DNA of 64,000 nucleotides, from contig NC_086097.1 of NCBI RefSeq assembly GCF_963921235.1, positions 75,394,001 to 75,458,000 on the forward strand, written 5' to 3'. The notes beneath the pieces were generated by a model. That model was not told the origin of the DNA and searched no databases. It saw only the letters and a list, made by a program, of their open reading frames with translations. Both the position numbers and the translations under genes were made by a program. Of this stretch, positions 1-64,000 are shown one piece after another (positions within the stretch are counted from its first letter, which is position 1; each line of letters opens with the position of its first letter). This DNA is from Mobula hypostoma. Taxonomy: Eukaryota.

Positions 1-749
1 TTTTTTAGATGCCTTATTTAGCCTAGTTTTACAGCCATTCTTTATATGCAGAATTTTTTTTAATGGACCAGCAAAATGAAAGTCTAGTAAAGTATGAGTA
101 GTGAGAGGGAACATTTGCATTGTTCCAATATAAGGTTGCATGAATACCGTTTAGAAAGAATGAAGCAAGCATGGTAAAGCTGACAGGTAGAAAATAATAC
201 AATTAGGAGGTCGTAAAAAAAGTGTGAAGAAATAAAGGAGTTCGTATTCCATTAGGCTTTTTACATTCTAAGGGTTAGGTTATAGATAGTTTGATCCATT
301 GATGTTTTCAGTCCCTATCACTCATATACCACTCTCAGTCTCTGACCTCACATTTATTTTTATACCTCTTTTTTGCTTTCTCAAAGCAAAAGTCTATCAA
401 GCTTCATGTAAAAAAAATCAGCCCCTCACTATTTACTGCACAGTTAAATTACTCGTTCCATTAGTAACCTTAGTCCAGAAGAAGATACCACTCTCCAAGC
501 TCTGGGTTAGGAATTCCCAAGTTATCCATTACATCTCACTTTATAGATTTAGCTCAAATATTTTGTATTTTATTGGATATCCTCCCACCATAATGGTGAT
601 ACATGTCTTATATGTACTCACATTTAATGACTCTTCATCACATGTTCTCAGTATTTATTGTTTTCTAGTTTATTATTTTTTTACATTATTGTATTTGCCC
701 AGCTTGCTGTCTTCTGTATGCTGGTTGAACACCCAGGTTGGTGTGGTCC

Positions 750-868
750 TTCGTTGATTCTATTATGGTTATTATTCTCATATGGATTTATTGAAATGTC
801 CAGAAGAAAATTAATCTCGGGGTTGTATATGGTGATGTATAATACATCTACTTTGAACTTTGAACTTT
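750..868 (+). mobile_element. 3' tail fragment of a Rex/Babar-type LINE or its non-autonomous partner
   Basis: Ends in ...ctactttgaactttgaacttt, the same short-repeat tail type as at 14890-14925 and 29657-29692. Confidence 0.5.
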
Positions 869-1800
869 ATACCATGGGGAAAAGCAGCCAGTGGAGATAA
901 AGGCAAAAAAAACACAATTCCTTTTTGAGTGGGACCGCTTTCAGATAAATAATCGAGTAATTAAATTTAATCCAATGGAGTATGTTTATCGCATTCTGTG
1001 CTACCATTTTCTTGATTGTATTTTGCTTCCTTGACTTCATGTCAGTTAGCTAGAAGATTTAGTTTGTGGTTAGGACCACAATAATGTAGGTTATTTTTTT
1101 AAGGCTCTTGACAGTTGACAAATGTGGTGGGGGTGGGGAGGAGGGGGAGCCTGTGTTTTCTGATGGGGAGGTGTAACTGCTCGTAGTAGACTGGGCATAG
1201 GGATCCTTGGCAGGGTATTACTTCTTAACAGTTTGCACTGGGAATGATATCGATACTTGGCCACAATAACACTTTATTTCATTTGAAGAAAAAAATCAGG
1301 CTCCTATTACACTTTGCATGTACTTGAATGAAATACCACTCCTGTTCCAACTACATCAGCACATACAGGCCAGACCATTAATTATCCATGTTTTAGCCAC
1401 CAGCGATTGTTGAGTTCTAGAAATCAATGGAATTCAATGACATTAGTTACAAAGAGTGCAAATTCTGTCTGCATGGGCTGAATATGTCACTTTGGTTTTC
1501 TGAAAAGTTCTCATTCAAAATTCGTTGTGGGAAATAATTGCTCTCAAAGGGTTACATTTTGACCTATTTAAATAAAAAAACAGGGCAGGCACCTGTTTTT
1601 AATTTAAACGAATAAAACTCCTAGCTGTATTGTGGGGCAAGTCAAATTTAAAAGGCACATTAGAAGGGATCATGGAGGAGGGGATGAGCTTGTGACTGAT
1701 TCAGGCTCAGTATCAAGCACCCATCCACAGGAACCTCATTTTCTTGCACTTGGCCCATACCCTGCAATGCCTTAACAATTCATGTGCTTATCCAGGTATA

Positions 1801-2126
1801 GGAGGGGTGATTGATAAGTTTGTGGCCTAAGGCAGAGGAAGTCAATTTTAGAAAACCGAACACATTTATTTTTCCTACTTTTACACGCTTAGTCCAGTGG
1901 TCATGGAGCATACCGATCCCTTCTTTGTAGAAGTCAGCGTCTTGGATCTCCAGAAGTGGTCCACAGCAGGGGTGATTGATAAGTTCGTGGCCTAAAGTAG
2001 AAGGAGATGAGGAGAAACTTCAAACTTACTGCATTTTCACTCAGAGTTGAACTGCTTGTGCATGTAACAAGAGCTGTATAACTCATCTCCTTCTATCTTA
2101 GGCCACGAACTTATCAATCACCCTCG
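1801..2126. mobile_element. Tc1/mariner-type MITE
   Basis: TIRs ggaggggtgattgataagtttgtggcctaag (1801) and cttaggccacgaacttatcaatcaccctcg (ends 2126). TA flanks both ends (1799-1800, 2127-2128). No coding capacity. Confidence 0.85.
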
Positions 2127-2149
2127 TACAGTATGTCCCTGCTGACTAA

Positions 2150-2310
2150 ACACATATTTACATTCATCCCACTTTTTATTCTCCTTGTATTCTTATTAAT
2201 TCCCCAGATTCAACCATTTGCCAACACATTTGGGGTAAATTACAGCAGCTAATTGTTGAGAGACCATGCATCTAAGGGATTTGGGAGGAGGTTAGAACAC
2301 TGGGACATCC
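2150..2310 (-). mobile_element. degraded V-SINE-like fragment
   Basis: Loose reverse-complement similarity to the SINE core at 63660-63730. Confidence 0.35.
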
Positions 2311-2382
2311 CCTGCAATAAGATGCTCTGTAACTGTAACACTTCTTTCTATATTCTATTATTGCTTATCCTTGTGCCACAAA

Positions 2383-2650
2383 TCAGCTATGATCAAATGT
2401 TGGAGTAGACTCGATGGGCTGAATAGCCTAATTCTGCTCCTGTGTCTTATTGTCTTATAGTCTTTTTAAGTGTTAGAATATAGAACACAGAGAAGTACAA
2501 CACAGAGTGGGCCCTTGGGCCCATGATATTTTGCTGACCTTTTAAACTAGTCCACAATCAATCTAACCCTTCCCTCTTTTGTATCCCCAAACCCTTCAAA
2601 TATCTTTCATCTACGAGTTATGTATCTATCTGAGAGTCTTTTAAATAATC
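2383..2650. mobile_element. two short CR1 3'-end fragments, tail to tail (+ 2383-2462, - 2475-2650)
   Basis: gtagactcgatgggctgaatagcctaattctgctcctgtgtcttattgtctta matches the CR1 tails at 4462 and 15250-15310. It is followed by a reverse-strand CR1-type tail. Confidence 0.65.
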
Positions 2651-3164
2651 CAAACTTGCGTCATCTGGTTTTACATGCATGCATTATACAGAAACCTTTC
2701 TTGTTATCCATTTTATCTATAACAGAGGTTACCGACCATTTTTATACCATGGAGCCTTACCATTCACCAAGGTTCCATGGACCCCAAGCTGGGAACTCCT
2801 GATCGATGACTTTCATAGTATTATATATTTATACACTCCCCTCACCCCCCCACTCAGACTCTTCTGGTCCAAGAGAAACAACCCTCCAATCTCTCCTCAT
2901 AACTGAAACTGAGACATTCTTCTTTTTTGGACTTGCACATTTCAGCAGGCGAAGACCAGAGATTGAGTTGTGAGCTGCTGTAAGATGGCTTAGTATAGGT
3001 TTACATCAATGAGTGACAAAGTCCTGGAAGAGCAGGATCAAAAGCACAACAGTCCACACATGCAGCCTTGCCAGAGAGTGGCAAAGTGAGGGGTTTCTGT
3101 TACTCAAGTACTTGGCAGCGATCTGAACATCACTGCCAAGGCCTTCATTTTTTTTTTCTTTGCC

Positions 3165-3600
3165 CATCTACTGGTAAGATGCTAAGCTGTCTCCTTGAAC
3201 TGCTGCAGTATTTCTGGTGGAAGTACTCCCACAGTTAGGGTACACCTTCCAGGAGTTCAACTCAGCAACCATGAGTGAATAGTAACTTCAATTCCAAGTC
3301 AGGTTGCCGGCCAACTTGGAAAAGAACCTGCACTTAATAGTTGTAAACATAAGATATTCTGCAGAATCTGGAAATCCTGATAAAAGTTCTCAGGCTGAAA
3401 CGTCAACTGTTTATTCCCCTATATAAATTATGTGTCACCTGCTGATTTCCTCCAGCATTTTATGTGTCTGCTTGTAGTAGTGCTGCTCCGTGCTTCTGAA
3501 CCCCTTGTCCTTCTTGGTGTTGGAGGTTGTGAGTTTAAGAGGTGTGCCTGGAGGAGACATTAAACCTATACACCATCTGCTCTTGGTTAAGTGTGGAAGT
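3165..3600 (-). mobile_element. old CR1/L2-clade LINE 3' fragment, interrupted by a Penelope-derived insert
   Basis: ctggtaagatgctaagctgtctccttgaactgctgcag is the reverse complement of the tail at 35220-35260. Same family as 31017-32190. Confidence 0.5.
3345..3470 (+). mobile_element. short Penelope-derived pLTR element with degenerate hammerhead core
   Basis: cctgataaaagttctcaggctgaaacgtcaactgtttattcc...cctgctgatttcctccagcattttatgtgt, preceded by an inverted terminal piece (attctgcagaatctggaaatcc). Confidence 0.7.
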
Positions 3601-3614
3601 TCTTGTAACAATAG

Positions 3615-3830
3615 CTTGCCTCAACATCTTGACCAATATTTATCCTTCAGCCTATATCACAAAAACACATTGTTTGATTGTTAGCACATTGATGTTCTGG
3701 GAGCTTGTTGCACATAGATTGGAGATAACTACAGCGACCACACTTCAAAGTATTTTGTTCACTATAAAGTGCTCTGGAATATCCAGAATGGGGTATGTAC
3801 TGTGCTATAAAAATGCAACTCCTTTCTTTA
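3615..3830 (+). mobile_element. ancient Deu-type (SacSINE1-like) SINE, 3' half with L2-like tail
   Basis: Motifs gaccaatatttatccttca, cacattgatgttctgggagcttg, cacacttcaaag and gctataaaaatgcaactcctttcttt. Confidence 0.5.
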
Positions 3831-4369
3831 TGAGCCATTTGGATCTAGGCAATTCTGAAAATGCAATTTCATTAACAAAATAAAAAAAAGCAAGCAATCA
3901 AGAAGCGGCTGGAATAATAATTATTTATCTCTTCTAATGGCTGAAGAGCCACTTAAGCATATCTAAATGTTGGAAAGTTCATTAATACTGCTGTGAAGTC
4001 TGTAATATTTAAACCAAATGACCTACTGTCAAGTTTTGCATTGTTAATCTCTGTTATAGAAAAACAGAAGTAGATTTCTGATGTAGGAGAACGGCATCTC
4101 ATTGTGCAAAGAAGGAAGCAAGCTTGGCAGAAGGTCAAAGCAATGTCAGGCTAGAGGAGGTTTGAAAGAAATTATTTACTGAAAGGCACAAACTAATTAA
4201 GGGAATATTTCTAGCAGAGTAGAGGAACATTTATATGAAGATGATGGAAATAATGAGTAAGATGCATACAAAAATTGTTCTAATGAAGAATATATCACTA
4301 AGGCTTTGGAAATGTTCGGGGATCTCATTTTGGGGGAGGGAAATACAAAATGGAAAAAATGGCACTAAA

Positions 4370-6678
4370 TAGATCCTGAAAACCCTGGATAGAGTGGACG
4401 CAGAGAAGATCTTGCCATTAGCTGGGGAGTCTAGATCCAAGGGCAAGGCTGCAGAATAAGACCTTGAGACCATAAGATATAGGAGCAGAATTAGGCTATT
4501 TGGCCCGTCAAGTCTGCTCCATGATTTTGTCATGGCTGATCCAATTTTTCTCTCAGCCCCAATCTCCTGCCTTCTCCTTGTATCCCTCATGCCCTGACCA
4601 ATCAAGAATCTATTAATCTCTGCCTTAAATATACATAAAGACCTGGTCTCCACAGCTGCCTGTGGTAATGAATTCCAGAGGTTCACCATTCTCAGGCTAA
4701 AGAAATTCCTCCTCATCTCTGTTCTAAAAGGATGACCCTCTAAGCTGAGGCTGTATCCTCTGGTCTCACACTCTCCCACCATAGGAAACATCCTATCCAC
4801 ATCCACTCTACGTAGGCATTTGACCATTCGAAAGGTTTTAATGAGGTCACTCCTCATTCTTCTGAATTCTAGTGAATACTGGCCCAGAGCTATCAAATAC
4901 CATTCAACCCTGAAATCATTTTCGTGAACCTCCTTTGAAACTTCTCTAGGTTCAGCACATCCTTTCTGAGATAATGGCCCAAAACTGCTCACAATACTCC
5001 GTGTGGTCTCATCTGTGCTTTATAAAGTCTCAACGTTACATCCTCACTTTTATATTCTAGTCTTCTTGTAATGAATACTCACATCATGTTTGCCTTCCTC
5101 ACCACAAACCCCACTTGCAATTAACGTTTAGGGAATCCTGTACAAGGACTCCCAAGTTCCCTTGTGTCTCAGGTTTTTGTATTTTATCTTAATTTAGAAA
5201 ATAATCAACCCTTTAATTTCTTCTGCAAAAGTCCATAATCATACACTTCCCAGCACTGTATTACACCTGCCATTTCCTTGTCCATTCTCCTAATCTGTCT
5301 AAGCCCTTCTGTGGTCTCTCTACTTCCTCAAAACTATCTAACCCTCCACCTATCTTCATATCATCTGCAAACTTTGCAACAAAGCCATCAATTCCATCAT
5401 CCAAATCATTGACATATAACATAAAAAGAATCAGTCCCAGTGTAGACCGCTGTGGAAAACCAATAGTCACCAGCAGCCAGTTAGAAAAGGCTCCCTTTAT
5501 TCCCACTATTTTCCTTTTGCCAATCAGCCACTGCCTTATCCATTCTAGAATCTTTCCTGCAATACCATGGGCTTGTAGCTTAATAAGCAGTCTCATGTGT
5601 GGCACCTTGTCAAAGGCCTTCTGAAAATCCAAGTACACAACATCAACTGATTCTCCTTTGTCTATCCTGTTTGTCATTTCTTCAAAGAATTACAACAGAT
5701 TTTTCAGGTAAGATTTTCCCTTAAGGAAACCATGCTGACTACAACCTATTTTATCATGTGTGCCAAGTACCCTGAGACCTCTGCCTTAATAATTGACTCC
5801 AACATCTTCCCAACCACTGAGGTCAGACTAACTGGCCTATGGATCCCTTTCTTCTGCCTCTCTCCCTTCTTGAAGTGTGGGGTGACATTTGCAATTTTCC
5901 AACCTTCCAGAATCATTCCAAAATCTAGTGATCCTTGAAAGATCATTACTAATGCTTCCACAATCTCTTCAGCCACCTCTTTCAGAACCCTGGGGTGTAC
6001 ACCATCTGGTCCAGGTGACTTATCTTCGTTCAGACCTTTCAGTTTCCCAAAAACCTTCTCTCTAGTTATGATAACTTCACACACTTCATGATCCCTGACA
6101 CCTGCAACTTCCACCATACTGGTAGTGTCAAAATACTTATTCAGTTCATCTCTGATGAGAGTATCCACTCTCATCTCTCTTTTACATTTTATGTATTTGA
6201 AGAATGTTTTGGTATCCTCTTTAATATTACTGGCTAGCTTAATTTTGAATTCGATCTTTATCTTCTTAATGACTTTTTTAGTTGCCTTCAGTTGGTTTTC
6301 AAACGCTTCCCACTCCTCACTCATTTTTTGCTCTGATATATGCCCTTTCTTTGGCTTTTATGTTGGTTTTGACTTCTCATGTTAGATATATTTCTCCTTT
6401 AGAATACTTCTTCCTCCTGAAGTACCCTTTAAAACTGAATGTGGAGGAATCTCTTCAGCCCAATGGTGGTGAATCTGTGGAATTCATTTCCACAGAATAC
6501 TGGGCAGGCCAAGTGATTGGATGTATTTAAGGCAGAGATTGACAGGTTCTTGATTGGGAAGGGGGTTTAGGATTACCAAGAGGAGATGGAAGAATAGTAC
6601 TGAAAATAATCAGCCATGATTGAATAGTGGGGCTGAATGGCCAAATTCTGCACCTGTATCTGATGTTTTTATGGTCTA
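4370..6678 (+). mobile_element. older CR1 3' fragment split into 4370-4461 and 6421-6678
   Basis: ...gagtctagatccaagggcaaggctgcagaataag joins to tacccttt...ggtggtgaatctgtggaattc... and a CR1 tail. The two parts are colinear with the CR1 ORF2 C-terminus. Confidence 0.7.
4462..6420 (-). mobile_element. 5'-truncated CR1 LINE (ORF2 RT pseudogene)
   Basis: ORF fragments KSPGPDGVHPRVLKE, VDVVYLDFQKAFDKVPH, KFADD and RNFFSLRMVNLWNSLP. The CR1 3' tail lies at 4462-4560. Confidence 0.95.
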
Positions 6679-7102
6679 CATGCCAAGTATATTAAGGCAT
6701 GCTAGGAAAGATGGGCACTGCAAGATTAAATTTCCAAAGTGCAATGGCTTCAGATATCTAAAAGGGACATGGCAAACCAGTTTTAGAAACAATGGTCTGA
6801 TTCCTCATGAATTGATATAAAAGGTCTCATGTCTATTACACACAAACTGCAAGGGAACCTGCAAAGCATCATCTAACCCAATTTCAAACCTTAGGTTCTG
6901 GCATCAAAAATACATATTGTACTTGTATAGAAGATGCTTATTTTATATGGAATATATGGAATCAGGATGATGCCATTTCAGAGTTCTGATGAATTGTTTC
7001 TGTCTTCATAGATACTGTCCAGATTGTTGTTTTTCCAATGACTTTTGTTTTTATTTCAGATTTTCAAACAGGAACTTACTGTTTCATTTAATTATGTGTG
7101 TT

Positions 7103-9950
7103 TATAGTTACAGAGTCAAAAAGAACTACAGCACAGAAACAGACCATTCAACCCATCTAGTCCATACTGGACTGTTATTCTGCCTACTCCCAACAACCTG
7201 CACCCAGCTCATAGTCCTCCATTTCGCTCCCATCCATGTACCTTCCAAACTTCTATGAAGTGCTGCAGTCAAACCCATATCCACCACTTCTGCTGGTAGC
7301 TTGTTCCACACTCGCACCACCTTTTGAGTGAAGAAGATCCCCCTCAGGTTCCTCTTAAATATTTACCTTTCACCCTTAACCTATGACTTCTAGTTCTCAT
7401 CTCAATGAACCTCACTTGAATTTACCCTATCTATACCTTTCATAAATGTGTATGCCAATGTGTATACCTCTATTCCCTAGAGTGTAGGAAAATGAGGGGA
7501 GATTGATAACGTCCTAAACTATTCAAACTTTCCCTATAACTCTGGTCCTCAATCCTAGCAACATCTTTGTAAATTTTTCTGTACTCTTTCAACCTTACTG
7601 ATATATTTCCTGTGGGTAGGTGACCAGAAATGCACACAATGCTCCGAATTTGGTCTCACCAACGTCTTATACAACTTCGTGTTTGCGTTTTTAAACTGTA
7701 CTTAATACTCTGATTTATGAAGGTAAATCTGCCAAAGTTCTCTTCATAACCCTATCAACCTGTGCTACCACTTTCTAGGGATTTTGGAACTGTATTGCCT
7801 TTGTTTTATCACCCTCCTCAGTGCCTTACTCTTCACTGTGCAAGTCAAGTCATGGTTTGTCCTCCCTATGTGCAATACTTCACAATTGTCTGCATTAAAT
7901 TTCATCTGCCATTTTCTGACCATTTTCCAGCAAGTTCAGATACCACTCCAAGCTTTGTTTGCCTTCTTCGCCATCCAGTGCACCTCTAATCTTTGTGTTA
8001 TCCTCAAATTTGCTGATCCAGTTTAGCGTATAAACATCCAAATCATTGATATAGATGACAAACAATAATGGACCTGGCTCCAATCCCTTCGGCACAATAC
8101 TAGTCATCGGCTCCATTCAGAGAGACAATCATCTACTACCTCTCTCTTGAGTTCTCCCACTAAGCCACAATTGACCTCACCACTATTACAAAACAATCTA
8201 TTTAAGACCTCCTGCTTCCCCTTTAGCTCCATGCATAGATGGTCATGCTCATCTTCAAATGGACCTGTGTTGTCTTTTTCTATCCTTTTGCTCCTAATAT
8301 ATTTGTAGATGCCAAAATGCTGGAGGAACTCAGCAGGCCAGGCAGCATCTATAAAAAAAAGTACAGTCGATGTTTCGGGTCAAAACCCTTCGGCAGGACT
8401 GGAGAGAAAAAGCTGAGGAGTAGCTTTATAAGGTGGGGGGTGGAGAGAGAGACACACAAGGTGATAGGTGAAACCTGGAGGGGGATGGATGAAGTAAAGA
8501 GCTGGGAAGTTGTTCAGTGAAATGAAGTGAGAGATGGAAAAGGGGATGGGAAATGGAGAGCAGGGGGTGGGGGCTGGGGGCCATTACCAGAAGTTTGAAA
8601 AATCAATGTTCATTTCATCGGGTTGAAGGCTACCCAAACAGAATATAAAGTGTTGTTCCTTCAACCTAAGTTTGGCCTCATCACGACAGTGGAGGAGGCC
8701 ATGGATGGACATATCAGAATGGAACGGGAATGGGAAGTGGAATTAAAATGGGTGGCCACTGGGAGATCCTTCTCCCTTCCCCATCTCCTTTCCCCTCTCT
8801 CTCCAATCAACTTCCCAGCTCTTTACTTCATCCCTCCCCCTCCAGGTTTCACCTATCACCTGGTGCTTCTCTCTCTCCTCCCCCCACCTTTTAAATCTAC
8901 TCCTCAGTTTTTTTCTCCAGTCCTGTCGAAGGGTTTCAGCCCAAAACGTCCACTGTTCTTTTTTCTGTAGATGCCGCCTGGCCTGCTGAGTTCCTCCACC
9001 ATTTTGTGTGTTTTGCTCAGATTTCCAGCATTTGCAGATTTTCTCTTGTTTATCTGTAGATGCCCTTGGATTCTCCTTCATCTTGTCTGCCAGAGCAACC
9101 TCATGCCTTCTTTTTGCCCTCAGGATTCTCGCTTCAGTGTTGTCTTGCATTTCTTATACTCCTCAAGTGCCTCATTGCTATGTATCTCTTCTTCTTCTTA
9201 ACCAGAGCCTCAATCCCACTCAAAAACCAAGCTTCCCTAAGTCTATTAGTCTTGCCCATTATTCTAACAGGGACATAAAAACTGTGTACTCTCGATATTT
9301 CACTTTTGAATCCCTCTCAATAAACAAACATCCCTTTGCCAGGAAACCACCTATCCCAATCCACACTTCCATCAAAATTGGCCTTTCTCCAATTGAGATT
9401 CTCATCCTACCCTTCTCCATAATTATCTTGAAACTAATGGAATTGTGATCACTAGATCTGAAGTAATCCCCTACTCTGTCACCTGCCTTGTCTCATTCCG
9501 TAATAGGAGATCCAGCATATGATGGAATAGAGTTTGTCAAATGTGTTCAGGAAAGTTTCTTTCATCAATATGTTGTTGCAGCCCCTATATATTGATGAAG
9601 AAAACTTTTCTGAACACATTTAACAACCATCTAGTGCTTTTATGTGGAAAGTTATCATCATCTACTAATGCCATCTTATTTTTCTTGCAACTGTCTGCTA
9701 TTTGTCTATATATTTGCTCTTCTAATCCTGCTATTGGGAGGTCTATAATATAATCCAATTAACATGGTCATCCCTTTCTTCTTCCTTAATTCCATCCATA
9801 TAGCTTCAGTAGACAAGCCCTATAGTCTGTCCTGTCTGAGTACTGCCATGACGTTTTCCCTGATGAGTAATGCCACCCCTCCCCCTTTAATTCTTCTGCC
9901 TCCATCATGTATAAAACAGAATCCCAGGATTGTTTAGTTCTCCTTTCCTA
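7103..9950 (-). mobile_element. degraded CR1 LINE (endonuclease to RT and 3' UTR), internally deleted and interrupted
   Basis: ORF pieces VRVWNKLPAEVV, GPLLFVIYINDLD..KFEDNTKI and RAKRRHEVALADKMKENP. The tail is at ~7103. Confidence 0.9.
8314..9050. mobile_element. Penelope-like element with inverted pLTRs (fold-back), inserted in CR1
   Basis: ~230-bp inverted arms (about 8314-8545 and 8775-9006). The centre holds the GIY-YIG C-terminal region on the minus strand. A 14-bp TSD tat(t/c)tgtagatgcc lies at 8300-8313 and 9051-9064. Confidence 0.85.
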
Positions 9951-10228
9951 CATCTAATCTTAGAGAGAGCCAACTTGGTGCAATGTACTCACATCCGTGC
10001 CAGCAGTATAATCGCATTAATATTATCATATTGAGAGATCCCACTGGATAGGTTTAACTGGGTTTTGTTGGAGCTAAATCACTTATAACATTGTAGCTTC
10101 TTGCTTCTATTCTTTTACATTGCCCTTTCTTTTCCACCAAGCAGCATTTACACTGTAAATGAGCATAGGGAACTGAAGGGTTTATACTGAAATAATATTT
10201 TAGAGCCACCATAAAATATATAGAAAAT

Positions 10229-10480
10229 TTTATTTTTTATTTTTATTTTATTTAGAGATGCAGTGCAGAATAGATCCTTCCAGCTCTTTGATCAACCTCA
10301 GATTTAACCCTTGCCTAGCTTAATTGTGGGACAATTCACAATGACCAATTAACCTCCTAACCAGCATGTGGGAGAAAACTGGAGCACCTAGAGAAAACCC
10401 ACACGTACCTTGGGGTTTTCCTTCCAAAACCCTTACAGAAGATGCCGGGAGTGAACTCCAAACTCTGAGGCCCCAAGCTC
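10229..10480 (-). mobile_element. V-SINE (HE1-like) tRNA-derived SINE
   Basis: tgtgggagaaaactggagcacctagagaaaacccacacg is the reverse complement of the V-SINE core. It has a (TTTA)n tail and is homologous to 63557-63843. Confidence 0.75.
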
Positions 10481-13400
10481 AATTCATCCAAATTGCAAGA
10501 AATGGAAATGTGTACTTGCAGAAGGTGAAGTTTTAGAGTTTGTTAAATTACATCACTTTCCTTTTTTTTGTCAATACTAAAAAAATGCTAATAATTGTAC
10601 CATTTTAATGTTGTCTTTTCAAGAATAAATAGACAGGGACAATATTGTTTACAGAGGTTTTTTTTTGCACACCATTACCCAAATGAACAATTGCAGGAAA
10701 GAGTGGGCCTTTGAAGACAGGACAACAGACAGTGGTTGCCTCAGTTTGTGATGAGACTCTTTAGGAGCCTGTGATGTCAATCACCTCATTACAAAACTAG
10801 TAATCTGCAGGAAGCCTGGCATTGAAAGGTACAGCACATCCCATAACACTCTGCCCTGACTGAGATGATTGCAGCTTTTTCTTAAAAGTGATTATTAAGA
10901 GACTGAAGAGAAAAACTGAATGCTTTATGAATATTTCATGTAAATGTAAGCACAGAGAGGAAATAGCACTTACTGGAGGGGAGCCTTGATTGATACAAGA
11001 GTGGCATTAAACACCTTGATTTCTGAAGGGTTTTAAACTCCTGTTTTCTCAATGACTGTTTCAAGGGCTTCAGCTAATGGTGAAATAAAACAGCATTGAG
11101 GTGAAGAGCTCTTCATTACCAAGTAAGCATCAAACAAAAGCACGAGTCTAAAACTGAATCCAATGACAGAATAATATGGGCTCTGCGCTGCTTTGGGAAA
11201 GGTCCACAGAAACAGTGTAAACACTTAGAGTCTTTCCATGTAGGCTAACTATGATTTTATTTTTGTATAATCTATTCAATGTATTAATTCTTCTCCTAAT
11301 GGCATATAGACAGAAAGACCGAGACTGGACAAGACCAATTTAATCTGTAATTATGTGTGAAGTTTGTAAGGAATCATCTTTTCTCTCAAACCATATCTTT
11401 CCTGATGACCACTGATGTGTACTCTTGTAAATATGCACATCTTTGTTGAAATCTGACATGAAACTCTTTAATAAGGTGACCTTGAAATAAGAGCAGTTTT
11501 GACTTTGAGAAAATTAGCAGGAAAGTGTACTTCGATATTGTTAGATGGGCGTGAACTGCCAATCAAGAGAGTGGAAATAATCAGTAATGCAGTCTGCCTC
11601 ATTGTCTAAATCTCTCATGCAGCCTGTCATAGTGTCATTTCAGGCTTAACAAGGAGACCTTTTAAAAGGTCTTACAGACAAGAGAATTGTGTGCCTTGCT
11701 GAAGACCTCCCAAACCTCGCAGACTGCAAATCTCATAGCATCCTCCCCAAACCAGCAATCTATTTGTCTGCAGTATTATCTTCCCTTTTTACCTGTTGTA
11801 AATTCATCAGATGTACTGCTTATATGTAAGCTAGAATACTCCAATTCAGCTTGCCATTTGCTGCCGATAATAAAATATAAGAGCTCGTATTACGATCCAC
11901 TCTAACTTCAATAAAAATACTTGATCACAACAGGTGCACATTTTTCAGACCTGAGCACAGAGATTTAGCCTCTCCAGCTAAGTAATTACACAGAGACAAC
12001 ATTTTAAGATAGAATGCTATAATCAGTAGTTCCAAAAGCAAGATGCGATATTTTTGTAAGTATTAATTTGCTCACAAGGTGAAAAATATATCATTTTCAT
12101 GCATTGGGGCTTTGTATATTTAGAGTGGAGAGAAAAAGATAGCCATAATATTTGATCAGTATTCTATTATTGGTGCATTAATGAGACACAAAATGGGCTG
12201 TATAACAAGTAAATCTGACGTCTTCTACAATTTGCAACCCTATTTGATGTAGGCGTTAGACCACAGTGTTTTAAAGTGTGATCTCATTCCCTAAATGTTT
12301 TGAATATTCATAAACTGCTTTTGTTGCATTTGTAAAATGTATATAATTTGGTCTCTAACAGAATTCCTGTTTTGTGGACGCTGGGCTTTCAGCCTCATTC
12401 AAAAGGAAAGCACAGTTCTTACGGCTGGGCATGAGGAAGAATTTCAATCGGTTGCTCAGAAGGAACTTGGCAGTTTTGTTTCTGTCTGCATCCAAGAGCT
12501 TATGTATGCAGGTTAAAAAAAAGTGACTGAAGATCAATGGCCATTTGGCTGGTGAAAGAGATGTTAGATGTATTGGTAAATATTTGCATCTGAGGTTTCA
12601 GTGGATCAGGCAAAGGAACAAGATTTAGCTTGCTATGTAAATGCACCAGACACTTCGAGAATAGATGATGAGCATATTAAACTCATGGCAGAAGTGGAAG
12701 AGGACTCCTGCATAAGGCATTTCAAAATATTCTGGATACTGTATATGATGAGATAAGTACGAGGGAACAAAAAATAGATTTAGGGATGTATAATTAGGTT
12801 AGTAGCTGAGTGATTTGCACATTATTGTGAGAATAAGGTAGTAAATTCGTAACAAAGTAAAAATAACAAAGGAACCATTAGATAAGGAAAAACATGCTCC
12901 TATGGGAATAATTAAATAATTGCAATGTATTCCCAACCTATTACCTGCTCCTGACTCCAACCATCTTTCTGATTCCATTATTCCAATTGAGACCCACTGC
13001 TTGAATTGATAGTTCCCGAGGAGAACCCCAACTTGAGTTCCTGCCTTGGTTTCCAGCACTACACTGAGATCTGCATATGGTTACCATGTGTAACTGCAGC
13101 AAAGCTCCAGAAATCAATTTTCTTGTGTATACATCTCCCTCCCTGTTGCTGGTGTTAAAAAAATCGCTTGCCTCCCCAAACATACAAGAAATATAAGCAG
13201 ATCTCATGCATATTTCAGAATACAATCCTTTATGCTGTACAGTACTGTTTCCCACTCTTTTTGCGCAGAATTGTTCACCTTGTTCAGTATGGTGTGCTCT
13301 CCTTGAATTCCATCCTGCTCTAACCTCTGTGGGATAAAGTGTGGTATTTTCAGTTAAAGTGTTCAAATAAAGTGCTTCATTTATTGCTATAACATACAAG

Positions 13401-14111
13401 ATCTGAACTGTCACACTACTGCCATAACATTTCATTGGCCTTATTGTTATTGCCTGTGGAAGAAATCATTACTTTCTAACAAAGTACTCAACCATATTTA
13501 TAACAATATATTCTGGAGCTCTCGGTTATAAATAATAGCCCTCATGATCTTTTTTAAGGTGAAAGGAGAAACTGAATATGAGCAGGAGGGAGAATGTGGG
13601 AAATGCTGAGAGAACGTAAAACATTATTATGCATTTTTAGTAGTTTCCTAACAGCCAACAGGCTTATTCCCAAGATGGGAAATAGAAGTTAAGTAAAGAA
13701 ATGACAACTAGGGAATCAAGAGCCACTCAAGAGATGAAATATTTAGAAAGGAAGTTTTAGAGGACAGAATATTTCTGGACAGATATTTTCAAATGTCTTT
13801 GAAAGATGTTTCAGTAGGGGACAAAGGGAGCAAGCAGTAAGAAATAAACCAGTATTGGAAGAAGCATTTGGGATTGTAGGAAATTGCCTGGTAGTGAGCG
13901 ATAAGGTCTGAGAGAAACTTATATTTGGCACAGGTAAAAAATATTCTTTGCACAGGCAAACTCCAATTGAGGAAGAAAATGTGTTGAAAGTAATAATTTT
14001 CCCAATGGTAATTTTCCCAATTTTTCAAACTCTGAAAGCATTATTAAACACAAGTGACCTGGCCAATAGACATTCCTTCTGTTCCTGCAACTGCAAATAT
14101 CAGGTTTGGTC

Positions 14112-14925
14112 TTCTGGTCAAGATGGCACCTGTGTATATCACTCCTTCGGTCGACATCTTATCTTCTGGATGGATCATTAAAACATATATTTCACTTCTT
14201 TTATGTCTTTTACATTTGATTTTCATCTTAAGTGTGATTCTGGAACTGTTAGAGCCTGTGATTTGTAGTTCGGAGATCGTTTGGGGGTTTCAGCACTCTG
14301 CAGTCTCCGAGAGGATTCTGGAAGGCAGAGGCAGCATACGGGAACCTCGTGGTGAGAAGACTGCGAGACTCTATTTCATTGATTAAAGTCTCCATTGTTC
14401 GCTGATTAAAGTGACGAGGCAGATTGAAACACTGAGGTGAATGCAGATGGTGAATGCCAGCTGCCTGCCTTTTTATCGTTGGGGCAGCATTTTGCTATCA
14501 GAGAGGAGAGATTGCCTTTTTATCGCGGGGGATCGCACTGCCACAGTGTGGGGAGACTGCCTTATCATCACTGTTGATATCGCTCCCTGGAAAGGCTTGC
14601 CGCTCTGCCTGGAGAATGTTACACAGGTATTCTGCGTTTTAGATATAGACTTGGACTACAGACATTTTTTCATTCTTTTGGTTTTTTTATAATCTGCTTT
14701 TTTGCCCAATCTTTCTCAGATATTTTTGTGTGCAGGGGAGGGGAATTTGGGGGTCAATATGCCTGTTCTGTTTTTGTTCATTTTTTTTGTGCGGGGAGGA
14801 GGAATTTGGAAGCTGATGATCGTGCTACTGTTCTTTTCATTCTTGGGTTTATGGCTATCTGGAGAAGAAGATTTTCGGAGTTGAGTACTTTGATAATAAA
14901 TGAACTTTTGAACCTTGGAACCTTT
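14112..14925 (+). mobile_element. ~800-bp non-autonomous retroelement (copy 1)
   Basis: Homologous along its length to 25694-26345. Starts caagatggcacctg and ends tactttgataataaatgaacttttgaaccttggaacc. Confidence 0.8.
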
Positions 14926-15159
14926 GGTCAAATCAATTAGATTTTAATAAAATACTTTGAAACCAGTCTGCCTCAAACTGAAATGTAGCATTTTCCCATG
15001 GTCCTTACAGCCCAGCCAGAATTTTAAAGCAGGAGTTCGAAATTACTAGTAAGTTGTTGTGGACATCTTGATCTTCATTAGAGAATATTCTGAATTTGCA
15101 AATAGCAAAAATGTTAAAAAAGACCAACTATTTTGTACAGCCTCCTGCATGACCCTGTA

Positions 15160-15310
15160 GGATCATGGTTCTTGACTGGACATGGCACCAAAGGTTAGGG
15201 TGAGAAGCCTGGATTGTGGGACTGAGCAATGGAAAAAGGATAAGCCATGATTGAATGGTGGAGTAGACTTGTTGGGCCTAACTTTGCTCCTATGTCTTAT
15301 GGTCTTATGA
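15160..15310 (+). mobile_element. CR1 3'-end fragment
   Basis: agccatgattgaatggtggagtagacttgttgggcc...ctcctatgtcttatggtcttatg. Confidence 0.75.
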
Positions 15311-16187
15311 AAAGTCATAGCAGCTTTTATATTCTCAGAAGCTGACTGAACTCTCATGCATTTCCAGCACATTCCATTTTCAGTTTGGATTTCTGGCCTT
15401 TTATCATTGTAATTGCCTTGATTCTCTACTGCAGTTAAGATTTTCAAAGGGCAATCAAATGGGAGGCTCAGTTTTATCCAGCCACGGTGTTGAAAACTGC
15501 AATGCCTCCATTATGGAAAGCTATAACAGCTCTATGAGCTTGACTGATCAAAGTTCCCACTGTCAGGCCTCCACCCACTCATACAAGCCAAGATTGCTGC
15601 CGTCTGCTTTGTGAAATGGAATATTTGGATAGTTCTTTTATTCTCAGATTCTTTTCTCAGGGAATCATACAATCACATATTACGAGAAGAGTGAACATGC
15701 GACATCTTCTTTTCAGTGCTGTTTGAAAAAAACTAACATTTATTTGTGGAGTGGAGCTCAATTGTGTCTATTTTCTGGTCGAATTGCACATCTCCAGAAA
15801 ATTGGTTGAGCACTTCAAAATGAATGTGTGCCTTTACTGGTGATACATTCTTTTTGCCTCAGATGAGCATTCAATAACTTCCCATAATCTGGCTTTTATG
15901 ACATTGGTAAAACCCTTCCAGGTTTTCAGACCATCAGTTGCAATGTGATTTAAAGACTTACACTGAAATCACAAACTTTGTCAATTTGAAGCAAGAACTT
16001 TAGAAACAAGCTGTTCATTCTAAAAACTGCACTTACAGCCATGGACACTTCCTCTGAGCTTCACTGCCTTTGTTGATCAATCAAGACCACTTAGAAGGAT
16101 TGCTCATGTGGTGATCCCACTGACCACACATTGGGAGTGAGAGTTTTAGACAATGTCCCACAAGCAAGGCTGGGGAGCCCAGGGGAG

Positions 16188-18578
16188 GACTTTGGCATCA
16201 CATCAACTCCAATAATTTGGCAAAGAGCAATGGGCCAAGTGCTCCAAGATATCCCAGGAATACAATGTCACCTTGATGACATCATTGTGACTGGCAAGAA
16301 TGATGAAGAGCACCACTAGGACTGTGGTGAAGTGTTTACAGGCTGAGTGAATATGGTCTGCGTGCAAAGGGAGAAAAATGTGAGTTTTCAAGAATGAAAT
16401 CTCATATTGTGGGCATGTCATTGACAAGCAGGGCTTACAAACGTCACAAGAGAAGACTGAAGCACTGCTATAGGCACCCAAGCCAGAAAATGTGTCACAA
16501 CTCAGGTCAACCTTGGGCCTTGTAAACTACTACCACAGGTTTCTCCCAAATGTTGCTACATGCTGCACCCATTGAATGCACTGTTGCAAATAGGAACAAA
16601 GTGGGAATGGTCAGAAAGATGTGCACAGATTGACTGAGGAGTTCTTAAGCTATTATGGAGAATAAAGAAGTTCCACAACTACTTCAATGGATAAAAGTTT
16701 GCACTAGTGACAGATCACCAGCCTCTTGTGTCCATTTTCAATCCCAGTGAGGTCTGATGCCTGGTTGCAACATTGGGGACTTTTTCATGGAGCCCACTCT
16801 TATGCCATAGAGCTCAAGGATACCATATAACACAGTAACACTAACGGCTTGTTATGTTTTCCACTGTTGACAACTAAAGAAGAGAAGTCTTCGTTTTGTG
16901 ACCCAGCAGAAGCGTTCCATACAACACTGGTGCACCGGTTGCCTGTAACAGATTTGGAAATACAAAGAGAAACAAGGAATGACCCGACATTGTCGAAAGT
17001 CTATGACATCACCATGCAAGAATAGCCAGCTCAGGATAATCCTATGTTTCCAGCACTCTCAGTGAGACGAGACCAGCTGTCTGTATGTCAAAGACGCTGA
17101 TATGTGGGTCTTGTGTTGTGGTTCTCTCTAAAATGCGCACCAGAGTGTTAGAAAGTCTGCATGAAGCACACTCGGGTACAGTAAAGATGAAGAGTCTCAA
17201 CTGGAGCTTTGTGTGGTGGCTGGAATAGATAGACAGATTGAAGACTTGACCAAAGTCTGTTCAGGATGGCAAAAAGTTCAAAATGCACCCCCATGGGCGC
17301 CGTTACACCCATGAGAGTGGTCGTCTTCACCATGGCAAAGAGAACATATTGACTTTGCTGGGATATTCATGGGCTCCATGTTTCTGATTGCTGTGGATGC
17401 TCATTTGAAGTAGCTTGAAGTCATACCAATGAAGTCAACCATCTCTGAAAAGACTGTTACCACTCTGAGGACTATCTTCACCAGAAATGGCTTACTTGAA
17501 CAAATAGTAAGTGAAAATGGACCAAAATACACATCAGAAGAATTCAGATTATTCAAGAAGAAAAATGGCATCAGACATTTCAAGTCTGCTCCTCACTACC
17601 CAGCAACAAATGGGTTAGCTGAAATGTTTATCCAAACCTTCAAGAAGTCCATTAAAGCAATGGACAATGAGGACATTTCTCTACAGCACAAGGTGGACAA
17701 CTTCCTTTTTGTGTATTGGAACCCTGCTCATGCAACAACAAATCAAACACCTGCAATGCTGTTCGTGAGCAGAAATCTGAGATCTCACATAGACCTCCTG
17801 AAACCAGAACTACAGAAGGAAGTGCAGAATAAACCGTTCAGCCAGTTGCCAAGTGAATCAGCAAGGAGCTTCAAGATTGGGCAGGAAGTCCTAGTGCATG
17901 ATTACCGAGAAGGCAAGTGGACACCCGGTAGGGTAGCTACAGGAACTGGACCACTGATGTACACAGTGGATGTTGGAGATCAGATATGGAGACGTCATGT
18001 GAACCAGATACCTGATGCTCAGCCGAAGAACACGCCTGAGTCAAATGCAGCTAACAGGTGGGCACTTTACAGCCACCGGACTTACCTCTCCGTGATGATC
18101 ATGTCACTAACAACAACGTGAGACTGGCAATCGAGAACATTGTCTTTGACAAGACACCTGTCAAACTTGATGTCATTCCACAGGTCTACAGGCACTATCC
18201 TGAAAGAAACAGAGCAGTACCTGAAAGAATGAATCTTTATTATAGTGAGGTTAGTTACGGACCATTATTGTGAAAGCATGTTTATTTGAAAATGGTTTGT
18301 GAAAGGGAAATTGAATGTTTTGTACATATTCAGTTTTATGTTACATTAATCTAAATGGGGAGGAAGTGTAATGTATAGATCTATTTCTTTTAGAGCAATG
18401 ACTCCCCTTAGCACTACACATGGACTGATAACTTACCTATGCACATTGATCTGTCATCTACACATGCATATAGCTCTGCTCTCCCTCTCTCTCTCATTAC
18501 AATATGAGTACACAAGTTATAGCCATCTCCTGCATGCATGTTTTTATTTAATTGATATGTAGCTGCATAGACACAACA
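16188..18578 (+). mobile_element. Ty3/Gypsy LTR retrotransposon remnant (RT, RNase H, integrase, PPT, 3' LTR)
   Basis: RT FGITSTPIIWQRAM..CHLDDIIVTG. Integrase IVSENGPKYTSEEF..SAPHYPATNGLAE (17429-18121). PPT aaatggggaggaag at 18353-18366. Domain order is RT-RH-IN, with many stops and frameshifts. Confidence 0.92.
18367..18578 (+). repeat. 3' LTR of the Gypsy element
   Basis: Starts TGTAATG immediately after the PPT and ends CACAACA. Confidence 0.75.
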
Positions 18579-20412
18579 CATTTCACTCTATGTTTCAATG
18601 TGCATGTGAGAAATAAAACTAATCTTTTAAAATCTTTTAACAACCAAGCTTAGAATATGATCAGTCTCCTTCAAATGATATGTTGTTGCCTACACCAGAC
18701 TGGAGTGCAGAAAAATACACACCAAATGGGTCTTCAGATTTCTCCATTATCTGCTAAGATTTGCTGACAGGAGAGCTCACTCCTTGCCTAAGATATTTCA
18801 CCAGTGGGGGAGCAGGAGGATGTAGACAAGGAGGGAGATAAGCCCAAGAAGGAAGAGGAGGAGATCCAACTTCAGGTATAAGGATTATGTGATTTGTCAT
18901 GTGAGGAAGGCCCTCCCTGAACAGATAATTGGAGACATCTCAAATGATTGGAGACTCTCATGAACTCAACCACAAACCAAGATACATACACTAGCATGGT
19001 CCTAATTGGATACCAAATGCATTGCAGTGAATTCCCCTCAATAGACAAGGAACCATGGTAGTTATGGGAAGGCCAGCATTCTCTTTAACTCCAGTGGATT
19101 GAATGTACCAGCACAAACATATTAGTGTTTAGTGGTGAAATATGCATCTGATCAACGCAGAGTTGTCAATCATGAGCTTGGCATGAATATGCTCCTATTG
19201 CCGAGTGGAGTCCTGAAAGTAAGTAGATACGCCTCAGAAGTACTTTATGCTAACAGGCACCTTGGGTGGCGCCATTCCTTCAAAAGAATAATCACATTAT
19301 CTTTGACATGCAACAACTAGACAAGGTGGAGCATTGTCCATGGAGTTAAATTGTTACCCACCTTTAACATTACAAACACAGTCTGCTCTGGAGGAATCAC
19401 TCTTGATAGATGTCTGTGTTTACAGAGCTTCTCAAGCCCCAGTAGCAGTATAGAGATGAAGCAGTAAGTATTGGGTTCTGTCTATTTCCCTTACACAGAA
19501 GCATAGTCATAAAATGCATTTTCAGTGTTGCAACAAAATCAGGTTCTACAACTGGGATTCAATATGATGATGTGAGTGCATCACATAACATGCTTTAATA
19601 TGTCAAAAACAGAACTAATATATTGCTAAGTGATTTTCAGGTTCTAAAACAGTATTACATGCACCAAACATACAGTACATTGTATTCACAATATCTGTTA
19701 TGCTGCTTATTACTTTAGTTTTATGAATGAATCATTGGCTGCAAAATCTTTGATTTACATTAACTCCCACCAGAACTGATGGCATTTTCTTGATGTTTGT
19801 ATTAACGACTTCAATGTGGATTCCCTGCCACAAATGCAAAGAAGCTCAATCATTGTTTCTAACATCAGTGTAGCAATTCCAAAAGTAATTTCAATGAAAG
19901 TAACCTTTGGTGAGAATTAATAGTAATTTACTAATTTGATGTGATAATGATGATGAGACATTATATATTTACACATAGTATAACATTGTCAAGCCTGGGC
20001 ATTTTTAACAAAGAGACTATTAATTAGTAATACATCATATTAAAATGTTAATTTGCTGCTCTCTTTTTGTAGAAAATGCTGTTTGTAAAATCTTACCTAA
20101 CATCATGACTAAAGCTGTCTCATTTAAGTGGATCTGGGATCCCAGAGTATTCCACCTCTGGGTTTTCTTACACTTCATTTTTGGGGGTCTTGTCCACTAA
20201 TTGATGGAGATTGATTGCTATGATTAGCAGCAAATCCATTAATCCTGCAGCAAGCTTTCCACAAGAGTTGTATAAAGTTAACCAGATGAACCTTGCTCTC
20301 TTTTTTCCAATCTTCCAATTCCTATATAAGTGAAAATATCTTAGAGCATGATAACATATTACAAATTACAACTTATAATTAATGAAACCTAAATCAGATT
20401 TAATAGAGTTCT

Positions 20413-21262
20413 ACTTGAGCCATGGCTCTTCCTCAGAGGAGTAAGTAATTGAAATAAGTTGTTTCTCTACTGCAAAGGGTATTCGAGAAAGCAGAGGGAG
20501 TAATCAAGAAAAGGATTATTTTCTGGCATATCCCCATGGGAGAGTGACATTGAGGTGAAACTCTTCCCCAAGCAGAGGAATAATCATGACCAAGCATTCT
20601 GCCCAGAGGATAGGGTGATTGACAGAAGCTCTACTCCAGAACAAAGATTAATCTAGACAAGGCTCTTCAGCACAGAGGAATCAGATCATAGCTCTTCCCC
20701 ACAAGATGGAGCAAATGAAACAAAACTCTTTCCCAGAGTAGAGAGTAATGGATTCACACTGTTCTCCAGTAGAGGAAGACTCAAGACAAGGCTCCTTTTT
20801 TGGAGCAGAGAGTTATTGAAACGTGACCTTCTGCTGGACTGTGTAATGCTACTAAGTCTTTACACTGTTGACAATGTTAAACAAGCCAAAGCTTTTTCAC
20901 ACAGAAGAGAGTGATTGCTTCAAGGAACTTTTCCTGGACCATAATTGAAGAAGGCTCTTCCTCATAGGAAGAAGTAATTTATACCAAAGGCTGTTCTCAG
21001 AAGAAGGAGTAAACAAGACAAAATACTTCCACTAAAGGGAAGATAAATGAGAAAGGCTCTTTATCAAAGTCAGGAGTTATCAGGACAAGATAATTGTGAC
21101 TCTTTCACAGAAGGGTGGTGTAGTGGAGGTAGCTTCTTCCCTACAGAAATGTTCTTTCCCAGGTAGTGTGTAATGGAGACAAACCTGTTTCCAGAGGCAG
21201 AAATAATTAAGACAAGACTCTTCGCCAGAGATGGAGTAATCAAGAGGAAGCTGTTCCTTAAA
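20413..21262. repeat. degenerate tandem array, unit ~34 bp, roughly 24 copies
   Basis: Recurrent motif approximating GAGTAATCAAGACAAGGCTCTTCCCCAGCAGAG. Confidence 0.75.
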
Positions 21263-21302
21263 AGATGAATTCCTTAATGTCCCTTAAAAAAAATAACTGT
21301 TT

Positions 21303-21482
21303 GGCCGATGAATGTTTGGCTGAGGAACTGGTGCATGCATCAAAGTTTCGGATTTGTGGATGATTGGGATCTCTTCTGGGAAAGGTATGACATATACAAA
21401 AGGGACAGATTACACTTGAACTTGAAGAGAACCAATATCCTTACGGGCAGGTTTGCTAGAGCTGTTAGGGATGGTTCAAATA
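21303..21482 (+). mobile_element. CR1 ORF1 SGNH/GDSL-esterase C-terminal fragment
   Basis: NVWLRNWC..GFVDDWDLFWERYDIYKRDRLHLN, carrying the DxxH block of the CR1 ORF1 esterase. Confidence 0.8.
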
Positions 21483-21487
21483 AGGCG

Positions 21488-22191
21488 GACCTTGCACTCA
21501 ACATCAATAAGAGCAAAGAAATGATTGCAGATTTCAGGAAGGGGAAGTCGAGGGAACACACACCAATCCTCATCGAGGGATCCGCAGTGGAAAGGATGAA
21601 CAGTTTCTAGTTCCTGGGTGTTGACATCTCTGAGGATCTGTCCTGGGACCAACATAATGATGCAATTACAAAGTCACAACAGCACATACATTTCATTAGG
21701 AGTTTGAAGAGACTTGGTATGTTCCAAATTTCTACAGATGTACTGCGGAGAGCATTCTAACTGGTCATATCACTGTCTGGTGGAGGAGCCACTGTACAGG
21801 ATCAGAAAAACCTGCAGGAAGTTGTAAACATAGCTAGTTTCATCATGGAAACTAGCCTCCCCAGCATCGAGGATACCTTCAAAAGGTGATGTCTCAAAAA
21901 GGTAGCATCCATCATTTATGACCTCCAACACGAAAGACATACTCCTTCCTCATCACTACCTTTAAGGAGGAGGTATAAGAGTCTGAAGACTTACACTCAA
22001 CGCTTCAGGAACGGCTGCTTCACCTCCGCCATCAGATTTCTGAATAGGCAATGAACCCATGAACACTTACTCAGTTCCATTTGCACTACTTATTTAATTT
22101 ATTTTTTATATACCGCTTATTGTAATTCATTGTTGTAATTACTGTGTGTGCAATGGGCTACTGATGAAGTTAAACCTGATTCTGATTCAGA
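21488..22191 (+). mobile_element. Rex/Babar-type LINE 3' fragment nested in CR1
   Basis: LALNINKSKEMIADFRK..FLGV. The tail ends aaacctgattctgattc. Confidence 0.8.
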
Positions 22192-22194
22192 CAC

Positions 22195-24266
22195 AGTTGC
22201 CATTACAGAGCCTTGGCTATCATGAGGGCAGGAATGGCTGTTGAATGTTCTAGTATTTACGTACCCCACTGAAGAAAAAAAAGGATGTAGGGTGAAGGAA
22301 CAGTACTTGACAAAAGATACAGAACATCTAGTCAAGAGGAAGAAAGAAGCATACTTTTGGTTTAAGAAGGAAGGATCAGAACTTCTTGGAGGGTTATTAA
22401 GTAACCAGGAAGGAAGGGACTTAGGAGTGCTGGAAGAAGGCGTGAGAAGGTCTTGGTGAGTCAGATTAAGGAAAACTCCAAGGCATTCTATATATATATA
22501 CATATGTGTGTATGAAGAACAGAAGAACAGGAAGATGACTCCGATCAGGAATTTTAAAAAAAGAAACACGGAGGAGGCTGGGGAGGTCCTTAATGAATAT
22601 TTTGCTTCAGTATTCATCAGTGAGAGGGATCTTGGCAAATGCAAGGATAGCATAAAACAGGCTGAAATAGTGGAACATGTCAACGTTAAGAAAGAGGATG
22701 TGCAGGAACTTGTGAAAAACATTCAGGTGGATAAATCCCTGAGGCCAGATGGAAGATGCTCCTGGTTACTATCTGAAGAGACAGAAGATATTGCTGTGCC
22801 TTTGGTGATGATCTTTGCATCTTCCCTGGACACAGAAGTTGTAACAGAGGATTGGAGGATGGCAAATGTTATTCCTTTGTTCAAGAAGGCTAATAGGGAT
22901 AATCTGAGGAAGTATAGACCAGAGAGTGTTATGTCAGTGGTGGGCAAACCTGTGGGGAGTATTCTTAGAGGCAGGATTTTTGAGCATTTGGAGAAGCACA
23001 GGGTGATTAAGGATAGTCAGCCTGGCTTTGTGAGGGGTGTGTTGTGCCTCACAAGCCTATTCGAATTCTTCAGGAAAGTGAAAAAACAAATTGATGAAGG
23101 TAGAGAAGAGGATCTGGTCTATCTGGATTTCAGTAAGGCATTTGACAAATTTCCCCATGGTAGGTTCATTCAGAAAGTCAGAAGGAATGGAATCATGGGA
23201 AACTTGCCTGCATAAATTCAGAGTTGGTTTGCCCACAGTTCTGCGTAGAGGACATATTCTGCTTGGAGGTCAGTGACCAGGGCCGAACCGCAGAGATCCA
23301 TTCTGGGATCACCGCTCCTTGTGATTTTTATAAATGACTTAGATGAGGAAGTGGAAGGATAAGTTAATAATTTTGCAGATGACACTGCGGTTGGTGGTGT
23401 TGTGGATAGTGCAGAAGATTGGCATTGTTTACAACAGGATATTGATAGGATGCAGAGTTGAGCTGAGAAGTGTTAGATAGAGTTCCTTCTGGAAAAGTGT
23501 GAAGTGATACACCTTGGAAAGTCAAATTTGAAGGCAGAGTACAGGGTTAATGTCGGGATTCTTAGCAGTGTGGAGGAACAGAGGGATCTTGGGGTTCACA
23601 TCTATAGATCCCTCAAAGTTGCCATGTAAATTGATAGAGTGGTTAATAAGGTGTAGGGTGTGTTGGCCCTCATTAGTTGGGAGATTGAGTGCAGCAGCCA
23701 CAAGGTAACATTGCTGTTCTATAAAGCTCTGGTTAAATCACACTTGGAGTAATGTGTTCAGTTCTGGTTGCCTCATTATGGGAAAGGTGTGGAAGGTTTT
23801 GAGAGAGTGCAAAGGAGATTTACCAGGATGCTGTCTGGATTAGAGAACATGTCTTATGAGGATAGTCTAAGTGAAATGAAAGAGGATGAGAGGCAACCTG
23901 ATAGAGGTGTACAAGATGATCAGTGACATAGATCAAATGGACAGTCAGCGACTTTTTCCCAGGTTGGAAATGGCTAATACAAGGGGCATAATTTTACAGT
24001 GATTGGAGGAAAGCGTAAGTGGGATATCACTGGTAGTTTTACATACAGAGAGTGGAAAGTGTTTAAAATGCACTGCTGGTGTTGGTGGTAGAGGCAGATA
24101 CATTAGGGACATTTAAGAGACTCTTAGGTAGGCACATGGATGAAAGAAAATGGAGGGATAATTGGAAGGGATGGATTAGATTCAACTTGGCATAGGTTAA
24201 GAGGTTGGCACGACATTGTCGGCCGTAGTGCACTGGAATGTGATGTACTGTCTATGTTCTATGTTA
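22195..24266 (+). mobile_element. CR1 LINE ORF2 pseudogene and 3' UTR
   Basis: ORF 22508-23215 (LNEYFASVF, DWRMANVIPLFKK, YLDFSKAFDK) and FADD near 23372. Tail ctatgttctatg. Confidence 0.95.
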
Positions 24267-24329
24267 TAAAGATAAGCAAAAGCTGTGCAATTCAATTTTA
24301 GAGCATTAGGGCACCAACTGCACATTAAA

Positions 24330-25330
24330 ACTTGCTTGCCGTGTTTCCAGCTGTGGAGTTGGAGTAGTGATTTGTGACTTCAATGGGAAATGTCAATGAG
24401 AAACCTATTATGTCACACCCACTAACCAAAACTGAACAACTAACGCTCAAAGAATGAGGTGTTTCCACTACCTCTAGAGTTGCATGATTTTACCATTTCT
24501 TGCTGGGAAGGCTATTTGCACTGATTACTGACTACAAGCCATTGTTGGGTATTTTGGTTCTTATTTTTTGATGATGGCATCAAGGATGCAGAGGGAGACA
24601 ATCGTTTTGTCCAGATACTTTAACAGATACCTTGGTGCCACTACCTGCATAAGAAGCAACAAATAACGTAGAAAAATATATTTATGCTGTGTAGTCTATG
24701 GATTATTTTTCCATCACAGGAAGGCAGCATAGAAAGACCTTGTTCTGAGTTAAGTGTATAAATACACATTATGCAGATGGACAGATTCAGTCACAGTCTG
24801 AAGTTACAGTACATAGGCATTTCATCGCAGACATTAAGAATTGCATGCTCACTCATAACTTCAAGGAAGAATATGGAAGAACATGCAGAGCAGCAGGGAT
24901 GATAACAATGGAAGCTATGGTTAGATGATCAGTCTAGCATTAACAAAGGTATTGAAGACAGTCAATTGAAGTCACATATGATATGGTTCTACAGTACTGG
25001 AAAGCATTCAAATAGTCTATTTTAATGGTCTATATTGATTATTATGAAAAAGGGGTAGATAAGAACTTGATATTAATTAATAGCATTCAGAGTAACTAAA
25101 AACTAAAGTATGTGGTGTCAGTGCTAAAGAATCTATGATTAAATCCACATATGGATTTCTTGATGAATTTGTTGCTGTTAATGGTCCACAGGTTAGCTCC
25201 TTTCAGTTTGAGTGGCTTGTTCAATGGGATAAAACACAGTTTCATTACTTCTTACCAGTAGATTCAAATGGGGAATTGGAAAACTTGCACTGTTAAATAA
25301 GCATTGAAGAAACACATTAAGCAAAATACA
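24330..25330 (+). mobile_element. very degraded Gypsy RNase H/integrase relic
   Basis: Translatable pieces such as HFLLGRLFALITDYKPLLG and a GVGVV..EKPI region, plus integrase-like remnants near 25170-25290. Confidence 0.55.
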
Positions 25331-25693
25331 CTATGAAACATACATATGTGTAACCTCGACTTCCTCTTCCTGAAGTCTACAGTCAATTACTTGGTCTTAC
25401 TAACATTGAGTGCAAGGTTATTGTTGCACAGGGAAAGCATGAGAGAACAATCTGCAAGAAAAAGAGGCCCAGGACAGATATCATGTACTGAGGCCATCCA
25501 TTCTGTTGGAGATGAGGAAAAATGGCATTGGAGTGTTACATGGTTCTTGGAATTATCTGATAAAAGTAGAATAGGAATTCCACTAAGTGCATATTGACCA
25601 CTCAATCCCGATGAATGATGTCTGAGAGAATAAAGAAGAAGCCTGCAAGCTGAAAATGTTTCTCTGGAAGTCTGACTACCCTTCAAAAGGACC

Positions 25694-28600
25694 CAAGATG
25701 GCACCTGCAACACTCATTTGGTCAACATCTTCTTGATAGATCATGAAACCATATATTTCACTTATTTATTGTTTTTTACATTTGGTTTCCATCCTGAATG
25801 TGATTCTGGAACTGTTGGAGCCTGTGATTTGCAGTTTGGAGATCGTTTGGGTGTTTCACTGCTCTGTGGTCTCTGAGAGGATTCTGGGAGGCAGAGGCAG
25901 CATGCAGGAACCTTGTGGTGAGAAGACAGCGAGATGGGGTGCAAGGTCGACTCCATTCAACTGATTAAAGCTTCCATTGTTCGCTGATGAAAGCAACGAG
26001 AGAGATTGATACACATGCTGCCTGCTTTTTTATCGCTGGTGAGATCACTCTGCTACAAAGATGGAGAGTGTTGCCCAGGTACTCTGCATTTTGGATCTAG
26101 ATTTTGACTGGGGACTTCTTTTTTAGTCTTATGGTTTTCTTGTATTCTGGGTTTTTCACCCGATCTTTCTCATTTTTGGTGTGGGGGGGAGGGGGATTTG
26201 GGGGTCAATGTGCCTGTTCCATTTTTGTTCATTTTTTTGTGTGGCAAGGAGGAATTTGAGTGATGATCATTGTACTGCTATTCTTTTCTTTCTTGCTTTT
26301 GTAGCTATCTGGAGACAAAGCATTTCAGGGTAATATACTTTGATATTGTCCTGGGTATGACTCTAAACTGCAACCGGTGATGAGGCTCTGATTGGAGACT
26401 TTCAGTGCTTTGGGGAAAGTGGAATTACCCCTTAGTCATTTATTGCTCCCAGGACCGCTCTGACCCGGAACTGTAGCACCTGCAAGGGTTCCTGCTCAGG
26501 TTACGTTGAAGGCCAATGGCAGATCGAGCAGGTTCAGTAACTGAACTTATGACGGAGAAGGCGGATGAGCTAGGACCTCAAATGTCAACGGCTATAGTAC
26601 AGACAGATGAACATTTGGGAAGAGAAATGGCGATTTCTTTAGTTCACCCAATGGTAAGCAATAGCAAACCACCGTTGCTAGATACTAGGTTTCCTAGAAT
26701 CTATTTGCTAAGAAAACCATGGTCAAACTCACAAAATGTATCGCACAACAACAGCGTCAAGAGGATCTTCAAGACAATTCTGAATTCACTCAGTAGGATT
26801 GATTCGGGTCAGCAGGGGATCCCTGACCATCATCAAGCTACAGCTCATAAAATTCAAATAACACAAAAGCAAATTATTGCCACTTGGAATGTAAGAACCC
26901 TATATCAAGCAGGAAGATTGGACAATGTGATAAATGAAATGGAAAGACTAAAGATTAACATCATGGGAATTAGTGAAGTTCATTGGATAGGTGCGGGAAC
27001 ATGTCAGAATAGAAATAAAACACTAATTTATTATTGTGGAACATCCCATACTAATGGAGTAGGAATTCTTATGGATGAAAACATGGCAAAAAGTGTTTTA
27101 GGACGTTGGGCAATATCAGAAAGAGTGCTCCTTGTTAGATTCGGAGGACAACCATTTGATTTAGGCATTATACAGGTATATGCACTAACAACAGATGGAA
27201 CAAATGGGATATAGATAAATTCTATGAAGAGCTTTAACAAGCAAAGAATGGTTGCAAATCTCAAGATATTGTTATTGTCATGGGAGATCTAGATGCTAAA
27301 GTAGGACAAGTAGGAAAATTTGGACTGGGGAAAGAAATGAAAGAGGTGAGAAATGGGTAGAATGATGCAAGATAAATAATCAGGTCATTATGAATACCTA
27401 CTTTAAAAGCCATCCAAGATGCTTGTGGACCTGGAAAAGCCCAGGTGATAACACTAGAAATCAAATTGACTTTATTACTATAAACCAAAGATTTAGAAAC
27501 TCAGTGACTCAATGCAAAACATATCCAGGCAGACTGTAATCGTGACCATAAACCAGTAGTATGTAATGTAAAAGTAAAACTTAAAAAACTAACGAAACAA
27601 AAACCTGAACAATCCCTTGACTACTTACAATTAATTAAAGAAGAAAACTTAAGACAAAAATTTACAATTGAAGTAAGAACTAGATTTCAAAGTCTAGAAA
27701 TAGAATCTGTTGAAGATGATAGCAATCATGTAGAAGTGAAATTTAACTCTCTAAAGGATGCCTTGGTAGAATCAGCGAAGTCAGTGATTCCTAAAAAAGA
27801 AAAAAAGAAAGAATAAATGGATGACAGATGAAGTCAAAAATCTAATGGAAGAAAGGAGACGGAAGAAAGCAAATCCTATAGAATACAAGTCCTCAGATAA
27901 AAAAGTTATCTTATGTCAAAAGCCTATGTCAAAAGCCGAAGAAGAATGGTTAAACCAGGAATGTGAGCAAATAGAAAGAATCTCTAACACTGATCCAAAA
28001 AGGTTACATCAACAAATCTAGAATATCACTGGTAAAAAACTTTTCTGTTCTTCAGGTGGATGTTTGAAAGCAAAGGACGGTACCATTATCATGGAAAAAG
28101 ATGAGATTATGAACAGATGGACTGAGTATATTCAGGAATTGTTTGAAGACGATCGAGGTGAAAAACCAGAAATTAGGAAAAACGTTGAAGGTCCAAGTAT
28201 TTTAAAATCTGAAGTTTGTAATGCAGTAAATAAAATGAAGAAAGGAAAAGCAACAGGTCCTGATGAATTAGTAATAGAACAAATTATCGCCCTTGAAGAT
28301 TATGGAATTGAAAAACTTACTGATTTAATCAATGACATTTATGAGACTGGAATAATACCAGAAGAGGTGAAAAAATCAGTATTTATCACTCTTCCTAAGA
28401 AACCTGGAGCAATAGAATGTGAATTACATAGGACCATAAGTTTAATGAGTCATATCACCAAGATACTTCTAAGAATTTTGATGACAAGAGCTATAAGTAA
28501 GATACAAGCTGAAATAGGTAAAGAACAATGTGGTTTTGTGAAAGGCAAAGGTACAAGAAACGCAATATTGATGTTAAGGATACTAATAGAATGAGCTATT

Positions 28601-29692
28601 CAAGAGCAAAAAGATTTGTTTCTTTGTTTTATTGACTACACAAAAGCATTCGATAAAGTGAAGCACAATAAGTTATTTGAAATAATACAGAAAACTCTAG
28701 ATCTAGATTCAAAAGATCTCCGCCTAATCAGAAATCTGTACTGCCGCTGTAAGAATAGATGGAGAAGTGAGTCAGTTTACGAAAATCAAGAGAGGCATTA
28801 GTCAAGGGTGTGTTTTCTCCCCTGATGTATTTAATGTGTACAGTGAAACAATATTACAAAAAATAAGAGACATCTTGGGAATCAAAGTTGGTGGTGAAAA
28901 CATCAATAATTTCAGATATGCAGATGACACTGTGTTAATTGCAAGTACGGAGAAAGAACTACAAAACTTAATTGATATAATTGTTGAAGAAAGTGCAGAA
29001 ATGGGTCTATCTATCAATCGCAAAAAGACAGAATGTATGGTGATATCTAAAAAGAAGGAGAATCTGAATAAACGGGGAAGACATAAAACAAGTACAGAAC
29101 TTTTGCTACTTAGGAAGCTGGGTGACATCAGAAGAAGACTAGGGATGGCAAAAGATAACTTTACAAGAATGAAGAGTATACTGACCAATACTAAACTAGG
29201 CATGACAACCTGCCTCAGAGTACTGAAATGTTGCGTTTATCCAGTTATGTTATATGACTCAGAATACTGGACAATATCTAGTAACATGAGGAAACAAATT
29301 GTAGCAGCAGAGATGTGGTTTTTGAAGAGGATGTAAAGAATATCATGGATGAAATGAATATCTAACGAGGATGTCATGAACAGAGCAAACTTAAAAAGAG
29401 AAATAATATATGAGATCATGACAAGGCAACATAACTTCATTGGACATGTGATTAGGAAAGAGGAGTTAGAATGCACGGTAATTATGGGAAAGATTGGAGG
29501 GAAGAAAGCAAGAGGAAGACAAAGACAAATGATGATGGAGACAGCAGCCAGAGAACTGGAAATGAATACCAATGAACTGATCCACTTGTCCAGAAACAGG
29601 AGTGTGTGGGCCATGGCAATCAAAGCTCAAACTGGACATGGCACCTGATGATGATGATACTTTGATAATAAATGAACCTTTGAACCTTTGAA
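25694..29692 (+). mobile_element. ~800-bp non-autonomous retroelement (copy 2), tail split by the RTE
   Basis: 25694-26345 aligns with 14118-14895. Its tail resumes at 29657 (atactttgataataaatgaacctttgaacc). Confidence 0.85.
26346..29656 (+). mobile_element. near full-length RTE-clade LINE (APE + RT), inactivated
   Basis: APE IATWNVRTL..GISEVHW. RT KATGPDE, HRTISLMSH, FIDYTKAFDKV, QGCVFSP and RYADD. (TGA)n tail. 11-bp TSD atactttgata at 26335-26345 and 29657-29667. Confidence 0.95.
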
Positions 29693-29752
29693 ATGTTGCA
29701 AAGTTTATAGAAAGTCCAACAATACCTAGTGAGCCAATAACTTCAACACAAG

Positions 29753-30510
29753 TGTCATGTACCCCATGATAGGTTAAAGAACCAGCAGAAATGGAAAACA
29801 CTTTGGAGTCTGGTATTGCTATTGACTAATACTATTTATTAGTAACTATGCAATACAGTAATACAAATTCAGATATATCAAGCAGGTTAGCAAAGATTAT
29901 ATCTATATAAGCTGTGAAAATATATGAAAACCAAGCTTCTTCAAACCTAGGGGTAAATAGATACAGTCTTACAGTGATGTGTAAGGTTCAGTTCAGTTCA
30001 TGGTATTGAGTCGAGCAGTGATAGAGAGAGAGAGAGGTGTTTTGTTCTACAGGTGAGCTGATGTCGTCGATCTTCAAATTGTCTTCCGAAACTTCCAAGT
30101 TAGCCAAACTTGACCAACTTAAGAGTGATAGTCTAACGGGTGATAGTCAAGTGATAGTCTACCAACACAGGCGAGGGTTAGACACACTAGTAGACTCCAC
30201 AAAGTCGCTCTTTCATGCACTAATAATCACAGATCGATACCTCATAATCGATCCACAGTCTCACCTTCGTGGGCACCTGAACAGGATAGTGGTAACTTCA
30301 CCACACCCTTGTGCATCTGCGTGTCCTGTGAAACAAGCAATTATGTTGGTTTAAATACTGTTGCGCCAAACACCAGCTGTCCATCAAGTAGCTCCTCCCT
30401 TCTTTCTCTGTAGGAAGTTAGAAGCTGCCAGTGTCCTTGCAGAAATTCCAAACAAACTGTGAGCAGTCTTCGCCTCTCTCTCTCTTAATAACAGGGTGTC
30501 TGTGTTGCAC

Positions 30511-30562
<52 letters not shown>

Positions 30563-30602
30563 AAAAGCACAGTTCATAGGGATAATTCAGGATCCCGTCA
30601 CA
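29753..30602 (-). mobile_element. solo LTR
   Basis: TGTCA...TCACA termini, 4-bp TSD caag (29749-29752 and 30603-30606), AATAAA on the minus strand near 29837, and an internal (CT)n at ~30513-30558. Confidence 0.8.
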
Positions 30603-31016
30603 CAAGTAATGATGAAACTGCAGCAAGTATCACAGCAAATACCAAACTGGTCATTCAGCTAAATTTGTAAAACTTGCAGATAGGTTAAATTAACTTCACT
30701 TAAGTATGGGGAAGTGGCGTCTGATAAGTAATTTTTGCCGTGAATGAGGATTGTCACTTGTAAGATTGAGTTGTGTGGACTCTGTAGCTTGTAGCAATGT
30801 CATGTAGGAAGGTCTGGGGACAATTTGAGCTCTGTGTACCTCCTATGTAATCTGTACATTCCACATTGGGTTTTGTTAGATGTTATGAACCTACTGAAGA
30901 CACTTATTTTACACTTGCTGCAATTTTTTTTCTGGAGACTTGCCACTTTGATTGAATTTTAACACAAGAACACATTCACATTTTTTGTAGTGTATGCTGT
31001 ATTTAACTTATTAACT

Positions 31017-32190
31017 CTTCAGGATTGGTATTCATTGGCAAGGCTATCATTTATTGCGCATCTTTGGTTGTTCTCAAGAGGTGGTGGTATACTACCTTCT
31101 TGAACTATTGCCATCCTTCTGGTGAAGATTAACCCACAAAGCTGAAGCAGGGATTTGCTGAATTTCGACCCAGAATCAATGAAGAGCTTGCAGTTGATTA
31201 AGTCAGGAGAATATGTGGCTTGGAGAAGAACCTGCAGGTATTGGTGTTCCCAGGTCTTGAAGCACTTGATGGCCAAGGCCATGAGTTTCATAGACAATGT
31301 CATAAAAGCTGGGATGAGAACCTACGCTGCATGTTGTAGATGCAGATGCACACAGTATCAGTGGTGGGGGCGAATTGGAGGGTGGTAGATGGACAACTAA
31401 TCAAGTGGAATGCTTATTCTGGAAAGTGTAGAGTCTCTTGAGAACTGTTGGAGATACACTTATTGAGACCAATCGAAAATATTTCATCATGCTCCTAACT
31501 TACACCCTATAGATATTGGAAGATGTAAAGGTATCAGGAGGTGAGTTATTCACCTCAGATACCCATACTCTGATCTGCTCTTTTATTTATGTGGATGTTC
31601 CAGTTGAGCTTCTTGATGATGGTGGTGATGTTCTGGGAATCGAATGCAGTAAATGTCATAGCATATCAAGGATAAGTGGTTTGCCTTTCTCCCATTGTAT
31701 ATGGTTGTTGCCTGACACTCTTGTGGTGTAAATGTTACTTACAACCCATCAGCCCAATTCTGAAATGTTGTCTAGTTATTTCTGCAAGCAACCATACAGT
31801 AAATTGCCACATTGTGTGAAGAGATGCATTGTGCAGTCAACAACAAACATCCACATTTTTTGGAAGGAAGTCATTGATAAAGCAGCTGGAGAAAGTAGGG
31901 TCTGGGATACTGCCCTACAACATTCTGCAATGATGTCCCAAGTGACTGGCCCACCACCAACTACAACTATGTGCATTGGGGTACACCATTGGTGTTCCTT
32001 AATTCCCATTAATTTCAATTTTATTCAAGTTCCCTGGCCAAATGCTGTCTTGAAGTCAAGTACAATCACTCTTGCTGCCCCCCTCCAACTGGAACCATTC
32101 TTGGACAAGCCTGTGATGAGGGCAAGAGTAAAGAGTTCCTAACAAAATGTAAACCCCTGAATTTTGATGAGCAGGTAACTAATGAGTAAA
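31017..32190 (-). mobile_element. old CR1/L2-clade LINE fragment
   Basis: Reverse-complement similarity to 34000-35320, e.g. gtggtggtatactaccttcttgaac versus gtcaagaaggcagcttaccacc. Confidence 0.6.
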
Positions 32191-33989
32191 TGATAATAGA
32201 TATAAACAGCCAGTTGATTAACTTTCTTTATCTAATATGACTTTTCCCATTAAGTGAAAGATGACGAAGGAATTTTTAGACAATTATGAATCTGTAAAGG
32301 GCGCTCCTGTAAATCCTATCTAGTTTCTTAGCAATTTCACTTTTATAGTACACAGATTGAACTTGCACTTGTGATTTCCTCTCACATGGACTCTCAACTG
32401 CAACCATTTCAATGCTGTTTTGAAGCTCTTCTTCTCGTCCTTTTCTCTCAATTTGTGGTTTGTAGCTTCTGTTGCCTTGGTGAATTGCAGTCAATTGGCA
32501 GTGGGCCTGCCCTTCTTTGTTTGTTTCTTTTCCGTAGAGATGGAGTGGTGTATTTTTTTTTGGTGTTTATATTTTATGGCCTATGATTGTGTTGCCAAAC
32601 GTGCCTGTTATAAAAATGTCAAAATTCAGTGACAGTCTTAAATAAAACAAACAAACTGAGGATCTGAAGCCTCCAGGCAACCATATCACATTATTTTTGG
32701 TAGGTCTGATTCAGTCTGGATGAAGACTCACTCCTTCCTGTTATCAATAAATTATTTAATCATGCATCAAGGTTTGCTTTAAAAACAAATGTATGTAGAT
32801 TTACCCAATGTGAACCAGGCTGGAAAACAGTTTGATTAACTCTGTCAATCTAGTTCTAGATCAAACTTGGAACCAGTGCCTGAGGTGCTGAAGTGCAGAA
32901 GGGTGGCACAATAGTCTGTCAGATACTCTGCCACTCCTGTCACTGGCACTTACCTATATTTAGAATTGAATCTGTCGAGCTCCAGACAGCATACACATAG
33001 ATTTCTGTCTGCGCTTTTAAAAAAATTTCTGAACTTGATTAAGAAAGTAGCAGTTTTGCTCGCATTCAGTGCAAAACAAGCAACAATCAGACAAAGAGGA
33101 GTTTTGGTTAAGTTTTTGAAAAATTGCTAGTAGTTATTACAAAATTTTCTTCAGACACTACTCTATTAAACAAACAACACTTTTCAGTTTCAGAAATGGA
33201 ACTGTCTGCCTACTTAAAAAGCAAAGCAAAATTAGATTATGTGGAATTGTAAATAATTTCATGGTATGATCCTTTCTTTGGTGAATTACCTACAATCCTG
33301 TATTATTACAGGATGCTGTAAATACTGTCGCTGCTCCCAACGGGTTAATATCTGCCTGTTCATTTTTAGTTTCGTTTGCAGCAGGAGGTGCAGAGAGCCA
33401 TTAGGGATTGTTTGGATTAAATGTATTTCAGAAAGAGCTTCATGTCATTCTGAATTGTTTCTGTCACATGATGCAGGCAGCTGACATGTCTGCAGTGTTT
33501 GCATTGTGTTTGGATTTACAGTAACTGATTTAATTATAACCTAAAGTATACGGATTGGAACCATTTAATGGAGGAATGTTTGTCCTGATCAAATTTCACT
33601 AAATCAGGAGTCTTGCAGCAGCAGGGCCAGATTCATAGAGAACTGGGAACAACTTAATGAACATGAGAAAAATCAGAGGTTGGTGCTTTGTTACATTTAT
33701 TACAATAGTCTTGGTGCAGCCCCATCCTGTATAGTTTGTACAGTACACTGTGGGCATTATTAGAGGCCTTGGAAAAGGTTCAGAGCAGGACTACCAGATT
33801 AATATCTACTTTTAAAGTCCTTAGCTGAAACAATAGTCTTGGGAGTGGACCCTATTTACGTGCATTCAATTTGTAGATTTATTGAACTAGATTAGATGTG
33901 AGGAGGGTTTTCCTTTCCCATTGAACTTCAGATAAGCTTGTTGCTCAGGGAGTGATTGCACTGCGAATGTCCAAGAGCTGAGCAAATTC

Positions 33990-35325
33990 CTGGGGGGAGC
34001 CATTGTCAAAAGTATGTTGCTGAACACCAGAAACTGTAGACAGAGTTAAGAAATTCCCAAAACCAACAGGTAAGATCAAATCATGAAAACCTTTCTGCAT
34101 TCAATCACAATTAACAGTTAAGGGGCAGAGGAAGCTTCATGAGAACTTTCTCATTCTCCATTTGAGTGCAGAGCAATTTGTAGGCATATCCAACCAAGGT
34201 TGCTGAGTCAATGGTTCTGTTCAGACTCCTAAAAACATATAAGCCTGTCTTCAGTTAATTTAATTTGCACGATGCACTATCAAAAATTGGCTGAATGCAT
34301 TCTGAGCAAATGGCATCAAACAGTATCCTGGTTGTGGTCGCAAAAGGCTTGTAATCCAATATTGTAACTAAGCTATTCTGGTTACACTTAACCCTTGCTA
34401 AATTATTCTGGTTACCACTTTCTCCTTGCTAAATTATTCTGGTTACCCCTTTGTCCTTACTAAATTATTCTGGTTACCCCTTACCCTTTGCTAAGTTATT
34501 CTGGTTCTGCTATGGTATGGGCATCTATCCAACAGGATGGAAATTGGCCTGGTCTTTCCACAGCAACCGGGCTAAATCCACCCTGGCTCGTTATCACCTA
34601 CTAAATATGCTTCATGTGATCTACAGACTGAAAGTGACAATGACAAAATAATCAAATGCCATCTCCAATAAGAGTTCACCCACCTTTCCTTGATATTCGA
34701 TAACATTGCCATTGTCCTTTTTCCCAAAATCAACATCGTGGAGGTTACCACAGGACAAGAAATTTAACCGTGTGGGCCTCATGAACCCAGTTAGTAGCTG
34801 GGTATTCTTAGATGAGTGGATCCACTTTGTGCTTTCTAAAATCTTTTCAAAAAAGCACATCAGAAGTGCGGTGGGATGTTCCCCTTCTGTCTAGATGGGC
34901 GTCTCTCCAAAAACCCTCAGGAAGTTCAACATCATCTGGAACAATGCACCTTGCTAAATCACACCTCATCTGCCATTACAAAGGTGCATTCTCCATGACA
35001 ACACACAGCCAATGTAGTGTGCACCCATTTACAACTTGAACTGACACAAAACAGAAAGGTGTTCTCAACTGTATCTTCCAGATCTGTGACCTGAAGGATC
35101 CAGAATTTGGACATCAACATGGAGAACTTCGCCACCTCCAAGTTACACACAATCCTGCCCTGAAAATACATCATTATTGCTGAGACACTCTATGGAAGGG
35201 CATTGACTACCTTAACCAGGTGGACAGCAATGGGTCAAGAAGGCAGCTTACCACCATCATATCATGGATAATGTTGAAATGGACAGTAAATATGTTTACC
35301 AGTAACACAAATGTCTGCAGGTGAA
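33990..35325 (+). mobile_element. old CR1/L2-clade LINE fragment
   Basis: GIYPTGWKLA RT-like motif near 34520 and a 3' tail at 35220-35325. Confidence 0.6.
34367..34510. repeat. minisatellite, ~31-bp unit, 4-5 copies
   Basis: ctaa(a/g)ttattctggttac...ccttg repeated in tandem. Confidence 0.9.
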
Positions 35326-35424
35326 TAATAAAATGGGTTAGCTGATGTAACTTCAATTTATTGGTCTCACCTGGAACATTTTACTCACCTTAAGTGGGAA
35401 GGTGGTGGTTTTGATCTACAGAAG

Positions 35425-35523
35425 TAACACACACAAAATGCTGGAGAAACTCTGCAGACCATGCAGCATCTATGGAAAAGAGTACAGTGAACATTTTGGG
35501 CCTAGACCCTTCAGCAGGACTGA
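35425..35523 (-). mobile_element. Penelope-derived pLTR fragment
   Basis: acacacaaaatgctggagaaactc...cagtgaacattttgggcctagacccttcagcaggactg. Confidence 0.8.
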
Positions 35524-36324
35524 ACATTACTTGCTTGATGGAAAATATTAGGAGTCATCTTGATTATTTATAGAACTATACAGGATGGACCCAGTCTGGA
35601 GTATTATGTTTAGCCCTGGGCATTGTACCCTGCGTGAGGCTTATCAGTTTCAGCAAAAGTACAGCATGGATTCACCAAAGTGATAAATAGGACACAAAGA
35701 GAAGGATCACATGAGCAGGTTTGACTTTTGTGAGTTCATACATTTGAAGGGTGATTTGAATAATGACACCTTAAAAGGGATCTAAAGGTCCCAAAGAAGT
35801 TTTAGAGATGATTTTCTGTAATGGTTCCAGTTGTGAGGGAAGCTCGGCGGCATGTAAGACTGGAAAAGCTGTGATTGTTCTCCCTGGGACAAAGAAGGTC
35901 AAGAGGAGATTTCATAGAGAAGAAAAGATCTGAATGTATAAAGATGTCTTTGAACATTAATGTTTATCAAAGAGATACTCTTTTGTCTTTTTAAAATTAA
36001 GTGAGAACATTCAGTGAAACCTCCCTCCAGGAGGAATGGATCAAATCTTTAACAAAAGCAACATTTGACCTAGAATCAAGTGTGGAGAATTGTTTCTGTA
36101 CTGTTCCATACCCTACTGCACACAAGTGGTAGCTATAACACATGTTTTGACTAAAACCTTAATTATAACGTAATTTACATCAGTGATTTGATTCCTTGGT
36201 TGCAGCTCCACCAGCGGTGAGATGTATTGCATATTCCACCTGTTTGAAACATCTGCTTCACAGAGCAGTGTTTGTGATCAAGTTTGTGCCAATCTGTGCT
36301 GTACAGTTCAGGTGCCTTTTGTGT

Positions 36325-36610
36325 TAGCCATGCCTTTGTTTCTAAGTCAGAAGGTTCTAACTCTAAGTCCCAGGGGCATGAGCATCTAATTCTGCCAGAT
36401 GTTCCAGTTTAGTATGAATGGGGAATTGTGCTGTTTTTCAGATTTGATGTTGAACAGAAGCCTCATCTACTTTCTTAGCTGTGCATAAAATACTCTGCAG
36501 GATGCCTTGAGATTTTGTTAAAATGTCGGTCTTCTTTTAAGCCACATTCTGTATAGCAGTTTGCCTGCTATCCTAATGTAACCACCATAACTGTGTCATG
36601 AAGACTTTTA
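36325..36610 (+). mobile_element. ancient Deu-type SINE relic
   Basis: Motifs aagtcagaaggtt..aagtccc..tgagca..ccagtttagtatga..ttcagatttgatgttgaacagaagcctc. Confidence 0.4.
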
Positions 36611-37464
36611 GATTTATTTTAAGGCCTTCTTAAGGTTTTCACATAGTGAATTTGCTTCACCAAACTTAGAGCTGAAATTTTCACATGCACTGATCACTTT
36701 GTAGTCCCTGATATTTTTATTATTGTATTTGGTGTTACACCGAGATAACACCAGGGTTTCAATGGAGTTAGCTATCATGTGATTTCAATTGCTTCGTAAA
36801 ATCCAGGTGCTGTTATACCAGGCCTACTAAAGCACAGTCATGCCTCTTCACCAAGGTGCATCATCTTTCTAGGAGCCTGGGTAGTCTTGACCTGCACAGC
36901 AGGAATCTGACCAGAACAGTCACAGCATATTGCCCAAGTAATCAGACTTATATTATGGAAGTGCTCTCTTTGTGGAAACATTCAAATCTAACTGTGTGAG
37001 AACTAGCAGAAAAATAGACCTAATGGTATCAGTTAAATTTTGTGAACTTTGAGAAATGATTTCCTGAACCTTTCACAATATTTCATTCCTTTCAAGCAGT
37101 TCGCTATCCTGCCACACCGCAAACTCAGCCCCCACCTCCTCCACTACTGTAAGGGCCTGATAGTGATGTGATTATTCATGCTAGAAGTGTTCAGTAGGCC
37201 AGGTAGCATCTCTGAAGTAAAATGAGCATTCCAGAATAATGACCTATTTACAGGCTTAAATATAAAATGTTTCTCTCTGCAGGTGCCAGCTGAAACATTG
37301 AACATTTTTCACATTACTTTCACACATTTCTAACATTTTCATTTGTCACAGATTATTCTGTGCAGGTGCTACTTGGAGTTTTTTTGTTAATGAGTGTGGG
37401 CTGTTCGTGATCTTCGAACGTGTAAAGTTGCCTTCTTCTTGTGTTCCCCTTCCTCCGCGAGAAG

Positions 37465-37960
37465 TCCGGAGGACACATATTAGTCCTCATCAAGGGGAAG
37501 GCTGTGGGAAGGGTGGGCATTTTCAAGCTCCTGGGTGTCAATGTCTTTGATCATTTATCGGGGGCCCTACATATAGATGCAATTACATGGAAAGCATGCC
37601 AGTATAGCTATACTTCATTAGGAGTTCAAAGAGATTTACCAGGGACTCTGGCAAATTTCTACAAATGTACTGTGGAGATAATTCTGACTGGTTATATCAC
37701 CATCTGCTCTGAATTGGAAAAAGCTGCAGAGGTCTACAAACACAGCCTGCTCCATCATGGGCACTAGCTTCCACACCTTTGAAGACATTTTCAATAAGTG
37801 ATACCTCAGAAAGGTGACATCCATTTTTAAGGGCATTTACAATCCAGAACATGCCCTGTTTTCAATGCTAGCATAGCAGAAGGGGTACAGGAGCCTAAAG
37901 GCACACACTCAATGTTTTAGAACGGCTTATTTCCCTCTGTCATCAGAACTGAGATATTGA
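37465..37960 (+). mobile_element. Rex/Babar-type LINE fragment
   Basis: FKLLGVNV..LANFYKCTVEIILTGYIT, homologous to 21560-22040. Confidence 0.8.
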
Positions 37961-40900
37961 GAACTAGTGTGCCAGTAATATGGGGGAACATAGGGAGAAT
38001 AAATAGGATTAGTGTAGATGGGTGTTTGATGGTCAGCAGGAGTATTACGGCCAAATAGCCCATTTCCTTGCTGCCTAACTGTATGATACTGGAGAAGGAA
38101 GAAAACTAGTCCTGGATTACATTGCATTATCTCACTCAATGTGCCTATTGTTCATGCTCAGGGTTCAAAATGTTAACAACACATCTGAGTCGGGCCATGC
38201 ATTGTTGTTATGACTAAATATTGAGCAAAATCAAAGAAAACAATCCCAGTGCATCAATAAGAATGTCAGAATGCCACTTAAGAAGAAAAACAAACTTTAA
38301 TTTATTCATTTGCTGTAAATTAACAATGCTAGAGTAATCCCTCACATGGAATAAAAGACATCGATTCGTTGCTTGGGCTACCAATAGGGGTCTATACGTA
38401 ACCCATTTATAGTCATCTGTTATTGTTAAAGATTTGGGAGCCATGTGTTACAATCCCTAATTTTAATTTCAATTAACCAAATTTGGGACACTCATACGTC
38501 ATTCATGACGCCCACCTCCTGACATTTCCATTAAAAAAAAGAGTGATGATTATCAGCTTGGATCCCTTAGTGGAAGGGGCTCAAGAACCTTATCAAGTGT
38601 CACATTCCTTGGGCCAATGTACAGTCCATTTGTATGGTGGCTTGGTCTATAAGTTTATATATGCAATCCACCTTGTGTTCTCAGTCCAATGTTGAATGTA
38701 CAAAAGAACAGATTATATTCTACCCTTGGACACATTAACTTACTGAGGCATTTACTTTCACAATCTGGGTTCAACGGCTCTGTGGTGACAGGAGAACAAA
38801 AACTAGACCACAGAATAATTACCGGACAATCCATTAAAAATCAAAACATACCTTTCACTTGCTATTCATACCACAGCTGTAACATTTTAGCCTTTATTTC
38901 AAAATTGCCTTGTGTTCAATAGATAGTCATAAGTCTTTGTCTATAACTCTGAATTGTCTTGTACTTTTGATATGGAAGAACCAGTTAGTTGTCAGGACAC
39001 TTACAGTTCCATATTTACATATAAAGCCTCCTCCTACTCCAGGGTCTCAAATTCCCAGTTCTTTATTGTAACATTTGATAACCATGGGCTCTCCCATTGC
39101 CCCTTTTTGATTGACCTTGTCAGAAATACTCGTTACTTAGATTTGATAACGGTGACATATACTGATGTATTTTAATTATTCATTGTTATGAAGCAGGTAA
39201 AAGGATGCTTTTCAAGCATTTAGGTAAAATTTGGTCAGGCTACTTTTCTAAATAGGAAAAAAATCAGAGGCAAAAATGTTAGTGCTAGTTTAACTGCTGC
39301 TCATTCTCAAGTTCCAGTGGGAAAATGTAATCCATTATGTTGAACAGATTAATTATTTTACAGTCATAAATTAGTAGTTGAAGATTAAAACCTTGGTGGT
39401 TTACAGGATTAACACTTATTTGTAGTGTTGAATTGAAGTGAGCTTTGGTGCCTTGAAAACCTTTGCCGTGTTATGAAGATTACTTTCTCCTCCTGGATTC
39501 TTTGTGACCTTTGCATGACTTGTTAAAGGTTTATAAATCCACTTTTCTGCATTTTGTTTTAAAACACACTGGGAAAGCCTCCTCGCACTGATGGCTGTCG
39601 ATGGATTTTGAACTACACTTGTGAGGTTGCACAGGGACAGACTTACTGCCTCTGTCAGTGTCCTGCCTTCCTAGTTAGTGCAGGAAGCCGTGTGATGTCA
39701 ACTCTCCCCGAGGAATACACTGATTTCAATTATCTTTTTTTTTAAAGACAGCCCTATCAAATGTCTTCCAGCACTTTTTTTTAAACATGAACTCTTCCTA
39801 TTAAAAGTGCAATAAATTAATTTAATATTAAGCAATAGGTAAATGAACTGTAACTCCTGATTCTGTGTTATGGCAGATTTATCATTTAGAAAATCATTTC
39901 AGATCACTGAGGACAAGTTAAGGTGGAGCGGCTGAGTAACTTTCTCTTTCTGTCATATTACCCAGTCTTCTTTTGAATGATTTTCTAATTCCTCAGTCTC
40001 CCTTTGGTCACACCACTTGCTCCTCTATGGTCACCTCTGAGAAGATTAACCCTTTCATTAGGAAGCCTGACCAGGGTCAAACTGCTGCTTGGCTTCAGAA
40101 CCCTTGCTCCCTTTGATCTATCAAGGACGGAGAAATTATTAGCAAATTCTAAGCCTTCCCATGTGATCTGTTTTTTGTAAATTTGTAAAAATTATTCCTA
40201 ATCCTATTATGTGGCCCAGGGCAAACCTGCACTAAATATATGAGACCTTTGTTATGCAGCAGCAAGATGATAAAGGAATTCTGAATCTGGTCCCATTCCG
40301 AGTTATGGGAAGCTGGACACTTCATCAGCATTCGCTAATCCTTTGCCATGGCCAACACCTTTGATGAATGCTTTCATTTATGACCATTGATGCCACTCAC
40401 TTAATTTTGCAAGGCGAAAAAAAAACACTTGGCTTTTTTTTTGGTTAGTATTGGATTTTAATGCACTTTTAGACAGAGTTGGAGAATTGTGAATGCTTCT
40501 GTGTGATATCTGCACGCTCATTATTCAACCATATATCTTATTAATCAGAGATAGGAAAATTAGAATTTTACATCTCCCATCTCTTCTTTTCAACGCAGAC
40601 ACCTTGCAGACAAAAGTCACTGTCTTAACCCAAATTCTAGTTGACAATGCGTATCAGCCCTTGCTATTTTCAGTCATTGTTGTGCCAATCTTGTATCTAC
40701 CCACGGACATTTTTTCAAAGAAAGAGTGGATTTCCTAGAGACTCTACCCCACGCAACTTCCACAGCTTTTATTGTAGAAAAAGGAAAACCTGTATTTTTT
40801 TTCTCTCCTGTTTTAGAACTGTCGCTCAGTAGGTCATTCTTGCTGATTAAACTGGTCTTTCACAATTAAGACAGTGTGTTACAGCTACTGCTTGTTTGCA

Positions 40901-43900
40901 AAAAAATACTTTCAAAAGCAAAGGTGAGCTTATTTCTAAATCGTTCATACCTTTTTTTATTAATTTGTTATCGTTGTTGTAATATTGAAAAATGTGCTGG
41001 TTCTAAGCTACTAAAATGTAGGGTAGAGAATCTGTCCAGCAATTATTGTTCAATAAACAATCAAATCGAGAAGTAGTGTCTATAAGTGCCACCATCGTTT
41101 TGATTTCTGATCTACTGGGTTGTGAACCGTGTAACATATCAAGGTCATTGTCAAATAATTAGTGAATTTTGATTGCCAAAAAGCCAATTCTTTTAAAATT
41201 GTACCACAATTATACAGGGAGTACGAATCCCATCCCTTTGTGTTTGTCATCACTTGGCTGTGAAAGAAGATCATTTTAACATTGACAATAAACACGTTTA
41301 AAATTATTGCTCACAAAATTCTCGATTTTGTTAACCCTGCTGGAAACTACAGTTTGCCTCCTAAACAGATACCTTCATTTATTTATCAAGATGTACTTTC
41401 TGCTGATCTTTAGCATTATAATTTCATGAGAGATTAAATTTTTCAAGCAGCATTACATTAGCTTTTTCCACACGAGTGACTCTATGCCTGCTTGAAGTGA
41501 GTAATGTAAAAAAATTCTGAGCCTGAGGTAAGTGTATAACATTTAAAAAATATTATTCCCTAAAGCAAGTACATTTTTAAACAACAACAGGTCTGCAGAG
41601 GCATGGATCACAGAAAATGATTGAGGGGCTGAGGTTCCTGTGTCATAGGTAATGTTTCAAAACAAGGTGCACTTGATTTCTCTTAAATGTATTCAGAAAA
41701 AAGTGAATAATAAACTTGTCTTGACAGTTCCTGCAGCAACTTGTGATTGTGGCTGAGACATGCTGGTGAAATCCTTGCAACACCAGCATCCTTCCTTTTT
41801 ACAATGCTGTGTTTCAGCTCCTTTTTTTAAAAATAAAAATCCAGCTGCTGTCCATCAGGCATCAATCCCACTTCTTAAATTTAAAAAATTAACTAACCTT
41901 CCACATCCTAAAAATGACAAATTTTAGCTCGCTCCTTTGATAGATTAATGAAGCATTTCATTTTCCATTGAACTAAATGGAGAATGAAGCTCTGCAGGTA
42001 TTGACATCATATGAGTGTGCAGGTATGTCTTTATGCCGTATACAGTCACATGTTCACAATGTCAGAAGTGCTTCCTATTCTTGGGAATAATCAATTGAGT
42101 TCATTCTGTTGCCCTCACCATCATAAATATTGCTTCAAAATTTTTGACTGTTTGATTTTCAAAGATTAAGCCTATTTTAAATTTATAAGAAGTTAGTTCC
42201 CTGGGAAAGTCGAGGTTTACTAGTTACAGTTTGTAAATGTTTTACGGACAGTGGAAAGCTGAGGCAATAACTGATCCAATTCATGTAGTTATCCCGGGTT
42301 TATGAACTCCAGGGGCTTTTTGCCCTGAGCTATGGGCAAGGGACAGCAGAGGTTTCATGAACTAAAAGCAAAGAGCAAACTTCACTTTTGCCACCAGCTT
42401 ATGTGTGTTGGGTACAATTGTCCAGACATCTAATTAAATGATTGAATTTATCCTCCGTTGTTGCCTGAGGTTTTTTTTTCTTGACTCCATTACAGCAGCT
42501 GTGGAACAAAACAATGGAAGGTTGTGAGACAGCACTAAATGCAACAGCATTACAGTGCACCAACCTAATCGGAGCTTTTTATCCTTGCCCATAATCTAAT
42601 TAATTACGCACAACTAGGATGCACACTTGGATTCATTTTGGATTTCAGATTACAATCTCCCCCTTCATCATAGCGCAAAATTAGCCTGACTCCAAGTCCA
42701 AATTCCACAGCTTAAAGAAAAAGGGAAAAAGTACTGTTTAAGAAATAAATTGAGCAAATGGACTATATGAGTACAGAGCATTGGAAGTCTCAGGCATTGA
42801 ACCCAGCTCTGCAAAAGAAACGAACGTATTAAGTGACTGACACCATCCCTAGCCATTAGGTAAACGGTTAGCCACAGGAGTGACACTGAAAGTGAACCGG
42901 AGTCAGGCACATGCAGCTTCAAAGCAAATGAAACTGGTTTTATCCAAAAAAGAATGTAAAACCCCAAATTTATCACTCCTTATAGATGCTGATTTTATAA
43001 GCCGGTGTGAAGGAACATCATATTGTGCATAGGGGGACAGACTTAAAGATCAACTCCAGTACATGTGAACATTCACTATTCTTAAACACACAGGTTCTTC
43101 TGGAGTTTGCTGTGGAAATTAACTCTGATTTTTATGAACAAATTAGATTCGCTCCTGCTCTACATTTCAATAAAGGGAACATAACATGGAGGAACCAGAT
43201 CTTTCTGTTGAGACTGTTCCCTGAGCAAAAGATTGCAAACTGAAGTTTGCAGCACAACTAAAATTATCGCAGAAATCTGGATCATACAAATATTTCCATA
43301 AAAAGCTGCCTGATTCAGAGCTTCAGTTTGAAAAATACTAACAGAAAGAAAAAAGGTTATCATCCCATTGATACATTCTGTGGTGTCAGTCTATCACATA
43401 GCAGAATGCAGTAAGCTTATTAACCCTTACCCTGGTGCACAAATGGGAAATCCTTGAGGTTAGCACAACAAATGCTGTGAGGGACACTTAATGGGATTGT
43501 GACATTTGCTATAGCTCACACTTTGAGATGCATTAAATTAAAAGGAGAAAAATCTTCTCTGCCTGGCATCTAAATGACAGTAACAAATGGTTAACAGTCT
43601 GCTACAGAAACACTGGTGTTTACCTCCTACATTTCATTTGGCTGCAGAGGGTACAGTACTGCTAAACTACAGAAATTAACCTGGCATCAAAGCCATTGAT
43701 ATGAAAAATTGCCAACAGGAAGCATTTTGCAAATATTTCTGAGAAATACAAGTTGATCCCATTTGTTTTGAACAGTGCCAAATACACGGGTTTCTAAGCA
43801 ATGCAAGGCAAAATGTTTAACAGAATAAAGATAACAATGATTGCACAACACAGGGAAGTGTAACAGACCAGACTGGAATAACCTGCAGAAATAAATCTTA

Positions 43901-44961
43901 CAGGGGCAGAAATAATCTAGGTATGCTGGAGTGCATATCTTCCTCAATTGTTCCTCGCAATAGCTTTTACTGAATCAATTGCAGTAAGTCTTTTTTTTAT
44001 CCAGCAGATACTTGCAGCAATAGTTGACAAATTTTGGGTTTTGAAACTGTAATGAATGCCTAATAATGAAATTGTCAAGATGTCATCATTATTTATAACA
44101 CAGTGTATAAAGCCATGAGCATTTTATTTGTGATTCACTCAAGTATGGAGGTTCCAACAGTGGTTTGTTGTGGACGCATTTAGAACCAACATGCTCCTCT
44201 CTTGCCAGAATGAGCCCTCCCTTCCTACTGAAATAGTGTGGGATCACACGGGCTGCATTACCCTCAGCAGGTGGAGAACTTTGAAATTCTGTTGTGCATA
44301 CACTGATGTTTGTGTATGGCCTGGAGTTTTTATCGCCTCCAGAATAGTCTATGATAAATTTTTACAGCTACACAAGTGAAAAGTGTTTTCATAACTATAT
44401 GCATGTATAGATTTCTATTAAATAACTTCTAATCACAATGTTAGATTTATTTTTGTGTGCCTGAATAACTTTTAAAATACTAACTGCAATTTTTTTGCCT
44501 CAGAATTGCAGGATCTAGTAAAGAGGTTGTGATTGATCATAAGCAGTTCACTCCACCAGAACCAATACATTGTCATTGAACTCCTACTTTCGTGAGCCAA
44601 GTAGTTTCGCACTTCTAGGCTGCATTCACATATTGGATTTTAAACTTTTTTTTTGTAAAGGTAATCTCCATGATCCCAGCTCCTGTTATATTCTTCAACT
44701 GCCTATGTAATAAATTAGTTGCAATATAAATGTGAAGAGCCATTGTGAGGTATTAGGAGGCACTTTCCCTTCGTCCCTGGAGAATCTAAACCCTGCTGTC
44801 ATTTATGTGCTTTTGGCTTAAGGTGACATATATATGGGAGGGAAAACTCTTTATTACAGATAAAGTCTACACACTGCTCCCTGTAGTGAGCTCAACACCT
44901 ACATAAACATTCTGAGAAACCATTTAAATCAGGGGATTAAACCATATTTGTCCTATAAATA

Positions 44962-45837
44962 TATTCAAGATTGTTTAATGTCATTTCCAGTACACAAGTG
45001 TAAAGGAGAATGAAATAATTGTTACTCCAGATCTGATGCAGCACAAAAAAACACAATAATAATAAAAACACAATGAATATAAATAGATTGACTGTAGGTC
45101 CATAAAGTGACACTGGGCACAGGAGTGTCTGTACATAATGTGACTGACAGGAAATGATAAAGCTAGGGTGGTTGTTAATGTGGAGGGGGTGAGTTAGTGG
45201 GTGAAGGTGTTGATCAGTCTTACTGCTTGGGGATAGTAACTGCTTTGGTGTCTGGTGATCCTGGTGTGGATGCTATGCAGCCTTCTCCCCAATGGGAATG
45301 GGACAAACAGTCCATGAGCAGAGCGGGTGGGATCCTTCATGATGTTACTGGCCTCTTCCCAGCACCTTTCTGTATATATGGCGGTAGGCTGGTGCTGGTG
45401 ATGCTTTGGGCAGTTTTGACTATCCACTGTAGAGACTTCCTGTCTGCCATAGTGCAATTTCCATACCAAGCAGTGATGCTCTCTACTGAGCATCTGCAAA
45501 ATGACGTGAATATAGATGTACATAGTCCAGCTCCTTACACTCTCCACAGAAAATAGAGGTGTTGCAAAGCTTTTCTGATTGTGTAGGATGTGTTCTGGGA
45601 CCATGAGAGGTTGTGTGAGATGTGCACTCCCAGGAGTTTGAAATTGCTCTTTCCACCAATGGAAAGAGGGATGTGAGTGGTACAAGTTCTTCTGAAGTAG
45701 ATAACCATCTCCTTTGTCTTGTTGACACTGAGGAAGAGGTTATTTGCCTAGAACCTGGCCTCAAATTCTTCCTCCTCTGCTCTGTAGGCTGTCTCATCGT
45801 TGTTGGTGATAAGCCCCACCACTGCCATGTCATCAGT
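44962..45837 (-). mobile_element. Rex/Babar-type LINE 3' fragment
   Basis: DDMAVVGLIT at its 5' end, plus SITAWYGNCT and IMKDPTRSAHGLF..SYYPQAVRL. Confidence 0.85.
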
Positions 45838-46059
45838 GGTTTAAGCCATATTTTTTCTATAAAGATATTCCTACAGGGAAAATAGAATTCCATACAAAAA
45901 AAATCCCAATTGTAAAAGAGAAAGAACATTGAGATGCTAAAGATGCATTAGTTTTGAAAATTGAAAGCAGCATAATTTAGTGTGATCTATGTTTTCACTT
46001 AACTGGAGATGATGTGATAAGCTTCAGCATTGCTAGTGACATAAAATTAACTGTTGTAG

Positions 46060-46730
46060 ATCCAATGGTCAGTGATCCATTATCATATACCCAATAGCCA
46101 ATATCCATCGCCATGTACCCAATGGTCAGTATCCATCATCATGTATCCAAAGGCCAATGTTCCATCATCATGTACCCAATGGCCAATGTTCATCGTCATG
46201 TACCCAATGGCCAATGATCCATCATCATGTAGCCAATGGTCAATATCCATCATCATGTACCCAATAGCCAATATCCATCATGATGTACCCAATAGCCAAT
46301 GTCCATCATCATGTGCCCAATGGCCAATGTTCATCGTCATGTATCCAATAGCTAATATTCGTCATCATGTAGCCAATGGTCAATATCCATCATCATGTAC
46401 CCAAAGGTGAATGGCCATCATTATATACCTAATGGTGAATGTCCATCATCATGTACCCAATGGCCAATGATCCATTATCATGTACCCAATTGGTAATAGC
46501 CATCATCATGGCCCCAAAGCCAATATCCATCATCATGTACCCAAAGGTGAATGGCCATCATTATGTACCTAATGGTGAATGTCCATCATCATGTACCCAA
46601 TGGCCAATGATCCATTATCATGTACCCAATTGGCAATAGCCATCATCATGGCCCCGCAGCCAATATCTATCATCATGTGCCCAAAGGCAAATGTCCATCA
46701 TCATGGACCCAAAGGCCAATGTCCATCAGT
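46060..46730. repeat. minisatellite, 28-29-bp unit, ~23 copies
   Basis: Consensus ccatcatcatgtacccaatggccaatgt. Confidence 0.95.
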
Positions 46731-48784
46731 TATATATTGAAGGATTATTAGCAATTCATTGTAAACATAAAACTAAATGTCCATTTGATATACACCCAAT
46801 AATCAGTGGCAATCCTGTTTAGAGTAGAAGACTAGTTATAATCACTTATGGGCCTATTGCTCAATGCTGTCTGCTGTAAACCCTAAATAAAAATGATAGG
46901 TGTACATGATCAGATGAATGGCCTAGACCTGTTTTGAGTTGCCACTAATTCTATTTTTAGGATAAAATTGGGATATTATTGGGATATTTATTTATGTATT
47001 TATTTATCCTAATGATTATTAGGATGAAATGACCTTCCACGCTGTCTTGGTCTAATGGAAATCGTTCATTCAAAATTCAGAGCATAGCGGTAGATATGAT
47101 AGGAACATATAAACACTGACATGCTTTTTACTATCTATAAGAATTTTGGGTAGCAAAAACTATGTCAACCAATCATACTAACTGGATAAGACTTAGGCAT
47201 GACAGGCTTTTTTTTGTTATTATTATGTTGTCCCTTCATCCCAGTTCCAGGAATCCAATATTTGAGTGGGTTCTCTCAAACATTGAACTTCCCATATCAA
47301 AGTTAATTAAAATATAATATAAAAATAACTTTTAACCACAACTGTCTGCCTTTTTGTTGCATATCTCATTCTTACTCTCCAGAAGGATATCTAATAATCT
47401 CTTGAATGAATTTAGGCGACTGCTTCAAGAAAATTTGCTATTGTCGGTGTAGCAAGCTCAACACATTAGGGTGTATATTCCAATTGGTTATTCCCAATTA
47501 ACAGGCACATAAAGTGAGCATAATTGATTGGATAAATGGGTAGAGATCAGTTATGCCAGGTTTCAACCCAATTAGTGTGTATCCACTTTTTCAAATGAGT
47601 TTCACACTGATACCAGAGGCACTTGACAAACTGTAGTATAATTATAGTAAAACTAAGCTTTGATTGTATAATTTAAATGCCAACCTACTTCTCTGGTGTT
47701 TATTCCAGACATATACCTGCCTCTAGAAGGTAGGTGTGCAGAGATTTTATAGTTTATCACTTGTGAAAGCAATGCCATTAGTAAGACTTGAGGCCTACTT
47801 GTCAATCTTTTTACATTGTTCCTTTTCTGCTTGTATTCGGTTTATCAGGAGGTTGAGCGCTTCCCACCAGCTTTTCCAATGGCAGTCGATGCTTCTTGCT
47901 TTGGAGGAGTGCAGCAGGATGCTCATGCATCAGACAGACACGGGATGCCTGCAGATTCCCTCTCACTCGCATTTGAGGGAAGAGGCACACCCAGTTGTTC
48001 GTAGCCAGGTTCACAGCCTCTGAATTGACAGGAAACATCAAATGCAGTGCAATGCTGTCCAAGGACGCCTGCAGCTAAAATGTGCCACAGATCTGACTGC
48101 TTCGTTGTCAGCAATGTTCAACTGTCCTCGAAGTAAGTGCTCTTCCATGTTGGCATACCACCATGTGTACTGAGGGGATTGCTCTGCGGACTGGCAAGTG
48201 GAATCACCTTCCTCAACGCACCTCTTTCAACACCATCTTGCTACTTTGCAGGCAGTAAAACCACAATGCAACGAATAAAGGAAAATGAATGGCTTACTAT
48301 TTACCCAGACTTCCAATATTACAATGCCCCTTACCATTATTGAAGTTATGCAACCCCAAATATTTAACCTTTAGATAGGCAATTATCACCCTAATAAATC
48401 TGGGGGTAAAAACGAATGGAATCAGTGAAAAACCTGATTCAGAAGATGCTCAGCTTTGAGCATCCACATTGGTTATGGGCACCTTCAACTCTATTGGCAC
48501 AGATAATGGTGGATATAGATAGTCCATGTAAAACTGGAAATTGAATCTTCTCCAGTGTGTTTGTGATCATCAGAACCAGGCGATGAAATGCATGGCAATA
48601 TATTTCTTGACGAACAAACATAAAAGAGGTACCACCTGTCACTCCTGGTGCGATTATCTGGCATAACACCCCAAAGTAAAACAAAAGTTGTTCCCCTCCA
48701 ATGTCATCACCCACTTCAAAACATCACCCACTTGAAAGAAAAACTAGTGTAATTAATGTTGCAGAAATATCACAAAATCGGCAA

Positions 48785-49035
48785 TCACTCTGCAGTGCCA
48801 GTGATCACTGATCAGGGTTTGGTTTCCACCGCTATCTCTAAGGAATTTGTACGTTCCACCCCAAACCGCATGGGCTTTCTTTGGGTACTCCAGTTTGCTC
48901 CCACATTCCAAGGCTGAACTGTAGGGTTAGTGAGCTGTGAACTATTCTACGTTTGTATGTTGGCGCCAGAAGCGTGCAAAACATGACTGCCCCCAGCAAA
49001 TTCTCGGACTGTATTAAACCGTTGATAAATAAAGC
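48785..49035 (+). mobile_element. degraded V-SINE
   Basis: taaggaatttgtacgttc..gcatgggctttctttgggtactccagtttgctcccacattccaagg, homologous to 63630-63705. Confidence 0.7.
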
Positions 49036-49984
49036 TCATCCTTAAATCGTTACATCAGTACAGCTGATAGTGAGAGGGAGGATGAGAGGCACAGTTTGTT
49101 CAGAGCGTTTCTCAACACTACCTTTCAATTAACCACATCTTTGGCCTGTGCAAATCATTTTGTGACCTTTTTTATATGACGATTATTTATTGTTACTCAG
49201 ACTTAAACAGTAACTTGGGAATAATAACGTTAAAAACCTTTATAAAGGCTACCTAACAATGTAATTTCATATGTGACCACACATCACATTAAAACTATAC
49301 AATACTCTTTCCTTTCTCTCCTCCAGCAATCTCCAAAGACTTTGCTAAATAAGGGCTAAGAGCCATCTATAGAACACTCCTGTGAAATCAGACCAAGCAC
49401 ACTAGCCAAATTTATCCAGTTTGAAGCCCTGACTGTATTCCTTATACATGGAACAATTAGTCATGCAGAGCATGAGCTACATTATCATCAGTCTTTTCAC
49501 TCACAATTCAAACACTGGATTAGAGTGACAGAGGAGTATGTAGTACGTGGTGAGATGGAGCAGTATGTCATGCTGTGGAGTGATGGAGATGGAGTGCCAT
49601 CATGTGTTGCCACAGAGATTTGATCTCCTCCTCGGCTGATTTATAAATCTCTGTTAATCAGCCGTAGGTGAGGTGCAGATTCCTCCCGTAAGTGCTGAGA
49701 TAGTTGCAAAGAGAATTCATCTTTGATCAATGTATGCTTGCTTGAAGTTGGCTCTGGACCGCACTGGAGACTGAAGTTAGCTTGTAATTATCCAAGGAAA
49801 CTAGAGAGAAAAAAGTCTTTTCAAATCTCATCATCGGTTCTAAAAAGAGAACATTATGACTTTGGTATGAGTGTTAAAGATTAAATATTCCTTGAGGCAA
49901 TTTAACTGGATATTATTGCTGTTAAGTCTAACTGATATCACACCACTGGAATTAACTATCAGATCATCTCTTACATCAAAGAAT

Positions 49985-50720
49985 GAAATTTCTCTTCCAC
50001 CACCGCCGATGCAGCCCTCACCCACATCTCCTCCATTTCCCACACTTCTGCTCTCATCTCATCCTTCTATCGTCATAACAGGGATAGGGTTCCCCTTATC
50101 CTTCCATAACACCCCATGAACCTCTGTATCCAGCACAACATTCTCCACAAGTTCCGCCATCTCCAATGAGATCCCACCACAAAGCATATATTTTCCTCCC
50201 ACCCCTGTCAGCTTTCCATATGGATCATTCTCCACATATCTCCCGTGTCAACTCATCCTTCCCACCCATTGATTTCCTTCTCGGCACTAATCCCTGCAAG
50301 CTCGACAAGTGCTACACCTACCCCTACAGCTCCTCCTTCACCATCGTTCAGGACCCAAACCATCCTTCCAGGTAAGGCAGCACCTCACCTGCGAGCCTGT
50401 CAGAGTCATCTATTACATCCAGTGCAGCCTCCTCTACATCGGTGAGATCCAGCGTAGATTGGGGAACAGCTATGTTGAGCACCTTCACTCTGTCCACTGT
50501 GAAAGGCAGGATCTCCCAGAGGCTCACGTTTCGATTTGACCTGGTCTCACCTATAACCTGCCACTTTGTACTCCTTTCCTTCAGCCACATTCTTATTCTG
50601 ACGCTGCCTCCTTCCTTTCCAGCCCCAATGTAGGGTCATGGCCCAAAACATTGGCTGTTTATTCCCCTCCATTGATGCTGCCTAACCCGCTGAGTTCCCC
50701 CGGCATTTTGCGGGTGTTGA
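49985..50720 (+). mobile_element. Penelope-like element fragment with GIY-YIG endonuclease and pLTR
   Basis: SFQVRQHLTCEPVRVIYYIQC..LYIGEIQRRLG..EH (50309-50539), followed by a pLTR with a degenerate hammerhead at 50620-50657. Confidence 0.85.
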
Positions 50721-52100
50721 TCATGTTTGGCAAAGCTGTGCCCTGTGGTGTTTTGTCAGGAGTTTAAACCAGAAATGCTTCTACTGGCAGTAAAAAAGAG
50801 AACACCAGAACACCAGCTGAGCGGAGCAGTGAAGCCCAAGTTAGAAGGAGAAAAGAGCATGAAGAAAGGCTGGAATACTCAGCAGATAATTTAGTACCTG
50901 TGAAGTGGCTGGACCAGTCAGTGTTTCAGGAGTGGAGCCTTTGTTCTTCCTATTTTCAATGCCGGAATCTCCTTTCTTGAAAACTCATGTCAGACTAACT
51001 TCAACACACTATGTCTATCTGGATAGGTGGCAACGTCATATATTTCCCTTCCTTCAGACAACAGAGCAGAAAATGAAGCAGGTCTTCACTGAGTTAAATT
51101 GGCTTCAAAAAAGAATTAGGAGAGGTAACAAAGAATATTCTATAGTTATTCCTAAGAATCCCCACTTTTAGATGTTGTTGAGAACATTTTTGTTTCTGCC
51201 TGTGCTCTGATCTCACCCAGATTTATCCCACCATGATTTCTCTTGGATAGCTCTCAAACATTGGGCTGCTTGTCTCTGACTGTTAGCGTATGACTAAATA
51301 CGGGAAAGATTAATCCATTCATTAGCCAAGGAAATTTGAAATTTGAACCAAACCACTGCAACATTGCTGTTATTTGCTGCCAGGCTCTGCCTCTGAGAGC
51401 AAGTCTGAACCATCAGTACGATAGCCTGTTTCTATCTCCCTAACATCACCGGCTCAAATCACACTGCAGAAATGCTCACGCTGATCATTATTTCTTTTTG
51501 TCTTCACAGTTCTAATTCAGTCTTAACCAGGCTCTCTGTTCTGCTCTTCATAATCTTGAGGTACGTTAAACTGTGAGCTCATCTCCAAACTCAGTCCATG
51601 GCTTGTTTCCCAAGCACTTGTTTCCTGACCACCGTGTGAATGTGGATTCCTTCAGGACCACCTCCCTGCCATACAGCCATCCCTCCTCAACAGCCCGACA
51701 AACCTCATTGTTCTTGCTGTTCTGGCCTCTTAAGCCTGCTGAATTCAATCGCACCACAACTGGTGCTAGGTGACTGTGATGGAGGTAGATCCTTTCATAG
51801 CTTTTAGGAAATATCTAGATATATTTGAACCACCGGGGCATAGCACATAAATGAGATTAGTATCAATGGTTAGCATGGATATCTAGGTTACATTCCTTGT
51901 TTCTGTGCTGTATGACTGAATGACTGGACATTAATATGTGCCACATCTACAGGCTTTTGGAGTTCCCTTCCTCGCCACCTCTCTTTTCCCCATTTGAGAC
52001 AGCCCTTAAAACCAATTGTCTAGTTGCATTCTTTGGCACCTCTTTACATGGGTTAGCATCAACAATCTGCTGGAGGAATTCAGTTGGTTGAACAGCATTA

Positions 52101-53690
52101 ATGGTTCACTGGTTCCTTTTAATATCAGAGAATGTATACAGTGTATACCCTGAGATTCTTACTCTTCACAGGCGTCCACGAAACAGAAAAAAGAAACACC
52201 AAAGAATGAATGACAGAAAAATGTTAGAGCCTCAAAGCCCCCCTCCCCTGCCACGCACAAGCAGCAGCAAAGCATCGACCTCCGCCCACCCCACTTGTTC
52301 CAGTAGCAAGTATCAGCCACCCACCGTGCAAGCAATAGCAAAGCCCCTAACGAGAGCAAGTTCTAGTCCATCAAAACCACTGTTCATCCCAACAGCTTGA
52401 CATCCCACAGGCTCTCTCTCTCTCTCTCTCCCTAATGAGGGAGAGGGAAGTATCACTCCTGCCACGAGGAGAGGGAGGCCAACAGCTCACTGTTTCGATG
52501 CTACAGTCTGCTGTGTCACTTTATTTCGAGCAGTGAACTCTCTCTCACCATTGAGAGAGAGAGAGGAAGAGAACCATCGCTCAAGTGCAGAGGCCTCCGA
52601 CAAACCCACCCACCGTCTCGACGTTCCAATCTCAGGCGATGCTTCAGTCAGTGACACCGTCAAGGAATCAGGTCATCCACAGGGCTGCACAGGGCCACGC
52701 ACCAAAGGCACACGTCCTCCAGGCTGCTCCTGGAGATGTTGAAAACACTAGGCTGCTCAGGAAGCCTCTAGAGCGGAACCCACTGCTGTTTGAGGGCAGC
52801 TGTAGGTCAAAGGCTCCAACAAGACCCCAGCCACACTGAAAAGGTAAGAAGGGATATTAAGTAGTCATAGTCATAGTCATACTTTATTGATCCCAGAGGG
52901 AAATTGGTTTTCAGTTACAGTTGCACCATAAATAATAAATAGTAATAAAACCATAAATAGTTAAATAGTAATATGTAAGTTATGCCAGGAAATAAGTCCA
53001 GGACCAGCCTATTGGCTCAGGGTGTCTGACCCTCCAAGGGAGGAGTTGTAAAGTTTGATGGCCACAGGCAGGAATGACTTCCTATGACGCTCCGTGTTAC
53101 ATCTCAGTGGAATGAGTCTCCGGCTGAATGTACTCCTGTGCCCACCCAGTACATTATGTAGTGAATGGGAGACATTGTCCAAGATGGCATGCAACTTAGA
53201 CAGCAACCTCTTTTCAGACACCACCATGAGAGAGTCCAGTTCCATCCCCACAACATCACTGGCCTTATGAATGAGTTTGTTGATTCTGTTGGTGTCTGCC
53301 ACCCTCAGCCTGCTGCCCCAGCACACAACAGCAAACATGATAGCACTGGCCACCACAGACTCGTAGAACATCCTCAGCATCATCCGTCAGATGTTAAAGG
53401 ACCTCAGTCTCCTCAGGAAATAGAGACGGCTCTGACCCTTCTTGTAGACAGCCTCTGTGTTCTTTGACCAGTCCAGTTTATTGTCAATTCGTATCCCCAG
53501 GTATTTGTAATCCTCCACCATGTCCACACTGACCCCCTGGATGGAAACAGGAGTAACCGGTACCTTAGCTCTCCTCAGGTCTACCAGCAGCTCCTTAGTC
53601 TTTTTCACATTAAGCTGCAGATAATTCAAAGAGAAGAATTTAAACTGTTTCGTAGATGAACTCAATGAAGTCGCCCTCTAGTGCCATCAT
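52101..53690 (-). mobile_element. non-autonomous retroelement (5' end gatggcactagagggcgac), split by a Rex insertion
   Basis: Reverse-strand tail at 52101-52170 with a G/T-rich 3' region like the 14112 family. The sequence resumes at ~53628. Confidence 0.6.
52861..53627 (-). mobile_element. Rex1/Babar LINE 3' fragment
   Basis: LNVKKTKELLVD..YKYLG..KKGQSRLYFLRRL and FYESVVASAIMFAVVCWG. (TATGAC)n tail. Confidence 0.9.
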
Positions 53691-53948
53691 TAGCTCCTCC
53701 CGTTGTCAACAGCTGTAGGAAGATAGGAATCATGATTGTTTCACCTCTTGAAGCAAGCATTGACAAATCATTCCCCAACCACCCCACCACAGATGCTGCT
53801 CAACCCATTGAGTTCCTCCAGCACATACTTGTTGCTCCAGATTCCAGCATCCATTCCTTTGTGTCTGCGTGTCTGCGTGACTGAGCACTGTTGTTTGTTT
53901 GGTCACACTGAAATAAGTACCTCAGGACGTAATGCAGATCAAGTATTA

Positions 53949-54414
53949 AGGCTGATTGATACTTGTGCTTACAGGCTACGTCGTAGGCCTGATTTATACT
54001 TTCATGTAGCCCTACGCCGTAGCGAGCATGCGTAGTTGTGTCTGCGTCGCTCTGCAATTCACTACCAAAACCCTAGTTGGCGGTGGGGTTTCTATGCCAC
54101 TGTGTTGAGTTTCTTCGCGTGAGACATGGACGAGGAAATACATTTCAAATATTTTCGAATGTCGGCAGGTAGATTTGATGATTTGGTTCATCGTCTCCAA
54201 CCATTTATTCACATCAGTGTACAGACAGGGCGGAGAAAAGCAACCTGAAATGCGTATGAAGAAATGCGATGCTACCAAGCAGACCAATCACAGTTGTTGT
54301 GGTCTGCATCACCACGACATGTGAGTTACACTTTTGGGGAGGTGCACGTCACCCTACGGCATAGGGTACGCGATACCTGTGGCGTACATTTGACGCACAA
54401 GTATAAATCAGCCT
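53949..54414 (+). mobile_element. PIF/Harbinger MITE with transposase remnant
   Basis: TIRs aggctgatt(g/t)atacttgtgc and TTA TSD (53946-53948, 54415-54417). Internal [26 protein letters not shown] starts at 54126. Confidence 0.88.
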
Positions 54415-54489
54415 TTAGTACAGAGCCAGCAACAAAATCAAGGTCTCCTGTTGTTCCTGGCCCCACCGGGCATGCATCAGTTCCAAGCA

Positions 54490-54980
54490 GACTCATCTTG
54501 GAGCAGCAACACCTCATATTCCATCTGGGAAGCCTCCAACCAGATGGCATGAACATCAATTTCTCTAATTTCTCCCCTCCCCCCTCTCTTTTTCCATTCC
54601 ACATTCCAGTTCCCTTCTTACCCCTTCTCTTCTCTTCACTGCCCGTCAACTCCCTATGATGCCCCTCCTCCTTCCCTTTCTCTTATGGTCCACTCTTCTC
54701 TCCTATCAGGTTCTTCCTCTGTCAGCCCTTTAGCTTTTCCACTTATCACCTCCCAGCTTCTCACTTCATTCCCCCACCCCCCCCAGCTTCTCCTCACCTG
54801 TTTCAACTATCACTTGCCAGCTCGTGCTCCTTCCGCATGCCCCCCCACTTTCCTATTCTGACTTCCTTCCCCTTCCGTTCCAGTCATGAAGATGGTCTTG
54901 GCCTGAAACGTTCACTGTTTATTCCTCTCCACAGATGCTGCCTGACTTGCTAAGTTCCTCCAGCACTTTTTGTTTATTGT
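54490..54980 (+). mobile_element. Penelope-like 3' fragment and pLTR
   Basis: LEQQHLIFHLGSLQPDGMNINF, then a pyrimidine-rich tract and a hammerhead-like motif at 54881-54917. Confidence 0.85.
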
Positions 54981-55532
54981 TCAGAATGCATCCCGCCCCA
55001 ATGAGGGGATCGAATCCAGAATCCTTTAATACCGTATCCAATTGAATGCCCGTAGGCATTTAATGAAGTTCTATAATCTCCTTGTAAAGATTTGTAGATT
55101 TTAGAATCCTCCATCATTTCTCTGCCACATCTCCATTCTCCCTTGAGGCTGCGAAACCCTCAGGTTTGCAGACAACAAGCATATCCTGGCTGGAACAAGG
55201 CCGTATTCAATCTCTAACTCTACACCTCGAGATATTTTTGTGATTATTCGCACAGGAACCATGAAGAAATCATAAATATTAATATTTCAATGTACAGATA
55301 AAGCTCCACAAAATTGATAAGATACACATGTATAAAATATTTTTGCATTTTTCAGTTTATAAAAAGCTACGCTTCAAGTTTGGCATAGCATGTCTTGCCA
55401 TATTGAGATTCCTTTCTCATTTTGTTTTATATTCACCAGCTTTATAGGAAAGAATGCAGTGGCATATTGAGGTCAATGCTTAGGGGAGGGAGATTGTAGC
55501 AGATACCACCTGACAGAACTGAATTACATGTT

Positions 55533-55720
55533 AACTCACACAAAATGCTGGAGGATCTCAGCAGGTCAGGCAGCATCTATGACAATGAATAAACAGTTGA
55601 CGTTTCGGGAAGACCGTCGACTGTTTATTCATTTTCATAGATGCTGCCTGACCTGCTGAGTTCCTCCAGCATTTTGTATGTGTTGCTCTGGATTTCCAGC
55701 ATCTGCAGAATCTCTTGTGC
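55533..55720. mobile_element. Penelope-derived mini fold-back element
   Basis: ~70-bp near-perfect inverted arms at 55533-55602 and 55615-55684. Confidence 0.85.
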
Positions 55721-58458
55721 TTATGAAGTACACACTTCCTCTAACATACTTGCTTTCCAGATAGATTTGGCTATTATACAGATTCCAGCACATTTTCACT
55801 GATGAAGCAACACCCACCCTGTGGAATCCTAAACTGCACTTACATACAAGAAATGCCTTAGAGCATTTACAGCTGCACAATGCATTGTGTAAGATCTCTT
55901 TCAGGGCTGATTGGTACCAATTCATTTCCTAATGCCTCTGTGAAATGCCTCAGGATGTTTTCCTTCTGTCTAAAAGGCCAGATCTGAATACAAGTTGTTG
56001 CTGTTGATCTTGGATCCATTTAGATCTTAAGAGAATGGCATTTGGGAAATACAGTCATCCAAATTGTGTCCTCATTATTAGAGGGCTAAAACTGGGCTGT
56101 AGAAAGTCAGCTAACAAATACAGAACGAAAATGTAACAAATAAATGTATGATCTGTAGCAAAAGGCAGTTCTATTGTGTTTTGTACAGTTAACCTCAGTC
56201 AATGGCACATCAGGCTTTGAGCTGTACAGTGGCACCAATTAAATGTCGAATACATTCTGACATTGAAGACCTTGTTTTACTTTCAGGCTGTCGGCTAGAT
56301 GTTTGTTGGATCAGGTGGGCCACTCAAATGAATAGACGGTCTTTAGCCAGAGCATATCCTGCATAGCACACCTGGTCTGTATTTGGAAAAGAAAGTCTCT
56401 CTTGTTTTGTTAGGGTGGAAGCCATGAAAAGCTAAAGCAGCTTAATTTATCCCAAAAGAATGTTAAGTTCAATAGGGAGGTTCATCACAGGTGACTCACT
56501 TGAAATTCAAGATTTTAAAGGTGATGTGCCAAGCTACAAAAAAAAGTCCTTATAACTTCTGCATTTTATAAAACATTTCTTCAAGGGTATAGTGTGTGGA
56601 GAAAAAAAAGAGGTTTGCTTTTAAAGAAACAGGAGATGAAATCAGAGTGTTAGATAATGTTCCCAGCAGATAACTACTACATAAGCAATAAAATGCCTTG
56701 AATTGAGAAAATGGTTTTGCAAATATATTTAACAGTGCAATGTGTGTGCTGTTTATAACATCTAAAAACAGTCCACTTGGGGAAAAGGAAAAGATACTCG
56801 ATGAACAAAATTTATCCCAATCTTTGTAGGAATTTAGAGAAACGAGATCTTGTCTGTCATTTGATGCTATCTTGCAACAAGGTAGTCTCTGTGGAACAGT
56901 TTGATCACAGGATTCTCATTCACAAACAGACAGGTTAAACACTTAAATGCTAGCAAATCCTGCACAGCCCTGTGGGAAATTTCAGTTTAATCCCAAACTT
57001 ATAGGAGGACAATCAAAGCCCAAAGCCAGGGTAACAAATCTGATCCTCTGTTACAATCTGTCCTCTCCTGGGACACCAGAGTCACTCCCTATACAAGACC
57101 GCGATGGATAAATACCTAAATGATGAGATACACTGGGACTGCTGGAGAAGCATCTAGCTTTGGCTATTCACTTTCAATTTCACATTACAGCGTGAGAGGC
57201 AATACTTTCCCAGAATATAGCAGACAGTCCTGATTATTATAAGTTGAAGTGTGGCTTAAGGAATGATTAATGATGGTGCCAGAAGAAAACAAAGCTGAAT
57301 GAGAGTTATCTCCAATCCACCTGCTCACAGATGGGAATGAAAATGGCCCCAGCATGCCCTGATATTAAAACACCAAAAGGGAAGGTGTTAATGCTGTAGA
57401 TATGTATGAAAAAGATAACATGTCATGCATCTAAAGTCCTCTTACCGCAAATAAATCATTATCCCATAAATGGGGCTCAGTATGTGATTAGTATTATAAG
57501 CGCAGTGGACTTCACATACTCATTTTTTTTTAAATAATCAGACCCAAGCAAGTCCCTCTTGTATTGATGCTAACATTAATAGACAGGAATTGGGAGGGGG
57601 GGTGGTCTCTGACAAAAGAGATTGTTGAAGAGGCTTTGTGGCAGAGACTGTTCAGCAGCAGGGCAATGATGCCACCTTGTGTTGCTTTAAGGTATTACAT
57701 AGACATGTGGCTGAAAGGAAGGTTTCAATTTCAGGACCCAACCAAGCCCCCTGTTTCGAAGTTCCAAACCGTCACTTATTGTCTAAAAAATCAAAAGTTG
57801 CGAAGCACTGCACACTGTAGCATAACACAATTGGCAGTAAATAGTGTAACCAGCAGGTTTTTGATTCATTGTTCTATTTCTTAAGATTCTTCACAGCAAT
57901 TAATACAGTAATATGAATTTGGATAATAGATAAACAAGGTGGTAATTTAAGTAGTTGTCAGTAATTTCTCTGTATTCTATTGTGAAGCAGAAAGGAATGT
58001 ATAAATAGTAAAATAAAGGGTCAAATCTAATGGGAACAAAGAGGGATGAGAAGCCTAATTATTAACATCCGTCTGAACAGGGCCTGAAGGATGGGATTAT
58101 AAGGATTAATCTGTGTCTGTCTGTCAAAAAAAGTCTCAGTCATGACTAATTGTATTGTCACAAAACTTCTTCTAATAATCAAACTCCATTAGCTAAACCC
58201 TGGAAAATGTGTTACCTCTGGCAATTTTAATGAAAACCACGCAGAAGACCCATTTCCACACGAAGATCTGGAAATATATCATGCAAGCATGTCCATTAAT
58301 TTGAGGCTCAAAAGAAGACTGTAATCTTCAAATGTTTACTTTTAAATTGAAAAATAGAAATTAATTTCCTTTTTGTATATGTATATGTCCATGGAGGTGG
58401 TGATGGTGATTATAGAGTAAAATTCATTGATTGCTCCAGAACATTCATTTTATTAATA

Positions 58459-59286
58459 CAGTAGATTCCGGTTAATCGGGACGTCCGCTTATTTAGGACA
58501 GCTCCTAAAGTACAAAATCAAATTAAGTATATAACCAGGATTCCCTTCATTTATTTGGGACAATATGCCATTTAATTGGGGCAGCTGACTGTTACCGAAC
58601 ATTTTCTATCTGGTGTCAGTGGCATGTGCCTCACGCGGCCTTTAGACACCACATCGTGTTTAGAGTGAACAGTTTTTAAATAGCGTCACTTGGGTGCCTG
58701 TGGTCAAAAAACAGAGATTTTTGTCACCGATAGGTGAGAAGTAATAAGCAGTAAGACAATTCAGAACTGTTTTGCTCTCTGTAGTTTCAAACATTCAGGC
58801 TTGGAGATGTCGGAAACAGCCGGGTCGTGAAAATGAAATGATTTCGCTATTTCTACAATTTAGGAACTATGAAGAATTTGAAAGTATCTACAATCATTTT
58901 GAATGTTACAATTAAAATGAAGATTTGGAGAATGTAATTGCTGAAAGCAGTGCTTAAAGGCACTCCACTATCTGCACTAGGTGTCTGTGCTAACTTTGTT
59001 CATTTACAGTCAATCAAAAGAGCACATCAGCATACACTGAATGAATTCCTCTATCGTTAACTACTAGGAACTAATAAACAGTTTTACTGTATTTTAGTAG
59101 TTTTGGTAGTGTTCTAATTTATTCTATATTTCATTTAAATACATAATTTGTTACTCAGTTAAACCGTAGTTTGTCTTTAATAAAGCGTTTTAAGTATTTC
59201 CATGAAATTTCGGCTAATTGAGGCAGCCACTTAATTGGGCCAAAAGGTACTGGTCCTGATATGCCCCAATTAACAAGAGTGCACTG
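58459..59286 (+). mobile_element. pogo/Tigger-type non-autonomous DNA transposon
   Basis: TIRs cagtagattccggttaatcggg and cccaattaacaagagtgcactg, TA flanks, subterminal ttaattgggg repeats, and an IQNCFA remnant near 58760. Confidence 0.8.
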
Positions 59287-59674
59287 TATATTTTGAGAAG
59301 AGATGCACACCCTTAACATGCACAGACCAGTTTAATGGAACACACCCAACACCTGACCCTTCAGTTAAAGTAGACATTTGACTCATCTGAATTAGGATTA
59401 AATCATTTCTTATTTTTTGTTGAGCAGGATAGCAACATTCCACAACAGACTACATATGTATCCCAGGAACCTGATCTATCAACAAGTTCATCAGCTATTA
59501 CATTTTAAACCTTGGGAAACTAATCAGTAACCACACAGAGATGTAGCACAAGAAACTGCGTTAATATCTTGAGGTGATTATAGTAGTATTAATACTGGTT
59601 ATTGCTGGTTGCACTAACCACTCTTTGTGAAAGTGGCATCAACAGCAAGGTCTTCATCTGTGATGTTTTCAGAA

Positions 59675-59712
59675 TAGTCCTGACGAAGGGTCTCGGCCTG
59701 AAACGTCGACTG
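59675..59712 (+). ncRNA. minimal hammerhead ribozyme motif (Penelope type)
   Basis: agtc-CTGACGA-agggtctcggcct-GAAA-cgtc-gact: intact core boxes, stem I agtc/gact, stem II hairpin, palindromic ACGT stem III and a GUC cleavage triplet. Confidence 0.75.
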
Positions 59713-59810
59713 CGCCTCTTCCTATAGATGCTGCTTGGCCTGCTGCGTTCACCAGCAACTTTGATGTATGTTGCTTGAATTTCCAGCATCTGCAGAATTC
59801 CTGTTGTTTG
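59679..59810 (+). mobile_element. solo Penelope pLTR insertion
   Basis: Flanked by cagaatagt at 59670-59678 and 59811-59819. Homologous to 8918-9050. Confidence 0.85.
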
Positions 59811-62800
59811 CAGAATAGTACTGTTAGGTTTTCCTGTGTACTGCTGCAGTTTCAAGTAGTGCTCCTTACAGACAATCACATTATTTAATAGGTGTTATTT
59901 GCTGCTGCTCACTCTTAAAAGGACCTACCAAAATGTAAGCAGCACTTTCCCAGCTACAGGGAGTGTTGCAACTGATGATAGAAGGATGAAATGTTGCAGG
60001 AGTCAACAGGGTTTAGACAAGCTATTAAGAATAATGCATGCAGAGGGGATGTTTTAGTCTGCAATTGGAACTACACAGACCCTTCCAGGAAGGAATTGGC
60101 CTGAATGAGTGCAGTTCTCTGAATGGGGAAGTCTGCCATGCAAGAAATTGTACATTTGCACTCCTGTGGACTGATGGACAAGTAGATGAAGTCATTCCTT
60201 CCAAAGTAAGTAGCAGGGTCACATCCCGACTGCAGCAGTGAGATAGGGCAGAGATCAGCATCGGCAGTGTAGGATTACCCACGGACAAAGCTGTCCAGCT
60301 ACACATGACAGGCTGTATTTGTAGGTGTGTTCAATGATCTTAATGAGGGCAGAGTACAATTTGAGGGTTGGCCCTTTAAACTAGATGGGATTAGCAAAAC
60401 CTGGACTTTCGGAGAGAAAGTAAGAATTGTCATGACTTGGATGCAGTGGTGTTGAACAAATGCAAACAAATGTACGTTATTTGGGAATGCCTACATCGGA
60501 AAAATGGTGCAAGAGCAAAAATTCCTTCTAAAAGTCCACAGCCGTATTTATCAATCAGGTGCTCAGACATTAAGAAATGTATGAAAGTAGCTTACAGGTA
60601 AAGCCAGTTTTCCCCAGCCCAGTTGGAGTTTACGAGAAAAATTTAGGCTTTCGTACCCAAAATCCAATTTAGTCTACAGCTGTTCTGATACCAATGCTTC
60701 CTTTCACCAGAAGCTTCTGATCTCAGTTTTCGATCATTTCACCAAACATCTCTTTCTCTCTACTTTAATGCCATTTGACAATGAATGCATAGTAGGAAAA
60801 TGAAAATGAAATTGAACCTTGTTGGGATTACTTTCTGTTGGAAAATAATCTACGTTTAGAGCGGTTCGGAATATTCCTTCAGAAGCACAGCCTGATTTCA
60901 GTGTCAAAGGGACATCCCAGATAAGCAGTTACTGTACAACATTAGGAATATTGGAAAAGTATTATGTTATTTTCCCATTATAAAAAATATCAATATCCAA
61001 TTTAATAATAAGAATTAAGTTAGCTTCAACTGCAGAGAAAAACATCCAAATTTGTACCACTCCCTGCATGTTGAATGTTTCTTATGCTCATCCCTATAAG
61101 TTCCAACTCAAATTTTTGGATTCCTGAGCCTAGAGAAATAGTTTCTTTCTTCTGTCAGGAAAACTTTGATTTGACCAGGGCTTTACTATAACCTTAAGCA
61201 CTTAGATATCAGGGCCAGCGTCCCATTAGTTGTTCTGATAATTTTTCGTATTTGTCTCAATGATCTGTATGGGTGGACACCATTTCTCATTGGTCCTGTG
61301 ATATCTCTAGATTTAAAATGTTCCATTCATTTTAGATCCCAAGTGTATGATTATTTTCTAGACTTTGCCATGAAGCGCTTTGTTGATGTGACCATTCCCA
61401 GTGTGTGCACATCATGCACAGAGAGCAACAAGTCTGTGCAGTTAAACAAAGCAAATGAGAGTGAGTAAGAATGTTTTCTAAGGAAAAGGTGGAATAAGGC
61501 CAGGACACATAGTGACAATAGAAAAGCTTGCCCTTGTACAGCACCATTCACATTCCTTTTGGGACATCTCAAAACACCTGAGAACTAAATAAGAGTTTTT
61601 GAAGTATAATCCCTGTTGCATGGACATGAGGGTGGGTGGGTGTATGGAGTGTAAGCAACTCGTTTCTACAGACAGCAATATGATAATGAGCTCATAACCT
61701 GGCTTCGGAAAGCTGAGCGAGGGGCAGGAAGGAAGTAATGCAGCTGCATCCATCTGGGAGAAGACACCTCTTAACCCCTCTCTTGCCCCGGAACAACACG
61801 ACAGATTTTGGAGCTCAGGTTTCTAGAATGGGAATCCGGAGGGAGAACAGGGGAAACCTGTCCCAAGACTTGAGATCATGAACAAAATAGGCATAAGCTA
61901 GCAGATGAAAGAATACTATGTGCCATATACATTGCCCAGAGATATGCATTAAAAATAATGTGACATTTGTAGGAGTGTGGATCATGGCCAACAGCATTGA
62001 TTGTGCTTACCACTGCTTGGGTTTCTTTATGCACCATAATGTGCATTCTCTTGTATGAGCTGGATTGCTGAATTAAGTTTTAACATTATGTGCAAGGAAT
62101 TGTATGACTTCCAATGTAAATGAAGCATCAATGGAAGGCACTTTAATGAAACTCAATATCATAAAATCCTCATCATGTGGAATGAAAAATCAATGTAGAT
62201 TTTCAATGGAGAACAAGCATTAGGGGATTGCTAAACCAAACTTAATTCATTAGACACATGCAAAGACTAATACCTCCCCTCTCAATTGGAAATTTTACAC
62301 CATCCACCCGCAACCCCCAATCTCAATAACCAAACCAGAAGCCTCTGATAACAATTTCCTCTTCTTTTTACTCAGACATTGGCTGTTGAGAATATTACTA
62401 CCATTTATACTTCCATTAGAGTCACTTTTTCTTAATATCCTATCATCCAACACTTTAGTCATGCACATTTAACCTCCTTGTCAGTTAATTAGTCACCCTC
62501 CATACTAGCCAAGACCTTCATTCTTTCCTTGCCTTTCCCTCCAAGGCTCTACAATTACTTAAACACTTGGTACATCTTTGACCTCCTCCATTTCTAAGGA
62601 AAAGTCATCAAATTGAAATATAAGTCTGGTAGCCTGGGATTGGTCAGATGTTAATGTTTGTAAAACCTAAATCCCAGTCACAACCCTTCTTGAACACCCC
62701 CCAAATCCATGTTTAAAATATCTGGGACACACAGTGGACAATTGGTGGTCCTTTAGGCAAGTGGTCAATTTTGCTATTTGTTGGTCTACCTCTAGTTGAC

Positions 62801-63359
62801 CAAGCTTCCCGGACATTAAGAAATCTGGCAGCTGAATGGATATGAAACAACTTCAAGTAAATGATAAGCATCTCTTCTACAATGTAGCTGGGTCAAATAG
62901 AACAGATTTATTTTTCCCCACTGCCTCAAGTTTCCCATTCGCACCACACCTACTATATAGAGACTTGCATAATAAAATGTCTTACTGGATTAAACCCCAT
63001 AGTTTTGTAATTAAGACCCTCCAGTGTCAGATTGCCTGAGATTGGGCTATCCAGTCACTGAAGTCCTTGTTCTCTCCAACACCTTCAGCTTCACCATGAC
63101 TGAAGTTACATCCTTTTCATTTCACCCTCATGCCACAGGGACTGCATCCATTTCCCAAAAAGCCTCCCCAGAACTTCTTGTCTTTTTCTGGAGTGATGGA
63201 AAGGAAAGGCCTCCAATGTCACTGTGAGTGCAATACATTACATTATAAAATTTGCACTTCTCTATAGTCTGGCTGCACCAAATTGGTGACTTGGTTTTTC
63301 ACAGAACTTAATGTCATTGTGGGATATTTAGTTTGCTTGGTAGTTCTAAAAGTGAAGCC

Positions 63360-63520
63360 ACAAACAGAAGATGCAGCATCTGCAGAAACAAACTAACAGA
63401 ATTGAAAGATCCTTTGACCAGAAACATTCATTCTTATTTTCTTTGCATTGATGCCACCTGACGTACTGAGTGTTTCCAATATTTTCTGTTTTTATTTCAG
63501 AGTTCCACTATCCACATTTT
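63360..63520. mobile_element. degraded Penelope-derived fold-back
   Basis: gcagcatctg on the left and gatgccacctgacgtactgagtgtttccaatattttctgtttttatttcagagttcca on the right. Confidence 0.45.
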
Positions 63521-63556
63521 TGCCTGATTTTTCAACTTATATTAATGGGAAGAACA

Positions 63557-63843
63557 GGGCAGCACCATAGCGTAGTGGTTAGCACAATGCTTTACATTGC
63601 AGGTGACCCCGGTTCAATTCCCATCACTGCCCGTAAGGAGTCTGTACATTCTCCCGCTGACCGCATGGGTTTCCTCTGGGTGCTCCGGTTTCCTCCCACA
63701 GTGCAAAGGCTAATTGGTCATTGTAAGTTGCCCCATGATGAGGCTAGGATTAAATCAGGGGATTGCTGAGCAGTGTGGCTCAAAGGGCAGGAAGGGCCTA
63801 TTCGCACCGTATCTCGATAAATAAAAATAAATAAATAAATAAT
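63557..63843 (+). mobile_element. tRNA-derived V-SINE (HE1-like)
   Basis: A box tagcgtagtgg, B box ggttcaattcc, core gggtttcctctgggtgctccggtttcctcccaca, a CR1-like tail and (TAAA)n. Confidence 0.88.
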
Positions 63844-64000
63844 CCTCTAAGCTTGTTTTGGGGAAAAATAATTGATAATTTATGTGATAATTAGTCATTA
63901 TAGCCTGCATATTTCTGTTCAGGGAAAATTAAACTAAGGAGGTGGAGTGCACTATAGAGGTCATCCCCGGTTAAGAATGCCTAACTATGAACAAAATTGA

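Follow-up and report, generated by a model that had tools for sequence, protein, structure and literature searches.

The repeats in the 64-kb window (the whole stretch of DNA that we analysed) are most likely ordinary insertions, now dead, left by an autonomous Neptune-type Penelope-like retrotransposon through several subfamilies in succession. Their repeated motif is the minimal hammerhead ribozyme motif already known from Penelope-like elements (PLEs), and the copies are dead, 5'-truncated members of a family that is very abundant in a ray-like fish. They share two 3' ends, have graded 5' ends, run on into coding sequence, carry inverted arms at several loci and show two clear target-site duplications (TSDs). 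Such 3' and 5' ends, coding continuity and inverted arms have been published as the hallmark of PLEs. Going by published PLE biochemistry, the RT/GIY-YIG protein would nick the target and prime reverse transcription within its own RNA at either of two positions, which lie some 55 and 95 nt downstream of the hammerhead module. The cDNA would then cross the uncut ribozyme, enter the 3' UTR and the ORF and usually halt early, and a second priming on the other strand would give the inverted arm. Insertion can probably do without ribozyme cleavage, since the ribozyme is whole across its cut site in most arms and one amplified subfamily carries the crippling core variant A6C. Ribozyme mutants of the Anolis element are also described as inserting normally in vitro (PMC11167929).

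The repeat family is real. The motif proposed by a sequence-only reading of this DNA is found in three places at no more than 3 mismatches, where 100 shuffles expect 0.00, and self-BLAST joins the copies with E values from 1e-5 to 1e-73. A search profile made from eight copies gave 19 matches in the window at E<=10: nine below 1e-20 (eight of them the seeds), five between 5e-7 and 2e-3 (63405, 53787, and 52104, 37230 and 50943 on the minus strand) and five at E>=0.3. The reversed window, used as control, gave three matches with a best E of 2. In all there are about 12 loci, which make up 5% of the 64 kb. A covariance model of the seven complete ribozyme modules found only those seven past E 0.1, and the six Rfam matches in the window at E<=10 included no hammerhead. 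Exact motif patterns gave 0 matches in public metagenome and viral contigs. Eleven bacterial loci with the exact pattern in genome contigs were taken as chance, judged from their titles, and so was one metagenome pattern locus lying inside bacterial-looking coding DNA.

The loci differ in how much of the element they retain. The first begins with an inverted arm that has the 3' tail only (3344-3380, minus strand) and overlaps, via a 6-nt microhomology, a forward arm of subfamily B (3372-3475, plus). The hammerhead of this forward arm spans 3372-3409, slightly off the 3377-3410 first proposed; it carries G8A and only 2 of 5 stem I pairs, and the arm stops at the first 3' end. Another insertion breaks a LINE relic and is flanked by a 14-bp TSD on the plus strand (8300-8313 and 9051-9064). 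Its inverted subfamily A arm (8314-8770, minus) contains the GIY-YIG C-terminus (8587-8770), the 3' UTR and a hammerhead at 8364-8401 in which A6C is the sole core change, and has no tail; its forward subfamily A arm (8771-9051, plus) has a partial 3' UTR, a hammerhead at 8918-8955 (A6U, G12A) and a 40-nt tail (9012-9051). A solo subfamily A copy at 35420-35522 (minus) begins at the 5' edge of stem I, has the core A6C, G12A and H17=U in its hammerhead (35485-35522), and has no TSD that we could find. The longest copy, of subfamily B (49960-50722, plus), consists of a broken RT thumb, linker and GIY-YIG (49960-50533), 3' UTR and a decayed hammerhead at 50620-50657, with an internal deletion near 50530. 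Another subfamily B copy (54480-54984, plus) has the GIY-YIG C-terminus at 54486-54572, the 3' UTR and a decayed hammerhead at 54881-54917, and a third subfamily is represented by a solo copy at 59675-59810 (plus) with its hammerhead at 59675-59712 and the tail present. These six further modules, at 8364, 8918, 35485, 50620, 54881 and 59675, had all been placed correctly from the sequence alone. The supposed module with a deleted core at 55593-55625 makes better sense as the place where two subfamily B arms meet head-to-head in a fold-back (55529-55724), both cut within the ribozyme; the forward arm carries the tail, and its start is 0-4 nt away from the predicted cleavage site.

Among the fainter relics that had been proposed, the one near 63400 was recovered by the profile (63405-63540, plus, E 4.9e-7) and so was the one near 37200, an older relic of the 3' block (37179-37230, minus, E 1.3e-3). 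The one near 6980 reached only E 6.3, within an uncertain older relic at 6835-7070 without assigned strand (E 1.6 and 6.3), and the profile search of the window did not find the one near 62590. It did reveal an older relic that had been missed, at 50869-50943 (minus, E 1.7e-3), and there is an old inverted pair with its left arm at 52055-52114 (minus) and its right arm 1.66 kb away at 53777-53860 (plus).

The ends of the copies are informative about how they arose. Copies stop at either of two fixed 3' positions, which are separated by about 40 nt. At the first, 9011, there are at least 721 loose contig ends in X1 and at least 847 in X12, with heterogeneous continuations (agreement 0.40), and at the second, 9051, at least 943 in X12, also with heterogeneous continuation (agreement 0.41). 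The at least 601 and at least 646 loose ends at 8770 have instead a common continuation, which was read by eye as upstream endonuclease sequence. The 5' ends spread from within the ribozyme out to the RT thumb, at estimated distances from the ribozyme edge of about -1057, -402, -368, -148, 0, 0, +3, +10, +25 and +103. The family had been described as TSD-flanked, and this holds beyond chance for two of 10 loci, with 14 and 15 bp and one mismatch each (0 of 400 random pairs reach 14); the longer TSD lies at 59664-59678 and 59805-59819 and overlaps both ends of the copy. At two more loci, 54480-54984 and 55529-55724, possible TSDs of 9 bp with one mismatch are at chance level (53 of 400 random pairs reach that), two loci have only 6-mers and four have none.

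Three of the nine strong arms continue directly into GIY-YIG coding sequence. The supposed GIY-YIG partners at 50309 and 54500 are therefore the 5' parts of the very insertions whose ribozymes are those at 50620 and 54881; another GIY-YIG piece, the third, lies at 8587-8770 on the minus strand. Searches by tblastn with the proteins P0012 and P0001 covered 49960-50533, 8590-8770 (minus) and 54486-54572. The closest protein is from a stingray, P0012 and P0001 being assigned to Hypanus sabinus by their source. Both have a CX2-5CxxC linker and a CxxC inside GIY-YIG, the mark of Neptune and Nematis. The linker between RT and endonuclease is present in P0001, P0012, P0067 and P0009 and in 100 of 119 relatives among the matches listed; the window retains two of its three cysteines (50205-50363), and Nematis shares this linker. 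A C-terminal GIY-YIG is present as three pieces in the window, and its two cysteines between GIY and YIG (CCHH) are a motif of the homologs, one of them being lost in the copy at 50345. The window holds only the region after the RT core, and the Neptune-type assignment is by motifs. An exhaustive protein search with a 61-aa piece of the window gave 143 relatives, and a word-indexed search with the same piece gave nothing. Pfam matched none of the short pieces from the window and gave P0001 a GIY-YIG match below threshold, and P0012 had no relative in viral contigs. Searches for full-length elasmobranch ORFs returned two partial matches and mostly distant relatives, without locating the ORF start, and no full-length element of the family was recovered. 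Among the matches listed, depth in the best endonuclease bin is 32% (X1) and 18% (X12) of that in the best tail bin; contig depth is not copy number and depends on the divergence of the query copy.

The majority sequence has the 11 core residues, stems I and II and the palindromic pair replacing stem III. Of the seven complete modules only the one at 59675-59712 retains all 11 core residues, and the other six have one to four core changes. The core had been expected to be more conserved than the flanks, but 10 of 70 core letters differ (A6 excluded) as against 29 of 320 in the downstream block (Fisher p=0.19); the copies are decaying, and the decay of the ribozyme core is neutral. In the stems, 88.9% of 63 cells are paired and three of nine pairs show a double change, with 5 of 500 shuffles scoring as high, in a set of only seven related sequences. 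Folding energy gives no support, since one of the seven modules reaches z<=-2.

It had been suggested that the short copies belong to a separate SINE or retrozyme, that is, an independent non-autonomous element of 100-135 nt with ribozyme and RT-recognition block, independently transcribed and mobilised in trans by the Penelope protein. We consider this unlikely. The copy at 59675 does look like a clean unit that is flanked by a TSD, runs from the ribozyme edge to the tail and has its core intact; no long member of its subfamily lies within the window, a point against the autonomous-element explanation; and non-autonomous PLE derivatives and PLE-derived retrozymes have been described (PMC8557442; bioRxiv 10.64898/2026.07.22.740005). 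Three arms, from three different subfamilies, begin no more than 5 nt from the ribozyme 5' edge. However, they are 58-69% alike among themselves, while the one ending at 35522 is 81-82% alike to the long arms; they fall into three sequence groups and not one lineage, albeit with weak tree support (37-74), and two of these groups have long coding members in the window. The edge start at 3372 is moreover accounted for by the microhomology with the inverted tail, and the rise in summed DNA contig depth at the ribozyme 5' edge is just 8-14% among the matches listed. What defines retrozymes is the tandem unit, in most cases with a canonical type I ribozyme. None of the nine tandem-repeat rows in the window is at a family locus, the pairs being inverted, and without head-to-tail units with a complete ribozyme retrozyme membership fails. 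Nor did this small sample show a fixed 5' end or a lineage apart from the coding copies: the 5' ends grade without a break into coding sequence, and both this and the ribozyme core, no better conserved than the downstream block, lean against an independent short subfamily.

The same edge starts may be explained without a separate element. Three of 10 arm ends fall in one 6-nt window at the ribozyme edge, for which the simulated chance is 1e-4 to 2e-3 with the window fixed and 0.016-0.15 if it may lie anywhere; truncation is thus unlikely to be random, and the edge is a possible hot spot of 5' ends. A tentative addition to the autonomous-element explanation, which we find somewhat doubtful, is that the edge-start solos are run-off products. 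Reverse transcription from a tail site near the mRNA 5' end would halt at an RNA boundary at the ribozyme 5' edge, either a transcription start or a 3' splice site, and every active subfamily would shed the same stub. This fits the recurrence of edge starts in three subfamilies and the pyrimidine tract followed by CAG exactly at stem I in all four arms retaining UTR. In D. virilis the Penelope intron is described as ending at helix I (PMC4209133), and the element's promoter is internal (PMC2377424). A strand-changing joint at 8919 occurs in one contig of each of the two presumed RNA runs, which come from the same study, and presumed RNA depth rises 1.9-2.8 fold across the edge as against 1.08-1.14 in DNA, among the matches listed. 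This last point is weak, since RNA starts are not visible in contigs and the ratio of RNA to DNA ranges between 15 and 193 along the stretch. There are only three such arms, one showing template microhomology and another target microhomology; the DNA depth step is small, and no exon-1 sequence was seen upstream of solos in the window. It is very improbable that the short copies were reverse-transcribed from RNA cut by the ribozyme. The forward arm at about 55615 begins close to the predicted cut, but this junction is palindromic and ambiguous, seven of the nine strong arms span the cut site with the 5' core, and the Anolis data as presented in PMC11167929 include no reads starting at the cut. 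The A6C subfamily would also be expected hardly to cleave in Mg2+.

Truncated PLE ends with minimal hammerheads are a known kind of repeat, and the recognition of a minimal hammerhead in a Penelope pLTR, its high density, the solo and fold-back forms and the GIY-YIG Penelope machinery were right from the start. The motifs described in pLTRs of metazoan PLEs by Cervera and De la Pena (2014, PMC4209133) share the 5-bp stem I, the extra nucleotide before stem II, G10.1-C11.1 and the palindromic 15.2/16.2 in place of stem III, and are likewise mostly single and dispersed, with opposite-strand pairs 100-700 bp apart. The parts of that study drawn on here do not name cartilaginous fishes, give U3-A8 and not A6C as the core variant, and report 4,000-9,000 motifs in coelacanth and Xenopus, far below the density here, although counting intact motifs only. 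Neptune-clade EN+ PLEs (Craig et al. 2021, PMC8557442) are described with the same C-terminal GIY-YIG with internal CxxC and the same CX2-5CxxC linker, and their insertions show the same strong loss of 5' sequence, the same truncated copy in inverted orientation at the 5' end and the same optional tail of 30-40 bp; unlike them, our family has no full-length copy in the window and is placed in Neptune or Nematis by motif only. Poseidon PAc of Anolis (Frangieh et al. 2024, PMC11167929) resembles it in having two fixed 3' ends bracketing the tail and an uncut RNA template, but belongs to another clade, with an ORF reported to start inside stem II. The two 3' ends seen here match both the optional tail of the former and the two RT start sites of the latter. 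Animal non-LTR retrozymes, as characterised by Cervera and De la Pena (2020, PMC7229834) and Li et al. (2026, bioRxiv 10.64898/2026.07.22.740005), are also non-coding, hammerhead-bearing, pLTR-related and dispersed as monomers, but are defined by head-to-tail tandem units and circular RNA, whereas the copies here grade into coding sequence.

The unusual detail is the A6C subfamily, which accounts for 59-65% of contig depth in four runs, among the matches listed. The same core substitution occurs in the full monomeric hammerhead of one phage, Bcep176, where Mg2+ cleavage is reported as nearly abolished and Mn2+ cleavage as allowed (PMC3088659, PMC7151607); here it is in a dimer-type minimal motif of an amplified vertebrate subfamily, and its effect on cleavage is a prediction. 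We found no report of A6C in PLEs in the literature covered, and it may be listed in the main variant survey (Lunse et al., RNA Biol, PMC5785218). We give an even chance to the idea that a batoid Neptune-type subfamily fixed A6C in its master element and nonetheless underwent wide amplification, in no fewer than two related species. Because the substitution nearly abolishes Mg2+ cleavage in other hammerheads and leaves Mn2+ cleavage, this would be a natural in vivo test, implying either that PLE ribozyme cleavage is dispensable for transposition or that it is gated by Mn2+ or the element's protein.

A true hammerhead SINE in a vertebrate would have been notable, but the findings here speak otherwise. 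This genome holds matched A6 and C6 subfamilies in very many copies, and a comparison of the two in 5' ends, age and cleavage would bear on what the hammerhead does for PLEs and on whether cleavage matters in vivo, extending the Anolis result obtained in vitro. If the fixation of A6C is true and cleavage is dispensable, the fold may be retained for another job, for example marking a promoter, a splice site or a protein-binding site.

The coding pieces of the family and its ribozyme modules appear to belong to one element. Searched exhaustively against proteins, the 61-aa piece at 50345 matched 143 of them; the best, 73% identical, has the source name Hypanus sabinus, as does the longer homologue P0012, and four others of the eight proteins whose names were looked up come from the whale shark, which makes a ray the probable host. 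P0012 and a second homologue, P0001, align at 49960-50533 (+), 8590-8770 (-) and 54486-54572 (+), and both have the CX2-5CxxC linker and internal CxxC, features given for Neptune and Nematis in PMC8557442. A pyrimidine-rich UTR joins every coding piece to the ribozyme module downstream, which implies that the separate GIY-YIG partner and the mini-elements of the sequence-only reading are one Penelope-like element (PLE) cut to various lengths. The longest copy passes from endonuclease to distal UTR at 50520-50540, an internal deletion of about 400 bp compared with other long copies. P0001, whose end is made up of a Penelope linker followed by GIY-YIG, is annotated at its source as a Hypanus sabinus "mucin-2 isoform", a label which is likely to be an artefact from this repeat family.

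The proposed 38-nt motif was found at 3 places with at most 3 mismatches, as compared to none in 100 shuffles, and the module positions first read stand, except that the first module lies at 3372-3409. Self-BLAST joined the copies far past the limits of the motif, and some 3.2 kb of the window (5%) is family sequence. A profile of eight copies gave nine matches in the window at E<1e-20, eight of them its seeds, together with five weaker relics (E<=2e-3) and five matches at chance level; the reversed window, used as control, had a best E of 2. Of the fainter relics proposed, that at 6980 was marginal in this search and that at 62590 was not found.

All arms, the single-orientation parts of copies, have one of two 3' ends in common. 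Contigs of four sequencing runs placed on 8560-9120 (85,805, 77,655, 8,370 and 5,572 pieces) show loose ends with heterogeneous continuation at 9011 and 9051, and these 40 nt are the optional tail described for PLEs (PMC8557442), which in an Anolis PLE sits between two internal RT start sites (PMC11167929). Inverted truncated arms, also a PLE trait (PMC8557442), were observed at 3344, 8314, 52055 and 55529. The insertion at 8314-9051 interrupts a LINE reading frame, both sides of which are visible in its flanks. The copies had been described as having target site duplications (TSDs) on either side; beyond chance, this holds for two of the ten loci tested. At 8963-8975 the arm departs from the contig majority at 8966, 8967 and 8975; each of the three brings the arm into agreement with the 14-bp TSD of its insertion, which lies about 90 nt off, and through two of them more of the arm can pair with the tail (z -4.7). 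They may be due to chance, to local conversion or to a trait of the subfamily. An old inverted arm pair at 52055-53860 is now 1.66 kb apart; the other sequence that separates the arms contains, at 53009-53386(-), a LINE-like reading frame lacking a Pfam match.

The family is of a known kind and was correctly spotted; the retrozyme/SINE interpretation is not supported. An independent, non-autonomous short family is improbable, even though 59675 is a neat unit with a TSD on both sides and three of ten arm ends, whose positions are estimates, lie within 5 nt of the 5' edge of the ribozyme (simulated p 1e-4 to 2e-3 for that fixed stretch, 0.016-0.15 for any such stretch). The three arms starting there are mutually 58-69% alike, whereas the likeness of 35522 to long arms reaches 81-82%, and the spacer of 3372 is common to long subfamily-B copies, tree support being weak for both. 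The edge start of 3372 falls on a microhomology of 6 nt with the inverted tail of that copy, which accounts for it, and the window holds no tandem unit of the family. Among the matches listed, contig depth, a blunt measure and not copy number, rises 1.9-2.8 fold across the edge in the two presumed RNA runs but only 8-14% in DNA, and depth in the best endonuclease bin is 18-32% of that in the best tail bin. Such ends are likelier to stem from repeated stops at an RNA boundary at the edge, though this too is doubtful; a pyrimidine tract and CAG stand exactly at stem I in all four arms retaining UTR, and in D. virilis an intron terminates at helix I (PMC4209133).

The majority sequence has the minimal type I hammerhead pattern defined in PMC4209133, with a 5-bp stem I, CUGAnGA, an extra A, a 4-bp stem II and GAAA, a palindromic CG in the stem III position and UC at the predicted cut site. 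An Rfam search of the window gave no hammerhead match, presumably because stem III is absent. Only one of seven modules retains all 11 core residues, and the copies are decaying. The core was not found to be more conserved than its flank, since 10 of its 70 letters are changed (A6 excluded) and the block downstream has changes at 29 of 320 (p=0.19), and covariation at 3 of 9 stem pairs (5 of 500 shuffles) is suggestive only, for seven related sequences. Between subfamilies, judged by eye, module and downstream block are retained while the adjoining UTR and spacer differ, which fits selection that acts on master elements rather than on their copies. At 8956-8972 and its equivalents another acceptor-like site, made of a pyrimidine tract and AG, has an ATG directly after it and a frame open through the tail, a possible ORF start just downstream of the ribozyme.

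Several other features were observed. About 445 bp between 9-bp terminal inverted repeats (53960-54404), just upstream of the 54480 copy, is probably a MITE. A broken LINE at 26510-29336, in which Pfam recognises parts of an endonuclease and an RT, is presumably of the RTE clade, and LINE RT relics at 4231-6357, 22460-23215 and the flanks of 8314-9051, two pieces of which match RVT_1, we take to be CR1. An integrase core relic at 17414-18121 (rve, under the curated cut-off) is probably from an LTR retrotransposon. There are also a 28-bp tandem repeat at 46062-46728 (about 24 copies, 140-bp higher-order period), unrelated to the PLE family, and short inverted-repeat elements at 1970-2123 and 9534-9626 with arms of 42 bp and 38 bp. 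On the + strand, about 50 nt at 51510-51561 with an acceptor-like signal on one side and a donor-like one on the other may be a host exon.

The copies stop at either of two 3' ends and at graded 5' ends; they display coding continuity and inverted arms, with two TSDs, decay and a C6 subfamily. From what PMC11167929 describes, GIY-YIG would nick the target and RT would start internally at the tail sites on uncut RNA; the junction at 3372 suggests that second priming may be steered by microhomology.

Within the window, subfamily A has C instead of A6 in the cores at 8401(-) and 35522(-), and T in the one at 8918. Since 8401(-) and 8918 are arms of a single insertion, these changes represent two insertions. 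C makes up 65.5% (X1), 60.6% (X12), 58.8% (X17) and 61.6% (X20) of contig depth at 8926, shares that cover listed variants from a query favouring subfamily A and not the whole family; each DNA run has at least 128 contigs with it. As A to C is not what CpG decay produces, the master element probably carried the change already. A6C is known from the phage Bcep176 hammerhead, with a kobs of <0.1 per min (PMC3088659), and the rate of a test ribozyme with this change was 3.55e-6 per min in 0.3 mM Mg2+ as compared to 0.18 in Mn2+ (PMC7151607). Literature on A6C/CUGCUGA hammerheads and PLE core variants, the main PLE-variant survey not included, yielded no link between A6C and PLEs. The family is of interest mostly for this A6C subfamily and for what may be a hot spot at the edge of the ribozyme.

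Follow-up and report, generated by a model that had tools for sequence, protein, structure and literature searches.

The 132 bp at positions 59679–59810 of the 64-kb stretch of DNA analysed here (the window) are very probably a recent insertion with a 9-bp target-site duplication (TSD), likely made when Penelope-like element (PLE) EN/RT copied the last 132 nt of an uncleaved RNA, and the hammerhead ribozyme motif that it carries is a passenger predicted to be inactive. The insertion and its boundaries are as follows:

59670–59678, + strand: left TSD, 9 bp (CAGAATAGT), identical to 59811–59819 and present as a single copy where organisms B and C lack the insert
59679–59810, + strand: 132-bp insert, read as a 5′-truncated PLE end module (hammerhead plus tail), missing in organisms B and C and 73–81% identical to sister copies
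59811–59819, + strand: right TSD, 9 bp (CAGAATAGT), identical to 59670–59678

The initial annotation had proposed a young, TSD-flanked 132-bp insertion and an empty-site check, and this part of it was borne out: the 9-mers are identical, exactly 132 bp lie between them, and contigs reveal an empty site in organisms B and C. We compared contigs from four of 24 runs over 58700–60800, namely X1 (organism A), X5 (organism B), X9 (organism C) and X19 (guessed to be RNA). In organism B, the contig (X5 record 22) covers 59234–59669 and then 59811–60800 at adjacent record positions (3690/3689), and in organism C (X9 record 29) 59669 is joined straight to 59811 (record positions 489/488). Exactly 141 bp, the insert plus one 9-mer, are thus missing from both, with no base between the joined ends, and these direct joins in two related species establish the empty site, the duplication and the young age. 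Both insert junctions are present without differences in organism A (X1 records 7 and 8), whose run may be the window's own source, and the joints listed include no empty allele from this organism. The flanks differ at 30 of 1426 bases from organism B and at 43 of 960 from organism C (record 29 alone), giving the tree ((A,B),C) and so an insertion later than the A/B split. The insert also retains six CpGs, with an observed/expected ratio of 0.71 versus 0.24 for the window.

At its 5′ end lies the hammerhead motif (59676–59712), whose parts are:

59675–59679, + strand: helix I 5′ strand, (T)AGTC, with AGTC at 59676–59679
59680–59687, + strand: core C3–A9 CUGACGA (CTGACGA at 59680–59686) plus the unpaired A preceding helix II
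59688–59699, + strand: helix II, GGGU/GCCU, 4 bp, with a CUCG loop and a closing G10.1·U11.1 wobble
59700–59707, + strand: core G12–A15.1 and loop-less palindromic helix III ACGU (59703–59706), with GAAA at 59700–59703 and GTC at 59705–59707
59708–59712, + strand: helix I 3′ strand GACUG, with GACT at 59708–59711

The core bases that had been listed for it (CTGACGA, GAAA and GTC) are all present, as are stems I and II and the ACGT palindrome, and the motif is a type-I minimal hammerhead, of the sort that depends on dimerisation, with predicted cleavage after C59707, a position set by established hammerhead numbering. Its description as intact holds for the core bases and is slightly too strong for the whole, since helix II is closed by G59688·U59699; in the alignment of seven copies this pair is G–C in four and G·U solely in the 59679–59810 copy, where it may stem from later CpG decay or be a subfamily trait. 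Like PLE minimal hammerheads, the motif has a CUGANGA core, GAAA and a UH cleavage site, a palindromic 15.2–16.2 without loop 3, an unpaired base (A59687) between positions 9 and 10.1, a paired 10.1–11.1 (though the G·U departs from the G–C consensus), an element-encoded helix I of 4–5 bp (82.9% of cells paired over seven copies) and a location in a PLE terminal repeat, the last judged from three sister copies lying 3′ of ORF remnants. A descriptor for type-I minimal hammerheads matched once in the window, at the 59680 site, versus four times in 100 simulated windows (order-2 Markov, 64 kb each, same composition), and helix II pair probabilities in the isolated motif were 0.87–0.97. Folding energies of three stretches around the motif were unremarkable relative to shuffles (z 0.24, −0.68 and −0.37). 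Rfam gave no matches in the window at the gathering threshold and, over 59500–60000, no hammerhead family even at E ≤ 10; a UnaL2 match over the insert tail (E 4.8) was weak and was treated as chance.

Six other insertions of the same family occur within the window, and their features are listed here:

8313–9053, no single strand: head-to-head inverted pair of PLE ends, with the tail on one arm only and a 10-bp TSD (8304–8313/9055–9064)
8590–8822, − strand: GIY-YIG C-terminus remnant inside 8313–9053
49957–50709, + strand: decayed RT-thumb/linker/GIY-YIG remnant, then a decayed hammerhead end
54486–54982, + strand: ORF C-terminus, pyrimidine-rich 3′ region and a broken hammerhead at 54882
35422–35521, − strand: mini-copy beginning at the same AGTC boundary, core broken
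55537–55724, no single strand: inverted mini-structure with its junction within the hammerhead
3342–3470, no single strand: copy whose tail is inverted, the joint being at TCC, immediately past the AG position

The inverted, 5′-truncated partner and one-sided tail at 8313–9053 are PLE hallmarks, as are the short TSDs, 10 bp there and 9 bp, proven by the empty sites, at 59679–59810; for two of the three other mini-copies checked no TSD was found. Besides the 59680 motif, the window has six hammerhead-spanning copies, none with an intact core.

These sister copies also decide how helix I is to be read. Because the 5′ strand of stem I overlaps the TSD, target microhomology had been thought to complete the fold, a notion that fails on the sister copies, which carry their own AGTC. 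The four bases before the core are AGTC in four of the six other hammerhead-spanning copies (8919, 8400, 54882 and 35521), AGCC in one and AATC in one; the copies at 8919, 8400, 54882 and 50621 run into element body upstream, and these include three of the four with AGTC. Across the seven copies, helix I column 31/66 is always A–U, 88.9% of cells in helices I and II are paired (copies with letters on both sides), and two-sided changes occur at three helix pairs, a number reached by two of 500 shuffles in what was a lenient control. Since AGTC is element-encoded in the sister copies, the overlap between TSD and helix I amounts to three or four bases of microhomology at the 5′ junction, as is known for PLEs (PMC3846280):

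59675/59676–59678, + strand: target/element microhomology, with loose ends before 59675 and 59676

Among the loose ends listed, contigs diverging before 59676 number 431 in X1, 464 in X5 and 352 in X9, and their consensus before that position is pyrimidine-rich with low agreement (0.38–0.40). Contigs in X5, X9 and X19 align from 59675 with other sequence upstream, which suggests a subfamily with its own T at 59675; the 59679–59810 copy would belong to it and would then have shared four bases with its target. A seven-of-nine match between the sequence left of the TSD and the 3′ end of the element was considered as guide-like targeting and dropped, being post hoc and absent at 8313–9053.

Ribozyme activity at the 59680 locus is unlikely, one ground being the G·U pair at 10.1–11.1. 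In the isolated monomer the core GACG pairs with CGUC (probability 0.98–0.99) and the open-core fold has a probability of 0.0006, and the misfolded monomer RNA is predicted to be unable to form helix III. An active double hammerhead was calculated at −11.5 kcal/mol, whereas two misfolded monomers come to −22.0 and the best dimer to −30.3, and in flanking contexts of 245 and 601 nt the probability of helices I and II was at most 0.05; nearest-neighbour energies omit the tertiary core and Mg2+, so these values understate the active fold. No intact-core partner for the 59680 hammerhead exists within the 64 kb. The earlier idea that the motif could cleave or pair with other copies therefore looks weak, given the predicted misfold and the broken cores of all six other copies. 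Published results point the same way: a solo minimal hammerhead gave no cleavage and multimers low cleavage (Cervera & De la Pena 2014, PMC4209133), an anole PLE hammerhead is reported to cleave only with protein and to be dispensable for insertion (Frangieh et al., PMC11167929), and one of nine Xenopus dimers cleaved in the data given by Li et al. (bioRxiv 10.64898/2026.07.22.740005).

Searches for a host gene or transcript around the insert gave little. Pfam applied to 149 of 282 stop-to-stop frames of at least 60 aa, those starting at or beyond 30 kb, returned two matches. RLIP76 was discarded as a host-gene candidate, its Pfam match being sub-threshold and without support from Atlas, and the ALKBH8_N match adjoins a LINE-like ORF. 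The ALKBH8_N domain is common in retroelements. Relatives of two exon-like frames were searched for and none was found. In X19, the run only guessed to be RNA, cover falls on repeats only, with none on the unique flanks, a pattern that speaks neither for nor against transcription.

The insert is likely, as judged from sequence comparison, the end module of a hugely amplified PLE family. Summed contig depth in X1 is about 5 million over the insert versus 5–6 on the unique flanks, a figure that is not a copy number. In the same run 209 and 192 contigs diverge behind 59810/59811 (among the 24 of 2,750 loose ends listed), and so many contigs diverging there indicate a fixed 3′ end of the family:

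59763–59810, + strand: likely PLE 'tail' and family 3′ end, the putative RT initiation end; one-armed at 8313–9053, with contigs ending at 59810/59811

This tail is absent from the inverted arm of 8313–9053 and present on the other arm. The initial annotation had not recognised the 132-bp insert as a piece of a PLE. Pattern scans for further copies gave no matches in metagenome contigs, viral contigs or prokaryote genomes. One X19 contig (depth 39) has a head-to-tail joint from 59801 back to 59671, a return of 131 nt, consistent with a short tandem or circular unit at another place in the family.

Protein evidence for the family comes from remnants in the window and their homologues. Frame 8587–8742(−) has four protein matches, all annotated from stingrays, which makes a ray the probable host, and the stingray proteins P0001 and P0003 contain RT motifs, a CX2-5CxxC linker (317–324 in P0001 and 241–249 in P0003, with a decayed match at 50289–50363 of the window) and GIY-YIG. 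In tblastn against the window these two proteins matched 49957–50524, 8590–8822 and 54486–54572 (E 4e−33 to 7e−7), and each matched ORF piece is followed, on its own strand, by an end that carries a hammerhead. An exhaustive protein search with the 50351–50527 piece found 114 relatives, among them P0066 (816 aa), with RVT_1 (E 7.5e−6) followed by GIY-YIG (E 7e−4); Pfam RT and GIY-YIG scores on the PLE homologues are all below curated cut-offs. A word-index protein search with the GIY-YIG piece gave no match, and Pfam on three window peptides alone matched no family. An RT followed by a C-terminal GIY-YIG in a single ORF is thus found for the family (window remnants together with P0001, P0003 and P0066); the focal copy itself has no ORF, so its link to PLEs rests on sister copies from other subfamilies, to which it is 73–81% identical. 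A tentative placement of the family in Neptune or Nematis follows from the linker motif together with the host group.

These observations are best accommodated by target-primed copying of a truncated PLE end. Staggered nicks 9 bp apart would prime reverse transcription at the fixed 3′ (tail) end at 59810/59811, synthesis would halt at the base of helix I, with the end of the cDNA annealing to the target by three or four bases (AGT or TAGT). The template RNA would have been uncleaved because the copy starts 29–32 nt upstream of the cut site. For cleavage the RNA would need another copy to pair with, probably with the PLE protein acting as chaperone, a situation to be expected in tandem master elements and not at a solo locus.

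That the motif arose by chance, or that its surroundings reflect a deletion in the relatives and not an insertion, has a negligible probability in our assessment. The unremarkable folding z-scores and the lack of an Rfam match would suit a chance motif, but the descriptor gives just four matches in 100 simulated windows and the helices are conserved across the family, and a deletion would have to be precise twice, in B and in C. Hardly more credible is a functional ribozyme within a host transcript, with target bases completing its fold and cleavage in cis or after pairing with another copy. Every core base is present, the very many family copies could in principle supply partners in trans, and the G·U at 10.1–11.1 recurs in published PLE hammerheads (Latimeria 1, Xenopus 1 and cichlid rows in Fig. 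S3 of PMC4209133); yet the element itself encodes AGTC, the RNA is predicted to misfold with helices I and II scarcely formed in flanking context, none of the six other copies in the window has an intact core, and the solo minimal hammerheads described in PMC4209133 and PMC11167929 do not cleave.

We give somewhat more room, while still thinking it improbable, to the 132-nt unit being a complete non-autonomous SINE- or retrozyme-like element derived from a PLE pseudo-LTR, self-transcribed (perhaps as a tandem or circle) and mobilised in trans by the PLE enzyme. Such an element would explain why three of seven hammerhead-spanning copies (the focal one, 35521 and 3373) begin close to the foot of helix I, why many contigs part at 59675/59676, and why the X19 contig returns after 131 nt (59801 to 59671, depth 39). 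However, the other four copies extend into the PLE body, the consensus of loose ends before 59676 reads as pyrimidine-rich element body, a retrozyme monomer defined by cleavage should begin at 59708 and not at 59676–59679, and the locus is a solo unit with no tandem.

We also considered what might set the 5′ end. The insert begins where a splice acceptor is predicted, at the base of helix I: the AG of AGUC would serve as 3′ splice site for a pseudo-LTR intron, and reverse transcription would be stopped at the ribozyme foot by splicing factors bound to the AG or by splicing itself. The idea that this acceptor fixes where this copy and many sister mini-insertions begin is tentative, and we regard it as unlikely on present evidence. 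In the four copies with body the 20 bases before the AG contain 17, 18, 19 and 17 pyrimidines, and at least 18 precede 23 of the 8,543 AGs in the window; the 3′ region is, as a caveat, pyrimidine-rich throughout and the copies are non-independent. A CTGAC branch-like motif lies 20–21 nt upstream of the AG in two of these four copies, in the 8400 copy a GT donor coincides with the ORF stop, 189 nt before the AG, and three of the seven copies in the window have their 5′ end no more than a few bases from the AG. Two annotated stingray isoforms, P0001 and P0002, both predicted in other species, depart from the PLE ORF at this stop codon, P0002 continuing into a VKOR domain. PMC4209133 likewise places the end of the Drosophila virilis Penelope intron at the 5′ end of helix I. 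If the idea is correct, hammerhead-headed micro-insertions would be mass-produced and helix I would alternate between two forms according to splicing; in the spliced one, a target AG would rebuild the helix, as had been guessed for the target bases here.

The hammerhead is of a kind already known, described in 2014, and the locus is an ordinary young insertion. With the minimal hammerheads of metazoan PLE pseudo-LTRs, as described in PMC4209133, it shares the CUGANGAH core, a helix I of 4–5 bp, the unpaired base before helix II and a palindromic 15.2–16.2 without loop 3, and there too copies are mostly solo and derive from truncated PLEs. It departs from their consensus in a helix II of merely 4 bp and in the G·U at 10.1–11.1; the rows of Fig. 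S3 considered from that paper include no cartilaginous fish, and the abundance of the family here appears far above the 4,000–9,000 motifs that the paper gives for coelacanth and Xenopus. The family also resembles 5′-truncated EN+ PLEs of the Neptune/Nematis type, as characterised in PMC8557442, PMC3846280 and PMC11167929, in having RT and then C-terminal GIY-YIG with a CX2-5CxxC linker, 8–10-bp TSDs with microhomology at 5′ junctions, and fixed 3′ ends from internal RT initiation, as well as head-to-head inverted arms with an optional one-sided tail (PMC8557442, PMC3846280), like those at 8313–9053. Unlike the EN+ PLEs portrayed in these sources, the copy here keeps only 132 bp, and the tail, measured on one sister copy, appears to be about 48 bp versus 30–40 bp. 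Non-LTR retrozymes, reported in one chondrichthyan genome, have in common with it a type-I hammerhead, a PLE origin, dispersed non-coding monomers and a TSD of more than 4 bp in the descriptions available (PMC7229834; bioRxiv 10.64898/2026.07.22.740005); in contrast to them, a single unit without tandem lies between the TSDs here, its hammerhead is minimal and not canonical, and it starts at 59676–59679 and not at the cleavage site. We found no literature on the hammerhead of this ray PLE family, which the supplements to bioRxiv 10.64898/2026.07.22.740005 may list.

As one of very many truncated Penelope ends, the single locus matters little. It is nonetheless a clean, dated insertion, empty in two relatives and so usable as a lineage marker, and it would record an uncleaved RNA as template, in agreement with the dispensability of the hammerhead for insertion in vitro reported in PMC11167929, thereby touching on the question of why PLEs keep hammerheads. 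Should splice acceptor, helix I foot and truncation point coincide throughout the genome, PLE intron retention, ribozyme and 5′ truncation would share one mechanism.

The target immediately left of the target-site duplication of the focal insert (59661–59669), a truncated Penelope-like element (PLE) end carrying a minimal hammerhead, matches the element's final nine bases (59802–59810) at seven of nine positions, and no match of this kind was seen at the sister head-to-head inverted insertion at 8313–9053. In the coordinates of the same insert, a single contig of depth 39 from X19, a run guessed to be RNA, jumps back 131 nt, joining 59801 to 59671; this joint may represent the short hammerhead unit in head-to-tail or circular form elsewhere in the family. 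Junctions inside or at the edge of a hammerhead occur in two inverted mini-structures, listed here with the other repeats and element remnants of the window.

3342–3470: inverted mini-structure
55537–55724: inverted mini-structure
58700–59300: second high-copy repeat, ~370 bp left of the focal insert; contig depth (not copy number) 30,000–95,000 in X1, a run of organism A, possibly the window's source
46055–46737: tandem minisatellite, period ~57 bp, from self-BLAST offsets
17414–18121 (+): integrase-core remnant, rve match (E 4e-5); likely a decayed LTR retrotransposon
4231–6357 (−) and 26510–29336 (+): decayed LINE-type ORFs, together with RVT_1 and Exo_endo_phos matches
22460–23215 (+) and 53009–53677 (−): decayed LINE-type ORFs, recognized by eye and by Pfam frame search

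Within the PLE copies, a 189-nt intron is predicted at 8587–8399 (−), running from a GT at the stop of the PLE ORF to an AG at the foot of hammerhead helix I. Acceptors are likewise predicted in the copies at 8919, 54882 and 50621, and a polypyrimidine tract precedes the predicted acceptor in all four PLE copies with body in the window.

The GIY-YIG C-terminus of the PLE forms the start or part of three stingray gene models (P0001, P0002 and P0004), which bear the names of DIPK1C, VKORC1L1 and ABHD14A isoforms. This suggests either that PLE ends serve host genes as alternative first exons or that these models are mis-annotated.
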